DNA from: an uncultured virus (IMG/VR IMGVR_UViG_3300028454_001266)
Lineage: Duplodnaviria; Heunggongvirae; Uroviricota; Caudoviricetes
Length of the DNA stretch: 64,000 nt
Reading direction: 5' to 3' (one strand)
IMG/VR virus record: IMGVR_UViG_3300028454_001266
Of this stretch, positions 1-64,000 are shown piece after piece. The first letter of the stretch is position 1, and the number at the start of each line of letters is the position of its first letter. The notes under the pieces are model-generated. The model did not search any database, was not told where the DNA came from, and saw only the letters and a list, made by a program, of their open reading frames with translations. A program made the position numbers and the translations under genes.

Positions 1-981
1 TGCCAAATACTGATTATCTGCGTCATCAGCAGGGATGCTACTTCGATTTGGCGTGGTACGATAAGGCCCCTGAACGATAAACCTCAGTTTACTCTCGGTT
101 TCTGTGGGGAAGTATACTGAGACATAGGGGCTTGGTGCCTTTATACATTGATACGCTCCGCTTTCTTGCTTGACAGGAAAGGCAATATCAACAGTTCGTT
201 GCGCATATTTGGGGATTTTCTTGGAAAACATGAGATACGAGATCAGCTCATCAGACTTGTCCGTTTTGGCGCTTCTCTCTGCGGTTCCAATTGCTGAGAC
301 AAGCATGCAGTGATCATTGATCTCAACTTTATCGAGCAGATACTCGCCGGTTATTGGCGCTTCGCCCAATTCTATCCGATACTCGATCTGTTCGAGATTC
401 TTCATGAACAGAAGTGTAGTAATGCCGAGATTCTGCAATTTTTTTGAGACCGTCGCGGTTAAGGAGTCTACTGTTGAGAAACCAGAGAAAGACTGCCCGA
501 CTGCGTAAGGAAATACAAAGCGCGTTGTGTAAGCTCTGGGTAGCGGCTCTTCGGGAATGTCCTCTGGGCGCGTGAAATCCTGTATCTCCACGGCAAAGGG
601 AATAACATCACGCTCAACGTGATTGCGGAAATGAGATGGATCGCTATAAAGCCTTACAGTGTCGCAAATGCCGAATACAGACTTGAAACCGACGCCAAAC
701 TCGCCGATTTGATTTAAGTTATCAACTTTATCCGATTTGCCAATGTCACACAAACCCTGCAAATTGCCAGACGTAAATGGCTTTCCGTCGTGAAAGACTT
801 CAAGCCTGTCTGGATACTGAGAAAACAAAATGCTTTTTGCTTCAGCGTCCTCTGCATTCTGAAGCAATTCGTAAATGAAATGAGACTTGTCCGTATAGAG
901 CTGAATGATACGCTCCAAAGCTCTGCGAAGCATCCCATCCTTATCTTGTGCAATCTTGACACTATCGGCAATGTTGCTCAT
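1..981 (-). CDS. Sacsin/No-Vein-like GHKL (HATPase_c) ATPase protein, N-terminal part; runs off the window
   Basis: Missing from the ORF track because it has no stop in the window. ATG at 981 reads MSNIADSVKIAQDKDGMLRRALERIIQLYTDKSHFIYELLQNAEDA...IGEFGVGFKSVF...YFPTETESKLRFIVQGPYRTTPNR, which are the sacsin N-terminal ATPase motifs. Starts 3 bp after the SNF2 stop. Confidence 0.85.
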   Translation of the reverse strand, partial: MSNIADSVKIAQDKDGMLRRALERIIQLYTDKSHFIYELLQNAEDAEAKSILFSQYPDRLEVFHDGKPFTSGNLQGLCDIGKSDKVDNLNQIGEFGVGFKSVFGICDTVRLYSDPSHFRNHVERDVIPFAVEIQDFTRPEDIPEEPLPRAYTTRFVFPYAVGQSFSGFSTVDSLTATVSKKLQNLGITTLLFMKNLEQIEYRIELGEAPITGEYLLDKVEINDHCMLVSAIGTAERSAKTDKSDELISYLMFSKKIPKYAQRTVDIAFPVKQESGAYQCIKAPSPYVSVYFPTETESKLRFIVQGPYRTTPNRSSIPADDADNQYLA

Positions 982-984
982 AGC

Positions 985-3900
985 TTAACCTCTTCTGATT
1001 TCTATGATGCCGTTGGCAACCAGGGATGTGTGAATATCCGCGCGTGAAGCCTGTTCGTTGATTTCCTGTACCTTGACCTGATACTTCTCTGTTGCCGAGT
1101 TCAGCTCACTTTGGTACATTCTCCGGATCTTTTCATCGAATGCATCGCGGATTTTTTGCTCCAGAGTTCTTCTCCGGTTCCTATAATTGCTGCTAATGCT
1201 TTCTAGCTTGTAGTTTGCTGTGCTTTGAATACCGGAAAGGTACTTTTGCTTTTCGCTTTGCCAGAATGCGATGTGTTTTCCTTCCAGACTACTCCATGTA
1301 TCCTTGCTGACCGATACACTCTTTGAGGATGTCTCAGCTTCTTGGAGAATGTCGGTCAGTTCCGCCGCAATCAAATCGTTGTCGCAGACCGGGACTACGC
1401 GAAACATAGGATTGAGGCCCACATAACTCCATGCAAAAATGGAGAATGGGTAGGTCCCTTGGGGAAGATCCTCCGAATAGTAGTCGAGATGGATATATGA
1501 TACTTGGCTGCTCACATAGAATTTAGCAGCCTGCTTAACCAGCGGGTGCATCGGCGTGATGAAGAACGCGCGCCTTTCCTTGGAGGCCGTTTCTGTTGTG
1601 AATGTAAGCCTGTGAAGCGGTTCAGATCCCTTGAGGTAGTTTTCCCAACGACGCTTTTGTGCGGACTTGACGTTGGACAGTTTTCGAAAATCCTCAAGGA
1701 GAGATATGCGCGCCTCCTTGCTCAACCGAATCTGCTTTAGTTCTGACGTTCCGATGATGTACTGGCCTTCACCGAGGCGATCACTCAGATAACGCTCAAC
1801 CAAGCGCTGGATGTTAACTGGCGAAATCCACGGGCTCTCGGCGTCTTTAATCTCCTTAGCAGCCGTGTAGTTCGAGAGATCAAAGCCGAATAAGGCTCGT
1901 TCTTCATCCTCTAGTTTGCTCAATTCCTGCATCCGGCGTACTTCGTTATCAGCCATCTGTTCCAGCTTGACGCGCCTCTCATCATCTGTGAGCACAGTGC
2001 TGACAGCAATCTGTTCTATTTGCGCACCGATTGAGCCGAGGACTTCCTCGCACTCGCCGATACTACGCTCGAAGATACCAATTCTCATAAGGCATCTGGA
2101 ATAGATGTCCGCATCCACCGTATCGGCTGTGATGACATTATAAATGTTGACGGCCTCGCTCTTTTGACCGCGACGGTCAATGCGACCAATGCGCTGCTCA
2201 ATCCGCATCGGGTTCCATGGCAGATCATAGTTGATCATGGTATCGCAGAACTGATAGTCAAGGCCCTCCGAGCCGACCTCCGTAAACAGAAGCAGATCAA
2301 GCGCGTCGGGGTCGCTCTTGTCCAGCTCAAAACGCTCGCGTAGATCGCGGCGATCATCGTCCTTTATGCTTCCGTTAATCTGCGCCACACGGTAGCCACG
2401 ACTCCGCAGCTTGTTCTCCAGATAGGCAAGCGTATGCCGGAAAGAGCTGAAAAGGATAATTTTGTTGTTGTCCTGCTTTTGCTTCTCATCGATAACCTTG
2501 AGTACGCTGTCGAGTTTCGGGTCGTCGTCTGGCAGCAAATCGGCCAGTTCCAGAACATGATGGGCAAGCGCCATCAGCACAGAAGATGCCTTATCATCCA
2601 GATCATAATCATCCATGTCAATATCCGGGTCTTCAACCATTTGGTTGAAGCGGCGCGTGATAAGGTCACGAATATGCGGAGCAAGGCCAAAGATACAACT
2701 TGCTGCCTGACGCCGGATTGTGGACATCATAAAGGGTATGCAGCGTGTGTTATGCAGTTTGGAAAGCGCCTCAAACTCGAATTTAAGCAGTTCGTTATGC
2801 AGGTCGTACTGCTGAGGTGTAAATTTGGTCTCAACGGTATAGGAACGACGAATGCAGAAATCCTGAATGTCTTTCCTTCTGGTTCGGTTGAGCATGGTGT
2901 TGAAACTATGCAGGGATTCAACGTCGGAGACGAGCTTTACTCGATCCTCGCGACTGATATTCGGCATTTCAAGCCTTCTCAGGATATCTGCATAAAGCGG
3001 ATTCTTGGCGATGACATTCTCACCCCATTGCGTCGTCTTGATATTGTGCATTTCTGCAATGGCGGTTTCCTGCCATCCCTCTCCGGCGCCACGAATGGCA
3101 TGGGAGCACTTATAGATGAACTCGTTCGGTCGAGACATCATCTGGAAGACTTCCTTATCCATTATGACATCAGGCCTGAGCAGGTTCATCAAGGTGAAGA
3201 GGTCGTCATCGCTCGTTTGGAGTGGCGTGGCCGTAAGCATTACCACAGCATCCGCATGTTCGCAGAAGTAGCGGACGCACTTGTACGCATAGGCTTTGTC
3301 CTTGTCCAGACTGCCGTTACGAATGTGGTGAGCTTCATCCACGATTACGAGGTCATAGTGTGGAGCCGGATCAAGGTCAAGGAGTCCATATTGTCTGCCT
3401 CTCCGATGCTCCTCGCCTTCGTACACGCGGCTGTCCAGAATGGAATAGGGGATGATGGCTTTGCTGTAGCGAGCCGGCCATTCTTCATCCCGATGCGTGT
3501 CGGAAATGGCCTGACGAAGAATTGAGCCGTCCAGCGGTATGAAATCTTCGTCGAATCGTTTCATTTCAAGCTCCCACTTGCGCTCAGCAACGAGGGGCTT
3601 CGGGCAGACAATGAGAATGTTATCCAGTTCGTTTCTGGCTTCGAGTTCTTTGATAATCAGTCCAGCCTCAATCGTTTTACCGACACCGACACTATCCGCA
3701 ATCAGTATTTTTGGCTCGTCTGACTTGATCAGCTTCAGTGCAGGCCGGAACTGATAGGGTACAAAGTCGATCCTTGCTGCATTCAAGGAATAGAGGTTGC
3801 CTGCTGATGGGTTATTGATCTCATACGCGGTCAGGTCACTCAGAAGTGTGCCTACATCAATCCAGCTATACGAAGGAGCAGAGTCGATTTTCTGGATCTG

Positions 3901-4566
3901 ACCGTCATAGAACGTCTTTATCTCTCCGTCTACGAAGACCTCGTATTTCCTTGTCCCGTTGATTACATCGACGGAGAACACCATACCCTTTGTGTCTGGA
4001 TCTCCGACCAGGAATACACGATCCTTCTCCTGAATTTCGCCAGGGTTGGTAGACTCCTGCGCCTGCGGAGTTGAAACAGACGGCGTTTCATCCTCGAACA
4101 CAGCTGAAAAGTCCGCGGACTCGACATCCTGGCGGAAGGCGTTAACGCTGTCTGTATATTTGTTGGTCAGCATTACGTTCTCAAAGAACGACAGAAGAGT
4201 GTCAATATCCCTCAATACGACGTCCTTATCAGCAATGGCCCCGGCAAGATGCGCCCAGTTGTTTCTGACCTTGACCATCTCGCGGACGCACTGCCGGTCG
4301 CGTGTGGGGAGGTAGGCGAACGAACGCATATCATACCACGATCTGTCCGCAACACGGAGAAGGGCTGCAAGATCCAAGTCTTCCAACTTGGAGTAACCGT
4401 TTTCCTCTGCAAACCCTTTTTGAGCGAAGGACAGATTATCCATCACGCACACCTGCCACCAGTCTTCGCTTACGCGAGGCAGCATTTTACCAAGCCAAGC
4501 ACATAGCGCTTTGGTTGCGGAGTGAAGGTATTCATGCATCTTGCTGACGATAACTTGCTCGTTCAT
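985..4566 (-). CDS. SNF2/RapA-family helicase with N-terminal Swt1-like HEPN domain
   Basis: LIADSVGVGKT, DEAH, LTATP, EGLD, QRIGRIDRRGQ helicase motifs; N-terminal DLAALLRV...REMVKVRNNWAH carries the HEPN RxxxxH motif. Confidence 0.88.
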   Translation of the reverse strand: MNEQVIVSKMHEYLHSATKALCAWLGKMLPRVSEDWWQVCVMDNLSFAQKGFAEENGYSKLEDLDLAALLRVADRSWYDMRSFAYLPTRDRQCVREMVKVRNNWAHLAGAIADKDVVLRDIDTLLSFFENVMLTNKYTDSVNAFRQDVESADFSAVFEDETPSVSTPQAQESTNPGEIQEKDRVFLVGDPDTKGMVFSVDVINGTRKYEVFVDGEIKTFYDGQIQKIDSAPSYSWIDVGTLLSDLTAYEINNPSAGNLYSLNAARIDFVPYQFRPALKLIKSDEPKILIADSVGVGKTIEAGLIIKELEARNELDNILIVCPKPLVAERKWELEMKRFDEDFIPLDGSILRQAISDTHRDEEWPARYSKAIIPYSILDSRVYEGEEHRRGRQYGLLDLDPAPHYDLVIVDEAHHIRNGSLDKDKAYAYKCVRYFCEHADAVVMLTATPLQTSDDDLFTLMNLLRPDVIMDKEVFQMMSRPNEFIYKCSHAIRGAGEGWQETAIAEMHNIKTTQWGENVIAKNPLYADILRRLEMPNISREDRVKLVSDVESLHSFNTMLNRTRRKDIQDFCIRRSYTVETKFTPQQYDLHNELLKFEFEALSKLHNTRCIPFMMSTIRRQAASCIFGLAPHIRDLITRRFNQMVEDPDIDMDDYDLDDKASSVLMALAHHVLELADLLPDDDPKLDSVLKVIDEKQKQDNNKIILFSSFRHTLAYLENKLRSRGYRVAQINGSIKDDDRRDLRERFELDKSDPDALDLLLFTEVGSEGLDYQFCDTMINYDLPWNPMRIEQRIGRIDRRGQKSEAVNIYNVITADTVDADIYSRCLMRIGIFERSIGECEEVLGSIGAQIEQIAVSTVLTDDERRVKLEQMADNEVRRMQELSKLEDEERALFGFDLSNYTAAKEIKDAESPWISPVNIQRLVERYLSDRLGEGQYIIGTSELKQIRLSKEARISLLEDFRKLSNVKSAQKRRWENYLKGSEPLHRLTFTTETASKERRAFFITPMHPLVKQAAKFYVSSQVSYIHLDYYSEDLPQGTYPFSIFAWSYVGLNPMFRVVPVCDNDLIAAELTDILQEAETSSKSVSVSKDTWSSLEGKHIAFWQSEKQKYLSGIQSTANYKLESISSNYRNRRRTLEQKIRDAFDEKIRRMYQSELNSATEKYQVKVQEINEQASRADIHTSLVANGIIEIRRG

Positions 4567-4589
4567 TTCAGCGCTCCCTTTATCTGTTT

Positions 4590-7427
4590 CTACTGGAAGA
4601 AGCCGACCTCATCAAAGATATGGTTGAGCTCGTCGTTTGTGGAGCAGTGAGATACTCTGTCACGGACAGAGCTCTTTGACATATCGAGGCGATAAGCTTT
4701 CTCTGTACCTGTTGAATCATTCTTCATGCGAATGAGCTGGATGCGGCCGACGCCTGGATTCTGCCGTGCGTATTCCGCGAATCCCTTTGCTTTTCCAAGG
4801 TTATCTATTCTGGTTGGGTCATGCGGTTCAAGAATGTCCACGATGTAATCCGGGCCGTCGCGTCGGATTACCAGAAAGTCAGGATACGTCGGCTTTTTCT
4901 CTCCGCCAATCTCATAGGGAATGCACAGCGACCATGATCCTCTGGACGGATTGCGCAGCCAGCATACAAAATCATCCTTCTTTTCTTCCTCGGCGATAAC
5001 CTTCCGTTCCCAGCCGTTTAGGTTAATGAGCGCTGTGCCGGAATCATCCACAAACAGATGGTTGCTGTAAAGCTTGCCCTCCACCTCATGCGGGACATGA
5101 ATGAACTCCGGCAAACAGAAGCTATGCTTGCTGACAAGATCGCCGTCAGACACGATGGAATCATACTTTTTCCTATATTTCTCGGGAAGAGTAACCGTCT
5201 TGCGCCTGTTGGCATCGTTCAGATCATGGAACTTGTCTTTTGCGTAGGAATTCAAGTCATCCATGCATTCGGAGTCTGCCGCATAAATAATGACTTGGAT
5301 TTCAAGACTCAACACGTCTTCTTCGTCAAAATAGCGGTTGACGTAGGATTTTCCGATTCCTTCATTCCCCAATCGGGTCTCTGCCAGCCGGAATTGACGT
5401 TCGATATCCGTGTCTGTCGTGTAAACTAAGTCCTCGATGGGGAAATCGTCGATAATGCGTCCAAAAGCGTCAAAAACCTGAGTGTTAAGCTTGAACTGCA
5501 ACACCTTGTTTGCTAAATCATCATAGGTGCCATTGCTCTTAACCTTTGCGATGTGCGCATGAATCTTCTCTGTGATGTCTTTTTTGATCTCGTCCATTGC
5601 GTCGAAGTCAATTTGCATCATCATCAGGAATCGCGCCAGCGAGAACATTGACTTGAGGTAATTTGAAACCATTCGTCCGCGCACATGGTAAGTGAGAAGC
5701 CCTGCGTCGTTGATTGCCTTGACTACAGCCGGCCTATCAATATTCGACTGTGCCGGAGCGGGAGATTGCTGAGAAGACGCAGGATTCGTCTCTTGGTGGA
5801 CGCCTTGTGGTGCCTGAAGAACATCGGGATCAGCGGAAACGGGCTGCGGCACGACATCGGGTGTAATCGTTGGCTCAGGTGAGGTGGGCGGATTGCTGAT
5901 TCGACTTTCAACCGGTGTGGGAGTCACAGCGGGATTCGGCGCCGGGTTATCAAGAACAATCTCCCCGCTATTTGCCCAGGAAACCTGCCCTGCAACCTGA
6001 GGACGATCTACGCCAGGCTGACGCGGAGCACTTTTGAATGTTGGCCTCAAGCTGAGAATATCATAGTTGCTGGTGCCGATCTGCTCGGCCTCAACATCGG
6101 CAGGAATCGTAGCGCCTTCCTCATCTTTAAGAGCCTCGATGACCTCTTCGACGGTTTCTCTATTGAACTGAGGCAGGAACAGATAAACGTCATTAAGGGT
6201 CTCGTCCACGTTTATGTGTTGCTGCGTGGGCGTGCGGATCATCCTTCCGAGAAGCTGAGAGACATAGGTGTAGTCCGTCGCATGGCGGAATGACATCATT
6301 GTTTCGGCTCTCGGGCAGTCCCAGCCTGTGGAAAGCGTCTCCTTGAAGAAGACGACTCTGATGCGCTTATCATCCGAAATTCTCGACGGTTCACAGTACG
6401 GAACGTCCAAGCCGTTGATTTGAAGCGTCGGCGTTCCCTCACCGAAAGCGTGAACAACCTGACCTTCAATAAAGTGATCGCCAAGACGTTCTTCCATGAT
6501 TCGGACGCACTCATTCAGATCGGTTGCCGATATCTGGCTTCCACTGCCGTTTTGCACCTGAACAACAAGAATCGGATTGACTTGACCATAGTGCTGCTCG
6601 TAGCAATACTGATACCAGTGGCCACACATCTCTCTCCACTGATCAGTGGCGGCTTGCAGCATGGCCATGTCATTCCCTTGATGCTCAGGGTACTTGACAA
6701 AGATGCGATCCTTCAGGAGACCGGATGCGCGCACATCATCTGGCATGGTGCGGACATAATGCGTGGTGGACTGGATGTTCTCTACGAGCCGGTTGAATCT
6801 CTGCGGTGTGGCTGTCATACCAATAACAACAGGCATTGCGGGAAGATGATCGGCATCCGAACCCTTCAGGAACTTCTGCATGATTGTGGTGTTCTTGGAG
6901 AGATCACTCGGCTTTTGCGCGCCGCGATGCGCTTCGTCGATAATGAAGTAAAAACGATCCGACTTCTCGCGCACCGTGTTGGCAAGAGTTTCCCAGATGG
7001 TGTATTGGCGTCCATCCGAGTGCTTAGTCAGATTGCTGGACTTGGAGAGCTTCTGGGTGTTGAGAAAATAGATATGCCCGTCCTCCAACACTTCCATGTC
7101 AAAGGAGTCGTCGCTAATTGTAATGCACTGGTTCAGTGCAATCTTGTCAGCCTTGAGGTCAATTTTCAACTTCGACTGCTCATTGAGCTGTGGCGAATCC
7201 GATAACCAAACGAAGATGGCATTACTCTGATCAGGATACTGCTCATTGCCATAATAAATGGACTCAATCAATGCCGACATCACGATAGTCTTGCCCGCTC
7301 CTGTAGGGGCAGTATAGGAGACTACCTGTGGCGTGTGAGTGCTCTGATAGTTTCCGAGAGCTATAGCGGTATTCTGACGTAGCCTGGCAAGAGCTTCCTT
7401 CTGGAACGGGAACAATTCATTCTTCAT
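4590..7427 (-). CDS. res: Type III restriction Res-like DEAD/DEAH helicase-nuclease
   Basis: APTGAGKT, IIDEAH, MTATP, STGWDCPRA, QLLGRMIR; C-terminal YPDF...ILEPH PD-(D/E)xK-like nuclease; directly downstream of the methyltransferase. Confidence 0.82.
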   Translation of the reverse strand: MKNELFPFQKEALARLRQNTAIALGNYQSTHTPQVVSYTAPTGAGKTIVMSALIESIYYGNEQYPDQSNAIFVWLSDSPQLNEQSKLKIDLKADKIALNQCITISDDSFDMEVLEDGHIYFLNTQKLSKSSNLTKHSDGRQYTIWETLANTVREKSDRFYFIIDEAHRGAQKPSDLSKNTTIMQKFLKGSDADHLPAMPVVIGMTATPQRFNRLVENIQSTTHYVRTMPDDVRASGLLKDRIFVKYPEHQGNDMAMLQAATDQWREMCGHWYQYCYEQHYGQVNPILVVQVQNGSGSQISATDLNECVRIMEERLGDHFIEGQVVHAFGEGTPTLQINGLDVPYCEPSRISDDKRIRVVFFKETLSTGWDCPRAETMMSFRHATDYTYVSQLLGRMIRTPTQQHINVDETLNDVYLFLPQFNRETVEEVIEALKDEEGATIPADVEAEQIGTSNYDILSLRPTFKSAPRQPGVDRPQVAGQVSWANSGEIVLDNPAPNPAVTPTPVESRISNPPTSPEPTITPDVVPQPVSADPDVLQAPQGVHQETNPASSQQSPAPAQSNIDRPAVVKAINDAGLLTYHVRGRMVSNYLKSMFSLARFLMMMQIDFDAMDEIKKDITEKIHAHIAKVKSNGTYDDLANKVLQFKLNTQVFDAFGRIIDDFPIEDLVYTTDTDIERQFRLAETRLGNEGIGKSYVNRYFDEEDVLSLEIQVIIYAADSECMDDLNSYAKDKFHDLNDANRRKTVTLPEKYRKKYDSIVSDGDLVSKHSFCLPEFIHVPHEVEGKLYSNHLFVDDSGTALINLNGWERKVIAEEEKKDDFVCWLRNPSRGSWSLCIPYEIGGEKKPTYPDFLVIRRDGPDYIVDILEPHDPTRIDNLGKAKGFAEYARQNPGVGRIQLIRMKNDSTGTEKAYRLDMSKSSVRDRVSHCSTNDELNHIFDEVGFFQ

Positions 7428-7433
7428 AGTCGC

Positions 7434-9515
7434 TTACCTCCTGCCAGAATTGATGCGGAAGTTGTCGAGATAATCACGATAGAGCTGATATGTTTCTTTA
7501 ACATTTAGACCAGAAATCATATCCTGATACCCTGATTCCGAGTCTGTAACAATGTACACAGTCTCAATCTCCGGGTGCTTGTCCATATGCTCAATAAACT
7601 CCATGTATTTTTTCTCATCCACCAAAACAGCGAATCTGTTCTCCGGCAGAATCAACATATCTGGTGTGGCGTCCCCAATAACAGGGCATTTGCCGACTGC
7701 GCCAGCTTTCATCCATAATGTAGGCAACATTTCCTTAAACTGCCGGCCAAGCGCAACAGCATTTTTATCGAGGAAGCCAAGCTTGAAGAAAGCGGCGTTT
7801 GCCTTGAAGCCGTCCGCCATGGGCATATCACTTCCGAGATAGTTTCCTTTCAACGGATCGCCATTTATATCGTGGCCCTCAATGGAACAAACAGTTCGTG
7901 GCCAGGTTACAAAACGAGCAATACCTAGATCCTCCCATTTTTTATCGCCCGGCTTTATTCCTTGCCTTGACATGACTTTTGCTTCCTCATCGGAAACCTC
8001 GTTGTTGGTAACGAGGATGCATCTGCGATGACCTTTATCCTCTGCATTTAGAAGGTTGACCGCATGAAGCGTTGTTCCAGAGCCGGCAAAGAAATCAACC
8101 ACAAGTGCATTTGGCTTATTCGAGACAAAAAAGCGCAATGCATCGTGGACGGCATATAAAGATTTGGGGAAATTGAAGCGTAGACTAGGAAAAATGCGTT
8201 TTAACAAACTTGAACCAAAATCGCCCGCACTGTGTGACTGCTGCACCCATGTAGTTAAGGGCGTAACTGGTTTTCGAGATTCGCCGAGTATAAGTGATCC
8301 ATCATCATTTTTTCCCAGAATATCAATTTCGCCGTTTTCGACGGCCTTCATCATGCCTTCCTGTAAATGCGATACAGTTCGAGAAGTGTCTCCTGGCTTC
8401 CAAACTCCAAATCGAACATAACCTTTTTTCAACTTCTCAACGAATGTTGCCGGTTGTAGTCCCCACGTTGCCTCATCTCCGTTTTCACTTAATGGGAATA
8501 CCGAAAAGCACCCATATGGCGGGATTACCGTGTTCCTATCAACGTCTATCGGCAAAGGTTCACCGACACTGTTGAACTTGCCGTCTACAGTATTAAAGAA
8601 CAAGGGGTAGAAAAGGTTCGGCCGCGCACTTCTCCTACCGTTTGCTCCACGTCGGATTAGACCATCCCACCGTGCTGTACGTTTCTCGACTTGATGAAGC
8701 ATGTCGTTTTCGTTCTTTACGACTTTTGAATCGCCAAAGAATACGAAAAAAATATATTCATCGCTTCTGCTGAAATACTGCTGCCGAGAAGAGCCGCTTG
8801 GGTTTATAACAGAAGTAATCATCTGAATTCCCGCTTCGGGAAACATGTCTTCCAGTAAACAGCCGAGGTGTAGGTACTCTTTTTCATCAATGGTAATAAT
8901 CAGAACAGAATCTCTTGGATTGAGCAACTTCTTTGCTATCTTCAACCTTTTCTGCATCATCGATAGCCATTTGCTATGTCGATATTGGTCGTTGCTGTCC
9001 ACATAGTCGTTATTATATTTCCAATCTCGTGCACCAGTATTGTAGGGCGGATCGATGTAGATACAATCCACCTTGCCTGCATAGAGGTATTCGAGGAGCT
9101 GAAGTGCATGATAGTTGTCCGCCTCAATCAGGGTGTGCCACAGGTCGCTGTCTGGCGCATTACAGACAGAATCAACAGGCTTGAGATACGGATAGATGGG
9201 CTCGCCAAACTCCGCGACGCTCACAAGATCTTCCGCCGCGCACTCTACAGTTGCGCTCTTGTCCTGCTTCAAGCAGGTTGCCTTGCCTTCCTCCAGCTTG
9301 AGAACGGTATAGATATCGTTCACCGGCCCGGTTTTCAGCGCAACCTTGGAACCCCGCTTTACCGGGATATCGTATAAGGGTGTGCATTCTGGCAGGTGCT
9401 CTTCAAACACCAGGCCGAACTTCTTTTGCTTTGCCAGACGCTCCACCTCTGCTTCGATTCTTGCTCGAAGTGTAGGATCTTCAATCTGGGATACCAGTTC
9501 ATTCAGTGCAGACAT
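7434..9515 (-). CDS. mod: Type III RM Mod-like site-specific DNA methyltransferase (beta class N6/N4)
   Basis: IDPPY catalytic motif precedes DFFAGSGTT SAM-binding motif; KKFGLVFEEH N-terminus; start placed at ATG 9515 with GGAGG RBS. Confidence 0.9.
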   Translation of the reverse strand: MSALNELVSQIEDPTLRARIEAEVERLAKQKKFGLVFEEHLPECTPLYDIPVKRGSKVALKTGPVNDIYTVLKLEEGKATCLKQDKSATVECAAEDLVSVAEFGEPIYPYLKPVDSVCNAPDSDLWHTLIEADNYHALQLLEYLYAGKVDCIYIDPPYNTGARDWKYNNDYVDSNDQYRHSKWLSMMQKRLKIAKKLLNPRDSVLIITIDEKEYLHLGCLLEDMFPEAGIQMITSVINPSGSSRQQYFSRSDEYIFFVFFGDSKVVKNENDMLHQVEKRTARWDGLIRRGANGRRSARPNLFYPLFFNTVDGKFNSVGEPLPIDVDRNTVIPPYGCFSVFPLSENGDEATWGLQPATFVEKLKKGYVRFGVWKPGDTSRTVSHLQEGMMKAVENGEIDILGKNDDGSLILGESRKPVTPLTTWVQQSHSAGDFGSSLLKRIFPSLRFNFPKSLYAVHDALRFFVSNKPNALVVDFFAGSGTTLHAVNLLNAEDKGHRRCILVTNNEVSDEEAKVMSRQGIKPGDKKWEDLGIARFVTWPRTVCSIEGHDINGDPLKGNYLGSDMPMADGFKANAAFFKLGFLDKNAVALGRQFKEMLPTLWMKAGAVGKCPVIGDATPDMLILPENRFAVLVDEKKYMEFIEHMDKHPEIETVYIVTDSESGYQDMISGLNVKETYQLYRDYLDNFRINSGRR

Positions 9516-9532
9516 TATTTTCCCTCCGTGGT

Positions 9533-9811
9533 TCAATTAACAGTACTTTTCTCTTGCGGGCAACTAGACTCAAAGGGTGGAGCAGATGAATCGTTTTTAC
9601 CCTTGGACCTATCTCTACTCCGCTGGCTAAGTCCGATGTAGTTTCCGCTTTTTATTCGGGCATCGCTAGGCTTTTCTGCGTCCGCTGGAATCATCCATGC
9701 GTTCCCAAATTTCCTCGCGCCAGGAATGCGCCCCTCAGAGCATAGTGTTGTCACCCAGCGCCCCTTGAGGCCCCATTTTTCGGCAGTCTGCGAGATGGTC
9801 AAGTATTCCAT
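9533..9811 (-). CDS. Small excisionase/MerR-like HTH DNA-binding protein
   Basis: YLTISQTAEKWGL...LCSEGRIPGARKFGNAWMIP; first gene of the RM operon. Confidence 0.8.
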   Translation of the reverse strand: MEYLTISQTAEKWGLKGRWVTTLCSEGRIPGARKFGNAWMIPADAEKPSDARIKSGNYIGLSQRSRDRSKGKNDSSAPPFESSCPQEKSTVN

Positions 9812-9830
9812 AAAATCACCCCTTCAAGCA

Positions 9831-9860
9831 AAAAGAGGCTTTGCAATACGGCAAAGCCTC
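9831..9860 (-). terminator. Intrinsic terminator-like hairpin in the leader of the RM operon
   Basis: Minus strand GAGGCTTTGC-cgtatt-GCAAAGCCTC followed by TTTTT. Confidence 0.6.
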
Positions 9861-9908
9861 CTCCGGCTGCCTCTTTCTCTATGCAGCTATCAGTTAGCAG
9901 GTGATTTC

Positions 9909-9937
9909 ATTTTACGCTAAAATTCGCGGAATATCAA
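9909..9937 (-). promoter_or_regulatory. sigma-A-like promoter for the HTH/RM operon
   Basis: Minus strand TTGATA-17 bp-TAAAAT. Confidence 0.55.
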
Positions 9938-10023
9938 TCAGAAAAGAATTTGTGATGATACATTAGCGGATTCACCAGAGATGAGGTTGATTCTTTGTGC
10001 GAAACGGCAAATCGCTTGAGATG

Positions 10024-10827
10024 TTAGTGGTGCTCGCGCCAGTAGTCTTCTGCATCCTCAAAATCGAAGAAATCGTCCCAGTGATCCTCATAAAAGGACT
10101 CTTCATCGCTGTAATCGGCTGCATGGTACGGATCAGAGTCCCCACTGGAGTGTGAATTTGATGAGTGTGACGGCGAAGATGGATAAGGCACTGATGTGTT
10201 AACCTTATCTCGTGAGTCCCAGACTTGGATTACCTTGCCTTCCATGCAGCGAGCCGTAAATATCAGGTGCCCGTTGATGTAAAAATCATATAGGTTGCAT
10301 TTGTAGATTTCTCCGCTCTTAACTTGATTGTTATGCCTTACATTGCTGGATGGTGCGCCGAGTGACGTATCGGCAATGCGCGACTCCGGCATACCGACAA
10401 ACGGAACGCCAGTTCGGATGCTGCGTTCGTACTCCGCTTGCTGACGGATGCGCTCTTGCTCCATATAGATATCATATTGTGCTTCAATCCGTTCCACAGA
10501 AGCGAGGACAGTTGCATTTTGCTCCTCGGATAGATGCTGGAAATTCAAACTGGAAGCGTTTCTGTGCGCACTTTTGTAATCACCGTTCGCAAAATCTGTC
10601 TGGGCATTGCAGTAGCGACGGAGGGAAGCTGAATCCATATATTTATCTTCGATGATCGAGTCCAGCAATATGGTTGCATCCTCAAACTGATTGGAGAAAG
10701 CGAGGGATACAGCTTGATTATATGTGTTCTGAACGTGGTTCTGATGAATGATGCTGCGAACAATGAGACCACCAAACCACAGAAAGACTACAATCGTGGC
10801 AATAGTGAGAAATGGATGCTTTTTCAA
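10024..10827 (-). CDS. Membrane-anchored hypothetical protein with acidic aromatic C-terminal motif
   Basis: N-terminal TM helix; C-terminus DPYHAADYSDEESFYEDHWDDFFDFEDAEDYWREHH; TTG start at 10827 with GGAGG. Confidence 0.65.
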   Translation of the reverse strand: MKKHPFLTIATIVVFLWFGGLIVRSIIHQNHVQNTYNQAVSLAFSNQFEDATILLDSIIEDKYMDSASLRRYCNAQTDFANGDYKSAHRNASSLNFQHLSEEQNATVLASVERIEAQYDIYMEQERIRQQAEYERSIRTGVPFVGMPESRIADTSLGAPSSNVRHNNQVKSGEIYKCNLYDFYINGHLIFTARCMEGKVIQVWDSRDKVNTSVPYPSSPSHSSNSHSSGDSDPYHAADYSDEESFYEDHWDDFFDFEDAEDYWREHH

Positions 10828-10922
10828 CGCGATCACCTCCAATCCGTTTTACACGTTTTACATACCATAGCATGTCTATTGTACTATTTTCCGTACAATA
10901 GACATGCGAGTTTGTCCGTTGG

Positions 10923-12107
10923 CTATTTGGCGTCGTATCCTTTCCGAGCACATTGTCTACACTCGCCGATGTTTACGCCGCCAAATCCAACGCAAGTCAT
11001 TTCAGAGCTCTCCTTGATCTGTCCGCAGATGGAGCACTTCACCCATCGCCGATCATATTTGTCAAAGAGCGGTTCCTTCGATGCTTCGTCAAAGTTCATG
11101 ACAATCCGCTCATACTCCGCATCAAGATCATTCTGAGAGGGACCACGCTGGGCCGCTTGCTGGCTGCGTTGCCTTTCAAGCCGCACTTGCATATCAAATT
11201 CCTGCCGACGTGCAAGCTCAAGCCGAGCATCATTCCTTGATCGAATGGACGTCAATTTGCGTTCCATGTCCTTGGGATCAGCGTAAAAGTCCTGTTTGCT
11301 CTCGTACCCAACCTTTCCGAGACAGAGACAGCTTCGACACTCGCCAACATTAAAGGAACAGTATGAGCATTCTTCGGGCGAGACAACAAACTGACCGTTC
11401 AAGCATCCCTTGTGTAGAGGACAGAGGTACTTGCCTCCGACTGTTTCGGGCGCATATGCGGCAGATTGGTATTTCTCCCACCACTGCTCAACGGATCGAT
11501 TGAACACCCATTTTGCGTCAGAACCGTTCAAAAGAAGTGACTTAAGGGATTCCGGATCAAAGAACTCTTCTTTGCTTATGTCTGGGACAGCATATGATAA
11601 GCAGGCATACCCTGCTTCTTTGGCTTCCGCAGCTAATCTCTGATAATCCTGCTCATCGTAGTAGTTGCTGAAGTCCAACAGTATCCTGATTTGACCCCCT
11701 TTTGACGTCACAAGCAGCGAAGGAGGATATGCGAGCTGCCCGCACTCGTAGGAGACTGCATCCAAGCTGATTTGCTTTTTGTCCTGAATCAGTTCAGATC
11801 GGGCCCACGCCGGAAAGCGAAGCTCAGCGGGAGGAAGTGTAATCTGACCCAGCTTCTCCAGAGTGTCAGCTACAGCCCTGTAAATAGCCACCTCGCTTGC
11901 GTACATACACTCGTAGTTTGACTCGTGGGCGAAATGATGCCGCCTCTGAGTCCCTTTTCTCGCCTCAAAACGGCCTCCGCAGGCGGCGCATTTGCACCCG
12001 CAGGCGAGGCCACTCGTCACTTCGGAAATGTGCTTGAGATCGCCAGTTACAGAATCAACACCGTAATAAATATGGGTGGCGCTTCTTTTCTTGATGTTCT
12101 CAGCCAT
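10923..12107 (-). CDS. CoiA-like Zn-finger protein, nuclease motif apparently degenerate
   Basis: GLACGCKCAACGGRFEARKG..RRHHFAH N-terminus; further Cys clusters centrally and at the C-terminus. Confidence 0.65.
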   Translation of the reverse strand: MAENIKKRSATHIYYGVDSVTGDLKHISEVTSGLACGCKCAACGGRFEARKGTQRRHHFAHESNYECMYASEVAIYRAVADTLEKLGQITLPPAELRFPAWARSELIQDKKQISLDAVSYECGQLAYPPSLLVTSKGGQIRILLDFSNYYDEQDYQRLAAEAKEAGYACLSYAVPDISKEEFFDPESLKSLLLNGSDAKWVFNRSVEQWWEKYQSAAYAPETVGGKYLCPLHKGCLNGQFVVSPEECSYCSFNVGECRSCLCLGKVGYESKQDFYADPKDMERKLTSIRSRNDARLELARRQEFDMQVRLERQRSQQAAQRGPSQNDLDAEYERIVMNFDEASKEPLFDKYDRRWVKCSICGQIKESSEMTCVGFGGVNIGECRQCARKGYDAK

Positions 12108-12137
12108 ACTTTGAGTCCCTTCCTGTCTGTGTTGTTC

Positions 12138-13094
12138 TCAAGTGTTTATGCACCGTGGGCAGAGAACCGTCCCGTCTTCGTGCAACTCCTGCATGATTCG
12201 AGGGTAGCAACAGTAAAAATATCGGCCAATTCGGTCAATTTCACGGTTCCTGCGGCGCTCGGTAATCAGATTGTACTTGCATCTTTCGCAGTTGCCGTTA
12301 TGCCAGTCTCCTGTGATCTTGCATCTGTACCAGCTTACAGGATTGCCCTTTATCCTGCCGCACTTTGGCTCATAGGGACGATTCTCCGAAAGGAAACGGT
12401 TGAATCTTGCCCGCTTATTCAGCATTATCATGGTGCGCCCATCTTCGGAGAAGAGGTCGGGGAGAAAATGATCGTCTATGATTATAGTCCTGTAGTCGGC
12501 GCTGTTGCCATCGGGGATTGCCCAGTCCACGTTTGCGAGCCAGTCGAACGTCTCGTCGTACTCCTTGCCGGTTAGTTGCAGAATCAAAGCAACGTGAGGG
12601 CTGTTTTGCGGAACAATGCAGCTGATCGAGTGAAACGGGTGTTTCCAGTGCAGCTTCTCATCGCTCTCTCCGGCAAATTCGATTACCTTGCCGTGATACT
12701 GCTCGGTGACATCAAATACCCAGATGAGATCGTATCCTGCGGCCGTGTAGAAGCTGTTCCGCTGTTGGACTTCATCCAGCGTAATGGGACTGTGCTGAAA
12801 CTCAATCACGAATCTGCCAATCTGGACATCTGCGCGATGTGTTTCGCCGTCATGGGTTATTACGACCTCGCGGTTGCCTTCCGGAAAGCGATCCTGCCAT
12901 TCCTTATGCCATTCAGACATATCATAGTGCCATGCATCCGAACAAGAGGATGCTTGATGCGCAAAATGCCATGCGTTATATTCGCCCTGCCTTGGAATCA
13001 CTTTGTTTCCGCATACCGGGCAAAAATAGTCGTCACCCTTTATCGCGTCTTCAGCGTGAACTCTCACGCGATCTTTACTTATGGCGTATTCCAT
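12138..13094 (-). CDS. CoiA-family PD-(D/E)xK nuclease
   Basis: CPVCG...WHFAH, MSEWHKEWQ, HRADV...IEFQHSPI. Confidence 0.8.
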   Translation of the reverse strand: MEYAISKDRVRVHAEDAIKGDDYFCPVCGNKVIPRQGEYNAWHFAHQASSCSDAWHYDMSEWHKEWQDRFPEGNREVVITHDGETHRADVQIGRFVIEFQHSPITLDEVQQRNSFYTAAGYDLIWVFDVTEQYHGKVIEFAGESDEKLHWKHPFHSISCIVPQNSPHVALILQLTGKEYDETFDWLANVDWAIPDGNSADYRTIIIDDHFLPDLFSEDGRTMIMLNKRARFNRFLSENRPYEPKCGRIKGNPVSWYRCKITGDWHNGNCERCKYNLITERRRNREIDRIGRYFYCCYPRIMQELHEDGTVLCPRCINT

Positions 13095-13233
13095 ATCAAA
13101 CCACTCCGTTTGTATTCCTGAGGTCTATTATACGACAACACTTATCAGCAGACCAGCCCCATACGGCATATTGCAGTTCCGGCAAGTGTGCCCGTTTGCC
13201 TGAGGGAAAGGTCTTCACGACTCGGGTTTATCG

Positions 13234-13776
13234 CTATGTTTCCCCGCCTAGCGCCTCAATCTTATCTCTCAGATCGTCCATCAGCTCCTCGACTTCTTCA
13301 CACTCGTTTTCCCATTTCTCGTACTCTTCGGATTCATCGTCCTCCGGCTCTTCGTCTTCGAGCTCGCTGTACCGAGCCTCTACTTCCTCGTAATATTTCC
13401 TGAGCGCCGCCAGATCCATGTTCTCGGTATCCGGCACCTCCCGGAGTGTTAGCTGCTGTCCTTCCGGCGCGTTGGCGTCAAAGGTCATAACGATCTGGTG
13501 GAGTCCATTGCCAATGCGCGTCCGCTCGTAAACCTTGTTGCCGTTGTCATCGTACACATGGTATTTGGCGTAAAAATCGTCTATTGCTTTGACGCAGGCC
13601 TCCGCGTTGTTCTTGCTTGAGATGAGTTCCTTCAGCTGCTTCTCCCATTCGGGGATATCAACGCCGAAAACTTCATCAAACTCCTCCAGCTTCTCCATGC
13701 GCTTCTCAGGACTGTCAAGCAACGGCAGTAATTCGGCATAGAGTTTCAAAACAGTGTTTTGCATTTCGCCTGTCAT
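13234..13776 (-). CDS. Highly acidic hypothetical protein
   Basis: 180-aa ORF; C-terminus LEDEEPEDDESEEYEKWENECEEVEELMDD. Confidence 0.65.
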   Translation of the reverse strand: MTGEMQNTVLKLYAELLPLLDSPEKRMEKLEEFDEVFGVDIPEWEKQLKELISSKNNAEACVKAIDDFYAKYHVYDDNGNKVYERTRIGNGLHQIVMTFDANAPEGQQLTLREVPDTENMDLAALRKYYEEVEARYSELEDEEPEDDESEEYEKWENECEEVEELMDDLRDKIEALGGET

Positions 13777-13839
13777 AAAAGTTCCGCCTTTCTTTGTACT
13801 ATAGTCGTTTGTTTTACCTATACGTTTGAGTGATCCAAG

Positions 13840-14829
13840 TTACGGGCGGCAGTTCCCGCAAGCATGGTATCCGGCTGCCAAGGCCTCCTCGCGGGTTTCA
13901 AACAGCACGCGGTTCTTCTCGGCAGGAAGATTCGGGCAGGTCGGCAGGTGGAATACCAGCGACTTCTTGTTCCCAATGTACCCATCCACGGTGGGCTCTG
14001 GTATACTGACAGCGGTTTCAGCGCGCGTGCTGTCGCCAGTAGCATAGTCGATGGCGATTCCGGGCTGCACATTGAAGGCAAAGGCACAGAGCGTGATGCT
14101 CGCTCCAGCATCCTCAACGGACAGAGCCTCTATCAGCACGCCGCGCGCTACGAGGTCATCGCCTTCGAAGATTGGCGTTGCCCGGTACAGCACATGGTTT
14201 CCGGTTCGACGGATGTACCCCGCAACCTTGTTCTCGATGGGAAGCATGCCCTCCGTGTTCAAGTACCGGGTGCCTGTGATCAGGTTGCGCACGTTTGCGT
14301 TCTCACCGGTAAGCTGGTAGCCGATCAGATGGCAGCGGTTGTAGAGGTATCGATCTTCAATCAGGTCATCATAGCGCACGGTATGCCATCCGGAGGGGCG
14401 AATCATACCGATGGGGCCGCGCTCCTCGGTGGGCATAAGGTCGATCCCAACGCATGCCGTGGCGGGGCCGCAGCGTCCGAGACTGTCAAGAGGGCTGTAC
14501 TGCTCAAAGGATTCAGCTTTCAGCTCAGAGTCCGTGAAATATGGCCTTCCATCGTTTACCTCGACGTAAGCGGCACCGGAATAGTCCGGGATGTCATCGA
14601 TACTGAACCACTCTGGCAACACATCGCTGCCTGCGGGCTGGTCACTCGAAGGTTCCTCTGCGTCGGCAGGTTCGGGGATCAGGACAACCACGGGGGTGTC
14701 ACCCGTGCTCGGCGGCGTGGAAGCCTCCGTCGCAGCCGGTGTGCCGGACGGGTGGAACTGGGCAAGCGTGCAGGAGAGAAGCAGGAGCACGGTGAGTGCC
14801 GAGCAAGCAAGCGTATATCTGGCTTTCAT
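13840..14829 (-). CDS. Secreted DNA/RNA non-specific endonuclease (EndA/Endonuclease_NS_2-like) with C-terminal Ada-like metal-binding domain
   Basis: Signal peptide; LDSLGRCG, YNRCHLIG, NLITGTRYLN..GM..E; C-terminal YIGNKKSLVFHLPTC...GYHACGNCRP. Confidence 0.88.
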   Translation of the reverse strand: MKARYTLACSALTVLLLLSCTLAQFHPSGTPAATEASTPPSTGDTPVVVLIPEPADAEEPSSDQPAGSDVLPEWFSIDDIPDYSGAAYVEVNDGRPYFTDSELKAESFEQYSPLDSLGRCGPATACVGIDLMPTEERGPIGMIRPSGWHTVRYDDLIEDRYLYNRCHLIGYQLTGENANVRNLITGTRYLNTEGMLPIENKVAGYIRRTGNHVLYRATPIFEGDDLVARGVLIEALSVEDAGASITLCAFAFNVQPGIAIDYATGDSTRAETAVSIPEPTVDGYIGNKKSLVFHLPTCPNLPAEKNRVLFETREEALAAGYHACGNCRP

Positions 14830-14862
14830 TGGATAATCACCTCCAGTGTGGATTTCATTGCA

Positions 14863-17823
14863 TCAGGGGTACAGAACCTTGTCCAGAGCGTTAAATGCCG
14901 CCTCAATCGCGGATTCCCGGCTCTTGTAGAGCTCATCGCAGAACTTCGAGTCGATTGCGTACTTCCACTTGTTGCCTTCTGACAGCTTGTAGAGCACGAT
15001 GAGATGATCCTTGATTTTGAGATAGGCATTTCCGTTCTTGGACTTTTTCCACTTGCGCCTTTGGAAGTTTTCCTTCCGCGCCGTCCGATTCCTCAGGTCG
15101 CGCTCTCGTTTCCGTGCGGCTTCGATGTCGCCCTCCATCTTGCCAGCGCAGATGCACCCGGCACTAAGCGGTCGATAGTTCGGGTGGATCATGTGGTGGA
15201 CATACCGGATAATTTGATGCCCGCACATCTCGCAGATGTCGGCAGGCTCTCCCAGATCCGTTATTCCAGTGCAGATCCAGCCGCTGTGCGGCACGTCATC
15301 CCGCTTCCAGAGGTTGTCGGCATCCTTCAGGCGAGCAAGCAGGGCGGGGTCCAGATCAACATCCGCTGCGGGAACCGCTTTGCCCTCACCGATTTCAACG
15401 ACTTCTTCCTCGTCCTCCTCCGTGGCAGGTACAGAAATCACCTCGACTGTCTCAAAGCTGCCTTCAGTTGCCGTTTCCTCCGGCATGTCAGACACCGGCG
15501 TGGGCTGGCACTGTCGGGTAATGACCTCAAGCTCTCGGTCGGGCTCACTTTCTATCTGCTCAAATGACTGTTCAGGCAGCATCTCAAGCGGTGGAACATC
15601 CTCTGGTTCCTTGCTCTTTGCAACCCTCTGCATGATTGCCGGAGTCTTGTGCTCCTCCTTGAAGTAGTCCACAGAGAGGTTCCGTGGCATCTTCATGTTC
15701 TCAAACTGCACCTTGACGGTTCTCTGCTTCGGATCGGTAGCTATGATCCTGCCTGTGCCGAATGCGTGGTGCGTTACAATGCTCCCGACGTCGTATTCGC
15801 TCTGAGCCGGAAGATCGAAGTCCGCATCCAAGCGGTGGGAGTACGCACGGCTCTCCATGTCGAGTTCTTTGGAGATGACACCGATTCTGGAGTAATTCTC
15901 AGGCCCGATCTCCCGAAGGAACCGCGAGGGGAGCTTCTTGATCCCGTTTTGGGACTGGCCCTCGGAATCCATCAGGTAGAGCTGCTCCTCAGCGCGGGTA
16001 ATGGCCACATAGCACAGCCGACGCTCCTCTTCGAGACCATAGAGCTTGCGGTCTTCGATGGTTTTCGCCGAGGGGAATATGCCTTCCGTAAAGCCGATCA
16101 CAAAGACGACCGGGAACTCCAGACCCTTTGCCGCGTGGATCGTCATCAGCTTTACGGCATCCCGCGCCTGCTCCTTGTCCTCGCCGGCCTGGAGCGCGAT
16201 TTGCTGCAAGAACTCAGGCAGAGTGAGGTTTTCACCGAAATTGCTCTCAAATTCGTCAGCAATGCGTTTGAACTCCATCAGGTTCTCGTACCGCTCCTCG
16301 TCGCCGAGCTCACGGATGTACTCTTCATATCCGCTTTCCACAGAAACACGGTTGACGATTTCTGTGATACGCATTTTATCTACGTTTGCCCGGACGCCAT
16401 CAATCCATTGGACAAATGCCGCTGTGTCGCTGTTCTTGAAGGGATTTTCTGCGAGATGCGCGGAAAGCACGTCGAACAGCCTCGGCTGCGCCTCGCCGGA
16501 CTCCATCAGCACATCGCTTTCCTGCTGCTTCTCCAGCGCAGCCATCTTCATGCGTCCGAATCTCCGGCGTGGCTTGTTGATGATCCGCTTGAATGAGATA
16601 TCGTCGTTGAAGGCAATGAGCCGCAAATACGCGATCATGTCCAGCACTTCCATGCGTTGGTAGAACTTGACGCCGCCGTAGATCTCATACGGGATGTTTT
16701 GCTCAACGAGCTTGTTTTCCACCACGCGAGACAGAAAGCCGGAACGATACAGAATGGCATAGTCCGTATACTTGCGCTTACCGCTCTTGACTGCTTGAGC
16801 TATTGTATCCGCGATGATCTGATTCTCCGCTGCCTCGTCCTTGGAGTGATAGTGTATGACTGCCGGGCCGCTCGGAGACTGCGTATACAGATCCTTCTTC
16901 AGGCGGAGCACATTGTGGTCGATCAGAGTGTTCGCACATTTGAGGATCTGCGGTGTCGAGCGGTAGTTCCTGTTGAGGAAGATTGTCTGCGTCGGCTGAT
17001 GATGCTGGTCGAAGTCAATCAGCAGCTTCACGTCAGAACCGCGCCACTCGTAGATGTTCTGGTCGGGGTCGCCGACGATCATCAGGTTCCCGTATCCGCC
17101 AGAGAGGATATCGATCAGGCGCATTTCCCTTGAGGAGCTGTCCTGGAACTCGTCCACCTGTATGTAGTTCAGTCGATCCTGCCACTTGCTCCGCACCTCC
17201 TCGTCATTCTCCAAAAGGTACAGGGCGAAGCTGAGCAGGTCATGGAAGTCGAGCGTGCTGATAGCCTTCTGACGCTGCATATACTCCTCAACGATCTCGT
17301 CGTACAGAGTGCCGCCTTCTTGCCGGATGCGAACATTCTTTGGACTGCAAAACCGAGGAACATACGCATTGTACTCCAGTGACTTGTAGCCCCCGATTTG
17401 CTTGAGTATCTGCTCAAAGCTGGCATAATCGAGCTTCAGCTCGTGCTTCTGGTAGATTTCGCCAAGTATGCTCTTCTGCTGCGCCGCATCAATGATTTGG
17501 AAGTTTTTGGGGAGGAACAGCTTGCTCGCGTCCTCCCGCAGAAGGCGCGCGCAGAACCCGTGATAGGTGCAAATGAGGGAAGACGCATTCTCGTCTCCGA
17601 TCAAAGCGTGAATACGTTTCCGCATTTCACCTGCGGCTTTATTCGTGAACGTGACGCAGAGAATGTTCGCTGCGTCGATTCCATACTCCTTGACAAGATA
17701 GGAATATCGGCAGACAAGCAGCTTTGTCTTGCCGCTTCCGGCTCCCGCTATGACGCGTACAAAACCCTCGGTTTCCGAAACCGCCTCCAGTTGCTTCTCG
17801 TTAAGGCTCTCCAAATAGTCCAT
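14863..17823 (-). CDS. uvrD: UvrD/PcrA-family helicase with extra C-terminal Cys/His domain
   Basis: AGAGSGKT, VDEFQD, VGDPDQ, NYRST, TIHAAKGLEF, EEERRLCYVAITRA; Tudor-like CTD, acidic linker, then CEMCG...HHM..GCICAGKME domain. Confidence 0.92.
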   Translation of the reverse strand: MDYLESLNEKQLEAVSETEGFVRVIAGAGSGKTKLLVCRYSYLVKEYGIDAANILCVTFTNKAAGEMRKRIHALIGDENASSLICTYHGFCARLLREDASKLFLPKNFQIIDAAQQKSILGEIYQKHELKLDYASFEQILKQIGGYKSLEYNAYVPRFCSPKNVRIRQEGGTLYDEIVEEYMQRQKAISTLDFHDLLSFALYLLENDEEVRSKWQDRLNYIQVDEFQDSSSREMRLIDILSGGYGNLMIVGDPDQNIYEWRGSDVKLLIDFDQHHQPTQTIFLNRNYRSTPQILKCANTLIDHNVLRLKKDLYTQSPSGPAVIHYHSKDEAAENQIIADTIAQAVKSGKRKYTDYAILYRSGFLSRVVENKLVEQNIPYEIYGGVKFYQRMEVLDMIAYLRLIAFNDDISFKRIINKPRRRFGRMKMAALEKQQESDVLMESGEAQPRLFDVLSAHLAENPFKNSDTAAFVQWIDGVRANVDKMRITEIVNRVSVESGYEEYIRELGDEERYENLMEFKRIADEFESNFGENLTLPEFLQQIALQAGEDKEQARDAVKLMTIHAAKGLEFPVVFVIGFTEGIFPSAKTIEDRKLYGLEEERRLCYVAITRAEEQLYLMDSEGQSQNGIKKLPSRFLREIGPENYSRIGVISKELDMESRAYSHRLDADFDLPAQSEYDVGSIVTHHAFGTGRIIATDPKQRTVKVQFENMKMPRNLSVDYFKEEHKTPAIMQRVAKSKEPEDVPPLEMLPEQSFEQIESEPDRELEVITRQCQPTPVSDMPEETATEGSFETVEVISVPATEEDEEEVVEIGEGKAVPAADVDLDPALLARLKDADNLWKRDDVPHSGWICTGITDLGEPADICEMCGHQIIRYVHHMIHPNYRPLSAGCICAGKMEGDIEAARKRERDLRNRTARKENFQRRKWKKSKNGNAYLKIKDHLIVLYKLSEGNKWKYAIDSKFCDELYKSRESAIEAAFNALDKVLYP

Positions 17824-17862
17824 ACGCCACCTCGCTTTCGACCTACTTTGGCTGTTTTATCA

Positions 17863-17900
17863 AAAATACTCTTTCTACTGTCCCATAATCCTCCCTATAG
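17863..17900 (-). promoter_or_regulatory. Shared promoter motif, copy 1 (upstream of uvrD)
   Basis: Minus strand CTATAGGGAGGATTATGGGACAGTAG-aaagag-TATTTT; 26/27 identical to 39607-39633. Confidence 0.75.
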
Positions 17901-18122
17901 GAAAGTGATTCATAGAAAATGAGACCGCGAAATTGTGTCATACGACGAATTGTTGCGAAAAAGGTTGAGTTTGAAGGAAAAAGATGCTACTATACCCGAA
18001 CGAGATATACTCAGTTATTTTAGGCAAACCTCGATGCTCCGAGATGAAATGCCAATATTGCTTGCTGATTGTCGCGCATTGTGCGATAATATAGATCACA
18101 AACACAACTTTAGGAGGATGAA

Positions 18123-18395
18123 ATGAACAAGAACGAACTCATCAGCGCGATGGCCGAGAAGTCCGGCCTGAGCAAGAAGGACTGCGATGCAGCTCTGGCC
18201 GCATTCACCGGCTCCGTTGAGGATGCGCTCAAGGCGAGCGACAAGGTTTCTCTGGTCGGCTTTGGCACATTTGAGGTCAAGAGCCGCGCCGCACGCACGG
18301 GAATTAACCCCCAGACGAAGAAGCCTGTCGAGATTGCGGCTTCCAAGGCTCCTGCGTTCAAGGCCGGCAAGGCATTCAAGGACGCGCTGAACTGA
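18123..18395 (+). CDS. hup: HU family DNA-binding protein
   Basis: MNKNELI...VSLVGFGTF...RTGINPQT...PAFKAGKAFKDA. Confidence 0.97.
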   Translation: MNKNELISAMAEKSGLSKKDCDAALAAFTGSVEDALKASDKVSLVGFGTFEVKSRAARTGINPQTKKPVEIAASKAPAFKAGKAFKDALN

Positions 18396-18406
18396 ATAGA
18401 CGCAGG

Positions 18407-18437
18407 ACAAGCCCCGGATTCGGGGCTTGTTTCTTTG
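18407..18437 (+). terminator. Rho-independent terminator after hup
   Basis: ACAAGCCCCG-gatt-CGGGGCTTGT followed by a T-rich tail. Confidence 0.75.
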
Positions 18438-18563
18438 CGACGGACAGGAAATTGAGCAAAACCAACGCCATTGGGAGTATGTGACGCTATAGGAGCGTTC
18501 AGCTTGCACATCTCTTTGGATATACTTCTATTAGTATTATCTTTGACTGATAGGAGTGGCAGC

Positions 18564-18893
18564 GTGGATACGAAATTGATTGGGAAGCGGATTCAGGCGA
18601 TCCGAAAAATGCGCGGATACACCCAAGAACAGTTTTCCCAGATGGTTGATTTGTCTACAAACTACCTGAGCAACGTCGAGACCGGTATCAAAACTCCAAG
18701 TCTGGATACGCTCATTGCAATCATAAATGCCCTTCAATGTGATGCGAATGCTATTCTTGCCGATGTGGTAGATACAACTGTGTCGAAGGAGAGTGGCCTG
18801 ATCACAAAGGAGTTGGCTGAGCTGCCCCTTGAAGATCAGCGGCGAATTATGCGAGTAGTCGAGGCCCTGATCGACGATGCCAAACGTAAATAA
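18564..18893 (+). CDS. XRE-family HTH transcriptional regulator
   Basis: IGKRIQAIRKMRGYTQEQFSQMVDLSTNYLSNVETG...PSLDTL; GTG start with AGGAG RBS. Confidence 0.9.
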   Translation: MDTKLIGKRIQAIRKMRGYTQEQFSQMVDLSTNYLSNVETGIKTPSLDTLIAIINALQCDANAILADVVDTTVSKESGLITKELAELPLEDQRRIMRVVEALIDDAKRK

Positions 18894-18911
18894 CCCTTAT
18901 CTCCCTATATC

Positions 18912-18944
18912 TCCCTATGCGGCGACACGCATAGGGATTTTTTT
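18912..18944 (+). terminator. Terminator after XRE gene
   Basis: TCCCTATGCG...CGCATAGGGA-TTTTTTT. Confidence 0.75.
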
Positions 18945-19059
18945 GCGCATTCACCCATATTTCGACAAATTCCGCGTAAAACCTGTGCTATAAATAACGC
19001 TGTAAGGAGTAGATACACCTTGCAGGCAAATAATACCACAGTTATTAGGGGAAAGGGAG

Positions 19060-19311
19060 ATGGCAATGAGCAGTGAATTGACGCTTAAAGAGATCATGGT
19101 GGCAAGGCGGAGCATTCAGGAGAGCGCCCGGAGAAGCCGACAACCGCTTGAAAAGGTTCTTAACGAGATGAGGGATGGTATCGCTGAAGCAATGGCGAAC
19201 CCGGACCCGCAGGTTCGGGCAAAGTGGGCTGAGGCGCCGTTCGGAGGCAGAGTTCCCTCGCCAGAGGAGTTTGTTGCGTGGTGTGCAAGGCTTGTGGGGG
19301 AAGAAAAATAG
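19060..19311 (+). CDS. Small protein resembling the Spo0A C-terminal-like family
   Basis: EMRDGIAEAMANPDPQVRAKW...PSPEEFVAWCA resembles the Spo0A C-terminal KPTNSEFIA helix; RBS present. Confidence 0.5.
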   Translation: MAMSSELTLKEIMVARRSIQESARRSRQPLEKVLNEMRDGIAEAMANPDPQVRAKWAEAPFGGRVPSPEEFVAWCARLVGEEK

Positions 19312-19355
19312 CTGTTTTCTTTCCAACAAACTTCAAAGTAAGACGTCATAACTGG

Positions 19356-19390
19356 AAAACAGATCCTTATCTCTAAGGATCTGTTTTTTT
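19356..19390 (+). terminator. Terminator (possibly bidirectional)
   Basis: AAAACAGATCCTTA-tctc-TAAGGATCTGTTTT followed by Ts. Confidence 0.75.
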
Positions 19391-19609
19391 AGCGTGCTGG
19401 TTACCAAACTGCATTTTTCCTGTGTATATATAGCGGACAGTGAGAACGGCAACAAAGCACTGGCGATAATTACAAAACAGAAGCGCATTTTTTGTGAATT
19501 GTGACGTTTTCTCTCCGCTTGGTTAGCAAATGGCCACTTTCATTCGCAAGTAATAGGCGGACGCTGTAGGCCAAATCATCAAATCATTAAGAAAATGGAG
19601 GAAAGCACT

Positions 19610-20140
19610 ATGGCAGAAATAAACAAGCAGGACATGTTCTTCGGGGCAGCAATAAACCACCTTCTCAGCAAGAATGTCGATTCATACACCTCTCTGCTGG
19701 AAAGCACCGGCGAAGCGCGTCAGGCGCGCATGTACAAGATGCTCACAAGCACGAGCGAGGATTTCCGTATCTACATGAAGTACTGTAGTCACGGCACCAA
19801 GCTGCTCAGATCTGACACCACCACATGGCAGTTCTCTATCACCGATTCCGACCGCTCCCGTATTAGCGAGTGTATTTCCAGCGGCGAGAAGACGTACATC
19901 GTTCTCGTCTGCGGCTCTGAGAGTTATGTCGGCGGCGAGATTGTTGTTTTGACACAGAACGAGTTTCTCGCAGTCTCCCACAAGCAGAGCCTCACAATCA
20001 AGGTCAGAAAAGGCTGTCGGCAGATTGAGGTCGCCGAAAAGGGAGGCATCGGTCTGAAAATCGACAGAAACCGCAGCAGCAACAAGAAGCTAACAGATAT
20101 TGAGGACTGCAACAACCTTGAAAAATACAAAAACCAGTAG
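19610..20140 (+). CDS. Hypothetical protein
   Basis: ORF with GGAGGA RBS; alpha/beta pattern RIYMKY...WQFS...YIVLVCG. Confidence 0.7.
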   Translation: MAEINKQDMFFGAAINHLLSKNVDSYTSLLESTGEARQARMYKMLTSTSEDFRIYMKYCSHGTKLLRSDTTTWQFSITDSDRSRISECISSGEKTYIVLVCGSESYVGGEIVVLTQNEFLAVSHKQSLTIKVRKGCRQIEVAEKGGIGLKIDRNRSSNKKLTDIEDCNNLEKYKNQ

Positions 20141-20166
20141 GACGAAACATAGAGGAGGAATAAAAG

Positions 20167-20640
20167 ATGACAATCGATATTGCCCAAGTAAAAGATCGTA
20201 GATTCAAACGCTCAGATGAGCATATGCGCGCCATACCGTCCAACGCAAACAGCAATTACGAGTCCAATCTGCGCAAGCGGATAAAGGCATTTCCCGCTAC
20301 CGCCACTGCCGACGAACTTCTGTTCCTGCTTGAGCAGAACAGCCGTATCAATGGGACTAAGCTAAACGAGAAGAATCTCGAACGCTATGAGGCCATTAAA
20401 AGCATGCTTGCTTCATTCGCCAAAGGCTCCGACGATGTGTTCAAACTTGAAGAAGAGTCGCCTGTGCAGACGCGTATGATTGCAAATCTGCACCTGTATG
20501 TAGACGACCCCTTTGGACGAAGTAAAAAACGAATGAAGCTTATCTTAGATGCCATTGCGCTTGCAGACGAGTTCACAATCTCTACTGAGGACGGATTCAT
20601 CCAGCTGAGCTTCACGGTCTATGATATTTGGGAGGAATAA
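20167..20640 (+). CDS. Hypothetical protein
   Basis: 157-aa ORF with AGGAGG RBS, co-oriented with the previous gene. Confidence 0.7.
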   Translation: MTIDIAQVKDRRFKRSDEHMRAIPSNANSNYESNLRKRIKAFPATATADELLFLLEQNSRINGTKLNEKNLERYEAIKSMLASFAKGSDDVFKLEEESPVQTRMIANLHLYVDDPFGRSKKRMKLILDAIALADEFTISTEDGFIQLSFTVYDIWEE

Positions 20641-20684
20641 ATGCCACGAGTAATGTGCTATAAATGTACCATCATATACGAAGA

Positions 20685-20719
20685 AGCGCCCACGACACCA
20701 AAATGGCATCGTGGGCGCT
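20685..20719. terminator. Hairpin between convergent genes
   Basis: AGCGCCCACGA...TCGTGGGCGCT. Confidence 0.6.
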
Positions 20720-20723
20720 CGTG

Positions 20724-21230
20724 TCAAGCGTCTCTAGTCAGGTAGATGTGCAGCTTTCGCCGGATACGGTCAAATCTTCGGGCAACCGCCTTGAACGTGA
20801 TTCCTCTGTTCCTGGCAATTTCGGAGTAGGTATGCCCCTCGTACCTGAGCCGCAGCACGTCGAGCTGTTTCTCGGTCAGCTGATCCGTGAGATAGTCCCA
20901 TAGGTCGGCTGCGCCGGTCAGGTCGAATGCCGGAGGCTCGCGGAACAGTTGGTCATAGGAGACGACTGGGGGAGTCCTGCCGTCTGCTCGCATGATGTTG
21001 GAAAGCTCGGAGTGCAAATGATACCACAGGATTGTGGAGAATCTGTACTTCCTGCGCAGTTTCTCACTGTTCAGATACCGCTGCACGGTTTTCAGGTATC
21101 GGATTGACATCTGACCGTACAACTCATCGTCCAGATGATAGCTGCGCATGAACCGCATCAGCAGACCATGATTTGATTCGGCAAAATCGCGCTCGGCTGG
21201 GGTGAGGGTGGCTTCTCCCACGGAGATCAC
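20724..21230 (-). CDS. Sigma-70/ECF-like factor with region-4 HTH
   Basis: FAESNHGLL...YLKTV...FSTILW...LTEKQLDVLRLRYEGHTYSEIA. Confidence 0.75.
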   Translation of the reverse strand: MISVGEATLTPAERDFAESNHGLLMRFMRSYHLDDELYGQMSIRYLKTVQRYLNSEKLRRKYRFSTILWYHLHSELSNIMRADGRTPPVVSYDQLFREPPAFDLTGAADLWDYLTDQLTEKQLDVLRLRYEGHTYSEIARNRGITFKAVARRFDRIRRKLHIYLTRDA

Positions 21231-21778
21231 CCCGTCTCCTTCGCAGCGTTTTCGATTACCTCGTCCATGCCGCCGATGATCTCTGCGATGGCCTCAATAG
21301 CGTGGTCGCTGTCGAGGGCCCACATGAGATCGTAGAATTGGCCGCACGGGTCGATAGCGAAGCATTCATACCAGTTGTTGTTCAGCAGTTCCAGCCGATA
21401 CTTGCTGTGCTGGCCGTTGATCGCGGCGTAAAGGGCTTTGTCCGTCTTGATGTAGGGCTGAAGCTCTTCACCGAGCCGGCCGGCGTTGTTCTTGTCCTTG
21501 ACATACAACAGCCAGTCCTCGGGATTGCCTTTGCGGTAAAGGCCCGCATAGACGTCACCGCAGGCATAGAGCTCGAATGTCCATCCCTTGTAGCGGATAT
21601 TCGCGATCTCGCCGCCGTACCAGAGGGAGCTGTATTGGTTCTTGCGAAGCTCCTCCGTTATCTCAACGACAATGGGCGCGTCCAGCCCAGCGGGAGTCCG
21701 CTGCCCGGATGCTATCCAATGGTGCAGCGCTCCGCGTTGGCGTGCTGTGAGGCTCTTGCCAGTGAATCCGACGATCAT
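21227..21778 (-). CDS. Hypothetical protein
   Basis: 4-bp overlaps with both neighbours; operon-like. Confidence 0.7.
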   Translation of the reverse strand: MIVGFTGKSLTARQRGALHHWIASGQRTPAGLDAPIVVEITEELRKNQYSSLWYGGEIANIRYKGWTFELYACGDVYAGLYRKGNPEDWLLYVKDKNNAGRLGEELQPYIKTDKALYAAINGQHSKYRLELLNNNWYECFAIDPCGQFYDLMWALDSDHAIEAIAEIIGGMDEVIENAAKETG

Positions 21779-22326
21779 GCCACGCCTCCTTCCACCGTGC
21801 TCTGGAATATCTGCCGACGCATCAGAGCGTCGAACTTGTCGCGGTCGATGGCATGGAACTCACGCTCCCTGATATACAGGTGGAGCCGCACCGCGCGCAC
21901 CGCGTATTCGCAGAGATCAACGTAGTACAGAGGCAGGTTGGTATAGTTATAGCCGTGGCCCATAATGTCGAGAACCTCCTGCATTTCGAGCCAGTAGGTA
22001 CAAGACTCAAGGAAGAACTGCTCCTTGCCCTCGCGGTTGAAGGCTGCCTCGCCGATCCGCTTCTCTGTGAACAGATCCGTGGTGTAGCTCACGACGAAGT
22101 ACATGGGCTGGTCGCCGTCTTTGCTCGTCATATACAGGGAGAGCGAGTTCAGAAACAGGTTGACCTGCCGGAGCAGCTTGACGCGGTAGCTCAGCTCCTC
22201 GAAGAGCCAGTAGTATTTGCTGCCGGGGTCCGAGTAGCCACGCTCCACAGCGAGCTGGAGCCGTTCATTGTAGGCTTTCTGGATCTCACTGATCAGTTCC
22301 GTTCCGAGATAGTTCAACATCGTCAT
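21775..22326 (-). CDS. Hypothetical protein
   Basis: Start moved to MTMLNY with GGAGG RBS. Confidence 0.7.
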   Translation of the reverse strand: MTMLNYLGTELISEIQKAYNERLQLAVERGYSDPGSKYYWLFEELSYRVKLLRQVNLFLNSLSLYMTSKDGDQPMYFVVSYTTDLFTEKRIGEAAFNREGKEQFFLESCTYWLEMQEVLDIMGHGYNYTNLPLYYVDLCEYAVRAVRLHLYIREREFHAIDRDKFDALMRRQIFQSTVEGGVA

Positions 22327-22786
22327 CAACCTCCAATACAGCAATATTTTCGGGATACTTCGAGTCACGCGGGTCAAAGCCAAACGCCTGTCTGAACAGC
22401 TGCATGTACCGTTCACACGCCTCGGACGACGGCGGCACCCGCAGCGATGCGAGCGACCAGCACATCATTTCCTCCTCCGGCACGCTCCACGGCCCGGAAA
22501 CGAAGCCGTTCCCGGTGTAGCGCGGCTTGGGCTCGGCAAGGATCTCCTTGACCTCGGCCACCGTCGATGCCTTCTTAATCAGCTTGAGCCGCTTCATAAG
22601 CGCGACGTGAACCAAGTCGCTGCGAAAACCCTCGGAGCGATACTTTCGTGATCTTCGCCATGCGTCGGTCAGGGCTTCCGCCTTGGCGTCAGCGAGGCTT
22701 TTCGAGCAAGAGCTTGGGTCAGGCATGGCAGCGACGCACTCAACAAACTCAAAGATTTCGTCAATTTCGGGGTTATTAACAAACAT
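22286..22786 (-). CDS. Hypothetical protein
   Basis: Start MFVNNP with AAGGAGG RBS. Confidence 0.7.
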   Translation of the reverse strand: MFVNNPEIDEIFEFVECVAAMPDPSSCSKSLADAKAEALTDAWRRSRKYRSEGFRSDLVHVALMKRLKLIKKASTVAEVKEILAEPKPRYTGNGFVSGPWSVPEEEMMCWSLASLRVPPSSEACERYMQLFRQAFGFDPRDSKYPENIAVLEVDDDVELSRNGTDQ

Positions 22787-22858
22787 AGACACCTCCTTAA
22801 CCGTGAGGGGACGACGCTTGCGCATCGCCCCCTCAATCTCATTGCTTCTTTTTTGTGC

Positions 22859-23047
22859 TCAAGTGAAATCGTGCCTTCTGCCGAGCTCGTCGGTAGAATG
22901 GATCACATCCCAATCGATGCACTCCAGCTCGCCGAAGTCGGCGTCGCTCGCTTTCACACAGGCCAATTCCTTGGCCTCCTGGAGCGAGCTCGCCTCAACA
23001 GTGACGTAGTAGCGTCCGTCGATGCGGAGTCCGACATCGTACTTCAT
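22859..23047 (-). CDS. Small DpnD/PcfM-like protein
   Basis: MKYDV...YVTVEASSLQEAKELA pattern. Confidence 0.55.
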   Translation of the reverse strand: MKYDVGLRIDGRYYVTVEASSLQEAKELACVKASDADFGELECIDWDVIHSTDELGRRHDFT

Positions 23048-23907
23048 TCGCCCACCTCCGGCGCTGCTGGGATTTCGCAGGCAGAGCTGTCCTCATCGTT
23101 GTCGGTCTGCATCGAGGCGACATACTCATCGTAGTCATAGCCCCAGACTTCGCAGGCCAGCTTGAGCGGATTCGGCAGACACTCGTCTTCAGTGAAGGCG
23201 ATAACGCCGTTCTCCGCCTCCCAGAGCCCGCAGTTGCGGCCCATGTCCTCGTCTGCCCAGCGCCCGGAGAAGCGGATATACGGATACGTCTCAGCCAATG
23301 CCGTGAAAATGGGTGACGGCATACTCCAAGCGGTGTCAAAGGCGATGTCAAGAGTTGCAAGGCCGTTCTCGGTCTCGGTAATCATGCCGATCTCGTCATG
23401 GCAGGCGTTCCACTTGGTGCCCCAGTTGTCGCAGCACCAGTCGTACCAGTCGATACTTCCGTACTCCGCGAGGTTGGTGTAGTACACCTTGCCGTGTCTG
23501 GCGTATGCCTCGAAGGTTTCCTCCGGGAACTCCATGAAGTCGATGCCGTCCGTTGACAGGTCGATCAGCTCTGGGTCGATGGCATCCAAGCCATGCTCTT
23601 TCAGCCATTTGTCACGGAGCTCCGTGGCTTTCTTGAAGTCGCGGTCAAAGCTCTCCGTGCTGTAATACGGCTTCGTGGCGAGGAACGCCCCGACTTTGCA
23701 GTTGATCTCATAGTCGCCCATGAGCATGCTGTAGGCCAGCAGCGCGGCTTCCGTGCTGGAGCCGCTTACGATATGAAGCGATTCTGGCATCGGAATGATC
23801 TCATTGAAGTCGAAACCCTGGTCGTTGCCCTCAACATGGCTCAGCAGCGTGTGCAGCGCGTCAGCGCTGCCGCTGAGCCTGATCTCGTTTCTTACCCAGT
23901 TAGGCAT
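23044..23907 (-). CDS. DUF1281/YubB ferredoxin-like family protein
   Basis: MPNWVRN..., FDFNEIIPMP, WYDWCCDNWGTKWNA, FDTAWSMP. Confidence 0.8.
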   Translation of the reverse strand: MPNWVRNEIRLSGSADALHTLLSHVEGNDQGFDFNEIIPMPESLHIVSGSSTEAALLAYSMLMGDYEINCKVGAFLATKPYYSTESFDRDFKKATELRDKWLKEHGLDAIDPELIDLSTDGIDFMEFPEETFEAYARHGKVYYTNLAEYGSIDWYDWCCDNWGTKWNACHDEIGMITETENGLATLDIAFDTAWSMPSPIFTALAETYPYIRFSGRWADEDMGRNCGLWEAENGVIAFTEDECLPNPLKLACEVWGYDYDEYVASMQTDNDEDSSACEIPAAPEVGE

Positions 23908-23952
23908 AATTCACATTCCTTTCTATCCTTGCGGTTTGTTTCTGAATCGCGC

Positions 23953-24603
23953 TCATCTTCCGGCAGCGGCGGACCGCTGCACGTCGAGGAGCTGGGCGGC
24001 GTCGCGGATGCGCTTCGGGCCGTTGGTCAGCTCCCAGGCGTCGATGTACCTGCAAACCTGCGTCATCAGGCAGAAGAAGTCGTAGTCGTTGATGTTCACG
24101 AACACGGAACGCTCCTTCTTGTAGGAGCCCTTCTTCATGTGGATGCCGCCAATCTGCGTGGTTTCCTTGACGCCCTTGCCGTTCTCAACGATGATGCACC
24201 ACGGATAGTTCCGGGGCTTGCCATCGGTTCCGATCGACGCGCGCTTGATCGACGTCTTCGTGACCTTGCTCAGCCCGTTCTCATCCGGCTCGCCGAAGAT
24301 CTTGTCCTCGGTGAAGTCGAACAGCTCGACGCCCATGTTCACGCGGCTGAGCGCGTAGGCGAAGAACTCCGGGGAGAGGTTGGCCGCGACGCGGATGGTC
24401 TTGTCGCCGGTGCCGTTCGAGTAGTCCTGAAGCACCATGCCGATGCAGGAGCGTCCGCACCTGCTGTCGCCCAGCTTTTCGCCCTGGGCGTGGATGTGCG
24501 CGTAATACTCGACCGGAGCGGGCTTCAGCTTGTCATTGAACTCAACGAGCTTCTTATTCGTCATGTAGATGGCGATCTGTTGCTGGATACGATTCTCTTC
24601 CAT
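23953..24603 (-). CDS. Hypothetical protein
   Basis: 216-aa ORF with AAAGGA RBS, codon usage like its neighbours. Confidence 0.75.
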   Translation of the reverse strand: MEENRIQQQIAIYMTNKKLVEFNDKLKPAPVEYYAHIHAQGEKLGDSRCGRSCIGMVLQDYSNGTGDKTIRVAANLSPEFFAYALSRVNMGVELFDFTEDKIFGEPDENGLSKVTKTSIKRASIGTDGKPRNYPWCIIVENGKGVKETTQIGGIHMKKGSYKKERSVFVNINDYDFFCLMTQVCRYIDAWELTNGPKRIRDAAQLLDVQRSAAAGR

Positions 24604-24651
24604 GATGTACCAGTCCTTTCTAAATACAGAAATGTGTGTTGTTACATGGAT

Positions 24652-25146
24652 TTACCAGTGGTAGTCAATGACGCCGCCCATGAAATAGCGCTTGCCGGGC
24701 ACCATGCGGCGCATCCAAGCAGTGTAGGGCGTCAAATCATAGGCCGCCGAGTCATAGACGTACAGACCGAACTTGTCATCGTAGCGGTCGCCAAGCAGCC
24801 AGACCATGTGATTGAGCTTGTTGGTGTCGCCGAAACCGCAGAACTCATCGAGAGTCATCTCGGAGAGAGCCTTGGCGGTTTCGATGAATTCCTTATAGCG
24901 ATCCTCAGCATCCACTTTCTTAGCTCCCTCATCGAATGTGATCCAGTTGCCGTCACGGACGCAGTGCTCGCCGAAGTCCTCCACAAAGGCATCCTTGATG
25001 CGCTCTGCGTACTTCTCGTCGATGTCGTCGGTATAGTCCGCAATCTCGCCGACAAAGCTTTCCGGCAGGTCATCGGCCTTAGCCCACTTGTCCCTGCGCA
25101 GAGGCTTTTGCAGATCCGGTACGATTTCAACAATCTTGCAATGCAT
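24652..25146 (-). CDS. Hypothetical acidic protein
   Basis: AAGGAGG RBS; ends ...GGVIDYHW. Confidence 0.75.
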   Translation of the reverse strand: MHCKIVEIVPDLQKPLRRDKWAKADDLPESFVGEIADYTDDIDEKYAERIKDAFVEDFGEHCVRDGNWITFDEGAKKVDAEDRYKEFIETAKALSEMTLDEFCGFGDTNKLNHMVWLLGDRYDDKFGLYVYDSAAYDLTPYTAWMRRMVPGKRYFMGGVIDYHW

Positions 25147-25158
25147 GATGTTCCTCCT

Positions 25159-25728
25159 TCACTCGTCGAAAACCACATAGATCCCGTCGATCTTCCCATC
25201 AGCGTCCGTGTGCTGCATGGCGTAATAGCCACCATCCCCAAATCCGGAGCTGGAGACCACGCCATAGGGCAGAACCCCAGCAGGCAGACGCGAGAACGTG
25301 ATGTCACAGCAGTGGTTGTACCACGCGTCGCCGTAACCGCTCTTGGCGGGCGTATCGAAGATGTCGTTGTCCTGATAGTGCGCGTCGTCGAAGATACCCG
25401 CCTGACCGGAATCAACTCCGACCTCAAACGGGCACTCCGACCAGCCGCCCTTGCCGCTGTTGGATTTGCGGTTGATCTGGGAGAACTTCGGGCCGGTCTC
25501 GGCATGGCGCGCAGCTAAGACGCCCATGCGATCACCGAACTGGTCCTCATCGCGGACGAACACGGCGGTTTCCCAAGTTCCGGTCTTGCAGTTCTCCACG
25601 GTGCCGCTGCACCAGACGTCGCGGTTGTATCCGGGATCACTGATCCGCATGACGGGCTGCGTAAGCTCGAAAGTGCCGAGCTCCGTCAGCGCGCCGGGAA
25701 AGATGCGCATTTTATCTGCTTTGTTCAT
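25159..25728 (-). CDS. DUF4241-like protein
   Basis: ISDPGY, VGVDSGQAGIFD, SSSGFGDGGY motifs. Confidence 0.75.
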   Translation of the reverse strand: MNKADKMRIFPGALTELGTFELTQPVMRISDPGYNRDVWCSGTVENCKTGTWETAVFVRDEDQFGDRMGVLAARHAETGPKFSQINRKSNSGKGGWSECPFEVGVDSGQAGIFDDAHYQDNDIFDTPAKSGYGDAWYNHCCDITFSRLPAGVLPYGVVSSSGFGDGGYYAMQHTDADGKIDGIYVVFDE

Positions 25729-25743
25729 TGCCTGATCCTCCAA

Positions 25744-26148
25744 TCAATCAAAACGATCCAAATTCTCTGAAATGGCCTTGTTCACGTAGTAGCTGAGCAT
25801 TGTGACCATAGCGCCCATGGCGAAGTACGCGAGCTTGTCGTCTCTGAGCGTCTTGAGCACGTAGATCAGCATCTGGTGTCCCAGAACACTCTGCTCCGTT
25901 TCGGGGAGCCAGTTTCCTCGCACACAGATGTGGCCGTAGATGCCCTCGCTCGCGCCGTACTGCACCGAACTGAACACGTCAAAGTCGAGACGCTTGAGCT
26001 TGCGGCTCTCCGCGTCATAGCTGACCATCTGGTAGTCCAGAATGTCAGTGTCCAGCTCGGATGAGAGCTCGTCTCGCTCCGCCATTTCCAGCGCCAGAGC
26101 CATCAGCTCCTTCACCGTGAAGTAGTTCTTTGCGGTGTCCTTGCTCAT
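25744..26148 (-). CDS. Hypothetical protein
   Basis: GGAGG RBS; YGASEGIY motif. Confidence 0.7.
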   Translation of the reverse strand: MSKDTAKNYFTVKELMALALEMAERDELSSELDTDILDYQMVSYDAESRKLKRLDFDVFSSVQYGASEGIYGHICVRGNWLPETEQSVLGHQMLIYVLKTLRDDKLAYFAMGAMVTMLSYYVNKAISENLDRFD

Positions 26149-26192
26149 AAGCAAAACCTCCAATATTCGGGAAAAGCGGGGACTTCGCGGAG

Positions 26193-26369
26193 CTAATCCA
26201 CGAAGTCCCAGTCACAATTCCACCTGAATTCTTCCCGAAGCAGGGAGTCGAGGAGTTCGTCGATGTACTCCTCGGCATCCCGACCCACGGGCACATTGAT
26301 CTCCATGACGATCTCCGGCGCGAAACAGCTCGGAAGCACGTTGATTCTGCGAGTAACTGAGCACGCCAT
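26193..26369 (-). CDS. Small acidic hypothetical protein (58 aa, not in ORF track)
   Basis: MACSVTRRINVLPSCFAPEIVMEINVPVGRDAEEYIDELLDSLLREEFRWNCDWDFVD; fills the operon gap. Confidence 0.65.
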   Translation of the reverse strand: MACSVTRRINVLPSCFAPEIVMEINVPVGRDAEEYIDELLDSLLREEFRWNCDWDFVD

Positions 26370-26371
26370 GC

Positions 26372-26578
26372 CTAACCACCTGCTTTCCGCAGGGATTTGG
26401 GCAGCACACGCGCCTCAAACCGCCATTTCCGTGCGTCGTTGCCGATCTTCTGGAACAACCGGGCTTCCGCGAGCATCGGAGTGTCTTCGCAGATGCCGAA
26501 CTGCCAGCATTTCCTGGCGTCGTTCCAGATACCGTACTTCTCGCCCGGGATGCCGTGGTAGTAGGTTTCAGCTTTCAT
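26372..26578 (-). CDS. Small hypothetical protein
   Basis: 68 aa, overlaps the upstream gene, GGAGG RBS. Confidence 0.65.
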   Translation of the reverse strand: MKAETYYHGIPGEKYGIWNDARKCWQFGICEDTPMLAEARLFQKIGNDARKWRFEARVLPKSLRKAGG

Positions 26579-26783
26579 CTGCTTCCGCCTCCTTTTCCAC
26601 GAACACGATGCCCTCGGCTTCGATGTCCACCTCGGTCATGCCTTTTTCGGCGAGGAACAGTTTTGCCTCGACCATATCAGGGAAGACACGGGGCTTGCCA
26701 TCGTCGCCAAGGACGTACTCGTTCCCGTTCAGGGAGATGCCATTGATGGGTCTGCCAATCATGAAGCTCATAATCATAATCAC
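26568..26783 (-). CDS. Small hypothetical protein
   Basis: IGRPINGISLNGNEYVLGDDG motif. Confidence 0.65.
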   Translation of the reverse strand: MIMIMSFMIGRPINGISLNGNEYVLGDDGKPRVFPDMVEAKLFLAEKGMTEVDIEAEGIVFVEKEAEADES

Positions 26784-26793
26784 CTCTTTTCTG

Positions 26794-28962
26794 TCACTTC
26801 GGTAGGTTGCGGGCGATCAGTGACGTCAGCATAACCGGGAGCTGGTTCAGATCCGTGATGTCCAGGAACCCGTTCCCGTAGATGCGCTCGATCCGGTCGC
26901 GGTCTTCGCCGATGGCTGCCGCGAAGATCTGCACACCCTTCCTGCTGTACTCCAACTTGATGCCGCGCAGGTCTGCTTCCGCCACTGTGCCGGAGTATCC
27001 GTCGTCGTTCGGCTGGCCGTCGCAGATGATAATGAGGATTTTCACCTCGGACACCTGCTTCGACAGCTTCTCTGCCACGAATCGGAGCGCTGCCCCGTCA
27101 CGGTTGCAGTCACGCGCGCTCATGTCCATCAGGCGGTATCTGTCCTTCCTGTCCACGGAGTCGAACTCCGCATACGAGAACAGCTCCACTCTGGAACTCC
27201 AGGCGGTGTGGCCCATGATCATGATGGGGATGCCCAGCTTCTCGCAGAAGTCCTGCACCACAATGGCGGTTGCCCTGGCCCTCGTGATCCGGTCGTTCCC
27301 GCACATGCTGCCCGACTCATCTACGAGCAGGGCAACGGACAGGTTGATCGGCTCGGTCGGGAGCCGGCTGTTGCAGAAGATCCGGCCATCGCTGCGGTGG
27401 AACGCATGCTGATTCAGCCGTTTGCCCACCAGCAGGCCCGTCTGCTTTCCGCCTTGGCGCTTGTCGTTGAGTACCGCGCTCACGCTGCGCTGCAAACGCT
27501 TCGAGAGCATGAGCAGCTGCGGCGCGACGGCGTTGTACTGATCCACAAGGTAGGGATCGACCCTCGACATGCGGTTGACCGTCACATGGACGTTCCGATG
27601 TGCGTTGCCGTAGCGAATGGAATTGGCTTCACGCTGGAGCTCTTCGGTCAGTTCTTCCTCCATCGCCTCGTGAACCTTGCCGGTCGCCATCTCATCAAGC
27701 ACACGCTCGATGTCTTCGGCGGCATGGTCGTAGCCATACCCGTCATACTCCGTGTTCGTCGTGAGTCCGCCGTCGCCGTCGCTTTCGATCTCAGAAGTGA
27801 GATGTGCGGCAATGCGCTTGGTTTCCTCCGCGAGAACACGCTCGACCTGCGCTCGGATGGCTTGGGTCTGGTTCTTGTCGGGGACAAAAGTGCCGGAAGA
27901 CGCGACTGCCGAGGTCTTCACTTGGAAGTTCGGCGCAGCCTCCGGGCGCTGGCTTTGGAGATCCTCATCAACCGCCTGCTTGGGGTCCTTGTCGCTGTCG
28001 TCATCATCGTCGTCTCCTGCCTGCTGCGGCACTCCGCTTGAGCCGACTCCGCCCGCGCCGGCAGCGGATTGCTGCTTCTGCTGGGCGTTGTTCATGCGGT
28101 CGCGGAGCACGTCAAAACAACGCTGCATCATCGGCCAGAGGTCGATAGCGATGTAGTTCACCGCCTCGCAGCGTGCGCGCGCATCAGGATCGAACAGGCT
28201 CTCGTCTACTACGGGGATGTAGCTGGTGAGCCGATCCAGGAACTCGCCGGTATAGCCGGATACGTTGTTCACGTCGCCGGCACGGACGTACTGGATCAGG
28301 AGATTCAGGACGATGTTGTGGTCGTAGATCTTCCGATTGATCATCGAGTCAATGTCCGGCGCGCGCTCGGCGAGCCGGAGGTTGTTCAGCGCAATCCCCT
28401 TGGCCGGCGTACCGGGGAACTCGGCAGAGTACCGGGCATCCACATAGCCGTCCTCAAGGATATTGGAAAGCGCCTTCACCGTGTCCATGATGACCATTTT
28501 CGGAACCTCGTCAGTGTCATCTGCCAGAGCATCCTGCATCTCGTCGGCGTACCGCTTCTGATCCGTGTTCAGGCCAGAAGGCAGCTTGGGGTAGAACTTA
28601 CCCTTTGCCGTTTTCGCAAAGAACGTGTGCCAGACCCTGTTATCGGTGAACAGGTTATGGCTGTTCTCGTGCGCGTCCATGCCCTCCAGACTGAGAGACC
28701 GGAGCCTGCGCGTGGGCAGGCTCCAAGTGATCTCGTTGCACGCGTTGATGAAGATGCCGTTGAAGTCCGTGAAAGCAGTCACGCTGCTCTCGTGGTCCGC
28801 CACCACTTTCACGTGGATAGGGCGGTTGTACCGCCTGGTCGCGGACTCGGTGATGTCGGTGAGATACGCCTGATACTCTCGCGAGGAGAAGAACTCCTCA
28901 TCGGTGATCTTGCTTTTCTCTTCCTCCACACGCTTTCGGACCCAGCGATGCGACGTCCTCAC
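26794..28962 (-). CDS. CobT-like vWA domain protein with N-terminal HExxH motif
   Basis: MIDAS LVDESGSM, NRDG, IIICDGQP; N-terminal AHENSH and NILEDGYV. Confidence 0.85.
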   Translation of the reverse strand: MRTSHRWVRKRVEEEKSKITDEEFFSSREYQAYLTDITESATRRYNRPIHVKVVADHESSVTAFTDFNGIFINACNEITWSLPTRRLRSLSLEGMDAHENSHNLFTDNRVWHTFFAKTAKGKFYPKLPSGLNTDQKRYADEMQDALADDTDEVPKMVIMDTVKALSNILEDGYVDARYSAEFPGTPAKGIALNNLRLAERAPDIDSMINRKIYDHNIVLNLLIQYVRAGDVNNVSGYTGEFLDRLTSYIPVVDESLFDPDARARCEAVNYIAIDLWPMMQRCFDVLRDRMNNAQQKQQSAAGAGGVGSSGVPQQAGDDDDDDSDKDPKQAVDEDLQSQRPEAAPNFQVKTSAVASSGTFVPDKNQTQAIRAQVERVLAEETKRIAAHLTSEIESDGDGGLTTNTEYDGYGYDHAAEDIERVLDEMATGKVHEAMEEELTEELQREANSIRYGNAHRNVHVTVNRMSRVDPYLVDQYNAVAPQLLMLSKRLQRSVSAVLNDKRQGGKQTGLLVGKRLNQHAFHRSDGRIFCNSRLPTEPINLSVALLVDESGSMCGNDRITRARATAIVVQDFCEKLGIPIMIMGHTAWSSRVELFSYAEFDSVDRKDRYRLMDMSARDCNRDGAALRFVAEKLSKQVSEVKILIIICDGQPNDDGYSGTVAEADLRGIKLEYSRKGVQIFAAAIGEDRDRIERIYGNGFLDITDLNQLPVMLTSLIARNLPK

Positions 28963-29315
28963 GCGCTGACACCTCCCTCGATGGGGGCGCAGATCATGTC
29001 ATAGACCATGTTGTGCAGCGCGCCTTCGAGGTCGATCATGACCTCTCCGCACGGCGCCGCGCCGTAGTACCAGAAGACACACTCGCCGATCCCGTGAAGG
29101 GAGATGCGCACGGGCACCTTGCAGCACTTCGGGTAATCCATCGGACGAACCGTGAACTCGACGCCGGAGCCGTTGAACACCGTGCCGAGCACGTCTCGGA
29201 CGTACTCAGCCGCGTTTTCGGGCGTGGTGTCCATGGCGTTCGGGCGCAGGGGCTCGGCGCAGTGGACGGCGACCGCAACAGCGATCTTGAAGAAAGTCAT
29301 GGGATCACATTTCAT
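28959..29315 (-). CDS. Hypothetical protein
   Basis: AGGAG RBS; overlaps the vWA start. Confidence 0.65.
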   Translation of the reverse strand: MKCDPMTFFKIAVAVAVHCAEPLRPNAMDTTPENAAEYVRDVLGTVFNGSGVEFTVRPMDYPKCCKVPVRISLHGIGECVFWYYGAAPCGEVMIDLEGALHNMVYDMICAPIEGGVSA

Positions 29316-29334
29316 GATGGTTCTCCTCCTCTAA

Positions 29335-29535
29335 TCAGTTGTTATTTGTGTGCCCCTGATCCCCCGCGAACGGGTTCTCAGCAGCAATCACGCATTCGTA
29401 GTGCAGACCCGCGTGGTCGTAGAAATCGACCTTCGCGGCAGCTTCTGCCAGGGCAGCGGTTCGGTACGAGGCTGTGGATACGCCGCAGCCTAGGAATTCC
29501 TCTCCGTACCAGTACTTGAAATAGATCCGGTACAT
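29335..29535 (-). CDS. Small hypothetical protein
   Basis: 66-aa ORF in operon. Confidence 0.55.
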   Translation of the reverse strand: MYRIYFKYWYGEEFLGCGVSTASYRTAALAEAAAKVDFYDHAGLHYECVIAAENPFAGDQGHTNNN

Positions 29536-29538
29536 CGC

Positions 29539-29685
29539 TCATTCATCCTCCTCAAGGTCGTCGCACTCGTTGTAGGCGTCGTCGATGAGGCGGCTGACGA
29601 TGCACCATTCGCACTCGCCGGCCTCGCAGAATGCGCAGAGCTTCGCCCTGGCATCGCAGAGTTCCGCCAATTCAGCTCGATCCAT
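29539..29685 (-). CDS. Small Cys-rich acidic protein (48 aa, not in ORF track)
   Basis: MDRAELAELCDARAKLCAFCEAGECEWCIVSRLIDDAYNECDDLEEDE; GAGGAGG RBS. Confidence 0.65.
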   Translation of the reverse strand: MDRAELAELCDARAKLCAFCEAGECEWCIVSRLIDDAYNECDDLEEDE

Positions 29686-29699
29686 ACCACACCTCCTCG

Positions 29700-31511
29700 T
29701 CACATTGTCCGCGTATACTGCTTTTCCAAGCAGGTGCTGATCAGGTCGGCGCGGTTGTCGGGATCGGCCGAGGCGGAAGAGATGACTGTCGATAACGCGG
29801 ACTCATACGGGTCCTTCGTGATCATGGCAGACGTCACCCACGCCTTCAGCTCGCGCATGCCGCAGCTGCCGTCGTTGATCATGGTCTGGCGGCAGCGGTC
29901 GGCAATATCTCTCACAACAAGCGCCATCTTCGTCGTTTCCTGCTCGTCGGTGCAGCCGGTGACGTTCATCACGCGTCTTACCATCGTGGCAAGGTCGGGG
30001 GATTCGATGTCGTAGACCAGATCCATACGCGAAATCACGCTCTGGTTCATGTCACGGCACCCTGAGTAGTCCGAGTTTGTCGTCACAATGATCACGGTGT
30101 CCGGGTGCCGCTGGACACGCTCGCCGGTCGGCAGCGTGATCTGCTGGCAGTTGTCCAGAAGCGCGTTGAGTCCGACAAGCACGCCGGGATTGGCGATGCA
30201 GGATGGCTCCTGGAGCTCACAGACATACCCGTGGCGGATGGCCTCAACGAGCGGCGTATCGACGTAGCGGATGCGTTGGCCGTGCTGTTCCTCCTTGGCC
30301 GCGAGCCTGCTGACAGCGATTTCGACGAGCTTCTGGAGCACGTCGTCTTCGGTCTTGGCATCGTCATACTCGCCGGTCAGCGCCATATAGACGGACGGCG
30401 GGTGCATGATGATGTCGGAGACGGTCGGGAGCTCGCCAAGGTCAGGATTGCCAGCGGCAGCGCCTCCGGCGTCCGGGATGAACTGGCCGATCAGGTCGCT
30501 GATCTCTGTGTTCGCGCTGCAAGTCATCAGACAGTACGGCAGATGCAAACCCGCAGCGACAGCCTGAGCGCCCATTGTCTTGCCTGTGCCCGCGATGCCG
30601 CGGAACAGGAAGTTGCGCATCGGTTGCTGTGCCGTGGACGTCATCTGGGCGTGCTCGCACACGCGCACCACCTCACGCGGGATGATGTACCAGTCCGGGA
30701 GCTGCGGAACCATGGCCTCCTCACGGGCGGTCAGAGTCCTTGTGCTCAGCTGGTAGTGACCGATAAAGTCCTCGCGCGCGTACACTTTCGCCGCAGCGGT
30801 ATGCACCGCGCCCACTTCCAGCACACTGAACGTGCCGTACACGACGCCATCAGGGGAGTAGTTCCCACTGTCGATGGCCATCCGCGACAGGGGCGTGATA
30901 TTGCCCGTCTGCGGGACGGCGAGCTTGACGCCCGCCTGCCCGACGTTTCTCGCGTTCTCGATGCGCCGGTAGATGTTGTCGCACAGCGTCAGCGCGTGCG
31001 TCAGCGCATTGTCAACGTCTGGCCAGCCGGCTTCCATGGCGGATCGCAGTTCCTCAAAATGGTCGTGGAACTCGCTGTCCTCCTCGAAGATCGGCATAAG
31101 CGCGAACAGAAGCGCTGAGCCCGAGCCCGCGCTGGGGCCAACCGTGTACGGACTCGGAACATCCGAGCCGCCTCGGAACTGCGAGGCGATGAATTTGCCG
31201 TTGTTGGGGTTGAACACCACGCAGTCGGTCTTTCCGGCAGAGCAGTACTCCGCAATGCGGTAGGAACTGCCCTGATGCCCGATAGCACCGAGGCCGGTGG
31301 TGTCATCGCCACGCGCCGCCGTGTTGACGAGGTTGGCATACGCCAGAATCGCACGCAGGGACGGCGCGTGCAGGGACGCTTTCGGCACGGAGCCCGCGCT
31401 GTTGTACTTGGACAGGCCAAAGTCTTTCATGCCGGAATACTGCGGGTCGTCAAACGGCTCCGGTAGAGACAGCTTGAACGACCAGCTCTCAAACAGTTTT
31501 CCTCTTGCCAT
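29700..31511 (-). CDS. MoxR/CobS/CbbQ-like AAA+ ATPase with long N-terminal domain
   Basis: Walker A GIAGTGKT, Walker B variant VCELQE, TTNSDY, MNQSVISR, GMREL. Confidence 0.85.
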   Translation of the reverse strand: MARGKLFESWSFKLSLPEPFDDPQYSGMKDFGLSKYNSAGSVPKASLHAPSLRAILAYANLVNTAARGDDTTGLGAIGHQGSSYRIAEYCSAGKTDCVVFNPNNGKFIASQFRGGSDVPSPYTVGPSAGSGSALLFALMPIFEEDSEFHDHFEELRSAMEAGWPDVDNALTHALTLCDNIYRRIENARNVGQAGVKLAVPQTGNITPLSRMAIDSGNYSPDGVVYGTFSVLEVGAVHTAAAKVYAREDFIGHYQLSTRTLTAREEAMVPQLPDWYIIPREVVRVCEHAQMTSTAQQPMRNFLFRGIAGTGKTMGAQAVAAGLHLPYCLMTCSANTEISDLIGQFIPDAGGAAAGNPDLGELPTVSDIIMHPPSVYMALTGEYDDAKTEDDVLQKLVEIAVSRLAAKEEQHGQRIRYVDTPLVEAIRHGYVCELQEPSCIANPGVLVGLNALLDNCQQITLPTGERVQRHPDTVIIVTTNSDYSGCRDMNQSVISRMDLVYDIESPDLATMVRRVMNVTGCTDEQETTKMALVVRDIADRCRQTMINDGSCGMRELKAWVTSAMITKDPYESALSTVISSASADPDNRADLISTCLEKQYTRTM

Positions 31512-31544
31512 CTTTCATAGCTCCTTCGTTCGTAATAGTCAGGA

Positions 31545-32363
31545 TTACCACGACAGCGCCAGACCGTCAGGCTGTACGCTCACGTCGTAGTCATCCTCTC
31601 TCAGCAGTTGGCAGAACTCGTCCCAGACGATTCTGGGCGGGAACCCGGCGATGTTATCGACGCACGACTCGGTTCCGGCTGTGGTAATGATCACATCGCC
31701 ATTGTCGTGTACCAAGGCCTTGCGATGGCCCTGCGAGTTGAGATTGTCGATTACCTCCGCCAGAGCGTTCTCGCCAACCGAGGTGTACCATGCCTTCACA
31801 TCAACGCGGTCAAGCTCCTCACCAGCCTCCAAGTCATCAGATACATCCAGCAGCGACGCATCCCCGAGGGGAGACGCCTGAAGCATGGTGATCTTGAGCT
31901 TCGCGGCTTTTGAGATTGCCACCTCACCGAAATTGAACGGTTCGGCGTTTGCCACGCGGATGCGCCACGCTCCGCCTTTGCAGAGCTCGGCGGCGGTTGG
32001 GCGCTTGATCCAGATCCATGAGACTGCCGGATAGATCGTCTTGAGCTGTTCCGTGATTCGGCAGTTGACCTGACGAATCAGAAACAGATCGTTCTCAGGC
32101 GACTGTTCCTCAGCGGCCTCCAGAATGGGAAGGATGGTGTCCGGGTCCTCCGGTTTCTTCGTGCGTTTCGGCTTCGGACTGCGCCGCTTATGCCTGCTGC
32201 GGATTGCTCTGACAAGGATGATTGCGAGCCAGAGTCCGAGCGCGCCCACCGCGATCCACTGGAATACAGGAGTGCGGAAGATCGCGCATAGGCAAGTTGC
32301 CGGGACGACCAGAATCCGAAAGAGCGTGTAGGAATCACTTCGGCGTGTGAACGCCATGCACAT
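31545..32363 (-). CDS. Hypothetical membrane protein
   Basis: Two N-terminal hydrophobic segments followed by a basic patch. Confidence 0.7.
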   Translation of the reverse strand: MCMAFTRRSDSYTLFRILVVPATCLCAIFRTPVFQWIAVGALGLWLAIILVRAIRSRHKRRSPKPKRTKKPEDPDTILPILEAAEEQSPENDLFLIRQVNCRITEQLKTIYPAVSWIWIKRPTAAELCKGGAWRIRVANAEPFNFGEVAISKAAKLKITMLQASPLGDASLLDVSDDLEAGEELDRVDVKAWYTSVGENALAEVIDNLNSQGHRKALVHDNGDVIITTAGTESCVDNIAGFPPRIVWDEFCQLLREDDYDVSVQPDGLALSW

Positions 32364-32401
32364 TCAGTCCTTTCATTTGAGATTTCTCGCAAGACAGAAA
32401 A

Positions 32402-32440
32402 AGAGAGCTGCAAGTGCGTTGAAATCACTCACAGCTCTCT
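32402..32440 (-). terminator. Terminator downstream of ssb
   Basis: AGAGAGCTG...CAGCTCTCT with a T-tail on the minus strand. Confidence 0.6.
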
Positions 32441-32455
32441 ATTTGATCTGCCTGC

Positions 32456-32887
32456 TCACAGGGGAAGCTCGTCTTCGTCGCCGACGGTCTGTTCCGGGTT
32501 GACCTTGCCGGGCTGCTGGGGAGCGGCAGGGGCGGCAGCGTTGCTGTCGGTGCCCGTCTGCTCATCGCCCTTGGGCTTGCTGCCGACGTAATGCCAGTCC
32601 AGAATACCCACGTCCACGGACGTCCGGGAGTTCCCGTCGCGGTCCGTGTACTCGCGGATGGTCTGGTTGCCGGAGATGTGGATCATGCGGCCCTTGCTGA
32701 TACCGGCCTTGGTGATGCGGTTCGCCATCGCTTCGCCGCCAGTGCAGTTGTAGAACGAGGCATTCTCCTGTTCTCCGAACTTCTGGTTGACGACGAGGCG
32801 GAACGTGACGAACTTACGGTCTCCGTTCCCAGTCTTGATTTCCGGATCGTTTACGACGCGACCCTCCAGGTTGATGCTTGCGTACAT
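32456..32887 (-). CDS. ssb: Single-stranded DNA-binding protein
   Basis: INLEGRVVNDPEIK, FRLVVN, YTDRDG; acidic tail EDELPL. Confidence 0.9.
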   Translation of the reverse strand: MYASINLEGRVVNDPEIKTGNGDRKFVTFRLVVNQKFGEQENASFYNCTGGEAMANRITKAGISKGRMIHISGNQTIREYTDRDGNSRTSVDVGILDWHYVGSKPKGDEQTGTDSNAAAPAAPQQPGKVNPEQTVGDEDELPL

Positions 32888-33142
32888 GCTGATGCCACCT
32901 TTCATAAAATATATTCCAAACGCCGCGAACGGCCGCCTGGTCAGAATGATTCAGTATCCCGCTGCCCATTGGCAGACGGAAAGGATACTGTAGCGCCTGA
33001 GACTTCGCTCAAAGGCTGACTGCTTAGTAAGCTCCTTGCGGAGAGGCAAAATCTAATAAGTACAGGGATATCCTACCATCCCCGCAAAGAAAGCTCTACA
33101 ATACCGAAATCCGGCAGGAAGGGTGCAAAAACGTGCAGGAAC

Positions 33143-33595
33143 TCAGTTCAGCAGTTCATAACCGAGCAGGATTGCCGGCTGTCGAAGGCTCTTTGGCAGC
33201 CACTCGTTGCAGTCGAAGATCCCGGACGGCCTTATAAGGTAGACCTTGTAGTGCCTGCCCAAGTAAAACCAGTCTCGGCCGGCGACGTCAACTATGTGCT
33301 CCTCGTTGTATTCGGGGTCAAGGATGGTTAGGGTATGTCGGCTTCGAAACGGTATGTGCTTATCAGAAAGCACAACGCCTTGATAGGTGGTGAAACGTCT
33401 GGATTGGATTCGATCCAGCAGTCCAAGGAGCTTGACAGTCCCAATCACTCCGATTGCCAACGAGAGTAGGCAGAGTCGGGCATCCTGACCGAATGTTCCG
33501 TAGGCCAGACCGACAAGGGACATGGTTCCGTAGATCAGGCCGAGCTTCCAAAGGGTTTTGCGCAGCGGCGCGGGAATGGGTGTGCAGAAGGACAT
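33143..33595 (-). CDS. Hypothetical membrane protein
   Basis: Two TM helices; GGAGG RBS. Confidence 0.65.
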   Translation of the reverse strand: MSFCTPIPAPLRKTLWKLGLIYGTMSLVGLAYGTFGQDARLCLLSLAIGVIGTVKLLGLLDRIQSRRFTTYQGVVLSDKHIPFRSRHTLTILDPEYNEEHIVDVAGRDWFYLGRHYKVYLIRPSGIFDCNEWLPKSLRQPAILLGYELLN

Positions 33596-33638
33596 TGTTT
33601 TTTACCTCCGTTTTGTGATGATAGATGGTATATGAAAA

Positions 33639-33672
33639 CAGCTGCGACCGTCACACGCATCGGCCGCAGCTG
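33639..33672 (-). terminator. Terminator-like hairpin
   Basis: CAGCTGCG...CGCAGCTG followed by TTTT on the minus strand. Confidence 0.55.
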
Positions 33673-33700
33673 GTATTTTGGATGAATTCATATAGGTGGC

Positions 33701-33880
33701 TCAAACCTCCACGGGCACGCACTCATGGCTGAGGACACCAATCTGGGCAATGCCTACCCGGATGAAGTGCAGCAGCTCATCAGATGGAGCTCGCTGGGTG
33801 TTGAAGACCTCGTATTCCTCGCCGACATGCGGGCGCACCTCTGCCGGAACCGGCAGCTCGGCTGTGATTCGTATTCTCAT
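33701..33880 (-). CDS. Small hypothetical protein (59 aa)
   Basis: MRIRITAELPVP...; AAGGAGG RBS. Confidence 0.6.
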   Translation of the reverse strand: MRIRITAELPVPAEVRPHVGEEYEVFNTQRAPSDELLHFIRVGIAQIGVLSHECVPVEV

Positions 33881-33899
33881 AACGTCCTCCTTCCGCGCA

Positions 33900-34583
33900 T
33901 CATGCCAGTTCCAGGATGACCTTTCGGCTGAGATACAGGTTTGAAACAGCCTGAAGGACGCTGTTGGTGAATGGGGAGAGCATCTCCTCACTGGCGATGT
34001 GCGCCTGATCGTTGTCCTCTTCAGGATACACGGCGGCGATGACCTTCTCCGGCGTGCTGACATCCTCGATGCCGCGCTCGAAGCAGCGGATCAGCTCCGA
34101 CGTGCTCAGCGGCGTCTGCTCGATGAGCGCAAGTATGCGGGCCTCGTCATTGCTGCCGCGCGGCTCCCGCAGCAAGCTGAGCATATCAAGGAACCGGAGC
34201 TTGCCGCGAAGCCAAAGCTTCAGGATTGTCCAGAACCTGCGTCCGCCGCTGAACTGATAGGGTACAACGAAGGCGTCCGACAGCATGTTGTAGAGCGCGT
34301 CACTGCCGGTATAGCCAACGCCCTTCGCAACGAGCTTGCGCCGGAGCAGGAACTCCAGCAGCTCATCAAGGCTCGGGGCTTTGACACCCAGCGCCTTGAT
34401 CTGCTCATCGTAGTACTTCTTCAGCTCGTCGTAGGTCATGAGCTCCCAAAGCAGAATGCTCCAGACGGTGAACTCAGGTATGGAAATCTCATGCAGCTTG
34501 CCAAGCTTCTGGATATACGGGACTTTATGCCCGTCTCTGGTCTTGATCCGATAGCTGCCAATGGCGGCATAGAACGTCATCAT
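33900..34583 (-). CDS. Hypothetical protein (winged-helix-like segments)
   Basis: 227-aa ORF, AAGGAGG RBS. Confidence 0.7.
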   Translation of the reverse strand: MMTFYAAIGSYRIKTRDGHKVPYIQKLGKLHEISIPEFTVWSILLWELMTYDELKKYYDEQIKALGVKAPSLDELLEFLLRRKLVAKGVGYTGSDALYNMLSDAFVVPYQFSGGRRFWTILKLWLRGKLRFLDMLSLLREPRGSNDEARILALIEQTPLSTSELIRCFERGIEDVSTPEKVIAAVYPEEDNDQAHIASEEMLSPFTNSVLQAVSNLYLSRKVILELA

Positions 34584-34648
34584 GGTCGTGACCTCCTTGA
34601 TCGTGGTTTCTGTGTATTCTTACGCAGGAGAAGCACGAAGAACAACTT

Positions 34649-35209
34649 TCATGAGATCGCGGCTATGAATTCCGGCTCAGCATACAGCTTTTTGCGGGCC
34701 TTTGAGATCCACGCGTTGACGTTGTGGACGTTGGTCCCGTACTTCTCGGCAATCTCTGGCGTGCTGTAGCCGAGCGATTTCAGCTCGATGGCCTCGATAC
34801 CGCGAAGGAATATGCCGGTATATCTGGCTTTGCAGGCGCGGAAGACCTCGGACGCCTGCTTCGCGTCCAGAGCATCCTCGTAGTTTGGATGAACGGGCGG
34901 CAGGACGTATTCTGCGAGCTCGCCGTCGTCTTCGGTCGCGAAAGCATTTCTGTGCTGGGAGAAGGTTCCTTCCTTGCGCAGCCGATCCAGAACGGCATTG
35001 TAGATGCAAAGGCAGGCGAAGGGATCGAACTCACCCTTGCTCGGCTGATAGGCCATAGCTGCCTTGCACAGTGCCTCACAGCCAATTGCGTAGCATTCGT
35101 CGTAAGTGAATATGCCGTTGGTCGGCACATTGATGCGGAATCTGAGCACCCAGTCCACGAGCCCTATGTTCTGCTCAACGAGCGTCTTCTGATATTCAGT
35201 CATCATCAT
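34649..35209 (-). CDS. Sigma-70 family (ECF-like) sigma factor
   Basis: LVEQNIGLV, ALCKAAMAY...F..FA..CIYNAVLD.LR, GYSTPEIAEKYG...WISKARKKL. Confidence 0.85.
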   Translation of the reverse strand: MMMTEYQKTLVEQNIGLVDWVLRFRINVPTNGIFTYDECYAIGCEALCKAAMAYQPSKGEFDPFACLCIYNAVLDRLRKEGTFSQHRNAFATEDDGELAEYVLPPVHPNYEDALDAKQASEVFRACKARYTGIFLRGIEAIELKSLGYSTPEIAEKYGTNVHNVNAWISKARKKLYAEPEFIAAIS

Positions 35210-35230
35210 GACTAGCACCTCCATTTTTTC

Positions 35231-35659
35231 TCAGCTGACCGATTTCTGGCGCAGCGCCAGCAGCCGGTCACATTCTTTGATCAGAGCCTTGCAGCGATAC
35301 TCGCCGAACATCCCGATATGCGCTTCCTGCAAGGGGATGTTGAAGTAGTCCGCCATCCATCGGTAGGCGGTGTCCCGATGCATGACACCGGACTGCCAGA
35401 GCTGGTCGAACTTGCGGTGCGCACGGATGCGCAGGTTTCGCAAATCGCCGTTCGCCAGATTCCCCAGCGGTACGCGTGTGCCCGGGTGCATTCCGACATA
35501 CGACTTGCACTGGGGATAGTTGGAGCACACATACAGCTCGCCGGGCTTGTTCGGATCGCCGTAAATCTCAGAAGCCGGGCGGATAACCGCCAAGGCTCCG
35601 CAATGCGGGCATCTGAGCTGCTGCGGCCGCATCTTCGCTTGCTTTTTCTTGTTTTTCAT
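35231..35659 (-). CDS. DUF3268-like zinc-finger protein
   Basis: CPHCG...C..YP.CKSYVGMH...LG.LA..LR..AHRKFD.LW...AY.WMA...AHIG. Confidence 0.8.
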   Translation of the reverse strand: MKNKKKQAKMRPQQLRCPHCGALAVIRPASEIYGDPNKPGELYVCSNYPQCKSYVGMHPGTRVPLGNLANGDLRNLRIRAHRKFDQLWQSGVMHRDTAYRWMADYFNIPLQEAHIGMFGEYRCKALIKECDRLLALRQKSVS

Positions 35660-35816
35660 AGGGCATACGCCTCCTTTTTTGATTTCGCGGGGAGTACACT
35701 CAGGAAATCCCGGATACTCCCCTCCTAGAAATGTGAATTTTTTGTAAACAAAAAGAGCAACCAGCGGTTTGGCTGATTGCTCCTGACAGGATTTTTGATT
35801 TTTCAGGGTTTTCATG

Positions 35817-35863
35817 CTATAGTACGGATTAAGGGACAGTAGTTCCTGTATGATACGGGACAG
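35817..35863 (+). promoter_or_regulatory. Shared promoter motif, copy 2 (upstream of WYL gene), plus an extra GGGACAG half-site over the likely start site
   Basis: CTATAGTACGGATTAAGGGACAGTAG-ttcctg-TATGAT then acGGGACAG; 22/26 match to the uvrD copy. Confidence 0.7.
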
Positions 35864-35919
35864 AAAGGGCGTAAGGGTGTTTCTGAGAGGCAAGCCCGAT
35901 AGTTTAAGGAGGCTGTAGA

Positions 35920-36909
35920 ATGGCACGATCTTCCAACCAGAAGCTGAAGCTCCTGTACATCATGGACTACCTGCTTCAGAATACCGATCCAGAGCATATG
36001 GTATCCACCAAGCAGATCATCGAGTATCTGGAACAGCAGGGGGTCTCCGCCGAGCGGAAAAGCGTCTACGACGATATTGAGCTCCTTCGCCTGTACGGGA
36101 TTGACATTGAGCAGGAAAGCAGCGGCCGATATCAGCGGTACTACGTGTCTTCGCGCAACTTTGAGCTTCCCGAGCTGAAGCTGTTGGTGGACAGCGTTCA
36201 GTCGTCGAAGTTCATCACGCATAAGAAGACTGCTTCCCTGATTCGGAAGATTGAAAAGCTGGCCAGCACCTATGAGGCGCAGCTCCTCCAGCGCCAGGTC
36301 TACGTTACCGGCAGAATCAAGGCGATGAACGAGTCGATCTACTACAACGTGGACGCCATCCACGTCGGGATCACGCAGGACAGAAAAATCAAGTTCAAGT
36401 ACTTCGACTACAGCGTGGACAAGCAGCGGAAGTACCGCAAGGACGGTGCGTTCTATGTGGTTAGCCCCTTCGCGCTTACCTGGGACAGCGCTAACTACTA
36501 TTTGGTTGCCTTTGACTCCGAGGCGGGGTTCATCAAGCACTACCGCGTTGATAAGATGACCGACATCTCCACCATCGACGAGCCCCGAGACGGTTTGAAG
36601 GCATACAAGGAGCTTGATATGGCCGCCTACGGCAAGAAGGTCTTCGGGATGTTCTCCGGCGATGAGGAGACCGTGCAGCTACGCTTTACCAATAACCTGG
36701 TCGGCGCGGTGCTTGACCGGCTTGGTCAGGACATCACCATCATCCCTGACGGTGACGAGCACTTCACGGTCAGTGCGCAGGTGGTTGTGAGCCCGCAGTT
36801 CTTCGCGTGGGTATTCGGGTTCGCGGGCGGAGCGACCGTTATTGGGCCGCAGGATGTGGTTGAACGGATGCGGGAGCAGTGTAAAACGGTTTCCGATCAG
36901 TACGAGTAA
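35920..36909 (+). CDS. WYL-domain transcriptional regulator (wHTH-WYL-WCX, PafB/C-like)
   Basis: N-terminal wHTH (ERKSVYDDIELL), VSPFAL.W...YYLVA...YRVDKM WYL motif, C-terminal FFAWVFGF...VIGPQ WCX. Confidence 0.92.
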   Translation: MARSSNQKLKLLYIMDYLLQNTDPEHMVSTKQIIEYLEQQGVSAERKSVYDDIELLRLYGIDIEQESSGRYQRYYVSSRNFELPELKLLVDSVQSSKFITHKKTASLIRKIEKLASTYEAQLLQRQVYVTGRIKAMNESIYYNVDAIHVGITQDRKIKFKYFDYSVDKQRKYRKDGAFYVVSPFALTWDSANYYLVAFDSEAGFIKHYRVDKMTDISTIDEPRDGLKAYKELDMAAYGKKVFGMFSGDEETVQLRFTNNLVGAVLDRLGQDITIIPDGDEHFTVSAQVVVSPQFFAWVFGFAGGATVIGPQDVVERMREQCKTVSDQYE

Positions 36910-36945
36910 CACAATCCAATAGAGCAGCCAAGAGGAGGTGGACGA

Positions 36946-38301
36946 ATGCTTGTCATCACTGATATGGAGTGGGTTCGCAATGCATCCGGCGCTACTTGGC
37001 TGACGCAGCTGTATGCGGAGCGAGTAACTGACGCTTGGGAGACCGTGGACTCTTTCGACGCAATCATCCGTCCGCCCAGCATCACGAGCTTCGCATCGGA
37101 TCATGTCGCGTTCAACGGCTATGCTTGGGAGGCATTCCTGCGCGGCGAGCAGGAGGCTGATGCCCTCACCAGATTTGCTTCTTGGCTGCGTGATGATGAC
37201 GTGATTTGCTTTTGGCATCAGACCAGCGACGAGCTGCTGCGGCGCAAGTGGCCGGAGTTTTTCGGGAGGAAGCTTGAGTGGCAGACGCATACGCTCCAGC
37301 ATGTTGTTCTGAGTGCCCTCGGTCCAGATGCGCAGGTGATCGGCAATCCGTATGTGATCGCAAGGGTAGCGGGCGTGGATGCACCCCGGCCGGAACACTG
37401 CGCAGCGAATGACGTGTGCCTTGTGAATCGGCTGTGCGTACACTTTGGAATCGGTCAGGAGCAGGTACTTACGCAGAAGCCTGAGCCGCTCAAGCCCAAG
37501 CCCGTGCTGGATCTGGAGGCGAGAAAGCGCAGAAACGCAAGCATCCAGCAGAAGATGCAGTGCAACTATGTCTACACGCCGGACTCTGAAATCTTCCACG
37601 CAAAAGGGTGCAGCACACTTACATACGCCAAAACACTTCAGGGCTGCGGTCATTATCTGAGAGCGTCGAAGTTCCGAAGGCCCTGCAAACTCTGCAAGCC
37701 TCAGCCGGACAGCTCCATTTTGCCTGACGAGCCGAAGCCGCCTGTCCTGATCAGATCGCAAACCAGCGAAAGGATAGAGGCGCGGCTCTTTACCGGGGAG
37801 CATGTGGTCCTGAAACGTGGGCGTATAGTTGGCTGCTGCCATAACAATATTCACCCGGGGAAGATGACGAAGGGTCTTCTCAAGCAGCACGACTGCCTTG
37901 GCAAGCAGTGCCGATTCTTCGAGAAATACGAAGACAGCCCGTACTGGGAGAATGATCGAAACCGCAAGAAGGAGCGCGAGAAGGCCAAGCAGAAGAAGAA
38001 AGAACAGCGAGCCGCCGCCATCGCGGAGGAGGAATCCCTTCGGAGCATCGGCGATGCGCTTCGGGAGTGTATCCCGGAAGAGGAAGACCACTTGGAAATC
38101 ATCCGTGTTGAACGCGTGAGCGCGACTGTGATCACGGTGTTCTATGTCTCCGACAACCGATTCGCCGATGGAAACAGGTTCCCCACATTTCTGGAGACTG
38201 CGCAGCGGAACCACCCGGCGTGGCATCTGCGGCTTAGACACATCAAGGATCTGGACGGGCACTTCGTCACGCGGGATGAGTTCCGATCCAGAAAGCGATA
38301 G
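36946..38301 (+). CDS. DEDDh-like exonuclease fused to Ada-like and other Cys/His domains
   Basis: ITDMEW, HCAAND; IFHAKGC...RPCKLCKP; GCCHNNIH...HDCLGKQC. Confidence 0.65.
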   Translation: MLVITDMEWVRNASGATWLTQLYAERVTDAWETVDSFDAIIRPPSITSFASDHVAFNGYAWEAFLRGEQEADALTRFASWLRDDDVICFWHQTSDELLRRKWPEFFGRKLEWQTHTLQHVVLSALGPDAQVIGNPYVIARVAGVDAPRPEHCAANDVCLVNRLCVHFGIGQEQVLTQKPEPLKPKPVLDLEARKRRNASIQQKMQCNYVYTPDSEIFHAKGCSTLTYAKTLQGCGHYLRASKFRRPCKLCKPQPDSSILPDEPKPPVLIRSQTSERIEARLFTGEHVVLKRGRIVGCCHNNIHPGKMTKGLLKQHDCLGKQCRFFEKYEDSPYWENDRNRKKEREKAKQKKKEQRAAAIAEEESLRSIGDALRECIPEEEDHLEIIRVERVSATVITVFYVSDNRFADGNRFPTFLETAQRNHPAWHLRLRHIKDLDGHFVTRDEFRSRKR

Positions 38302-38336
38302 CTCCGGTTGGAAGCAAGGAGGGAGGTTGGGAGATC

Positions 38337-38558
38337 ATGACAAAAGCACAATGCGGCAGGTGCAGAGCGCGAATTGACGGCCACGTGTACTCTGAAGAGC
38401 AAATGGCGGGCTACTGCAAGGAATGCAAGTACCTCAAGCGCTTGGAAAGCCCCGGCATGACAGTCATTCCCGTTTATGCCATGGAAACCATAGCGAAGGC
38501 GGCGTCGAGCAATTCTCCCATCCTTACTAGGCACGGCATGATCGTCCTCGGTGCGTAA
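38337..38558 (+). CDS. Small Zn-ribbon protein
   Basis: CGRC...CKEC; GGAGG RBS. Confidence 0.55.
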   Translation: MTKAQCGRCRARIDGHVYSEEQMAGYCKECKYLKRLESPGMTVIPVYAMETIAKAASSNSPILTRHGMIVLGA

Positions 38559-38628
38559 CCCAGCCCAAAAAGAAATCCGATGCCCCGTTTGTGAGGCATC
38601 GAATGAACTGCAATTCAAGATTCCGGGC

Positions 38629-38680
38629 AAGACCAATCCCACGAGTCCGCAGCTTTTGGCGTACCCGTGGGATTGTCTTG
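38629..38680. terminator. Hairpin between convergent genes
   Basis: AAGACCAATCCCACG...CGTGGGATTGTCTT. Confidence 0.55.
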
Positions 38681-38700
38681 GCTGCGCCTAGAAGGATAGG

Positions 38701-38886
38701 TCAGCCGTCGTCGAATATGGCATCCAGGAACTCCAGCTCGTCGAACCAACTCAGATCATCCTGCTGCGGTTTCGCGGTTTTGAGCGGTTTGAACTCAGTT
38801 TTCTTTTTGCCTTTGGGATGCTTATGGCTTTTTGCGCTGGTACAGACCTCGGCAGCATCCTGACGAGCTCTTTTGAAAAAGAACAT
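38701..38886 (-). CDS. Small hypothetical protein
   Basis: Basic N-terminus, acidic C-terminus LSWFDELEFLDAIFDD; AAGGAG RBS. Confidence 0.55.
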   Translation of the reverse strand: MFFFKRARQDAAEVCTSAKSHKHPKGKKKTEFKPLKTAKPQQDDLSWFDELEFLDAIFDDG

Positions 38887-38922
38887 CTGAATCCCTCTCC
38901 TTCACTCACAGCATGCCGATTG

Positions 38923-39549
38923 TCAGCCCGCAGCGGTGAGCGTGAATCCGGAATCCGTGCCGAAAAGCTCCATCAGGATTCTGGGGCTGTACAGCCGCTG
39001 TTCCATCTGCTGCACCTGCTTGCTGACCTTGCCAGTGGAGAATGCGCTCGCATCCCCGCTCAGGACGAAGTTGGCCTTCGCTATCTCATCCTTGAGGAAG
39101 CGCCTGCGCGTCAGACGCTCGTGGAGCATCTTGTATGCCTTGTAGCCCTTGGATGCGTCCAGAGCAAAGAACTCGATGTAGTGCTGGATGTCTGTGACCT
39201 CCAACTCCACCGCACGCAGGTCGTCCAGACACTGATCGCGGTAGGTGAACAGGCTTTTGAATAGTTTCTGCTGCGCGGAGGTGACGTCCTCCCAGTTGAA
39301 CTCGCCTTCGATGACTTTGGGCGGTTCCTCAACGGGGATCGGCTCCGGCGCGGGGAATGCCATGCAATCCACCTCGTTCACGATTTCCCAGCAGTTTCGG
39401 AAGTTGGCGTTCACATTGTTCTTGAGCGCGCTCTGCGCGCGATCATAGGTGAATCTCTGAGCTGCGGGGAGATGGGATACTCTGGTGAGCTTCCCGTTTC
39501 TGAGCGTACCGTAGCCGCCTTCTTTATGACGAATTACGAAGTTATCCAT
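38923..39549 (-). CDS. Phage/ICE-type hypothetical coiled-coil protein
   Basis: DIQHYIEF..LDASKGYKAYKML...RRFLKDE...YSPRIL; AGGAGG RBS. Confidence 0.75.
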   Translation of the reverse strand: MDNFVIRHKEGGYGTLRNGKLTRVSHLPAAQRFTYDRAQSALKNNVNANFRNCWEIVNEVDCMAFPAPEPIPVEEPPKVIEGEFNWEDVTSAQQKLFKSLFTYRDQCLDDLRAVELEVTDIQHYIEFFALDASKGYKAYKMLHERLTRRRFLKDEIAKANFVLSGDASAFSTGKVSKQVQQMEQRLYSPRILMELFGTDSGFTLTAAG

Positions 39550-39595
39550 GATATCCTCCTGTTCCCGTAAGTCCTGTCTTTTCTTCGTTGTACAC

Positions 39596-39633
39596 ACTAT
39601 AGCACGTCTACTGTCCCATAAACCTCCCTATAG
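39596..39633 (-). promoter_or_regulatory. Shared promoter motif, copy 3
   Basis: Minus strand CTATAGGGAGGTTTATGGGACAGTAG-acgtgc-TATAGT (extended -10). Confidence 0.75.
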
Positions 39634-39767
39634 AAGTTTTCTGCGCCCCGTGTTCTCGCGGCTGTTTAACACTTTCGTAATGCTTTTTGGGTGTATTTCT
39701 TAAAACATAGCCGATATTCTAGGACTGCAAGTGCAGAGGGCAAGAGCTTTTTCATTATTTCTCCTTT

Positions 39768-39798
39768 GATAAGAGGCACCGTTACGGTGCCTCTTATC
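39768..39798. repeat. Perfect 14-bp inverted repeat
   Basis: GATAAGAGGCACCG-tta-CGGTGCCTCTTATC. Confidence 0.85.
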
Positions 39799-39828
39799 GC
39801 GCTAGATGAAAATCGACAGCTCTAATAC

Positions 39829-39856
39829 TTGACTTACGCTTCAAAAAGTGTATGAT
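39829..39856 (+). promoter_or_regulatory. sigma-A-like promoter of the nucleotidyltransferase gene
   Basis: TTGACT-16 bp-TATGAT. Confidence 0.5.
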
Positions 39857-39914
39857 ATAACGATTTGACCGAGATGTCAGATGGGCGGCTTGGGGAAAGT
39901 AAGGAGAAATCGCT

Positions 39915-40568
39915 ATGTACCATTGGATCGAGGACAAAGATTTTCTTCGCAGGGCCAAGTCAGAATGCTCCGATATCGTTAATCAACTGGTTCAGGCCAT
40001 CAACAGCGAAGGCAGGATGGTGGTGCGCCAGCACCTTGTCGGCAGCGGCGCGAGAAACCTCGTTGTCCAGAACGCATCAAGGCCGATTGATTTCGACTTC
40101 AACCTTGAGATTCTGGATGCCGGAGACTATCAGATAACCGACTGCCGTGGCATCAAGGAGTATGTCCGAAAAGCGTTTAATCGAATTCTGAACCGAGCGG
40201 ATTGGGGGGACTGTCACGACTCCACATCTGCTCTGACGACAGAAAAGCGTCAGTTCAGAAAAGGGAATCAGACCAGCTTCAGCATCGATCTCTGCATCAT
40301 CAGGGTAGGGCAGGATGGCAGATGGTATCGCCTGATCCACGACAAAACAGGGTTTGTCGCGCTTGACGGCTACGCTTGGAATGAAGCGCAGAAATCGAGA
40401 GGATTAACAGACAAGGTGGACTGGCTGAAGGACAACGACTGCTGGCAGGAAGTACGAGAAACCTATCTCGACAAAAAGAACATGTACCTATCCAGAGGCG
40501 ACCGCAACCATCCGTCGTTCAATGTCTATATTGAGGCTGTCAACGAAGTCTTTTCCAAGTACAATTAG
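39915..40568 (+). CDS. Pol-beta superfamily nucleotidyltransferase (SMODS/CD-NTase-like architecture)
   Basis: LVGSGARNL...IDFDFNL...SIDLCII catalytic pattern; helical C-terminus with HPSFNVYIE. Confidence 0.7.
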   Translation: MYHWIEDKDFLRRAKSECSDIVNQLVQAINSEGRMVVRQHLVGSGARNLVVQNASRPIDFDFNLEILDAGDYQITDCRGIKEYVRKAFNRILNRADWGDCHDSTSALTTEKRQFRKGNQTSFSIDLCIIRVGQDGRWYRLIHDKTGFVALDGYAWNEAQKSRGLTDKVDWLKDNDCWQEVRETYLDKKNMYLSRGDRNHPSFNVYIEAVNEVFSKYN

Positions 40569-40583
40569 GTTTGATACATAAGC

Positions 40584-40622
40584 GTCCCCGCAGCGGCTCT
40601 TTGCAGAATCCGCTGCGGGGAC
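40584..40622. terminator. Bidirectional terminator between NTase and adhesin
   Basis: GTCCCCGCAGCGG...CCGCTGCGGGGAC. Confidence 0.7.
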
Positions 40623-40637
40623 TTCGATTTCTTGGGC

Positions 40638-43600
40638 TTAATACCCTGTCTTGGGCAGCGGCGTGGTCGGTTCATACCGGCGCACGACTGTTGCCCATGC
40701 GGTTGTGGCGGTCTGCCACTCGTTGAGGTACTGGCCGCCGACATCCGCACGGTTGATGATCTGGTAGCCGTCAGCGAGGTCGCCCTTCACCATGACAGTG
40801 AGCGTGGGCTTCACCGAGGAGGCGAAGCCGCTGGCCACGGTGCCGAACTCAAACCTGAAGTCTGTGACGTATTCGCCTTGGGCAAGCCCGAGCGCGGACG
40901 CCGAGAGCGCCAGGGTGTAGTTGTTCGTGGTGAGCAGGTTCTTCGCGAGCACGCGATAGTCGCTGAGGTTGGTCTTGTACATTACGCGGTAGTACAGGCG
41001 CTGGTTGTAGGTGCCTGTCGTGAGGCTCATGGCGTTCGTCGCGTCCGTGGGGATGCGGTCATGCCAGTAGAAGTTGTTCAGCGCGACGTTGGAGGTGTTT
41101 GCGATGTCCGAGAAGTCGTAGCGCATGGACGTGCCCGGCTGCACCTCATAGTTGCCGACCTTCTTGATGGTCACGCCGAGGCTTGCCGGCTTGTCATAGT
41201 CCGAGAGCTTCACGATCTGGCCGGCGTACTCGATTTCCGCCTCCATTTTCTGACCGCTGAGCCGGAAGTAGGCCGGCGCGGACACCTCTTCAACGAAGTA
41301 GCGTCCGAGCGGGAGCGGATCAGAGGCAGCAATGCCGTGGGCATCGGTCACGATGTGGCCGACGACCTTGCCGGAGCGCGCGTGCGTGATCTCATACACC
41401 GCGCCCTTGAGCGGAGCTCCGGCAGGCGTGCCGGTGACTTCGTTCGCCTCAGCCGCGTACTTGCGAACCTGGATCTGGCCGGTGATGGGGTCGTTGGCCC
41501 ATTCGATCTGGATGACCTGACCGGCTTTGACCATGACAGTCTTGATCTGCTTGTCGATGACGTAGCCTTCACACTCCAGCTCACGGATGAAGTATTTGCC
41601 GTCGCGGGTCAGGTTGTCAATATAGATGTAGCCGTTTTGATCGGTCACATACTCGCCGACAGGATGCTGCTCGGCATCGTAGAGAAGGAACTTTGCCCCA
41701 TAGATGCCCTTGCCCGTCACGGAATCAATCTTGTGGATCTCAATCCCGGAGAACGGCGTGTTCGTGATCGTCAGGGTGGTGTTCTCACCGTCATGGATTG
41801 TGAAGTAGTGCGGGGTGTTATCGAGCTTGAAACCGGATACGGTCTCAATCTCCAGTGCGTAATAGTCGCCGGCATCCAGATTGACGTGGACACGGCCGTT
41901 GTCGCCCGTGGTGACGGTATCGACCAGCGCATCGTCCATGCGGCGGATTTCAAAGGTGACGCCGCTGAGCCGTCTGGTCTTGTCTGCCGCGCTCACCTTG
42001 ATGATCTCCAGCCCGCCTTCGGGACTGTTGTAGAAGGTCAAGGTCTGAGCCTCGCCCTTCTTAACCAAAATGCTCTGAGGCGTCGTGTCAAGCACATAGC
42101 CCGCAGCGGTCTTGGTCTCCTTGGCGGTGATCGTCGTGCCCGGCGTCAGCCCAGTCAGCACGATGCGACCGTTAGCATCCGTAGTGTAGATGCCGTTATT
42201 CGGGCCGACGACCGCGCCGGAGCTGTCGGTGATGAGGAACGTGACTCCGGCGATGGGCTTGGTGGTATCCGTGATGAACTTCTGGATGGTCAAGGTTTGC
42301 GTGGAATCATTGAAAATCTCGATGGTCTGGGTATCCGCAGCGCCGACTTCCACCGTGACCGGGGCGTTGTCGAGGATATAGCCGTCCGGAGCCTTGAGCT
42401 CGCGGATTACGATGGTCGAGGGCTGGAGCCCGGTAATGACGATCTCACCGCGCTCATCGGTGACGTACCTGCCGTTGGAGGTGACGCTGCCGCCGAGGTT
42501 GCCGACGAACTCACCATTGGCATAGCAGATTTCGAACTCCGCGCCCTTGAGCACAGCACCGGTTGCGCGATCCCTCTTGATGATCTTGAGCGTGCCTGTG
42601 GGATGGTTGTAGAACGTGAGCTCCTGCACGTCGCCGGACTTGATCTCGATGGACTTGGGCGTACTGTCGAGCACATACCCGTCAGCGGCGCGCAGTTCCT
42701 TGGCCGTGACCGTGATGCCCGGCTCAAGATCCTTGATCTCGATTCTGCCGTTGGCATCGGTCGTGTACTCGCCATTGGTGTTACCGACCGCGCCGCCGTC
42801 GCTCTTCGTGACAAGGAATCGGACGCCGGGGATCGGGGTGGAAGTGCCTTCCACAAACTTCTGGATAATGAGAATGCTCAGGGGCTCGTCGAAGAAGGTC
42901 AGGGTGTTGCCCGAGCCCGCAGTTCCGCTGGAGGCCGCGCCGGTGCCGACCACGATGGTCTGAGGCACGCCGTTGAGGATGTAGCCCTTCACCGTGCGCA
43001 CTTCCTTGGCGATGATTGTCATACCCGGCTTGAGCCCGGTGATGACAATGCGGCCGTTCGAGTCGGTGACATGCTCACCATTCGTAGAGCCGATGGGCGC
43101 GCCGTTGGCATCTGTCACGAGGAAGGTCACGCCAGCGAGCCCGGTCGTGGTGCCTGCGATGAACTTTTGGATGGTAACGCTCTGGAGCGGCGTATTGGTG
43201 AACTTCAGTGTCTGCGTGTCATTCTCGTTCACCTTCACGCTCTTCTCCTCGCTGTCGAGGATGTAACCCTCGGGGGCCTTCGTTTCGCGCACGACATAGG
43301 TGCCCGGCTGGAGCTTCGTAAGGATAATCTGGCCGTTGTCGTCCGTGCTGTACTTGCCCTGCGTGGACGTCGCGCCCTCATGGTCATCGACGTACTGGCC
43401 GTCAATGGTCAGGATCAGGAACTCCGCACCCGGCAGGGCCTCGCCGGTCACACTGTCACGCTTTTCGATGATCAGGGAACCCTTGCGCTGGTTATAGAAA
43501 TTCAGCGTTTGGGCCGCTCCCTGACGGATCAGGATGCTTTGGGGCGTGGTGTCCAGGACATAGCCGGAGACCGTCCGAACTTCCTTTGCCGTAATTGTGG

Positions 43601-46600
43601 TGCCGGGGACAAGCCCAGAGATGACGATCTGGCCATTGCGGTCAGTCTGGAACTCGCCGTTGGAGATGCCGACTACCTGACCGTCGCTCGAAGTCACGAG
43701 GAAGGTCACGCCCTCGATGGGCGTCGTGGTGCCGGTGACGAATTTGTTGATGGTGAGAGTCTGTGTGGGGTCGTTGTAGAAGGTCAGAACCTGCGTGTCG
43801 TCGGGATTGACCACGACTGTCTGCGACCGGCTTTCCTCGTGGATCATGTAGCCGGGAATGGTCTCAACCTCTGTGACGACCAGAGTTCCGGTGACGCCCG
43901 TGATGACGATCTCGCCCGCGCGGTCGGTCTTATACAGGCCGTTCGAGCTGATCTTCCCGTTCTTGTCCGGGACAAACTCGCCGGTCGCGGTCGTGACCTT
44001 GAACGTGACGCCCTCCAGAGGCTGCTGTGTCACGCTGTCGAGCTTCCGGATCGTGAGTGCGCCCTGCCTCTTGTTCCAGAAGGTAAGCTCATGGACCTCA
44101 GAGGACTTGATCCGCACCTGCTTGGGCGTACCGTCCAACACGAACCCGTCCACGGTCTTGACTTCACGAACCGTGATGTCGGTGCCCTGTTCCAGATCCG
44201 TGATGATGATCTCGCCCTCGGCGTTGGTGTACCAAACACCGTCGTTCCGCCCGACAGCGCCGCCGTTCCCGTCAGTGACTTTGAACGCCACGCCCGCCAG
44301 CGGCTCGTTTGCCGTGCCGTCGATGTACTTGTGGATGATGAGTGTGCTCAGCGGGTCGTCGTAGAAGACTAGGCTGTTGCCCGTGCCGACGTTGATCATG
44401 GAGTCGTCGAGCAGTCTCGCGCTGGTTTCAAGGTTGCACGCCTCGATAATGTGCAGATCGGGAGACGATTGCTCGCCGGCATTCACGCCGACAACGATGA
44501 CCTGCGGCGTACCGTCGAGCTCATAACCCTTGACCGATTTGATTTCGCGCACAACCAGCGTTGTGCCGGGGACGAGCCCAGTCAGAACGATTCTGCCGTT
44601 CTTGTCGGTGATGTGCTCACCGTTCGCGCTGCCGACAGGCGTACCCGCGCCATCGGTCACGAGGAATGTCGCGCCAGCGAGCGGCTTGGTCGTGCCTTCG
44701 ATGTACTTCTGGATCACAACCGTTTGCTTGGGGACATTGTAAAATGTGAGCGTCTGCACGTCGTCGGCGTTGACCTTGACGGTCTGCTCCTCGCCGCCGA
44801 GCACATAGCCGTCCGGGGCTCTGGTCTCACGCACCACATAGGTGTCAGGCTCAAGGTTCTCCAGCCAGATCTCGCCGTAGTAGTCGGTCTGGTAGAGGCC
44901 CTTCGTGGAGAGCTGGCCTTCACGGTCGTCCACATAGGTTCCGTCAATGGTAGTGACCTTGAACTCCGCGCCGCCGAGCGGCATGCCGGTCACAGCGTCG
45001 AGCTTGCGGATAATCAGGCCGCCCTTGGGCGCGTTATAGAAGATGATGGCTTGGGCCTCACCCTCCTTGACAACCGCGCTTTGCGGCGTGCTGTCGAGGA
45101 TAAACCCGGAGACGGTCTCCGTCTCACGCGCCGTGATCGTCGTGCCCGGAGCCAAATCGGGAATCACGATTCTGCCGTCTCTGTCGGTGATGAACACGCC
45201 GTTGGCGTTGCCCACCGCCGCACCGGTGCTGTCCGTGACCAGGAACTTCACGCCCGCAATGGGCTCGGTGGTGCCTGTAACAAACTTCTGGATGACGATG
45301 GCACCCTTCGGAGTGTTGGCAAAGGTCAGGGCCTGCGTATCGCCGGCGTTGACCACGACCGTCTGCGGCTGCGGGTCAAGGATGTACCCGTCCGGGGCGG
45401 CGGTCTCAGTGACGATATAGGTGCCGGGCGTCAGCTTCTCCAGCACGATCTGCCCGGTCCGATCCACGGTATACAGGCCATTGCTGCTCGTGAGACCTTC
45501 GTTGTCAGCGGTCAGCTCGCCGTTGGCTGCGACGATTCTGAATTGCGCGCCGGTCAGCGGCTCGCCTGTGGCGCTGTCGATTTTCTGGACGATCAGGGTT
45601 CCCTTGGGCTTGTCCCTGAATTCCAACGTCACGGTTTCATTTGCGCGAATCTTGATTGTCTGCGGAGTGTCGTCCAGAACATAGCCGCTGATCGTGCGCG
45701 ACTCGCGGACAACAACAGTGGAGCCGGGCTTGAGGTTGTTAATCAGAACGCTGCCGGCAAAGTCCGTGGTGAACTTGCCGTTGGCATTGCCAATCACGGT
45801 ACCGTCGCTGTCCGTAACGAAGAACTCTACGCCGCTCAGCGGCGCGCCGGTCAGGGCATCCTTCTTGACGATGAGCAGGCTGCCCATTTTCTGATTGCCA
45901 TACGTCACCGTTACGAAATCTTGGGCCTCGCCGCTCAGATACACGGTTCTGCTGTTTGCGGCGTTGAGGACATAGCCGGCAGGCGCGGAGATCTCGTCGA
46001 TGACATAGGTGCCTTCATCGAGACCTGTGACCTCGATCTGTCCCTTGTCGTCAGTGGGCCACTCGCCGATGGTCGTACCGTCCATGCTGGTCATGTCGTT
46101 GAGGTACTTCATGCGGAACCACGCGCCAGCCAGGGGCTCGCCGGTTTCCTCGTCCATCTTGCGGATCAGGATTGTGCTCAAGGGGATATTCTCGAACGTG
46201 AGCACTTTGTCCCGCCCAGCTGCGATGTAGCATTCCTGAATACCGCTGTCCTTGATGCGATAACCGGCAGGGGCTTCGAGCTCTTCGACTCGATACCAGC
46301 CGTCACGGAGTTTGTCAACCTTGATGAAGCCGTCCGCGTCGGTGTAATACTCGCCGATCAAGTTGAGCTCGCCCGTGAACGTGTGGTTGGACGCATAGGT
46401 GATTCTGAAGAGCGCGCCTTCCACGGGTTCGCCAGTGGCGGAGTCAATCTTCTTGATCGTCAGGCTGGGCTTCGGATAATCCTGAAACTGGACGATTCCC
46501 AAGCGGTTGGGGAACAATGTGATTTGCTGGGGGATCGGATCAAGCAGATACCCGTCAGGCACGCTCTGCTCGGTGATTTCGTACACGCCGGGGTCCATTT

Positions 46601-49103
46601 CCCTGAGCAGGATCTTGCCGTTGGCGTCGGTGGTCTCGGTGATGATGGTGCTGGAATCGACCATGCGGATCGTGAAGGTCGCGCCTTCAACGGGCTTGCC
46701 CGTGATCGCGTCGGTCTTGATGATTTGGAGGTCAGGCTTCTTCTCATTGCTGACGACCAGCTCGCTCACCCTGCCTGGATACAGCTCGACATGGAACTCC
46801 GTATCGTTGAGGATGTAGCCGCTGGGCGCGGACATCTCTTGGACGGAGTACACGCCCGGTTCCAGGTCATCGATGCGGATGCGGCCGTTGGTGTCGGTCA
46901 CGCGATCCAGATAGTGAGTCCCGTCTTCAATCTTCGCGATCCTGAACGTTGCGCCGGAGAGGTACTTGCCCGTCTGCGGGTCGTACTTGACGATCTCAAC
47001 GCTCGGTTTGCGCGTGTTGGTGAACACAAAGACCGCCTGCTCGTTCGCCTCGATCTTGATTGTGCGGCTGGCGTCGTCGATGAGATACCCGTCCGGGGCC
47101 TGAAGCTCGGTCACGATGTAGCTGCCGGGCGTCAGATCCTTGAGGTCGATCTCGCCGCTCGCGTCCGTGTAGTACTCCTTGGAGAACGTGCCGCCGACTT
47201 CCTGGATACGGAACTTCGCGTTTGCCTGCGGCTGGTACGATACGGAATCGACCTTTTTCAGCCGGATTCCCGGCTTCTGGTCGTTCAGGAAAACAAGCTC
47301 CACAATGCCGTCTCCGGCTTCGAGCTTCACTTCCTGAGGCGTAGAGTTGACGATGTGCGAGGGATCGGTCGCAATCTCCTCAACGAGGTACACGCCCGGC
47401 TCCAGATCCGTGAGCACGATCTCACCCATTTGATCCGTCACGTACTCGCCAAGCAGCTGGGTGTCCCGAAAGATTCGGAACGTGACGTCGGGCATGGTGC
47501 GCATGGTCTGGAAATCGTACTTCACAATTCGGAGTCCCGGGCGCTCCCTGTTGATGAAGGTCACGGTGGAGCACTCGCCGGCAACGACGCTGACGTTCTT
47601 GATGCTGTCTGTGTCCACCACATAGCCGGGGATACCTGCGGTCTCGCGGACCTGCCACGCGCCGACGCTCAGCTCCGTGAACTCCACAACACCGCCGGGG
47701 CCGGTGCGCCCGGTGCGGGTCTCGCCCGTGGTGATGTTCCTGATCTCGATGGCGACACCCGCAAGGCCCTCGCCCATATCGCTGCGCTTGAGAACGCGCA
47801 GGGAGCCATACGGCTCGTTGGTTACGGTCAGAGTCGCGGTCTTGCCGTGCTCAACCGTGATGTTGTGGGTGTTCTCGGTCGGAAGCAGATGGTATGCGGG
47901 AGCGCTGACTTCCGTGACCGTGTAATTGCCAGTGATGACCAGCGGGATCGTGATCTTGCCGTTCGCGTCCGTGGTGTATCTGCCTACACGGTCGCCGTCA
48001 GGACTGAACACGTCAAAGACCGCGCCTTCGAGCGGGATGCGGGTGCCTTCCTCCAGCTTGATGATCTGGAGCTCGGTCTCGTCGGTGTGTTCCGAGGAGT
48101 ACCGGGCGATGGCGTTCGCGGTGATCGGGACATGGGGATCGGTATCCAGCATATAATCCTGGATATTGCCGTACTTGTCGGTCTCAAGGCTGCGCGCGTA
48201 ATAGATCTCATACTGGACGACAACGCTTCTCAGGTTGATCTGCGCGGTGCCGTCCTGACCCTCGGCGACCGAAGCCGGGAAGACCACTTTGAACTGGCCC
48301 TCATAGCCGGTGCCGGACGCCGCTGCGGTCGTGACGGTCAGGCTGCTGATCTCGTTGTTGTTCAGATCCATGATCTTCGTGCCTGCCGGAGCGCCTGCCG
48401 CGAGCTCGATGTGGATCGGCTCAATCGACCAGGTTTCGGTGTTCACCGTGAAGACCTGCTGATACGCCTGCTCACCGTTGATCGTGGTCAGGTACGCCTC
48501 GTCACGGTCGGGAACCGCCGTCAGCTTGGGGTTGACGAGCTTATCCCAGTACATGCCGCGCGTGTAGATGGCCTTGGTCGCTTCAAGCACACGCTCGGCA
48601 GCGGCTCTGTCGGCTCCCGAGAGGTTGGGGTTAATGCCGAGGCTCGAAACCGACCATGTGCCGAGCAGGTAGCACCAGAGCGCGGTTTTGGTCGCGTAAT
48701 ACGCCTCGTTCACATTGGCGACGCCGAGCGTGTTCATGTCAATGTGCGGATACCCATTCGCTATGATGCCCATGATCTTCGGGTCGGTGTTCTTGGAGTC
48801 CGCGCCGTACTTGATCGGTGTGCCTTCGGGTACGAGCACCGGCACGCCATACAAGCGCGGGTCCACGCAATACGCGGGGATCTCGGCGGTCTGGCCGGTC
48901 TGCGGGGACGTGTAATTGTAATAGGTATAGTGCTGGGTTTTGATCTGCCCGTTCATGGTCAGATACGACAGTTCCTCGCTTCTGGCGTACACATCGACGT
49001 CGCGCATGGCCTCTTCGAGCGAGGAGGCAGCGGATACGGGAACTGCGAACATGCTGATCATCATCGCAATCGTGAGCAGCATGGCGGTAATGCGTTTGTA
49101 CAT
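40638..49103 (-). CDS. Giant surface adhesin: thioester domain + >20 SpaA/Cna-B-type repeats, C-terminal LPKTG
   Basis: Signal peptide; AYCVDP and IQDYM thioester motifs; repeated KxD..TG.PL.GA.F...ExxAPxGY units; ends LPKTGY; start ATG 49103 with AAGGAGG. Confidence 0.92.
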   Translation of the reverse strand: MYKRITAMLLTIAMMISMFAVPVSAASSLEEAMRDVDVYARSEELSYLTMNGQIKTQHYTYYNYTSPQTGQTAEIPAYCVDPRLYGVPVLVPEGTPIKYGADSKNTDPKIMGIIANGYPHIDMNTLGVANVNEAYYATKTALWCYLLGTWSVSSLGINPNLSGADRAAAERVLEATKAIYTRGMYWDKLVNPKLTAVPDRDEAYLTTINGEQAYQQVFTVNTETWSIEPIHIELAAGAPAGTKIMDLNNNEISSLTVTTAAASGTGYEGQFKVVFPASVAEGQDGTAQINLRSVVVQYEIYYARSLETDKYGNIQDYMLDTDPHVPITANAIARYSSEHTDETELQIIKLEEGTRIPLEGAVFDVFSPDGDRVGRYTTDANGKITIPLVITGNYTVTEVSAPAYHLLPTENTHNITVEHGKTATLTVTNEPYGSLRVLKRSDMGEGLAGVAIEIRNITTGETRTGRTGPGGVVEFTELSVGAWQVRETAGIPGYVVDTDSIKNVSVVAGECSTVTFINRERPGLRIVKYDFQTMRTMPDVTFRIFRDTQLLGEYVTDQMGEIVLTDLEPGVYLVEEIATDPSHIVNSTPQEVKLEAGDGIVELVFLNDQKPGIRLKKVDSVSYQPQANAKFRIQEVGGTFSKEYYTDASGEIDLKDLTPGSYIVTELQAPDGYLIDDASRTIKIEANEQAVFVFTNTRKPSVEIVKYDPQTGKYLSGATFRIAKIEDGTHYLDRVTDTNGRIRIDDLEPGVYSVQEMSAPSGYILNDTEFHVELYPGRVSELVVSNEKKPDLQIIKTDAITGKPVEGATFTIRMVDSSTIITETTDANGKILLREMDPGVYEITEQSVPDGYLLDPIPQQITLFPNRLGIVQFQDYPKPSLTIKKIDSATGEPVEGALFRITYASNHTFTGELNLIGEYYTDADGFIKVDKLRDGWYRVEELEAPAGYRIKDSGIQECYIAAGRDKVLTFENIPLSTILIRKMDEETGEPLAGAWFRMKYLNDMTSMDGTTIGEWPTDDKGQIEVTGLDEGTYVIDEISAPAGYVLNAANSRTVYLSGEAQDFVTVTYGNQKMGSLLIVKKDALTGAPLSGVEFFVTDSDGTVIGNANGKFTTDFAGSVLINNLKPGSTVVVRESRTISGYVLDDTPQTIKIRANETVTLEFRDKPKGTLIVQKIDSATGEPLTGAQFRIVAANGELTADNEGLTSSNGLYTVDRTGQIVLEKLTPGTYIVTETAAPDGYILDPQPQTVVVNAGDTQALTFANTPKGAIVIQKFVTGTTEPIAGVKFLVTDSTGAAVGNANGVFITDRDGRIVIPDLAPGTTITARETETVSGFILDSTPQSAVVKEGEAQAIIFYNAPKGGLIIRKLDAVTGMPLGGAEFKVTTIDGTYVDDREGQLSTKGLYQTDYYGEIWLENLEPDTYVVRETRAPDGYVLGGEEQTVKVNADDVQTLTFYNVPKQTVVIQKYIEGTTKPLAGATFLVTDGAGTPVGSANGEHITDKNGRIVLTGLVPGTTLVVREIKSVKGYELDGTPQVIVVGVNAGEQSSPDLHIIEACNLETSARLLDDSMINVGTGNSLVFYDDPLSTLIIHKYIDGTANEPLAGVAFKVTDGNGGAVGRNDGVWYTNAEGEIIITDLEQGTDITVREVKTVDGFVLDGTPKQVRIKSSEVHELTFWNKRQGALTIRKLDSVTQQPLEGVTFKVTTATGEFVPDKNGKISSNGLYKTDRAGEIVITGVTGTLVVTEVETIPGYMIHEESRSQTVVVNPDDTQVLTFYNDPTQTLTINKFVTGTTTPIEGVTFLVTSSDGQVVGISNGEFQTDRNGQIVISGLVPGTTITAKEVRTVSGYVLDTTPQSILIRQGAAQTLNFYNQRKGSLIIEKRDSVTGEALPGAEFLILTIDGQYVDDHEGATSTQGKYSTDDNGQIILTKLQPGTYVVRETKAPEGYILDSEEKSVKVNENDTQTLKFTNTPLQSVTIQKFIAGTTTGLAGVTFLVTDANGAPIGSTNGEHVTDSNGRIVITGLKPGMTIIAKEVRTVKGYILNGVPQTIVVGTGAASSGTAGSGNTLTFFDEPLSILIIQKFVEGTSTPIPGVRFLVTKSDGGAVGNTNGEYTTDANGRIEIKDLEPGITVTAKELRAADGYVLDSTPKSIEIKSGDVQELTFYNHPTGTLKIIKRDRATGAVLKGAEFEICYANGEFVGNLGGSVTSNGRYVTDERGEIVITGLQPSTIVIRELKAPDGYILDNAPVTVEVGAADTQTIEIFNDSTQTLTIQKFITDTTKPIAGVTFLITDSSGAVVGPNNGIYTTDANGRIVLTGLTPGTTITAKETKTAAGYVLDTTPQSILVKKGEAQTLTFYNSPEGGLEIIKVSAADKTRRLSGVTFEIRRMDDALVDTVTTGDNGRVHVNLDAGDYYALEIETVSGFKLDNTPHYFTIHDGENTTLTITNTPFSGIEIHKIDSVTGKGIYGAKFLLYDAEQHPVGEYVTDQNGYIYIDNLTRDGKYFIRELECEGYVIDKQIKTVMVKAGQVIQIEWANDPITGQIQVRKYAAEANEVTGTPAGAPLKGAVYEITHARSGKVVGHIVTDAHGIAASDPLPLGRYFVEEVSAPAYFRLSGQKMEAEIEYAGQIVKLSDYDKPASLGVTIKKVGNYEVQPGTSMRYDFSDIANTSNVALNNFYWHDRIPTDATNAMSLTTGTYNQRLYYRVMYKTNLSDYRVLAKNLLTTNNYTLALSASALGLAQGEYVTDFRFEFGTVASGFASSVKPTLTVMVKGDLADGYQIINRADVGGQYLNEWQTATTAWATVVRRYEPTTPLPKTGY

Positions 49104-49137
49104 GGATGTTCCTCCTTGATTTGTTCGTAGCATGACA

Positions 49138-49163
49138 AAAGGCACGCCCGAAAGCGTGCCTCT
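49138..49163 (-). terminator. Terminator-like hairpin just upstream of the adhesin RBS
   Basis: Minus strand AGGCACGC-tttcgg-GCGTGCCT-TTT. Confidence 0.55.
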
Positions 49164-49181
49164 GTCGGCTGGGTTGTTCAG

Positions 49182-49991
49182 TTACAGGGAAAGAATGATA
49201 TAGCGGACGTACATGAACCTGCCGTTATGGTAGCAGTCCCAGGCCTCAATGAAGTATCGGCTGTTGGGACAGCTGTGGACAAGATCCGTGATGTTGGTCT
49301 CATCCCACGGCCAGAACGCGGCTGCGTACATCTCCATGTCAGCGGGGATGCTGAAGGAGACCGTTGCGAGAGGCTTCCCGTCACGCCACGCGCTCGGTTC
49401 TCTGCCCAGCGCGTTGTAGAGTGTGTATTCCATGCGTCGGGTCTCCTTCATGTTCCGCACGAACAGGTCGTCGCCGGTCGCGGTCTTGAAATGGCGCTTC
49501 TCCATGCGCGGGAGCGTGAGCTTGGGGAACGCGCTCCAGTCGCACGTCGGTTCCGGGAGCTCGCCGACAGGCCCGGACGCGAAGACGTTGGTATCGTACC
49601 TCGACATGTCGATGATTTCGTACACGTACCCGTCATCGCAGATGATCCGGTCGCCGACATCCGGGACATTCTCCAGAATCTCCTGCGGCTGGCTCATGGC
49701 CTGCGTGGGAGCGGAGGCTGCCGTGTCATCGGCATACGGAGCGTCGGAGTCGATCTGGACGCTGCGGGTGGCCTCGTCCCAAGAGACGTTGAACCCGACT
49801 TCCTTGCCGATATCCCGGAGTTTCACATAGTTGCTGCCGGCAATCGTGTACGCCTCCATCTGCACCCGCTGGCCATCCACATAGATGGGCTGGGTGCTGC
49901 GATCAGCGATGACGCCGGCTGCCGCGATTGCGCCGGGAAGGAGCATCGCTCCTACCAGAACGCCGCTGGTAAAAGAGATAGTGCGCTTCAT
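49182..49991 (-). CDS. Secreted protein with copper-amine-oxidase-N/stalk-like domain
   Basis: Signal peptide; IYVDG...YTIAGSNYVKLRDIG...FNVSWD. Confidence 0.75.
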   Translation of the reverse strand: MKRTISFTSGVLVGAMLLPGAIAAAGVIADRSTQPIYVDGQRVQMEAYTIAGSNYVKLRDIGKEVGFNVSWDEATRSVQIDSDAPYADDTAASAPTQAMSQPQEILENVPDVGDRIICDDGYVYEIIDMSRYDTNVFASGPVGELPEPTCDWSAFPKLTLPRMEKRHFKTATGDDLFVRNMKETRRMEYTLYNALGREPSAWRDGKPLATVSFSIPADMEMYAAAFWPWDETNITDLVHSCPNSRYFIEAWDCYHNGRFMYVRYIILSL

Positions 49992-50053
49992 TGTTCATCA
50001 CCTCATCAAAAGAATTTCCAGCCCTTCTCCGAGGTGCGTTCGCTTGCGGTGTC

Positions 50054-50263
50054 CTACGACGCCGAGCTGCCCATGAGATCGTACATGCCGTGGAGGAAGA
50101 TCTCCTCGCGGCTATAGCCGCCCTTCTGCATGAGCTTGCGAAGCTGCTCGTTCTCGCACGGCGAGATGAAGAGCGCGATCTTGGTGTAGCCTGTGGCCGT
50201 GGACTTGGTGCGGTTTTCGCGGTTGCGGGGTTTGGTCATGGTTCTGTTCATGTTGTCCTCCAT
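50054..50263 (-). CDS. Small hypothetical (possible ribbon-helix-helix) protein
   Basis: 69-aa ORF between the sortase and the secreted protein. Confidence 0.45.
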   Translation of the reverse strand: MEDNMNRTMTKPRNRENRTKSTATGYTKIALFISPCENEQLRKLMQKGGYSREEIFLHGMYDLMGSSAS

Positions 50264-50264
50264 A

Positions 50265-52223
50265 TCAGTTGCACTCTACTGCCTGAACGCACAGGCGGAG
50301 TGTGGGCTGGTCAGCAATGCAGGTGATGAGGGTAATCCGGTTGTCGCCCATCTCGCTGAGCGGCGTGTAGTCGGTATACGTGATCGTACCCACATAATTC
50401 ACCTTGTAGGTCTTCGTGCCGAGGCAGGTCTTGTAAGTGACGGTATCGCCGATCCTGACGTCCTTGAGCTGAGCAAAGTACGCGCAGCCGCGGCCTCTGT
50501 TATGGCCGAACAGTGCGACATTGCCCTGCCAGTACGCGGAGCTCAGGAAATGCCCAGCACCCTTGGCCATGGACGCTGAGGTGGTGTCTTCGTACACTTT
50601 CGCGTGCAGGCCGACGCGCTCGATGGCGACTTCGCCGAGGCTGCCGTCTTTCTGGGTCAGGTCGGCTGCGGTGATGGTCTCCCGGTAGGTGATTGTCAGC
50701 GGCTGCGTGGTCTGGGACGTCTGGGTGCTGGGCTCATCACCGGGATAGCTCACGGTTCCGCCGCCCGCTGTGCCGTCCGAGAGTCCGTAATGCACGTTCG
50801 GATCAACATACGGGCTGTCGAGCGAGGTCTCCAGAAACTCCTGGGCGAGACCGTACTGGATCTCCGGGATGTCATAATCGCACTGGTTGCGGCCGCCGTA
50901 GTTGTATTGCGAGCCGTACTGGTCTTCGTAGTTCGTGCTGCCGTAGTAGTCGTCATCATCGTCATCGGAACCGCCGAAGGTGTAGTCGGTCGCATACGCG
51001 TTGACCGCGCAGGTGAATGCCAGACACAGAGCCAGGCACATCGCGGCCATCTGTTTCGCAGCGGGCATCCCGCCGTGGGGCGGCTGCGGCTGCACGGGCG
51101 CGGAGCCGAGATCCATTGTGAACCAGTACGGGCCGTTGACCGCGCCAACCGTGTGCGTGAGTGTCTTGCCATAGTAGAGGACGCTGATGTTCTTCCCAAA
51201 CAGGGATCTCGCGGTTCGCTCCTCCACCTCCACGGCGATCATGCCCTCGGGGACATTCCGAAGACGGTCGATACGCAGCTCGGGGCGTCTGACGCTGAGC
51301 GACAGCGTGCCGCACTTGTCGTACTCGTTGCCGTTGCCGGTCGCCTTGTAGACTGTAATATTCTTACGGGTGAGCAGGTAGAAGAACAACCCACCGAGAG
51401 CACTGAGCAGAATCAGCAGTCCGAAGACGAGCGGAAGCACGGATCTCTGGGGTTCCGGCTCCAGCTCGCGGACAACGGGTTCCGCCGCCGCGATCTTGGT
51501 GCCGAGGTAGGTGACAGTGTAGCGGATGCTGGAGATGCCGGAGGCAGTGACCGTGCCCCGGTACTCTGCCGTGGAGACATATCCGGTTGCTTTCGAGCCG
51601 TAGCCGGTGCCGGAATACGTTGCGACGGCGCAGTAGGTCGCCGGAACCAGGTCTTCACCGACAAGGACGGTGCTTTCGACTGCCCAGGTCACGTTGCTCA
51701 GGCTGAGCGTGCGCCCGTCCTTGACAACCGTGCGCTCGATGTAGCTGGAGTCGTTGCGGTCGAGGCCGGAGTAGTTCTTCGTGGCCGTGACGGTGTAGCT
51801 GTAGTTCGTGTAGCCTGCCGCCTCGGTCTTGATGGAGTTGTGATCCAGAGCGAGAACACCGGATGCGGTGCCGTCGCTGTAGTCGATGGTCGGCTCCAGC
51901 TGCGCGAGGATGTCTTCGAGGTTCTTGCTGCTGGTGGTGATCGTGACGACCTCCTTGTGCTCGGACTTGTCTTTGAAGGTCATCTCCTCCTTCACCATGC
52001 TGGAGTAGGAGTAGTGGTAGTCGTCAAAGTCAAAGTCCGGCTCCATCAGGGCGGAAGGGTCCTGATCCGGGAGCAGGGTGTAGACCTTGATCGCGAGCTG
52101 CTTGCCGTCGATGTTCTGATACGTCACGTTGTCAGGGACGTATGTGGCGGCGGCGAACGCGCTCATGCACAGGCCCATGATCAGGGCAAGCGTGAGCACG
52201 ATGGAGAGAAATGTTCTTTTCAT
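50265..52223 (-). CDS. Membrane protein fused to a class D-like sortase
   Basis: N-terminal signal, TM helix, internal second signal-like segment; sortase GAGH...GHN...TLITC...R. Confidence 0.85.
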   Translation of the reverse strand: MKRTFLSIVLTLALIMGLCMSAFAAATYVPDNVTYQNIDGKQLAIKVYTLLPDQDPSALMEPDFDFDDYHYSYSSMVKEEMTFKDKSEHKEVVTITTSSKNLEDILAQLEPTIDYSDGTASGVLALDHNSIKTEAAGYTNYSYTVTATKNYSGLDRNDSSYIERTVVKDGRTLSLSNVTWAVESTVLVGEDLVPATYCAVATYSGTGYGSKATGYVSTAEYRGTVTASGISSIRYTVTYLGTKIAAAEPVVRELEPEPQRSVLPLVFGLLILLSALGGLFFYLLTRKNITVYKATGNGNEYDKCGTLSLSVRRPELRIDRLRNVPEGMIAVEVEERTARSLFGKNISVLYYGKTLTHTVGAVNGPYWFTMDLGSAPVQPQPPHGGMPAAKQMAAMCLALCLAFTCAVNAYATDYTFGGSDDDDDDYYGSTNYEDQYGSQYNYGGRNQCDYDIPEIQYGLAQEFLETSLDSPYVDPNVHYGLSDGTAGGGTVSYPGDEPSTQTSQTTQPLTITYRETITAADLTQKDGSLGEVAIERVGLHAKVYEDTTSASMAKGAGHFLSSAYWQGNVALFGHNRGRGCAYFAQLKDVRIGDTVTYKTCLGTKTYKVNYVGTITYTDYTPLSEMGDNRITLITCIADQPTLRLCVQAVECN

Positions 52224-52260
52224 AGGTTGGTATTCCTTTCTAAATTGATGTGCGGACACA

Positions 52261-52695
52261 CTATGCGACCGGAGGAGGATCGACAGAGCCTGCAAGGATC
52301 TGGGCTCTGCCGTTCTTGTACTCCTCTATGCAGTCGCGGAGCACGTCCATGAGCATGTCGTGGGTCAGAAGCGCCGTCATCCAGAGGCATTGGCGATACA
52401 TATAGATCGACCTGGCTCCAGAGTCCGGCAGGATCGTGTGCCATCCCGTGAGGGATTCGGCGTTCAGGGCGTTTGCGGTTTCGTACATCGTGGATTCGTG
52501 CTGCTTGGAGAACAGGATCTTGTCCGCGACGATGACGGACATGATCGGGTATGTCCTGAGCATGGAGACAAGGACGACGCACTCAACGTCGTCGTCCTTG
52601 TGGAGCGCTACATACGTATCGCCCTTGTTCTCCACGATGTTCATGCACGCCCGGATCACATCACGACAATGCTGCTCGATGCTGATCTGAGCCAT
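52261..52695 (-). CDS. Hypothetical protein
   Basis: 144-aa ORF in the tra operon. Confidence 0.7.
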   Translation of the reverse strand: MAQISIEQHCRDVIRACMNIVENKGDTYVALHKDDDVECVVLVSMLRTYPIMSVIVADKILFSKQHESTMYETANALNAESLTGWHTILPDSGARSIYMYRQCLWMTALLTHDMLMDVLRDCIEEYKNGRAQILAGSVDPPPVA

Positions 52696-52701
52696 GATGA
52701 A

Positions 52702-53715
52702 TCACCTTATCCTTCCTCCACGCTTGATGATGCGGGTGACGGTGCCGAACGCCATGCCGTACTCCTCGTTCACACTGCGGACGTGGAAGCACACAGTATC
52801 GTTCTTGCAGGGCATCTCCCGCGTGCGGTAGGACATCGTTTTCGCGTTGGCACCTGCCTGCAAACGCAGGAAGATGGCGCGGTCACGGACACCCGTGACG
52901 ATGCCGAAGTAGTTGTTGCCGGGAACCAGCTTCCGCAGCGCCGGCAGGTCGGGGTTCTCACTGGCGGCCTTCGCGGAGAGTCGGACGGCATAGCTGCCGT
53001 CGTCGCGCTGCGAGACTGCCATGACCCGAGCCACGATCAGGTCGCCGGGCGCGTACAGATCCAGGACGTCGGAGAACCACTGCCAGCTGAGGTCGGAAGA
53101 CGGGATGATCGAGTCCACGCCAAGCGCCTCGACGGTGACGCGGTTGTTGCCGACGCCGATCACGCGACAGGTGATCAGGATGCCTTCCTTCACGCGGCCG
53201 CTGGCATAGTAGCGTGCCTGACGCTGCTTCAGAGCTTCGCGGCGGCTGGCAACGGCTGCGCGTTCGCGCATGTCCACGCCTGCCGGGACGAACTCGACCG
53301 TGGAACCGAGCATCCGGCTGAGTCGGATGCGGTAGACCTCGGGCGTCGGCTCGCCTGCGGGCCAGTCGTCCATGAACATCTCATGGCCGGGGATCAGGAC
53401 ACGGATGCCCTCATAGTCCACAACGCACACGGGCGAGGGACTTTCGAGGTCAATCGTGCCGCTGACGGTGCCGGGGAGTACGGCGTGCCGATGCAGGGCA
53501 CCGGCGAGGAAGTTCCACTTGACGTCCTCGCTGTCTTCGAGCTTGACGCCGCGCTCCTGATCGTTCAGGGCGAGGATGTCTTCGGTGGAACGGGTGGGCG
53601 GCTTGCGCTGGGCCGTGTCGGGTGCGGGAACAACCTCAGTGGTCGGTTGCTCCGGGGCGGTCTCGGGAAGCGTTTCCTTTGCCGCTTCCGCGTTTACGCT
53701 TTTTTTCTTGGGCAT
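52702..53715 (-). CDS. S1 RNA-binding domain (multi-OB-fold) protein
   Basis: ASRREAL, VKEG...CRVIGV...GVDSIIPSSDLSW...PGD.I.ARV...LSAK S1-type repeats. Confidence 0.75.
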   Translation of the reverse strand: MPKKKSVNAEAAKETLPETAPEQPTTEVVPAPDTAQRKPPTRSTEDILALNDQERGVKLEDSEDVKWNFLAGALHRHAVLPGTVSGTIDLESPSPVCVVDYEGIRVLIPGHEMFMDDWPAGEPTPEVYRIRLSRMLGSTVEFVPAGVDMRERAAVASRREALKQRQARYYASGRVKEGILITCRVIGVGNNRVTVEALGVDSIIPSSDLSWQWFSDVLDLYAPGDLIVARVMAVSQRDDGSYAVRLSAKAASENPDLPALRKLVPGNNYFGIVTGVRDRAIFLRLQAGANAKTMSYRTREMPCKNDTVCFHVRSVNEEYGMAFGTVTRIIKRGGRIR

Positions 53716-55651
53716 ATGAACCATCCTTTGCAGTTATTACAATCGCGTCGCACGGCGTGGGCTGGAACTGCTCGGGTATCGGAGCGGCAGTGGGTTTCGG
53801 CTGCGCGTCCGGCTCGGGAACGGGTTCCGGCTTCGTCTGCACGACGGTCATGGCGGTTTTCCCCTGCATTGATAAAGCCCGGCTGGTCTTCCAGTCGGGC
53901 TCGTGCAGGATCGCTTTGGAGCTTTTCAGCTTCTTGTATTCGGGATGATGGGAGTAGTCAAAGCGCTTGGCTTTGAGCACCTTCTGGCCGCGAATGAAGA
54001 CCAGTTCATCATCCGGTGGGATACGCAAGACCTCATCCGGGGTCATCAGCTGCCTGCGGCCGAGGGTGTTGGACTTGCGGTAGGTTGGTGTGTAGTTTGA
54101 GATGCGCATGGTGTTGAGGTCGCGCATGGTGCCTTCCACCTCGACCGAGGCGACGCCGATGCGGTCGCTGATGTATTCGGCCGTGAGGATGTCCGTACAG
54201 CCGAGGAAGACGGTGGAATCGCAGGAACCGATGATCTCCTGCCACTGGTCATCGGGGTAGCGGTTCTTCATCTGACCGACATTCTGAAAAAAGACTGCGA
54301 CAGACACGCCGCGCGAGCGGATGGTGCTGCACTTTTTCGTGAAATCGGGGATCAGGCAGCAGTTCGGGAACTCGTCCAGGACGAACTTGACTTTCGTACC
54401 CAACACACCGCCGTCGCAGTAGCTGTCAGCGTAGCGGATCAGCTTGATAAACAGGAAGCTGAAGAACAGCGAGCTGAGGAAGTCAAAGGTGCTGTCCTGG
54501 TCGGATACGATGCAGAAGTACGCACACTTTTTCCGACCAGGGAGCTCCAGATCGATCTCGTTGTACGAGGTGATGTCCCGCACCTGCTGCGCCTGCATGA
54601 CCGAGAGCTTGCTGCCAAGACCGATAATCACGCTGGAGCGGACAGTCTCGCTCGATTGCAGGAACAGCGAGTACGGCGCGGCGGCGGGTGACGGCGGGAG
54701 CCATTCCCCGGTCTTCTTGTTCTTGTGCCGCGTGCGGACATACGCCATCTCCGCCGTGAGCGATTTCTCGTCCGTGTTGCAGAGCAGGTCGTAGATTGTG
54801 GCAAGGTTCCGTTCTTCGGGCGGACACTCCAGCGCCACATAGAGCACCAGAGCCTTGAGCAGATTGAGTTCAGCATTGTACCAGAACGCGTCGGCATCGC
54901 CGGTCATGTTTCTCAGCACGGTATCCGCCAGAGTCTGCGCCATCAGCTCGCTGTTGCCGATCTCGCCGAGACAGTTCCATGAGTCGCTGTGTTCCATCTG
55001 CACGAGATTGAACACGCGGACCTCATAGCCCGCATCGCGGAGGTACTGGCTCATGGACTCGTAGAGCTCGGACTTCGGATCGGTCACGACGACTGACTCG
55101 CCGCGTTTGGCTGCCTGAAGGATCAGGTTGCGGGAGATGGATCGGGACTTGCCGGTGCCGCTCGCGCCGCACACCGCAAGGTTGGCGTTGAGTCGGGTGT
55201 GCTCCGGGAGCGTGATGACCTTGCCGTTCAATGTGCCGAGGATGTCCATGGTCGCTTTCGAGGCGGTTGTGATCTCGAAACAGTTCGCGGCTTCTCTGTC
55301 GCTCATGAACGCTGCCGTGCCGTAGCTGCCGGAGCTGGATACGGTGAAGTTTCGCTCACGATCCGTGATGCCGGAGCTGCCCCAGCCGAGGCGGAGGCCG
55401 AAGACGCAGAGAACGGCGACACCGACCAGCACGATTCCGATGGCGATCAGGCCCTCGGGGAAATGGATCAGCGCACGCAGGGATATGAGAGGGTTCAGCG
55501 ATGGGAGCCCCGGCGATACGCGGTAGTCGCTTCCGGCTGCCTTCCATGCGTTGACGTTGATCATGAACTGAGCAATGATCCCGGCAATGTAGAGCAGAAC
55601 CGGCGCAAGAATGCCGATGCTCAGGATGCCGAGCGCTTTATGCTGTTTCAT
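53636..55651 (-). CDS. virD4: VirD4/TraG type IV coupling protein
   Basis: Two N-terminal TMs, GASGTGKS, TDPKSE, LDEFPN, RQLMTPDEV. Confidence 0.93.
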   Translation of the reverse strand: MKQHKALGILSIGILAPVLLYIAGIIAQFMINVNAWKAAGSDYRVSPGLPSLNPLISLRALIHFPEGLIAIGIVLVGVAVLCVFGLRLGWGSSGITDRERNFTVSSSGSYGTAAFMSDREAANCFEITTASKATMDILGTLNGKVITLPEHTRLNANLAVCGASGTGKSRSISRNLILQAAKRGESVVVTDPKSELYESMSQYLRDAGYEVRVFNLVQMEHSDSWNCLGEIGNSELMAQTLADTVLRNMTGDADAFWYNAELNLLKALVLYVALECPPEERNLATIYDLLCNTDEKSLTAEMAYVRTRHKNKKTGEWLPPSPAAAPYSLFLQSSETVRSSVIIGLGSKLSVMQAQQVRDITSYNEIDLELPGRKKCAYFCIVSDQDSTFDFLSSLFFSFLFIKLIRYADSYCDGGVLGTKVKFVLDEFPNCCLIPDFTKKCSTIRSRGVSVAVFFQNVGQMKNRYPDDQWQEIIGSCDSTVFLGCTDILTAEYISDRIGVASVEVEGTMRDLNTMRISNYTPTYRKSNTLGRRQLMTPDEVLRIPPDDELVFIRGQKVLKAKRFDYSHHPEYKKLKSSKAILHEPDWKTSRALSMQGKTAMTVVQTKPEPVPEPDAQPKPTAAPIPEQFQPTPCDAIVITAKDGSYAQEKKRKRGSGKGNASRDRPGATDH

Positions 55652-56763
55652 GGCGATCCTCCGGTGATCGGCCGCACCTCAATCGATGGCTTGACGATTG
55701 TTTGCAGGACGTCTGCCTGATAGTCATAGCAGAGCACGATTGGCGTCTGTCCCTTCTGGAATCCGGGTGGGGCTTCGTCCATGTTGATCAGATCCTTCAG
55801 GTCACACTGATAGCCCAGCGTGACCGGGCGAAGTCCGTCCGGGGTGATTGCGTCATACCTTGCGTTCTCATAGGCTGGGAGTCGGTAGCCCGTGAGGAAC
55901 CTGCGGTCTTCCGCTAAGCTCGCCTCAGGATCTATGATGATCCGCAGCAGCGCGTCACCGTTAAAGTCGTTGGTCAGGAAGTAGCAGTTGTTGACCTCGT
56001 TGGTTATGACGAAATACCTGCTTTGCCCGTCAACGCCCATCCGCGCAATCCGCTTAGCAACGCGCATGTTGTTGCCGATGACCACCTGACTTGTAATCTC
56101 CGTGTGGAACCCGCGAGCGCTCAGGAGTGAATTGATGGATGCGACAGTGTTGTGCTCCTCGTTATTCATCCAGTACATCCGGCTGTAGCCCGTGTTGTAC
56201 AGACAGAACAGACGCTCGCCGTGGACAATGATCCCGATGAGGCGAGTGGTTTTTGGATTTGTTTTCCAGTTGAGTTCCCTGATGGCGCTTCGGATCTCCT
56301 GCGGGGAGAAGAAGTAGGACGTGTCCGGGTCAATGGCCGGATGCGGATTGTAGGTCTTGAGCATGAGGCTGGGTTTCTGCTCGGGGAACACAACGGCCCC
56401 GGCGTTGACGCTCATGACAAAGCCCGCTGCCAGAGAATGCGCACGGGACATCTTCTCAAGCCCTGCATGAGACAGAGCGTTCTCATCCATCTTGGACAGA
56501 ACCCGCCGCCCGCTCAGCTCATCCCTTGTCCCCAGATATTCAAGTCCGGCATCTGTGAGCCTGAGCGATCTCAGAATCCTCTGCCGGTACTTGCCCCGAT
56601 ACATTGTGACATAGCCTTTCTCCAACGCCCGATAGACCACATGACGGTTCCAGTCCCAGTGCCCGGCAATCCGACTTGCCAGATAAACAGGAAACTCACC
56701 GCAGTACCCGACGTAGAAGAGCAATTCAACCATGCGGTTGAAACCATTCGTAAGCAAAAGCAT
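55648..56763 (-). CDS. Replic_Relax-like (winged-helix) protein, candidate relaxase
   Basis: ALEKGYV...SLRLTDAGLEYL...RAHSLA pattern; overlaps the virD4 start; ATG 56763 with GAGGTG. Confidence 0.5.
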   Translation of the reverse strand: MLLLTNGFNRMVELLFYVGYCGEFPVYLASRIAGHWDWNRHVVYRALEKGYVTMYRGKYRQRILRSLRLTDAGLEYLGTRDELSGRRVLSKMDENALSHAGLEKMSRAHSLAAGFVMSVNAGAVVFPEQKPSLMLKTYNPHPAIDPDTSYFFSPQEIRSAIRELNWKTNPKTTRLIGIIVHGERLFCLYNTGYSRMYWMNNEEHNTVASINSLLSARGFHTEITSQVVIGNNMRVAKRIARMGVDGQSRYFVITNEVNNCYFLTNDFNGDALLRIIIDPEASLAEDRRFLTGYRLPAYENARYDAITPDGLRPVTLGYQCDLKDLINMDEAPPGFQKGQTPIVLCYDYQADVLQTIVKPSIEVRPITGGSP

Positions 56764-56889
56764 CACCTCGTAGTAATGAATCGTGAGCCTGCCTTGAGCC
56801 TGCGAGAAGGCTGCCTCTGTAACCGATAACCCGATTGACATGAGACGCTTCCCGCCCCAACTCAAAAAGACCCAGTTTTGTTTTTTCGT

Positions 56890-56958
56890 GATTTCCATAC
56901 CGAAATCCGGGAGCCCTGAAGCGGGTTTTCGCTTTTTTCGATTTCGATACCGAAATCC
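56890..56958. repeat. Two 19-bp palindromic direct repeats, 50 bp apart
   Basis: GATTTCCATACCGAAATCC (56890) and GATTTCGATACCGAAATCC (56940). Confidence 0.8.
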
Positions 56959-56978
56959 ACTTCATTTTCAAAACAGAT

Positions 56979-57638
56979 TTAGGTATGGGTTTTGATGTGT
57001 TCCGCAACCCACAACTGGAGCGCTTCAGGGGCCATGAGGTAGAACTTTGTGCAGTCCCGGTCGCTCATAACCGTGCTCTGAAGCACCGTGCAGAGTAGCG
57101 CGCTGTCGTTCGTCAGGAGCACCGACTCGATCACGTCCAGATAGCGCTTGGTCTCGATGTTGTCATAGTCGCGTACCCTGCGGATGCCGAGCGCCTCGTC
57201 ATAGCAGTGCTCGATGCAGATCGCGCAGTGCTCAAACCGTTCAATGGGGTTCTCGCGCTGGAACTGGACAAGGCTGTTGCGCAGCGGCCTCGTGATATAG
57301 CTGGTGTTGTCGCGGGTGTTCCGCTTGGGCAGGATCGCAGGCACCGTGATGACGAGCCACTTGCGCTCCTCCACAATGCTGATGCCCATCTCACCGGCCA
57401 TCGTCTCGTAGAACGGAGTCCCGCTCCCGCGAGCAGTGTGCCCCGCGAGATTGCGCAGCTTGACGGTGTTTTTCTCCGCGATTCGTACCAGACTGTACAG
57501 CTTGCTTTCGGGGTTGTAGTCCTGAATGTCCTCACAGGCATGGGAGATGTCGAACAGTCCCTGACTCACAGCGTCAAAATCAGACGCAGCTTCCTTGAGA
57601 GAAGCGATAAAAGTTGAATTTCTCATGTTTTTCCTCAC
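56979..57638 (-). CDS. Conserved ICE hypothetical protein (RusA-like DYDN motif)
   Basis: RVRDYDNIETKRYLDVI...TND pattern. Confidence 0.7.
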   Translation of the reverse strand: MRKNMRNSTFIASLKEAASDFDAVSQGLFDISHACEDIQDYNPESKLYSLVRIAEKNTVKLRNLAGHTARGSGTPFYETMAGEMGISIVEERKWLVITVPAILPKRNTRDNTSYITRPLRNSLVQFQRENPIERFEHCAICIEHCYDEALGIRRVRDYDNIETKRYLDVIESVLLTNDSALLCTVLQSTVMSDRDCTKFYLMAPEALQLWVAEHIKTHT

Positions 57639-58171
57639 AATCTGTATAGATTTACCTTTCCTTCCGGCGTGACCAGCGCCGCGAAATCGTTGTTGAAGCG
57701 ATGTAAGACGCCTTCGTACTCGGACAGTTCGCGTCCGACGAGGAACCTCACAGCGTCGTCCGGCATAAGATCGGCTTGGGCGTTGATTGCCTCAATGCCC
57801 ACGTTGACTGGGATAAGGTCGTAGGTGGTTGCGCCGTTTGATACGATGATGACCGTGGGCGGAGGCCCGATGCTGAACTCGCGCACGTTGTTTTTGATGT
57901 ACTTGAATGCTGAGAAGCAGAGGATTCGGCCTTCGATGTCTATTCGCTCAAAGAGCGGCCTGCTGCTGAAGATGAAGTGCTTATCCTCGGACCACGAAAT
58001 CACACCGTCGTGCTGAAATTCCTTGATGATCCGCAGGTAGCTCCTGCTTGGGAGGAAGTCAAACAGCTCACGGAGCTGCTGATCCTCGATTACGCCGAAG
58101 ATAGATACCAGATTCAGGATTGCGATTCCTTCCTTGCCCTTGACTGCCTCGGCAAAGGACATTTTTGCCAC
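57635..58171 (-). CDS. Conserved ICE hypothetical protein (winged-helix-like N-terminus)
   Basis: 178-aa ORF, AGGAGG RBS, overlaps the next gene. Confidence 0.7.
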   Translation of the reverse strand: MAKMSFAEAVKGKEGIAILNLVSIFGVIEDQQLRELFDFLPSRSYLRIIKEFQHDGVISWSEDKHFIFSSRPLFERIDIEGRILCFSAFKYIKNNVREFSIGPPPTVIIVSNGATTYDLIPVNVGIEAINAQADLMPDDAVRFLVGRELSEYEGVLHRFNNDFAALVTPEGKVNLYRL

Positions 58172-58175
58172 CTCC

Positions 58176-58292
58176 TAGGGTCGTAGTTAGTTGAACTATA
58201 AGTTGAACTATAATTTGGGTCACGTTATAGGGACGCTATAGTTCAACGGGGATTTTTTAGGGTCGCAGTTAGTTGAACTATAAGTTGAACTA
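58176..58292. repeat. Iteron-like repeat cluster
   Basis: 35-bp direct repeat (58176-58210 and 58258-58292, 1 mismatch), each with two AGTTGAACTA(TA) units, plus an inverted TATAGTTCAAC at 58237-58247. Confidence 0.9.
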
Positions 58293-58336
58293 ACTCGGCT
58301 CATCGCCCGACTGAGCGGAATCGGTGAGCGATACCG

Positions 58337-61195
58337 TTATGTGGCATCGCTCACCATCTGGCTCAGCTCGAAGCGATCCGTCGTGATGAGCTGTTTTTCG
58401 AGCTTTGAGGCCTTGAACTCGACCGTGATATGGTTACTGTTCGTGCTGATCAGGCCATTGCCGCGCTCAAAGCGGGTGATGTTGGAAACCTCGGCGTCCG
58501 TCAGCTTCAGAGTGTCCTGGACGCGCATGGCCTCGTCGTCCTCAAGGTTGAGAATGATTTTGGTTTTGGCGTTGTTGATAATGCCTTTGCCGTATTTGCC
58601 GCCGTCCAGAGCCAGAAAATCATTTAAGTCCTGCGTCGCCGCGATTGCCGCGCCGCCATACCCTCGAATGATTTTGAAGATCTCAAGGCAGAACTCTGCT
58701 GCCATTGCGTTGCTCCCGGCTCCGACAAGCTGCCAGATCTCGTCGATGAAGATGGCTTTTTCCACTGTGCGGTCTTCTTTTGCCTTATCCCAAACGAAAT
58801 CCAGAGCAACAAACATGCCAACGGTCAGCAGGTCTCCGGTCAATTCGGAGATATCGAGGACAGTATATGGGTTCGACAGGTCTACATTGGTCTGCTGATT
58901 GAACGTCTTCGCGCTGCCATGGACCAGCCGGTTGAGGATGTTGCCCATGCGCCGGGTCTCCGGGGATTCCATGAGCAGGTTGTAGACATCCTCCAGAAGC
59001 GGCATCTCGCGGTACTTTGCCGGGTTGCCGGGGTCGATCAGAGAGTCATTGTCGTGGGTGATGCCCTTGCCGGCATAGGTTCGGATTAGGGTTTCGTCCA
59101 GGAGCTGCTTCTCCTCATGGTTCATGTCCGGAATCAGCAGCGAGAAGAAGATGTGCAGCTGCTGGATCTTCCGGGCGAGGATGGAGTTCTCATTGATTAC
59201 GCCGTCGATGATCGCGTTTGCGGTCTGATCCACACGCCGAATCTCCATGATGTTGATGCACTGCTTGGAGGCTGGGCTGATGCTGATGAACTCGCCGCCC
59301 ACATTCTTGCAGGCGCGCAGGAACTCGTGGCCTTTGAGCGGCGCGATGATATAGATTTGCGTGCCCTTGCGCCGCATCCTGAGCGCCATCAGCTGCATCG
59401 TGAAGGTCTTTCCGGCTCCCGAGGTGCCGATAATCGCCAGATTAGCGTTCTTATAGACTCTGCTGTTGAAAATGTCTACGATCACCAAACTGTTGTTGTG
59501 TTTGTTCACGCCGAGCAGGATGCCGTTCTCGTCGGACATTTCGTAGCTTGTGAACGGATAGCAGCTTGCGGCGGCGGATGTCAGCATGTTCCGCTTGCTG
59601 CGCTCAAACAGCTTCTTGTTGAGGCTGCAAAACGGCATGACAGAGCGCATGGCGTCCTCCTGCCGGAAGAAGCAGACACGGACATCCATATCCTGAGACA
59701 CCATGAGCCGATGCACCTCTGCGATGCGCCACTCCAGATTTTCTGCGGAGTCTGCGGTTACGGTCACGAGGATGCTCGCATAGTAGAAGTCCTCGTAGTT
59801 CGAGAGCCCCTGCTTGAGGAAGTAGCCGGATCGAATCGCACTGTCGATGTCGTCGAAGTCCGTGTTCGTGTCGCTGGCGTCCTTGATTCGGCTGCGGTTG
59901 ATGCGGATCTGCTGGCCGAGCTTCGACTGGATGCGTTCCTTCGGCTCGCGCTCGAAGAAGAAGTCAATGTCGATGCCCTCTCCGGCATTTACCAGAAGCG
60001 ACGTCCAGCCTGCAACCACGCGGGGGTTGTAACCGGCGGACGGGACGATCAGATACGCGTGGTAGATACCGTCCATCACGACATATGAGCCACGCCGCAG
60101 GTCAACGCACTCAGGAGCGAGGATTTTGGACGGCGTGAGCTCGTCGGAGGCGTTCTGGAACCGAAGCTGGCGAACACGCTCAGCCAGTGGCACCGCCTCG
60201 CTGGTCTCGCGGTTGAAGAACGTGTAGAGGACGTCCATCAGGAAGGCGTCCTCGTCGTCGTGGGTGACTACCACGTTGTCGCAGTGCAGAAAATATTGCT
60301 TGGCGGTGCGAGCGGCGGTCTCCAGCGTGGAGACGATCTCGGCATAGTCGTTCTTGCGGTTGTTGAACGCCGGCTCGTACTCAAAGATGAGCAGGAACCG
60401 GCGTGTGATTGCCTCGCGGGTGCCGATGTTCTTGATTAGGTTGTAGTAGTCCATTTGCAGCTCCCGGCACTTGGGATCGGTCTCCCGCGCCATGTCACGC
60501 TCAATGGCCCGGAGGTGCTTGCTAATATCAGCTTTCTTCGTCAGAACCTTGATTTGGAGCTTGACCGGGCTGATCTTGAGCCAGCTCGCGAACGCTGAGA
60601 CGATGTTCTTCTGCTCGCGCGCGCTGCGCAGGAGGAAGTTGATCGGCTCGACCTCAAGGATCTTGATGTACCGATCATCGGTTGTGTGGATGATCCCGTT
60701 CTGGATCTCCGCCACCGGGATCAGGTCTTCGGTTGTCGATTCCTTCTTGCCTCGTCGCTTCACGGGCAGTGCCCGCTTGACAGAGCGTGTGGCGGGTGGC
60801 TGCTGGCGGATTGAGATTCCGAGCTGCTCGGGCGGCGTATGCACGGCGCGGGAGCTGGGCGTGTCCAGGGGCACGCTGCCGGGATCGGTGTCGCTGCGGA
60901 ACAGGACACGCTGGTTGAAGAGCCACTTGACCCAGTTCAGAACGAACTCTGAGAGCGAGTCACCCTCCAAACCGACGATGCCGAACACGCCAAGGGGCAG
61001 CGGAATCAGGCAGAGGAGAATGATGCGGGCGGTCAGGGACAGCGGCAGCTTGATGATCGGAATGCCGGAAAAAAGAACGAGTACGCAGGCTTCAATCGCG
61101 TTGCGTACTCGTATCGCGCCGCCGAACAGACGCCCGCTGGTGAGGAAGTTCGGCGGGATGTAATAGACATCTCTGTTTTCTTCATTGTGGTTCAT
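58337..61195 (-). CDS. virB4: VirB4/TraE-family conjugation ATPase with N-terminal PrgI-like membrane domain
   Basis: GTSGAGKT, FIDEIW, ATQD; N-terminal YYIPPNF...RNAIEA plus two TMs. Confidence 0.92.
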   Translation of the reverse strand: MNHNEENRDVYYIPPNFLTSGRLFGGAIRVRNAIEACVLVLFSGIPIIKLPLSLTARIILLCLIPLPLGVFGIVGLEGDSLSEFVLNWVKWLFNQRVLFRSDTDPGSVPLDTPSSRAVHTPPEQLGISIRQQPPATRSVKRALPVKRRGKKESTTEDLIPVAEIQNGIIHTTDDRYIKILEVEPINFLLRSAREQKNIVSAFASWLKISPVKLQIKVLTKKADISKHLRAIERDMARETDPKCRELQMDYYNLIKNIGTREAITRRFLLIFEYEPAFNNRKNDYAEIVSTLETAARTAKQYFLHCDNVVVTHDDEDAFLMDVLYTFFNRETSEAVPLAERVRQLRFQNASDELTPSKILAPECVDLRRGSYVVMDGIYHAYLIVPSAGYNPRVVAGWTSLLVNAGEGIDIDFFFEREPKERIQSKLGQQIRINRSRIKDASDTNTDFDDIDSAIRSGYFLKQGLSNYEDFYYASILVTVTADSAENLEWRIAEVHRLMVSQDMDVRVCFFRQEDAMRSVMPFCSLNKKLFERSKRNMLTSAAASCYPFTSYEMSDENGILLGVNKHNNSLVIVDIFNSRVYKNANLAIIGTSGAGKTFTMQLMALRMRRKGTQIYIIAPLKGHEFLRACKNVGGEFISISPASKQCINIMEIRRVDQTANAIIDGVINENSILARKIQQLHIFFSLLIPDMNHEEKQLLDETLIRTYAGKGITHDNDSLIDPGNPAKYREMPLLEDVYNLLMESPETRRMGNILNRLVHGSAKTFNQQTNVDLSNPYTVLDISELTGDLLTVGMFVALDFVWDKAKEDRTVEKAIFIDEIWQLVGAGSNAMAAEFCLEIFKIIRGYGGAAIAATQDLNDFLALDGGKYGKGIINNAKTKIILNLEDDEAMRVQDTLKLTDAEVSNITRFERGNGLISTNSNHITVEFKASKLEKQLITTDRFELSQMVSDAT

Positions 61196-61207
61196 GATTA
61201 CCTCCGC

Positions 61208-62557
61208 TCAGTTGCTGATGATCCAGAACGGACAGTCGCCGGAAGCGTTTCGGCTGGCTTCGGAGGTTATGATCGCCATATCCCATTCCGTGCCGGATCT
61301 GCTGCGGCTTGCGGGATCGGCGACCAGCACCTTGCCGTCCGATGTTACTCCGCGCAGGACGATGAAGTGGCCGTGCTTGGTGAAATGCCCCGGCCCCATG
61401 ATCGCCACGACGAGCTTCCCGCTGGAGAGCGCGTCAATAAGCGGCTGCGGACTGGTACGAGGCGAGGCGGTTACGCTCAGGCCCCACGCCTGCGCAGCGC
61501 CGGTGACAACTGAGTTGTACGATCCGCTCTTGCTGCACCAGTGCCCGTTCTCATACGCCCACTGCGCCATGTGCGGCGGGTCCACGGTCTCGGAGGTCAG
61601 GCTGGAGACTACCATCGCCATGGATGTCGGGCCGCAGCCGTAATGCCCGATGTCGTCGGTGCCGTAGGGCAGATCCTTCCAACGCTCGTCCATCTGGTTG
61701 TAGTAGACGACCGGCGTAGACCCGTCTGAGAATACCACACCGACGTAGGAGACGCCCAAAGACGTGAACTCGGTGTCCGAGAGCCCCTGATAGCTGCCGT
61801 CGCTGAGCAGCACCGACAGATTCTGGGCATAGTTGACAGCCAGACTTTTCTGGGCATCGGTCAGGGAGAAGATGCTGTCCTCGAAGTACGCCTCGCCGTT
61901 ATATGAAATGGTATAAATACGGACAGTGATGGTTATCTTCTCGACTTCGTGGGTCTCGGGATCGGGCTCACCGTCCACCTCACGCTGCTCGTCACGATAG
62001 GTGAATGAGTAGAACTTGTCCTTGTTGTCACGGATCAGCGTCAGCAGTTCGTCCTTGGAGATGGACTCGACATCCGCATCTTTGCTGGCACAGTACATCG
62101 AAATGAAGTAGTTCGCGTTGAAGCGGACGTCCGAGCCATACGGATTATTGATCTCTTTCTGATCACAGCCGGACGCGGCGAAGTCCGCGTCAATGCGCTC
62201 CAGAACGTCAGCAAGGCCCTCGGAAAGCACTGAGCTGATGCCGTTGTTCAATTCGATCATGTTCTGCGTCAGCACCTCGCCGTCCGCGATCCCGTTCTTG
62301 GTATCTGACCCGTCACCGAAGATTGCGCCGAATATGATGGTCGGGAGCATAGCGATGATGATGACGGGGATCAGCAGCACACAGGCAATGGGTATCAGCC
62401 ACTTCTTCTTGTTCTTTCCAGCGAGGAGGGCTGCTCCAGACAGTCCGCCTGAAGCAGCCCCCTTGACGATGTTCGATACCGCTTTGCCTGTCTTGGCGGC
62501 GGCTTTGGCTGAGGAACCCAGCGAGTTGCGCTGCTCCTGAGTATCTTCGGTTGACAT
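61208..62557 (-). CDS. C39-like peptidase (conjugative cell-wall hydrolase)
   Basis: YYNQ.DERW..PYG, GCGPTSMAMV, GHFIVL, ADP; N-terminal TM. Confidence 0.85.
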   Translation of the reverse strand: MSTEDTQEQRNSLGSSAKAAAKTGKAVSNIVKGAASGGLSGAALLAGKNKKKWLIPIACVLLIPVIIIAMLPTIIFGAIFGDGSDTKNGIADGEVLTQNMIELNNGISSVLSEGLADVLERIDADFAASGCDQKEINNPYGSDVRFNANYFISMYCASKDADVESISKDELLTLIRDNKDKFYSFTYRDEQREVDGEPDPETHEVEKITITVRIYTISYNGEAYFEDSIFSLTDAQKSLAVNYAQNLSVLLSDGSYQGLSDTEFTSLGVSYVGVVFSDGSTPVVYYNQMDERWKDLPYGTDDIGHYGCGPTSMAMVVSSLTSETVDPPHMAQWAYENGHWCSKSGSYNSVVTGAAQAWGLSVTASPRTSPQPLIDALSSGKLVVAIMGPGHFTKHGHFIVLRGVTSDGKVLVADPASRSRSGTEWDMAIITSEASRNASGDCPFWIISN

Positions 62558-64000
62558 TACACTCGATCCTTTCTCTTCGGAATCTGGGGCATGGTCTGCA
62601 CGATCTTCTCATCGTAACGGATCTTGCCCGGACTCACTTCTTTCGGAGTCTTCTGGACGGTCGGCTGGGCGTACTGCTTGTACCAGCTTTCGCCGTCCGT
62701 GGTCTTGACCGTCTCATGCGGGCCGGAAGGCTCCATGTACTGCGAGGCATTGTACATCGCAAATTGGCGTTCTTCGCCGCCGCCTGCCGGGGTCTCGTAA
62801 CCGGTGATGCGCCCTCCGCCGATCTCCACATTACGGAATGTCGGCGGCGCTTGCGGGATGCTTCCGCTCTGGCCCTCGATGCTGGAAGCAGCCTGACCGC
62901 CGGACGCGGTTCGAGCTCTGGAAACGGTTGGTTGCTGATCCTGAGCAGTCTGCTCTGCCTGAGAACTGGGGACATCGTAGGTCCCCGCGCTTCCGCCGCT
63001 CAGGGTCACGGTGTCCTCGGGAGGCGTGCTCCCGCTGTAAGGTACACCGGGGAACTCAGTGGGCGGCTCGTCGGCTGCCTCGGATGTCTCGGATGCAACG
63101 GGCATGGGTGTAACAGTCGGCTGCCCGGGAACAGACATGCCGCCAGTTGTCCCGGTCATGGGAGAACCGGTCTGCTGTCTGGGAGATACGGAAACGTCAG
63201 ACGCGGGACTGCCGGGATACGGAATAGCTGCGCCGCCAGCTGCCGCCGCAGCTCCGCCGTCAGGTGTGATGATGTCCTCAGGCGCGGAATTGGAGACACC
63301 GGGGAACTCGCTCGGCGGCTCATCCGCCACGGAGCCCGCATCCGATGTGCTGACGGGCGCGCCGCCAGGAACGGGCACGGATTCGGATGCCTGCGTGGGA
63401 GATTGTGTGCTTGTGGGCGCGCCTGTGCCGGACATCGGAACGGAAGTGCCCCTGCCGGGAGGCGTCTGACCGGTGACGGGGATGCCTGCGTCGGATGCCT
63501 GACCGCGCTCGCTTGCTACAGGATCGCCGCCTTCCACCGACACGACATTCTCAATGGAGTCGCCGCTGTTCTGGGATTCATAGCCGAGATAGCTTGTCAG
63601 GGCTTGCGCGGCGCGCGGGCCGGTGATGGAGCCTACTGCGGAGATGCTGCCCGTGGCAACAGCCCCGATGACATTCTTGGAGAATTGCCCGTCGTGCTTC
63701 AGGCTGCTGTCGAACATAGCGCCTCCGATGCTGTTCCTGACGCCTTTCGCGGTTCCAGTGGCGCTCGCGGCCGCGGCGTTGCCGGCTGCCCTGCTGATGG
63801 AGCCGATCATGCCTCCGCCCGTGCCAGTGAAGGCTTGCCCGGCAGGAGGCGACGCGGCGTTTTTGACCGTGCTGCCACGGTTGAAGATGTTCCCGACCGC
63901 GCTCCCGGAAGTTTTCGCGGCGAGGCCGAGCGCGCGTCCGGCGATCAGCAACTCGCCAAGCATACTGCCGCCTGTCCGCCCGACGTTGATCCCGAGGCTC
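62557..64000 (-). CDS. C-terminal part of a VirB6/TrbL-like membrane protein with low-complexity repeats (5' end outside window)
   Basis: Frame is open to the window edge (SLGINVGRTGGSMLGE...); Gly/Ala/Pro-rich tail; located upstream of the hydrolase and virB4. Confidence 0.6.
   Translation of the reverse strand, partial: SLGINVGRTGGSMLGELLIAGRALGLAAKTSGSAVGNIFNRGSTVKNAASPPAGQAFTGTGGGMIGSISRAAGNAAAASATGTAKGVRNSIGGAMFDSSLKHDGQFSKNVIGAVATGSISAVGSITGPRAAQALTSYLGYESQNSGDSIENVVSVEGGDPVASERGQASDAGIPVTGQTPPGRGTSVPMSGTGAPTSTQSPTQASESVPVPGGAPVSTSDAGSVADEPPSEFPGVSNSAPEDIITPDGGAAAAAGGAAIPYPGSPASDVSVSPRQQTGSPMTGTTGGMSVPGQPTVTPMPVASETSEAADEPPTEFPGVPYSGSTPPEDTVTLSGGSAGTYDVPSSQAEQTAQDQQPTVSRARTASGGQAASSIEGQSGSIPQAPPTFRNVEIGGGRITGYETPAGGGEERQFAMYNASQYMEPSGPHETVKTTDGESWYKQYAQPTVQKTPKEVSPGKIRYDEKIVQTMPQIPKRKDRV

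Follow-up and report, generated by a model that had tools for sequence, protein, structure and literature searches.

The described systems closest to this locus are bacterial transcription regulators that carry a WYL domain. According to one report, sites of the activator DriD overlap the −35 position, are all equally far from the −10 box and belong to promoters with no −35 box (PMC13004042). The SiwR site is described as a 19-bp imperfect palindrome between −35 and −10 that cannot do without its GGA triplet at −26 (PMC10693628), and the −26 element of PafBC is reported to span −23 to −28 (PMC8635444). DdaA of the Moraxellaceae is presented as a WYL activator that recognizes the palindromic motif CGWCA-N5-TGWCG and controls DNA-damage genes together with cas and restriction-modification genes (PMC12392091).

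Here we analyse a WYL regulator gene and its candidate target promoters in a 64,000-nucleotide stretch of DNA (the window; IMG/VR record IMGVR_UViG_3300028454_001266). To our knowledge, the control of defence genes and mobile-element cargo in gut Clostridia is almost wholly undescribed, and the open-access literature searched on such regulators in Clostridia or on conjugative elements yielded no description of the operator analysed here. A preliminary description of the window had likened three copies of a promoter motif to the elements used by PafBC. Our preferred reading, to which we give a probability of about 60%, is that the motif is the site of a WYL activator that responds to single-stranded DNA (ssDNA) and is built into promoters without a −35 box.

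The three copies (c1, c2 and c3; Table 1) each carry GGGACA-N10-TAnnnT, and the reported identities were reproduced: the c1 and c3 cores agree at 26/27 bases and c2 matches c1 at 22/26. The composite GG[AT]TTA[AT]GGGACA is found three times in the window, whereas shuffled windows average 0.005 (200 shuffles), a roughly 600-fold excess, and GGGACA-N10-TAnnnT three times versus 0.355 (maximum 2). On its own, the bare 10-mer searched with one mismatch shows no significant excess (3 versus 2.46 expected), and all three of its occurrences are exact. The proposed scan of the whole element and of WYL gene neighbourhoods added a fourth site, with the core TGTAC-N8-GTACA and, 10 nt on, TATGGT, within an 80-bp gap (10923 to 10842) between genes. 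All four window sites are intergenic, in the sense orientation and followed by TAnnnT at N10.

Table 1 Candidate operator-promoters and associated genes in the window
Feature	Coordinates	Strand	Description
Site c1	17863..17900	−	putative operator-promoter of the UvrD-like operon; CTATAGGGAGGATTATGGGACAGTAG-AAAGAG-TATTTT
Site c2	35817..35854	+	putative operator-promoter of the WYL gene; CTATAGTACGGATTAAGGGACAGTAG-TTCCTG-TATGAT
Site c3	39596..39633	−	putative operator-promoter of the 38923-39549 gene; CTATAGGGAGGTTTATGGGACAGTAG-ACGTGC-TATAGT
Site 4 (new)	10864..10907	−	15-bp perfect inverted repeat, GCATGTCTATTGTAC-N8-GTACAATAGACATGC
Lone GGGACAG	35857..35863	+	directly past the c2 −10 box
HTH-WYL-WCX regulator, 329 aa	35920..36909	+	candidate binder of the four sites
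451-aa gene	36946..38301	+	37 nt past the WYL gene; no Pfam match
208-aa gene, putatively c3-driven	38923..39549	−	no Pfam family
UvrD-like helicase, 986 aa	14863..17823	−	first gene past c1
Nuclease	13840..14829	−	Endonuclease_NS_2 and C-terminal Ada Zn-binding domain (Pfam)
Three co-directional c1-unit genes	10923..13776	−	180-aa protein and two CoiA-like proteins
Protein of ~267 aa with N-terminal hydrophobic helix	10024..10842	−	downstream of site 4; no Pfam family

The sites differ in completeness. Site c2, laid out as CTAT-AGTAC-GGATTAAG-GGACA-GTAG followed by TTCCTG and the −10 box TATGAT, fits the strict family pattern, and c3 follows the family consensus in its proximal half (GGACA) and spacer only, with AGGGA as its distal half and an extended −10 box, TGC-TATAGT. 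Site c1 has a weaker −10 box (TATTTT) and lies 40 nt upstream of the ATG of the UvrD-like gene. When the window was scored with PWMs trained solely on sites from outside it, the full PWM placed the four sites at the top (c2, 31.5; c3, 24.8; site 4, 22.5; c1, 10.3; next-best score, 10.0; maximum of shuffled windows, 7.6 on average and at most 14.8 in 30 shuffles). A proximal-only PWM put the same four on top, with scores of 29.5 (c3), 26.1, 19.0 (c1) and 17.1 and the next at 8.3, against a shuffled-window maximum averaging 12.7 and reaching at most 18.9 (50 shuffles). Site c1, which like c3 lacks a distal half-site, scores at the margin of the null.

Judged from these sequences, the motif is best described as the promoter-proximal half and spacer of an 18-bp palindrome, WGTCC-N8-GGACW. 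Of the −26 element proposed earlier, the presence of GGACA at that position holds, whereas its solitary character does not. The family-wide N8 spacer is AT-rich (..TTTAT.), and the GGATTA or GGTTTA previously taken for a non-canonical −35 hexamer corresponds to this spacer. CTATAG and GTAG likewise form the two outer flanks of an extended palindrome, CTAT-half-N8-half-RTAG, that is common to the four window sites.

The distance from the end of the proximal half-site to TAnnnT is exactly 10 nt. In 36 of 103 oriented palindrome contexts TAnnnT stands at precisely N10, and each other spacing from 4 to 19 accounts for 1–7. With the −10 box set at −12 to −7, the half-sites fall at about −27 to −23 and −40 to −36, so that the PafBC-like geometry described earlier is borne out, with GGACA, N10 and no −35 box arranged as for PafBC, SiwR and DriD. 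Among 63 non-redundant sites, the best TTGACA match 16–18 nt from the −10 box reaches at most 3/6 in 58 (1–3 of 6 in the window sites), the −10 box agrees with TATAAT at 5/6 or more in 42, and a TGn extended −10 box is found in 28. A sigma-70 consensus scan calls none of the four window sites as a promoter. The four window promoters are thus predicted to carry a WYL site in place of the −35 box, together with a good −10 box, an arrangement already familiar from DNA-damage activators in other bacteria.

The architecture is conserved at WYL loci. We collected 80 metagenome loci, each with a WYL homologue of 51–73% identity, and found 45 occurrences of the strict composite pattern in 945 kb (the 80 loci plus the window). 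It lies 59–99 nt ahead of the start codon in 21 of 77 WYL genes, namely those of 76 homologues and the window's own, each preceded by 100 nt or more of sequence; genes neighbouring WYL homologues are also preceded by copies. In L045-48 and L073 the site is positioned as c2 is relative to the WYL gene, and sites of the c1/c3 type (proximal half only, AGGKR as distal half) adjoin WYL genes in L108, L109 and L112. In some clades the WYL gene itself has a canonical TTGACA-N17-TACAAT promoter and the neighbouring targets have the operator and no −35 box. The recognition helix shows no co-variation with GGAC versus GTAC half-sites.

The pattern also tracks the regulator across genomes. In a survey of 401 genomes from one Clostridial order, the Oscillospirales, a WYL homologue occurs in 239, and sites per genome number 2.75 with and 0.63 without a homologue (controls, 0.66 and 0.94). 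The 239 WYL-positive genomes hold 658 pattern matches versus 157 control matches and the 162 WYL-negative genomes 102 versus 152, so that enrichment is restricted to genomes with a homologue of the window's WYL protein; the contrast between presence and absence gives a Mann–Whitney p = 2e-34 for genomes that are phylogenetically non-independent. The pattern is present in 218 of the 239 WYL-positive genomes and in 282 of all 401, and regulon sizes predicted for the genomes examined closely are 2–16 promoters. One contrary case, G100, has eight sites and no WYL homologue at E ≤ 1e-30. The best outside matches to the original motif lie in four MAGs (L004, L015, L026 and L029), in no case within 10 kb of a WYL gene; the WYL homologues of three of these MAGs share 32–47% identity and that of the fourth is a partial match (E 9.5e-6), with no site upstream of the detectable homologues. 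On the conservation at WYL loci and the genome-level tracking, the assignment of the motif to the WYL regulator stands.

Autoregulation of the WYL gene through c2 is well supported. The preliminary description had instead drawn it from the lone GGGACAG over the WYL start site, an argument we drop: the heptamer occurs 10 times in the window versus 10.5 expected and, because no partner half-site was found for it either, carries no weight by itself. Nor is it conserved in L073, and L045-48 hold TGTCC in the opposite orientation there.

The regulator belongs to the HTH-WYL-WCX transcription regulators (YafY/COG2378 type). Pfam identifies the WYL domain (PF13280, E 2.8e-8, residues 144–216; PADLOC WYL models, 2.9e-25) and the C-terminal WCX dimerization domain (PF25583, E 2.4e-10, residues 250–322), with no HTH match at E ≤ 0.001. 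An AF2 model (mean pLDDT 68.9) comprises a wHTH, a three-helix bundle, WYL and WCX, with helices at residues 5–21, 30–39 and 46–58, strands at 62–66 and 73–78 and then helices over 83–152. DriD is its closest solved relative by both sequence and fold, at an identity of only about 16–18%: a PDB sequence search lists DriD first (E = 1.5e-5) and PafC at 0.26, with no BrxR or CapW at E ≤ 1, and full-length Foldseek matches are DriD (5e-13), PafBC (1e-11), CapW (2e-8) and BrxR (2e-6). The ssDNA contacts of DriD are reported to include Y192, R204, W206, R207 and Y240 (PMC9186387). In a pairwise alignment these pair with the identical or similar Y194, K206, Y208, R209 and F245; DriD Y168, R176 and R178 lie outside the aligned region or on its border. 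Judged by this alignment, the ligand of the WYL protein would probably be ssDNA; such pocket residues do not separate activators from repressors, since CapW and BrxR bind ssDNA too.

The candidate targets are varied. The 451-aa gene is probably co-transcribed with the WYL gene from c2; its Atlas neighbours carry RNase_T or Ada_Zn_binding, a lead towards a DEDDh/RNase_T-like exonuclease. Behind c1, the UvrD-like helicase (Pfam UvrD-helicase, 3.7e-68; UvrD_C, 1.6e-65) is followed by the nuclease, which has a lipoprotein-like signal peptide whose hydrophobic start ends in LLLSC, and by the CoiA-like nuclease-domain proteins at 12138–13094 and 10923–12107 (Pfam CoiA_N, CoiA_nuc). The co-directional array that c1 heads continues into type III restriction-modification, a DrmD-like helicase and a TmtA-like gene; unlike a BrxR/CapW regulator gene, which opens a defence operon or faces it divergently, the WYL gene stands 18 kb from this defence-like array and is followed by the exonuclease-like gene. 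Atlas neighbours of the 208-aa protein are unnamed clusters, for the most part phage-associated. Family targets elsewhere are largely defence, mobile-element or uncharacterized genes, among them cas9, reverse transcriptase, AAA ATPases, MazF and an IrrE-like peptidase, with recA or addB only occasional, and a WYL-family site was found at none of 28 recA loci of relatives. The label of a DNA-damage regulon is therefore only partly supported.

The same operator and protein could also serve a BrxR/CapW-type repressor that covers −40 to −23 of extended −10 promoters and is released when it binds ssDNA, derepressing the cargo genes. We regard this reading as the main rival, if on the whole unlikely. 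WYL regulators of mobile elements and defence islands are described in two reports as repressors released by ssDNA (PMC9122601, PMC13622015); the targets here and in relatives resemble defence or nucleic-acid-attack genes, as the continuation of the c1 array illustrates; regulators under negative feedback typically have a site in their own promoter, as here; and CapW and BrxR are among the fold matches. TGn extended −10 promoters (28/63) might, moreover, fire without an activator and would then suit a repressor, as would near-consensus −10 boxes (42/63). Repression nevertheless leaves without a reason both the invariant N10 across very divergent promoters and the retention of the promoter-proximal half alone in degenerate sites. 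The BrxR operator is reported to lie past the −10 box, on its downstream side, instead of covering the −35 position (PMC9122601); the sites here, rather than blocking a complete promoter in BrxR/CapW fashion, lie upstream of the −10 box and lack a −35 box, and the nearest solved relatives are activators.

Recognition of the motif as a promoter by one of the element's two sigma-like proteins (34649–35224 or 20724–21230), with the WYL gene simply one target, is very improbable. One sigma-like gene, coding for an r2/r4 protein, is separated from the WYL gene by 0.7 kb, its homologues adjoin WYL genes in 11 of 80 loci and the −35 position is non-canonical; yet a palindromic site is unlike a sigma −35 element, and the −10 box is an ordinary housekeeping TAnnnT. 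The motif is neither absent from homologous WYL loci nor associated with a sigma-like gene: just 7 of the 401 genomes hold a homologue of 34649–35224 (E ≤ 1e-20), against the pattern in 218 of 239 WYL-positive ones. Six loci (L054, L062, L064, L067, L096 and L097), each with 10 kb of flanking sequence to either side of the WYL gene, have sites and no sigma homologue, L051 has a sigma homologue and no site, and the r4-only protein has a homologue in 0 of 80 loci. The near-identity of c1 and c3, and a 10-mer that with one mismatch does not exceed chance alone, could be taken as signs of chance matches or functionless relics of a duplicated segment. This reading is refuted by the shuffle excess, by the conservation of the architecture at WYL loci in unrelated contigs and genomes, and by its tracking with the WYL gene; the c1/c3 similarity ends at the core edges, so a longer duplicated stretch is not their origin, and all four sites are intergenic and sense-oriented.

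The analysis establishes the sites, their conservation, their fixed geometry and their association with the WYL gene. Binding of the sites by the WYL protein, its ligand and the transcription start sites are predicted, and it is from promoter geometry that we infer activation as the direction of control. The protein would bind the operator as a dimer and, with its WYL/WCX pocket filled, probably by ssDNA, would help housekeeping RNA polymerase to start at incomplete promoters, like DriD, SiwR and PafBC. Four units of a conjugative element in a gut Clostridium-type host would be switched on: the WYL and exonuclease-like genes from c2; the UvrD-like helicase, lipoprotein nuclease and CoiA-like operon from c1; the 208-aa protein from c3; and the 10024–10842 membrane protein from site 4. 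The idea that the T-strand is the trigger is speculation. A more ambitious synthesis, which we put forward as an improbable extension, is that activation resembling sigma adaptation would here have its first example in a Firmicute, with a homodimeric WYL protein wiring defence and mobile cargo to an ssDNA alarm. One HTH would read GGACA at −26, and the other could dispense with DNA, as at the AGGGA-type sites c1 and c3, and work on the polymerase. The cargo under the alarm would be variable (cas9, reverse transcriptases, nucleases), and the element's own copy would fire on ssDNA from transfer or phage attack and then turn on the helicase, nuclease and exonuclease set.

The operator rule, WGTCC-N8-GGACW, N10 and TAnnnT, is concrete and testable and applies to a WYL family widespread in gut Clostridia. 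If the activator reading is true, promoter rescue of the DriD/SiwR/PafBC kind reaches beyond Proteobacteria and Actinobacteria to Firmicute-type bacteria and conjugative elements, and the rule offers a simple means of regulon prediction.

Among known systems, PafBC of mycobacteria, which acts by sigma adaptation, is the second-best fold match and shares a canonical −10 box with a regulator element at −23 to −28 and no −35 box; its ligand is reported to be ssDNA (PMC8635444, PMC11804915), and it also uses a single proximal half-site, as kept by c1 and c3. The analogy drawn earlier holds for this geometry. It fails for the protein, because PafBC is a heterodimer of two paralogues, PafB and PafC (encoded side by side or fused), on one half-site, which differs in sequence and orientation, whereas here a lone 329-aa gene, followed by a gene without a WYL or WCX domain (Pfam), goes with a two-fold symmetric operator. 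PafBC proper is rejected on these grounds. BrxR and CapW, which include regulators on SXT ICEs, are likewise HTH-WYL-WCX dimers with inverted repeats and mobile-element defence loci, and are reported to respond to ssDNA (PMC9122601, PMC13622015), but they are repressors, match less well than DriD and PafBC do, and are described in these reports without any fixed activator-type geometry. The mixed target set of DdaA resembles the cas9, reverse transcriptase and occasional recA or addB targets found here; its motif and taxon differ, and DdaA regulates recA generally, unlike the present family. SiwR of Mycobacterium smegmatis is, like the protein proposed here, a homodimeric WYL activator, and GGAC here lies at about −27 to −24; it differs in being actinobacterial with one known target operon (dinB-like genes beside siwR), and the PDB sequence search returned no SiwR match from a database that may hold no SiwR structure. 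DriD of Caulobacter crescentus is a homodimeric HTH-WYL-WCX activator of similar length (327 versus 329 aa) and like domain order, with a palindromic, AT-rich-centred target over −35 and one such target reported in its own promoter region (PMC13004042, PMC10853764). Its operator is CGAC-N7-GTCG rather than WGTCC-N8-GGACW, and its targets (recA, recJ, dnaG and didA) are not the set found here, where the host is of Firmicute type, the −10 boxes are TAnnnT and the gene resides on a conjugative element. Homodimeric regulators of the DriD/SiwR type are thus a better analogue than the heterodimeric PafBC.

The three promoter-motif copies of the preliminary description (c1, c2 and c3) are exact in position and sequence, and each is intergenic and directed at the gene that had been named. 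In the window, the pattern GG[AT]TTA[AT]GGGACA is present three times, where 200 shuffles gave an average of 0.005, and GGGACA-N10-TAnnnT three times against 0.355 in shuffles. The likeness between c1 and c3 stops at the borders of the core, and thus the conserved unit is the element, not a duplicated block. An extra GGGACAG, put forward as a sign of autoregulation, is indeed present at 35857-35863, but this heptamer is at background frequency in the window (10 occurrences versus 10.5 expected).

We inspected the sequence in front of the WYL gene at each of 80 metagenome loci (L-numbers) whose WYL proteins are 51-73% identical to that of the window. At many of these loci, a TGTCC-N8-GGACA inverted repeat is followed, after exactly 10 nt, by a TAnnAT box, and the nearest relatives (L045-48 and L073) carry AGTAC-N8-GGACT in a register identical to that of c2. 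The degenerate pattern WGTMC-N8-GKACW-N10-TAnnnT has 45 occurrences in 945 kb. Of the 77 WYL genes with sufficient DNA in front of them, 21 are preceded by it at a distance of 59-99 nt, and it also precedes genes neighbouring WYL. Because the palindrome is conserved at WYL loci, the original motif corresponds to one part of a dimer-type operator, its promoter-proximal half-site together with its AT-rich spacer. The supposed non-canonical -35 sequence (GGATTA or GGTTTA) is accordingly operator spacer, with the family consensus G-T-T-T-T-A-T-n. Sites of the c1/c3 type, AGGKR-N8-GGACA-N10-TATAAT, adjoin WYL genes in L108, L109 and L112. A blind count of proximal-only versus distal-only sites revealed no difference (59 versus 61), and requiring a T-rich spacer left 6 versus 4; on closer inspection, four of the six proximal-only sites are good sites adjoining WYL genes, which is suggestive, not statistical.

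Among the neighbours of WYL genes in these relatives, the commonest and most regular to stand behind an operator encodes a conserved protein of about 271 aa with a SWIM-like Cys/His motif (CxCx..CxH), 61% identical between clades. No homologue of this protein was found in the window, and comparison with the window's 451-aa gene yielded no relationship. Next in frequency is a 41-44-aa peptide family with the core ..RY..GH.EVYD..G.F.FSAD, found repeatedly directly behind an operator-promoter. A more distant WYL clade (51-54% identity; L093, L094, L099, L104, L110 and others) has a different layout in front of the WYL gene: a CACCTG...CAGGTG inverted repeat lies on either side of a TGTGATACAAT extended -10 box and may represent another operator, one that covers this box.

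A further copy in the window, site 4, is in full a perfect 15-bp inverted repeat, GCATGTCTATTGTAC-N8-GTACAATAGACATGC, with the core half-site GTACA followed by 10 nt and then TATGGT. All four window sites carry CTAT directly 5′ of the distal half and RTAG directly 3′ of the proximal half, and thus the CTATAG and GTAG noted earlier are the outer arms of a longer, element-specific palindrome. The inner distal half of c1 and c3 is AGGGA, which is off consensus. With weight matrices trained solely on sites from outside the window, these are the window's top four sites both by the full matrix (31.5, 24.8, 22.5 and 10.3; next-best 10.0; shuffled-window maximum 14.8) and by its proximal part only (29.5, 26.1, 19.0 and 17.1; next-best 8.3; shuffled-window maximum 18.9). 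The weakest is c1 by the full matrix and site 4 by the proximal-only matrix; each draws mainly on one matrix, and c1 additionally on its identity to c3.

The sequence CTATAGGGAGG in c1 (17890-17900) and c3 (39623-39633) resembles the core at which phage single-subunit RNA polymerases initiate at their promoters. No phage-type single-subunit RNA polymerase was found among the 55 window ORFs scanned, and we treat the likeness as coincidence. The idea that CTATAGGGAG likewise resembles such a promoter core was dropped, its bases being explained by the outer arm of the palindrome.

Positions of operator sites, defence-type genes and operator-associated neighbours (predicted units follow the site that would control them)
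Feature	Position	Strand	Sequence or match	Context
c1	17900..17863	-	CTATAGGGAGGATTATGGGACAGTAG-AAAGAG-TATTTT	intergenic, aimed at UvrD-like helicase gene; predicted unit: helicase, lipoprotein nuclease, 180-aa unknown, two CoiA-like proteins
c2	35817..35854	+	CTATAGTACGGATTAAGGGACAGTAG-TTCCTG-TATGAT	intergenic, aimed at WYL gene; predicted unit: regulator, 451-aa gene
c3	39633..39596	-	CTATAGGGAGGTTTATGGGACAGTAG-ACGTGC-TATAGT	intergenic, aimed at 38923-39549 gene; predicted unit: 208-aa unknown, relatives phage-associated
Site 4	10897..10864	-	strict-pattern match	gap before 10024-10842 gene; predicted unit: membrane protein
Type III methyltransferase	7434-9536	-	PADLOC MTase_III 1.6e-174	
Res-like helicase	4590-7427	-		
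DrmD-like SNF2 helicase	985-4566	-		N-terminal Swt1-like HEPN domain
TmtA/sacsin-like ATPase	1-981	-		cut by window edge
~271-aa protein	about +1060 from WYL start			L054, L056, L064, L065, L067, L096
~271-aa protein	+1786 from WYL start			L055, L074
~271-aa protein	about -1050 from WYL start			L062, L068
~271-aa protein	+1019 from WYL start			L097
41-44-aa peptide	12090-12218			L064
41-44-aa peptide	9625-9747			L121
41-44-aa peptide	1344-1466			L164
41-44-aa peptide	1634-1765			L186
Promoter shared by four MAGs	~9996-10030		AGTCC-GGTTTATG-GGACAGTAG-N6-TATTAT	L004, L015, L026, L029

The operator accompanies the WYL gene. A WYL homologue (E <= 1e-40) is present in 239 of 401 genomes of one order, the gut Oscillospirales, and these 239 contain 658 matches to the composite pattern versus 157 to a reversed control. 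In the other 162 genomes, where no homologue is present, the counts are 102 versus 152 (Mann-Whitney p = 2e-34, which is not a true probability because the genomes are related). Overall, 760 matches fall in 282 of the 401 genomes. Homologues of the sigma-like protein encoded at 34649-35224 occur in 7 of the 401 genomes and 11 of the 80 loci, and none of the r4-only sigma-like protein was found at the 80 loci. Thus, the motif neither tracks with a sigma-like gene nor is absent from other WYL loci, the two outcomes that the preliminary description had set against its own proposal. The two-fold symmetry of the site likewise suits a dimeric HTH protein, not a sigma factor.

Searching 596 Gb of genomes with the original 17-mer gave 38 matches versus about 280 by chance, an estimate that assumes uniform base composition, and hence the matches are at or below chance. 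Just four of the 38, the best 17-mer matches outside the window, lie in real promoter contexts. Because none of these four MAG contigs has a WYL gene within 10 kb, and detectable WYL homologues elsewhere in their genomes are without the site, the scan is uninformative about linkage. Counting against WYL ownership are these contigs, the genome G100, and the recognition helix, for which no clear signal of co-variation with the GGAC/GTAC half-site was seen in 23 proteins. G100 has eight operator-promoter matches (control 2), yet no WYL homologue at E <= 1e-30; its regulator is either absent from the assembly or more divergent.

A single promoter recurs in four MAGs with four taxon labels, all Clostridia (L004, L015, L026 and L029), identical across the motif with one differing flank base. 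It precedes a 144- or 323-aa unknown and a DUF4926 protein, adjoins SNF2, methylase-Mrr and integrase genes, and evidently belongs to a mobile cargo module.

The window is a Firmicute-type conjugative element that encodes a coupling protein, a VirB4-like ATPase, a sortase, a 2835-aa SpaA/thioester adhesin, SSB, a VWA and AAA_5 pair and two sigma-like proteins. Its left 18 kb, lower in G+C, carries on the minus strand the UvrD-like helicase, a lipoprotein-type Endonuclease_NS_2 nuclease with an Ada zinc domain, two CoiA-like proteins, a membrane protein, an HTH_17 protein, a type III restriction-modification pair, a DrmD-like SNF2/HEPN helicase and a TmtA-like ATPase. Pfam agrees with the earlier gene calls for the helicase (14863-17823) and the WYL+WCX protein (35920-36909), and gives no family for the 38923-39549 gene. 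As a lead only, Atlas neighbours of the 451-aa gene have RNase_T or Ada_Zn_binding domains. Transcription of the c1 array may continue into the genes for the membrane protein and for restriction/defence. The element's predicted regulon can fairly be described as nucleic-acid-processing or defence cargo controlled by an ssDNA alarm.

Downstream of the c1 array lies a defence-type island (1-9811, minus strand). A backbone at 26794-31511 (minus strand) is shared with the syntenic loci L047, L051, L055, L073, L074, L084 and L085; its members are a VWA protein, a small ORF, an AAA_5 (MoxR-like) ATPase, a 272-aa ORF, SSB, a sigma-like protein, a DUF3268 zinc-finger protein and WYL, after which come variable cargo and then the SpaA/thioester adhesin and sortase.

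Elsewhere, whole-genome searches of five genomes found 19 sites versus one control match, the sites preceding cas9, a reverse transcriptase, AAA ATPases and the small peptide. Three site-rich genomes gave 42 sites versus two control matches, with targets including MazF, XRE and IrrE-like genes, a MatE pump, LRR and Sel1 proteins, and recA and addB in one genome each (G144 and G192, respectively). In G121, operator-promoters lie upstream of an RVT_1 reverse transcriptase (L157, C12) and of a cas9 (L170, C59) whose product has a RuvC-I N-terminus and a Cas9_a domain. Of 30 recA loci fetched, recA could be placed in all except two, and none of the remaining 28 (15 from WYL-positive genomes) has a site. 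A general recA regulon, or host-level SOS-like regulon, was rejected on this count. The proposed LexA-independent DNA-damage response is more than these findings support, and the T-strand is a hypothetical trigger.

The distance between operator and -10 box is fixed, in that TAnnnT occurs at N10 in 36 of the 103 oriented palindromes and at any other spacing in 1-7, and the sequence between the proximal half and the box is free. Among 63 non-redundant sites, 58 match TTGACA at 3/6 or worse, and 42 have a -10 box matching TATAAT at 5/6 or better. In some clades, a textbook TTGACA-N17-TACAAT promoter precedes the WYL gene itself, and the operator is found at its targets. The fixed N10, the lack of a -35 box and this textbook promoter point to activation. 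The predicted operator would replace the -35 box, and the WYL protein with ssDNA would activate transcription at a fixed distance from the -10 box.

WYL regulators of mobile elements and defence islands, such as BrxR and CapW, are described as repressors released by ssDNA (PMC9122601; PMC13622015). The window's protein could belong to this type, the main rival reading, which we think less likely than activation. The family's targets resemble the BrxR/CapW clientele more than a repair regulon, and the TGn extended -10 box found in 28 of the 63 sites might work without any activator. However, repression sits poorly with the fixed spacing to the -10 box and with degenerate sites that retain the proximal half alone, and the BrxR operator lies downstream of the -10 box. 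Under either reading, ssDNA would induce all four units.

The same promoter architecture as that of the operator-promoters is known from three WYL activators. DriD uses a palindromic site over -35 at an identical distance to -10 in all promoters, none of which has a -35 box (PMC13004042; PMC10853764), SiwR uses a 19-bp palindrome in which a GGA at -26 is essential (PMC10693628), and PafBC uses a -26 element covering -23..-28 (PMC8635444); here, with the -10 box set as -12..-7, GGACA falls at -27..-23. Among solved proteins, DriD is also the nearest, at E 1.5e-5 in a sequence search of solved structures (PafC 0.26; neither BrxR nor CapW at E <= 1). Fold comparison ranks activators above repressors (DriD 5e-13, PafBC 1e-11, CapW 2e-8, BrxR 2e-6), which is weak evidence because the WYL model is of moderate quality (pLDDT 68.9; TM at most 0.29 to full-length matches). 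The DriD residues Y192, R204, W206, R207 and Y240, reported as ssDNA contacts (PMC9186387), align with Y194, K206, Y208, R209 and F245 of the WYL protein. Together, the activator architecture, the proximity to DriD and the aligned contacts suggest, with a probability of roughly 0.6, that the WYL protein is an ssDNA-responsive activator at the predicted sites. No published description of such an operator or regulator was found in the open-access literature searched, which gives partial coverage. The kind of switch is already known from other systems, and the novelty lies in the operator of this family, in its presence among Clostridia and on a conjugative element, and in a regulon of several promoters.
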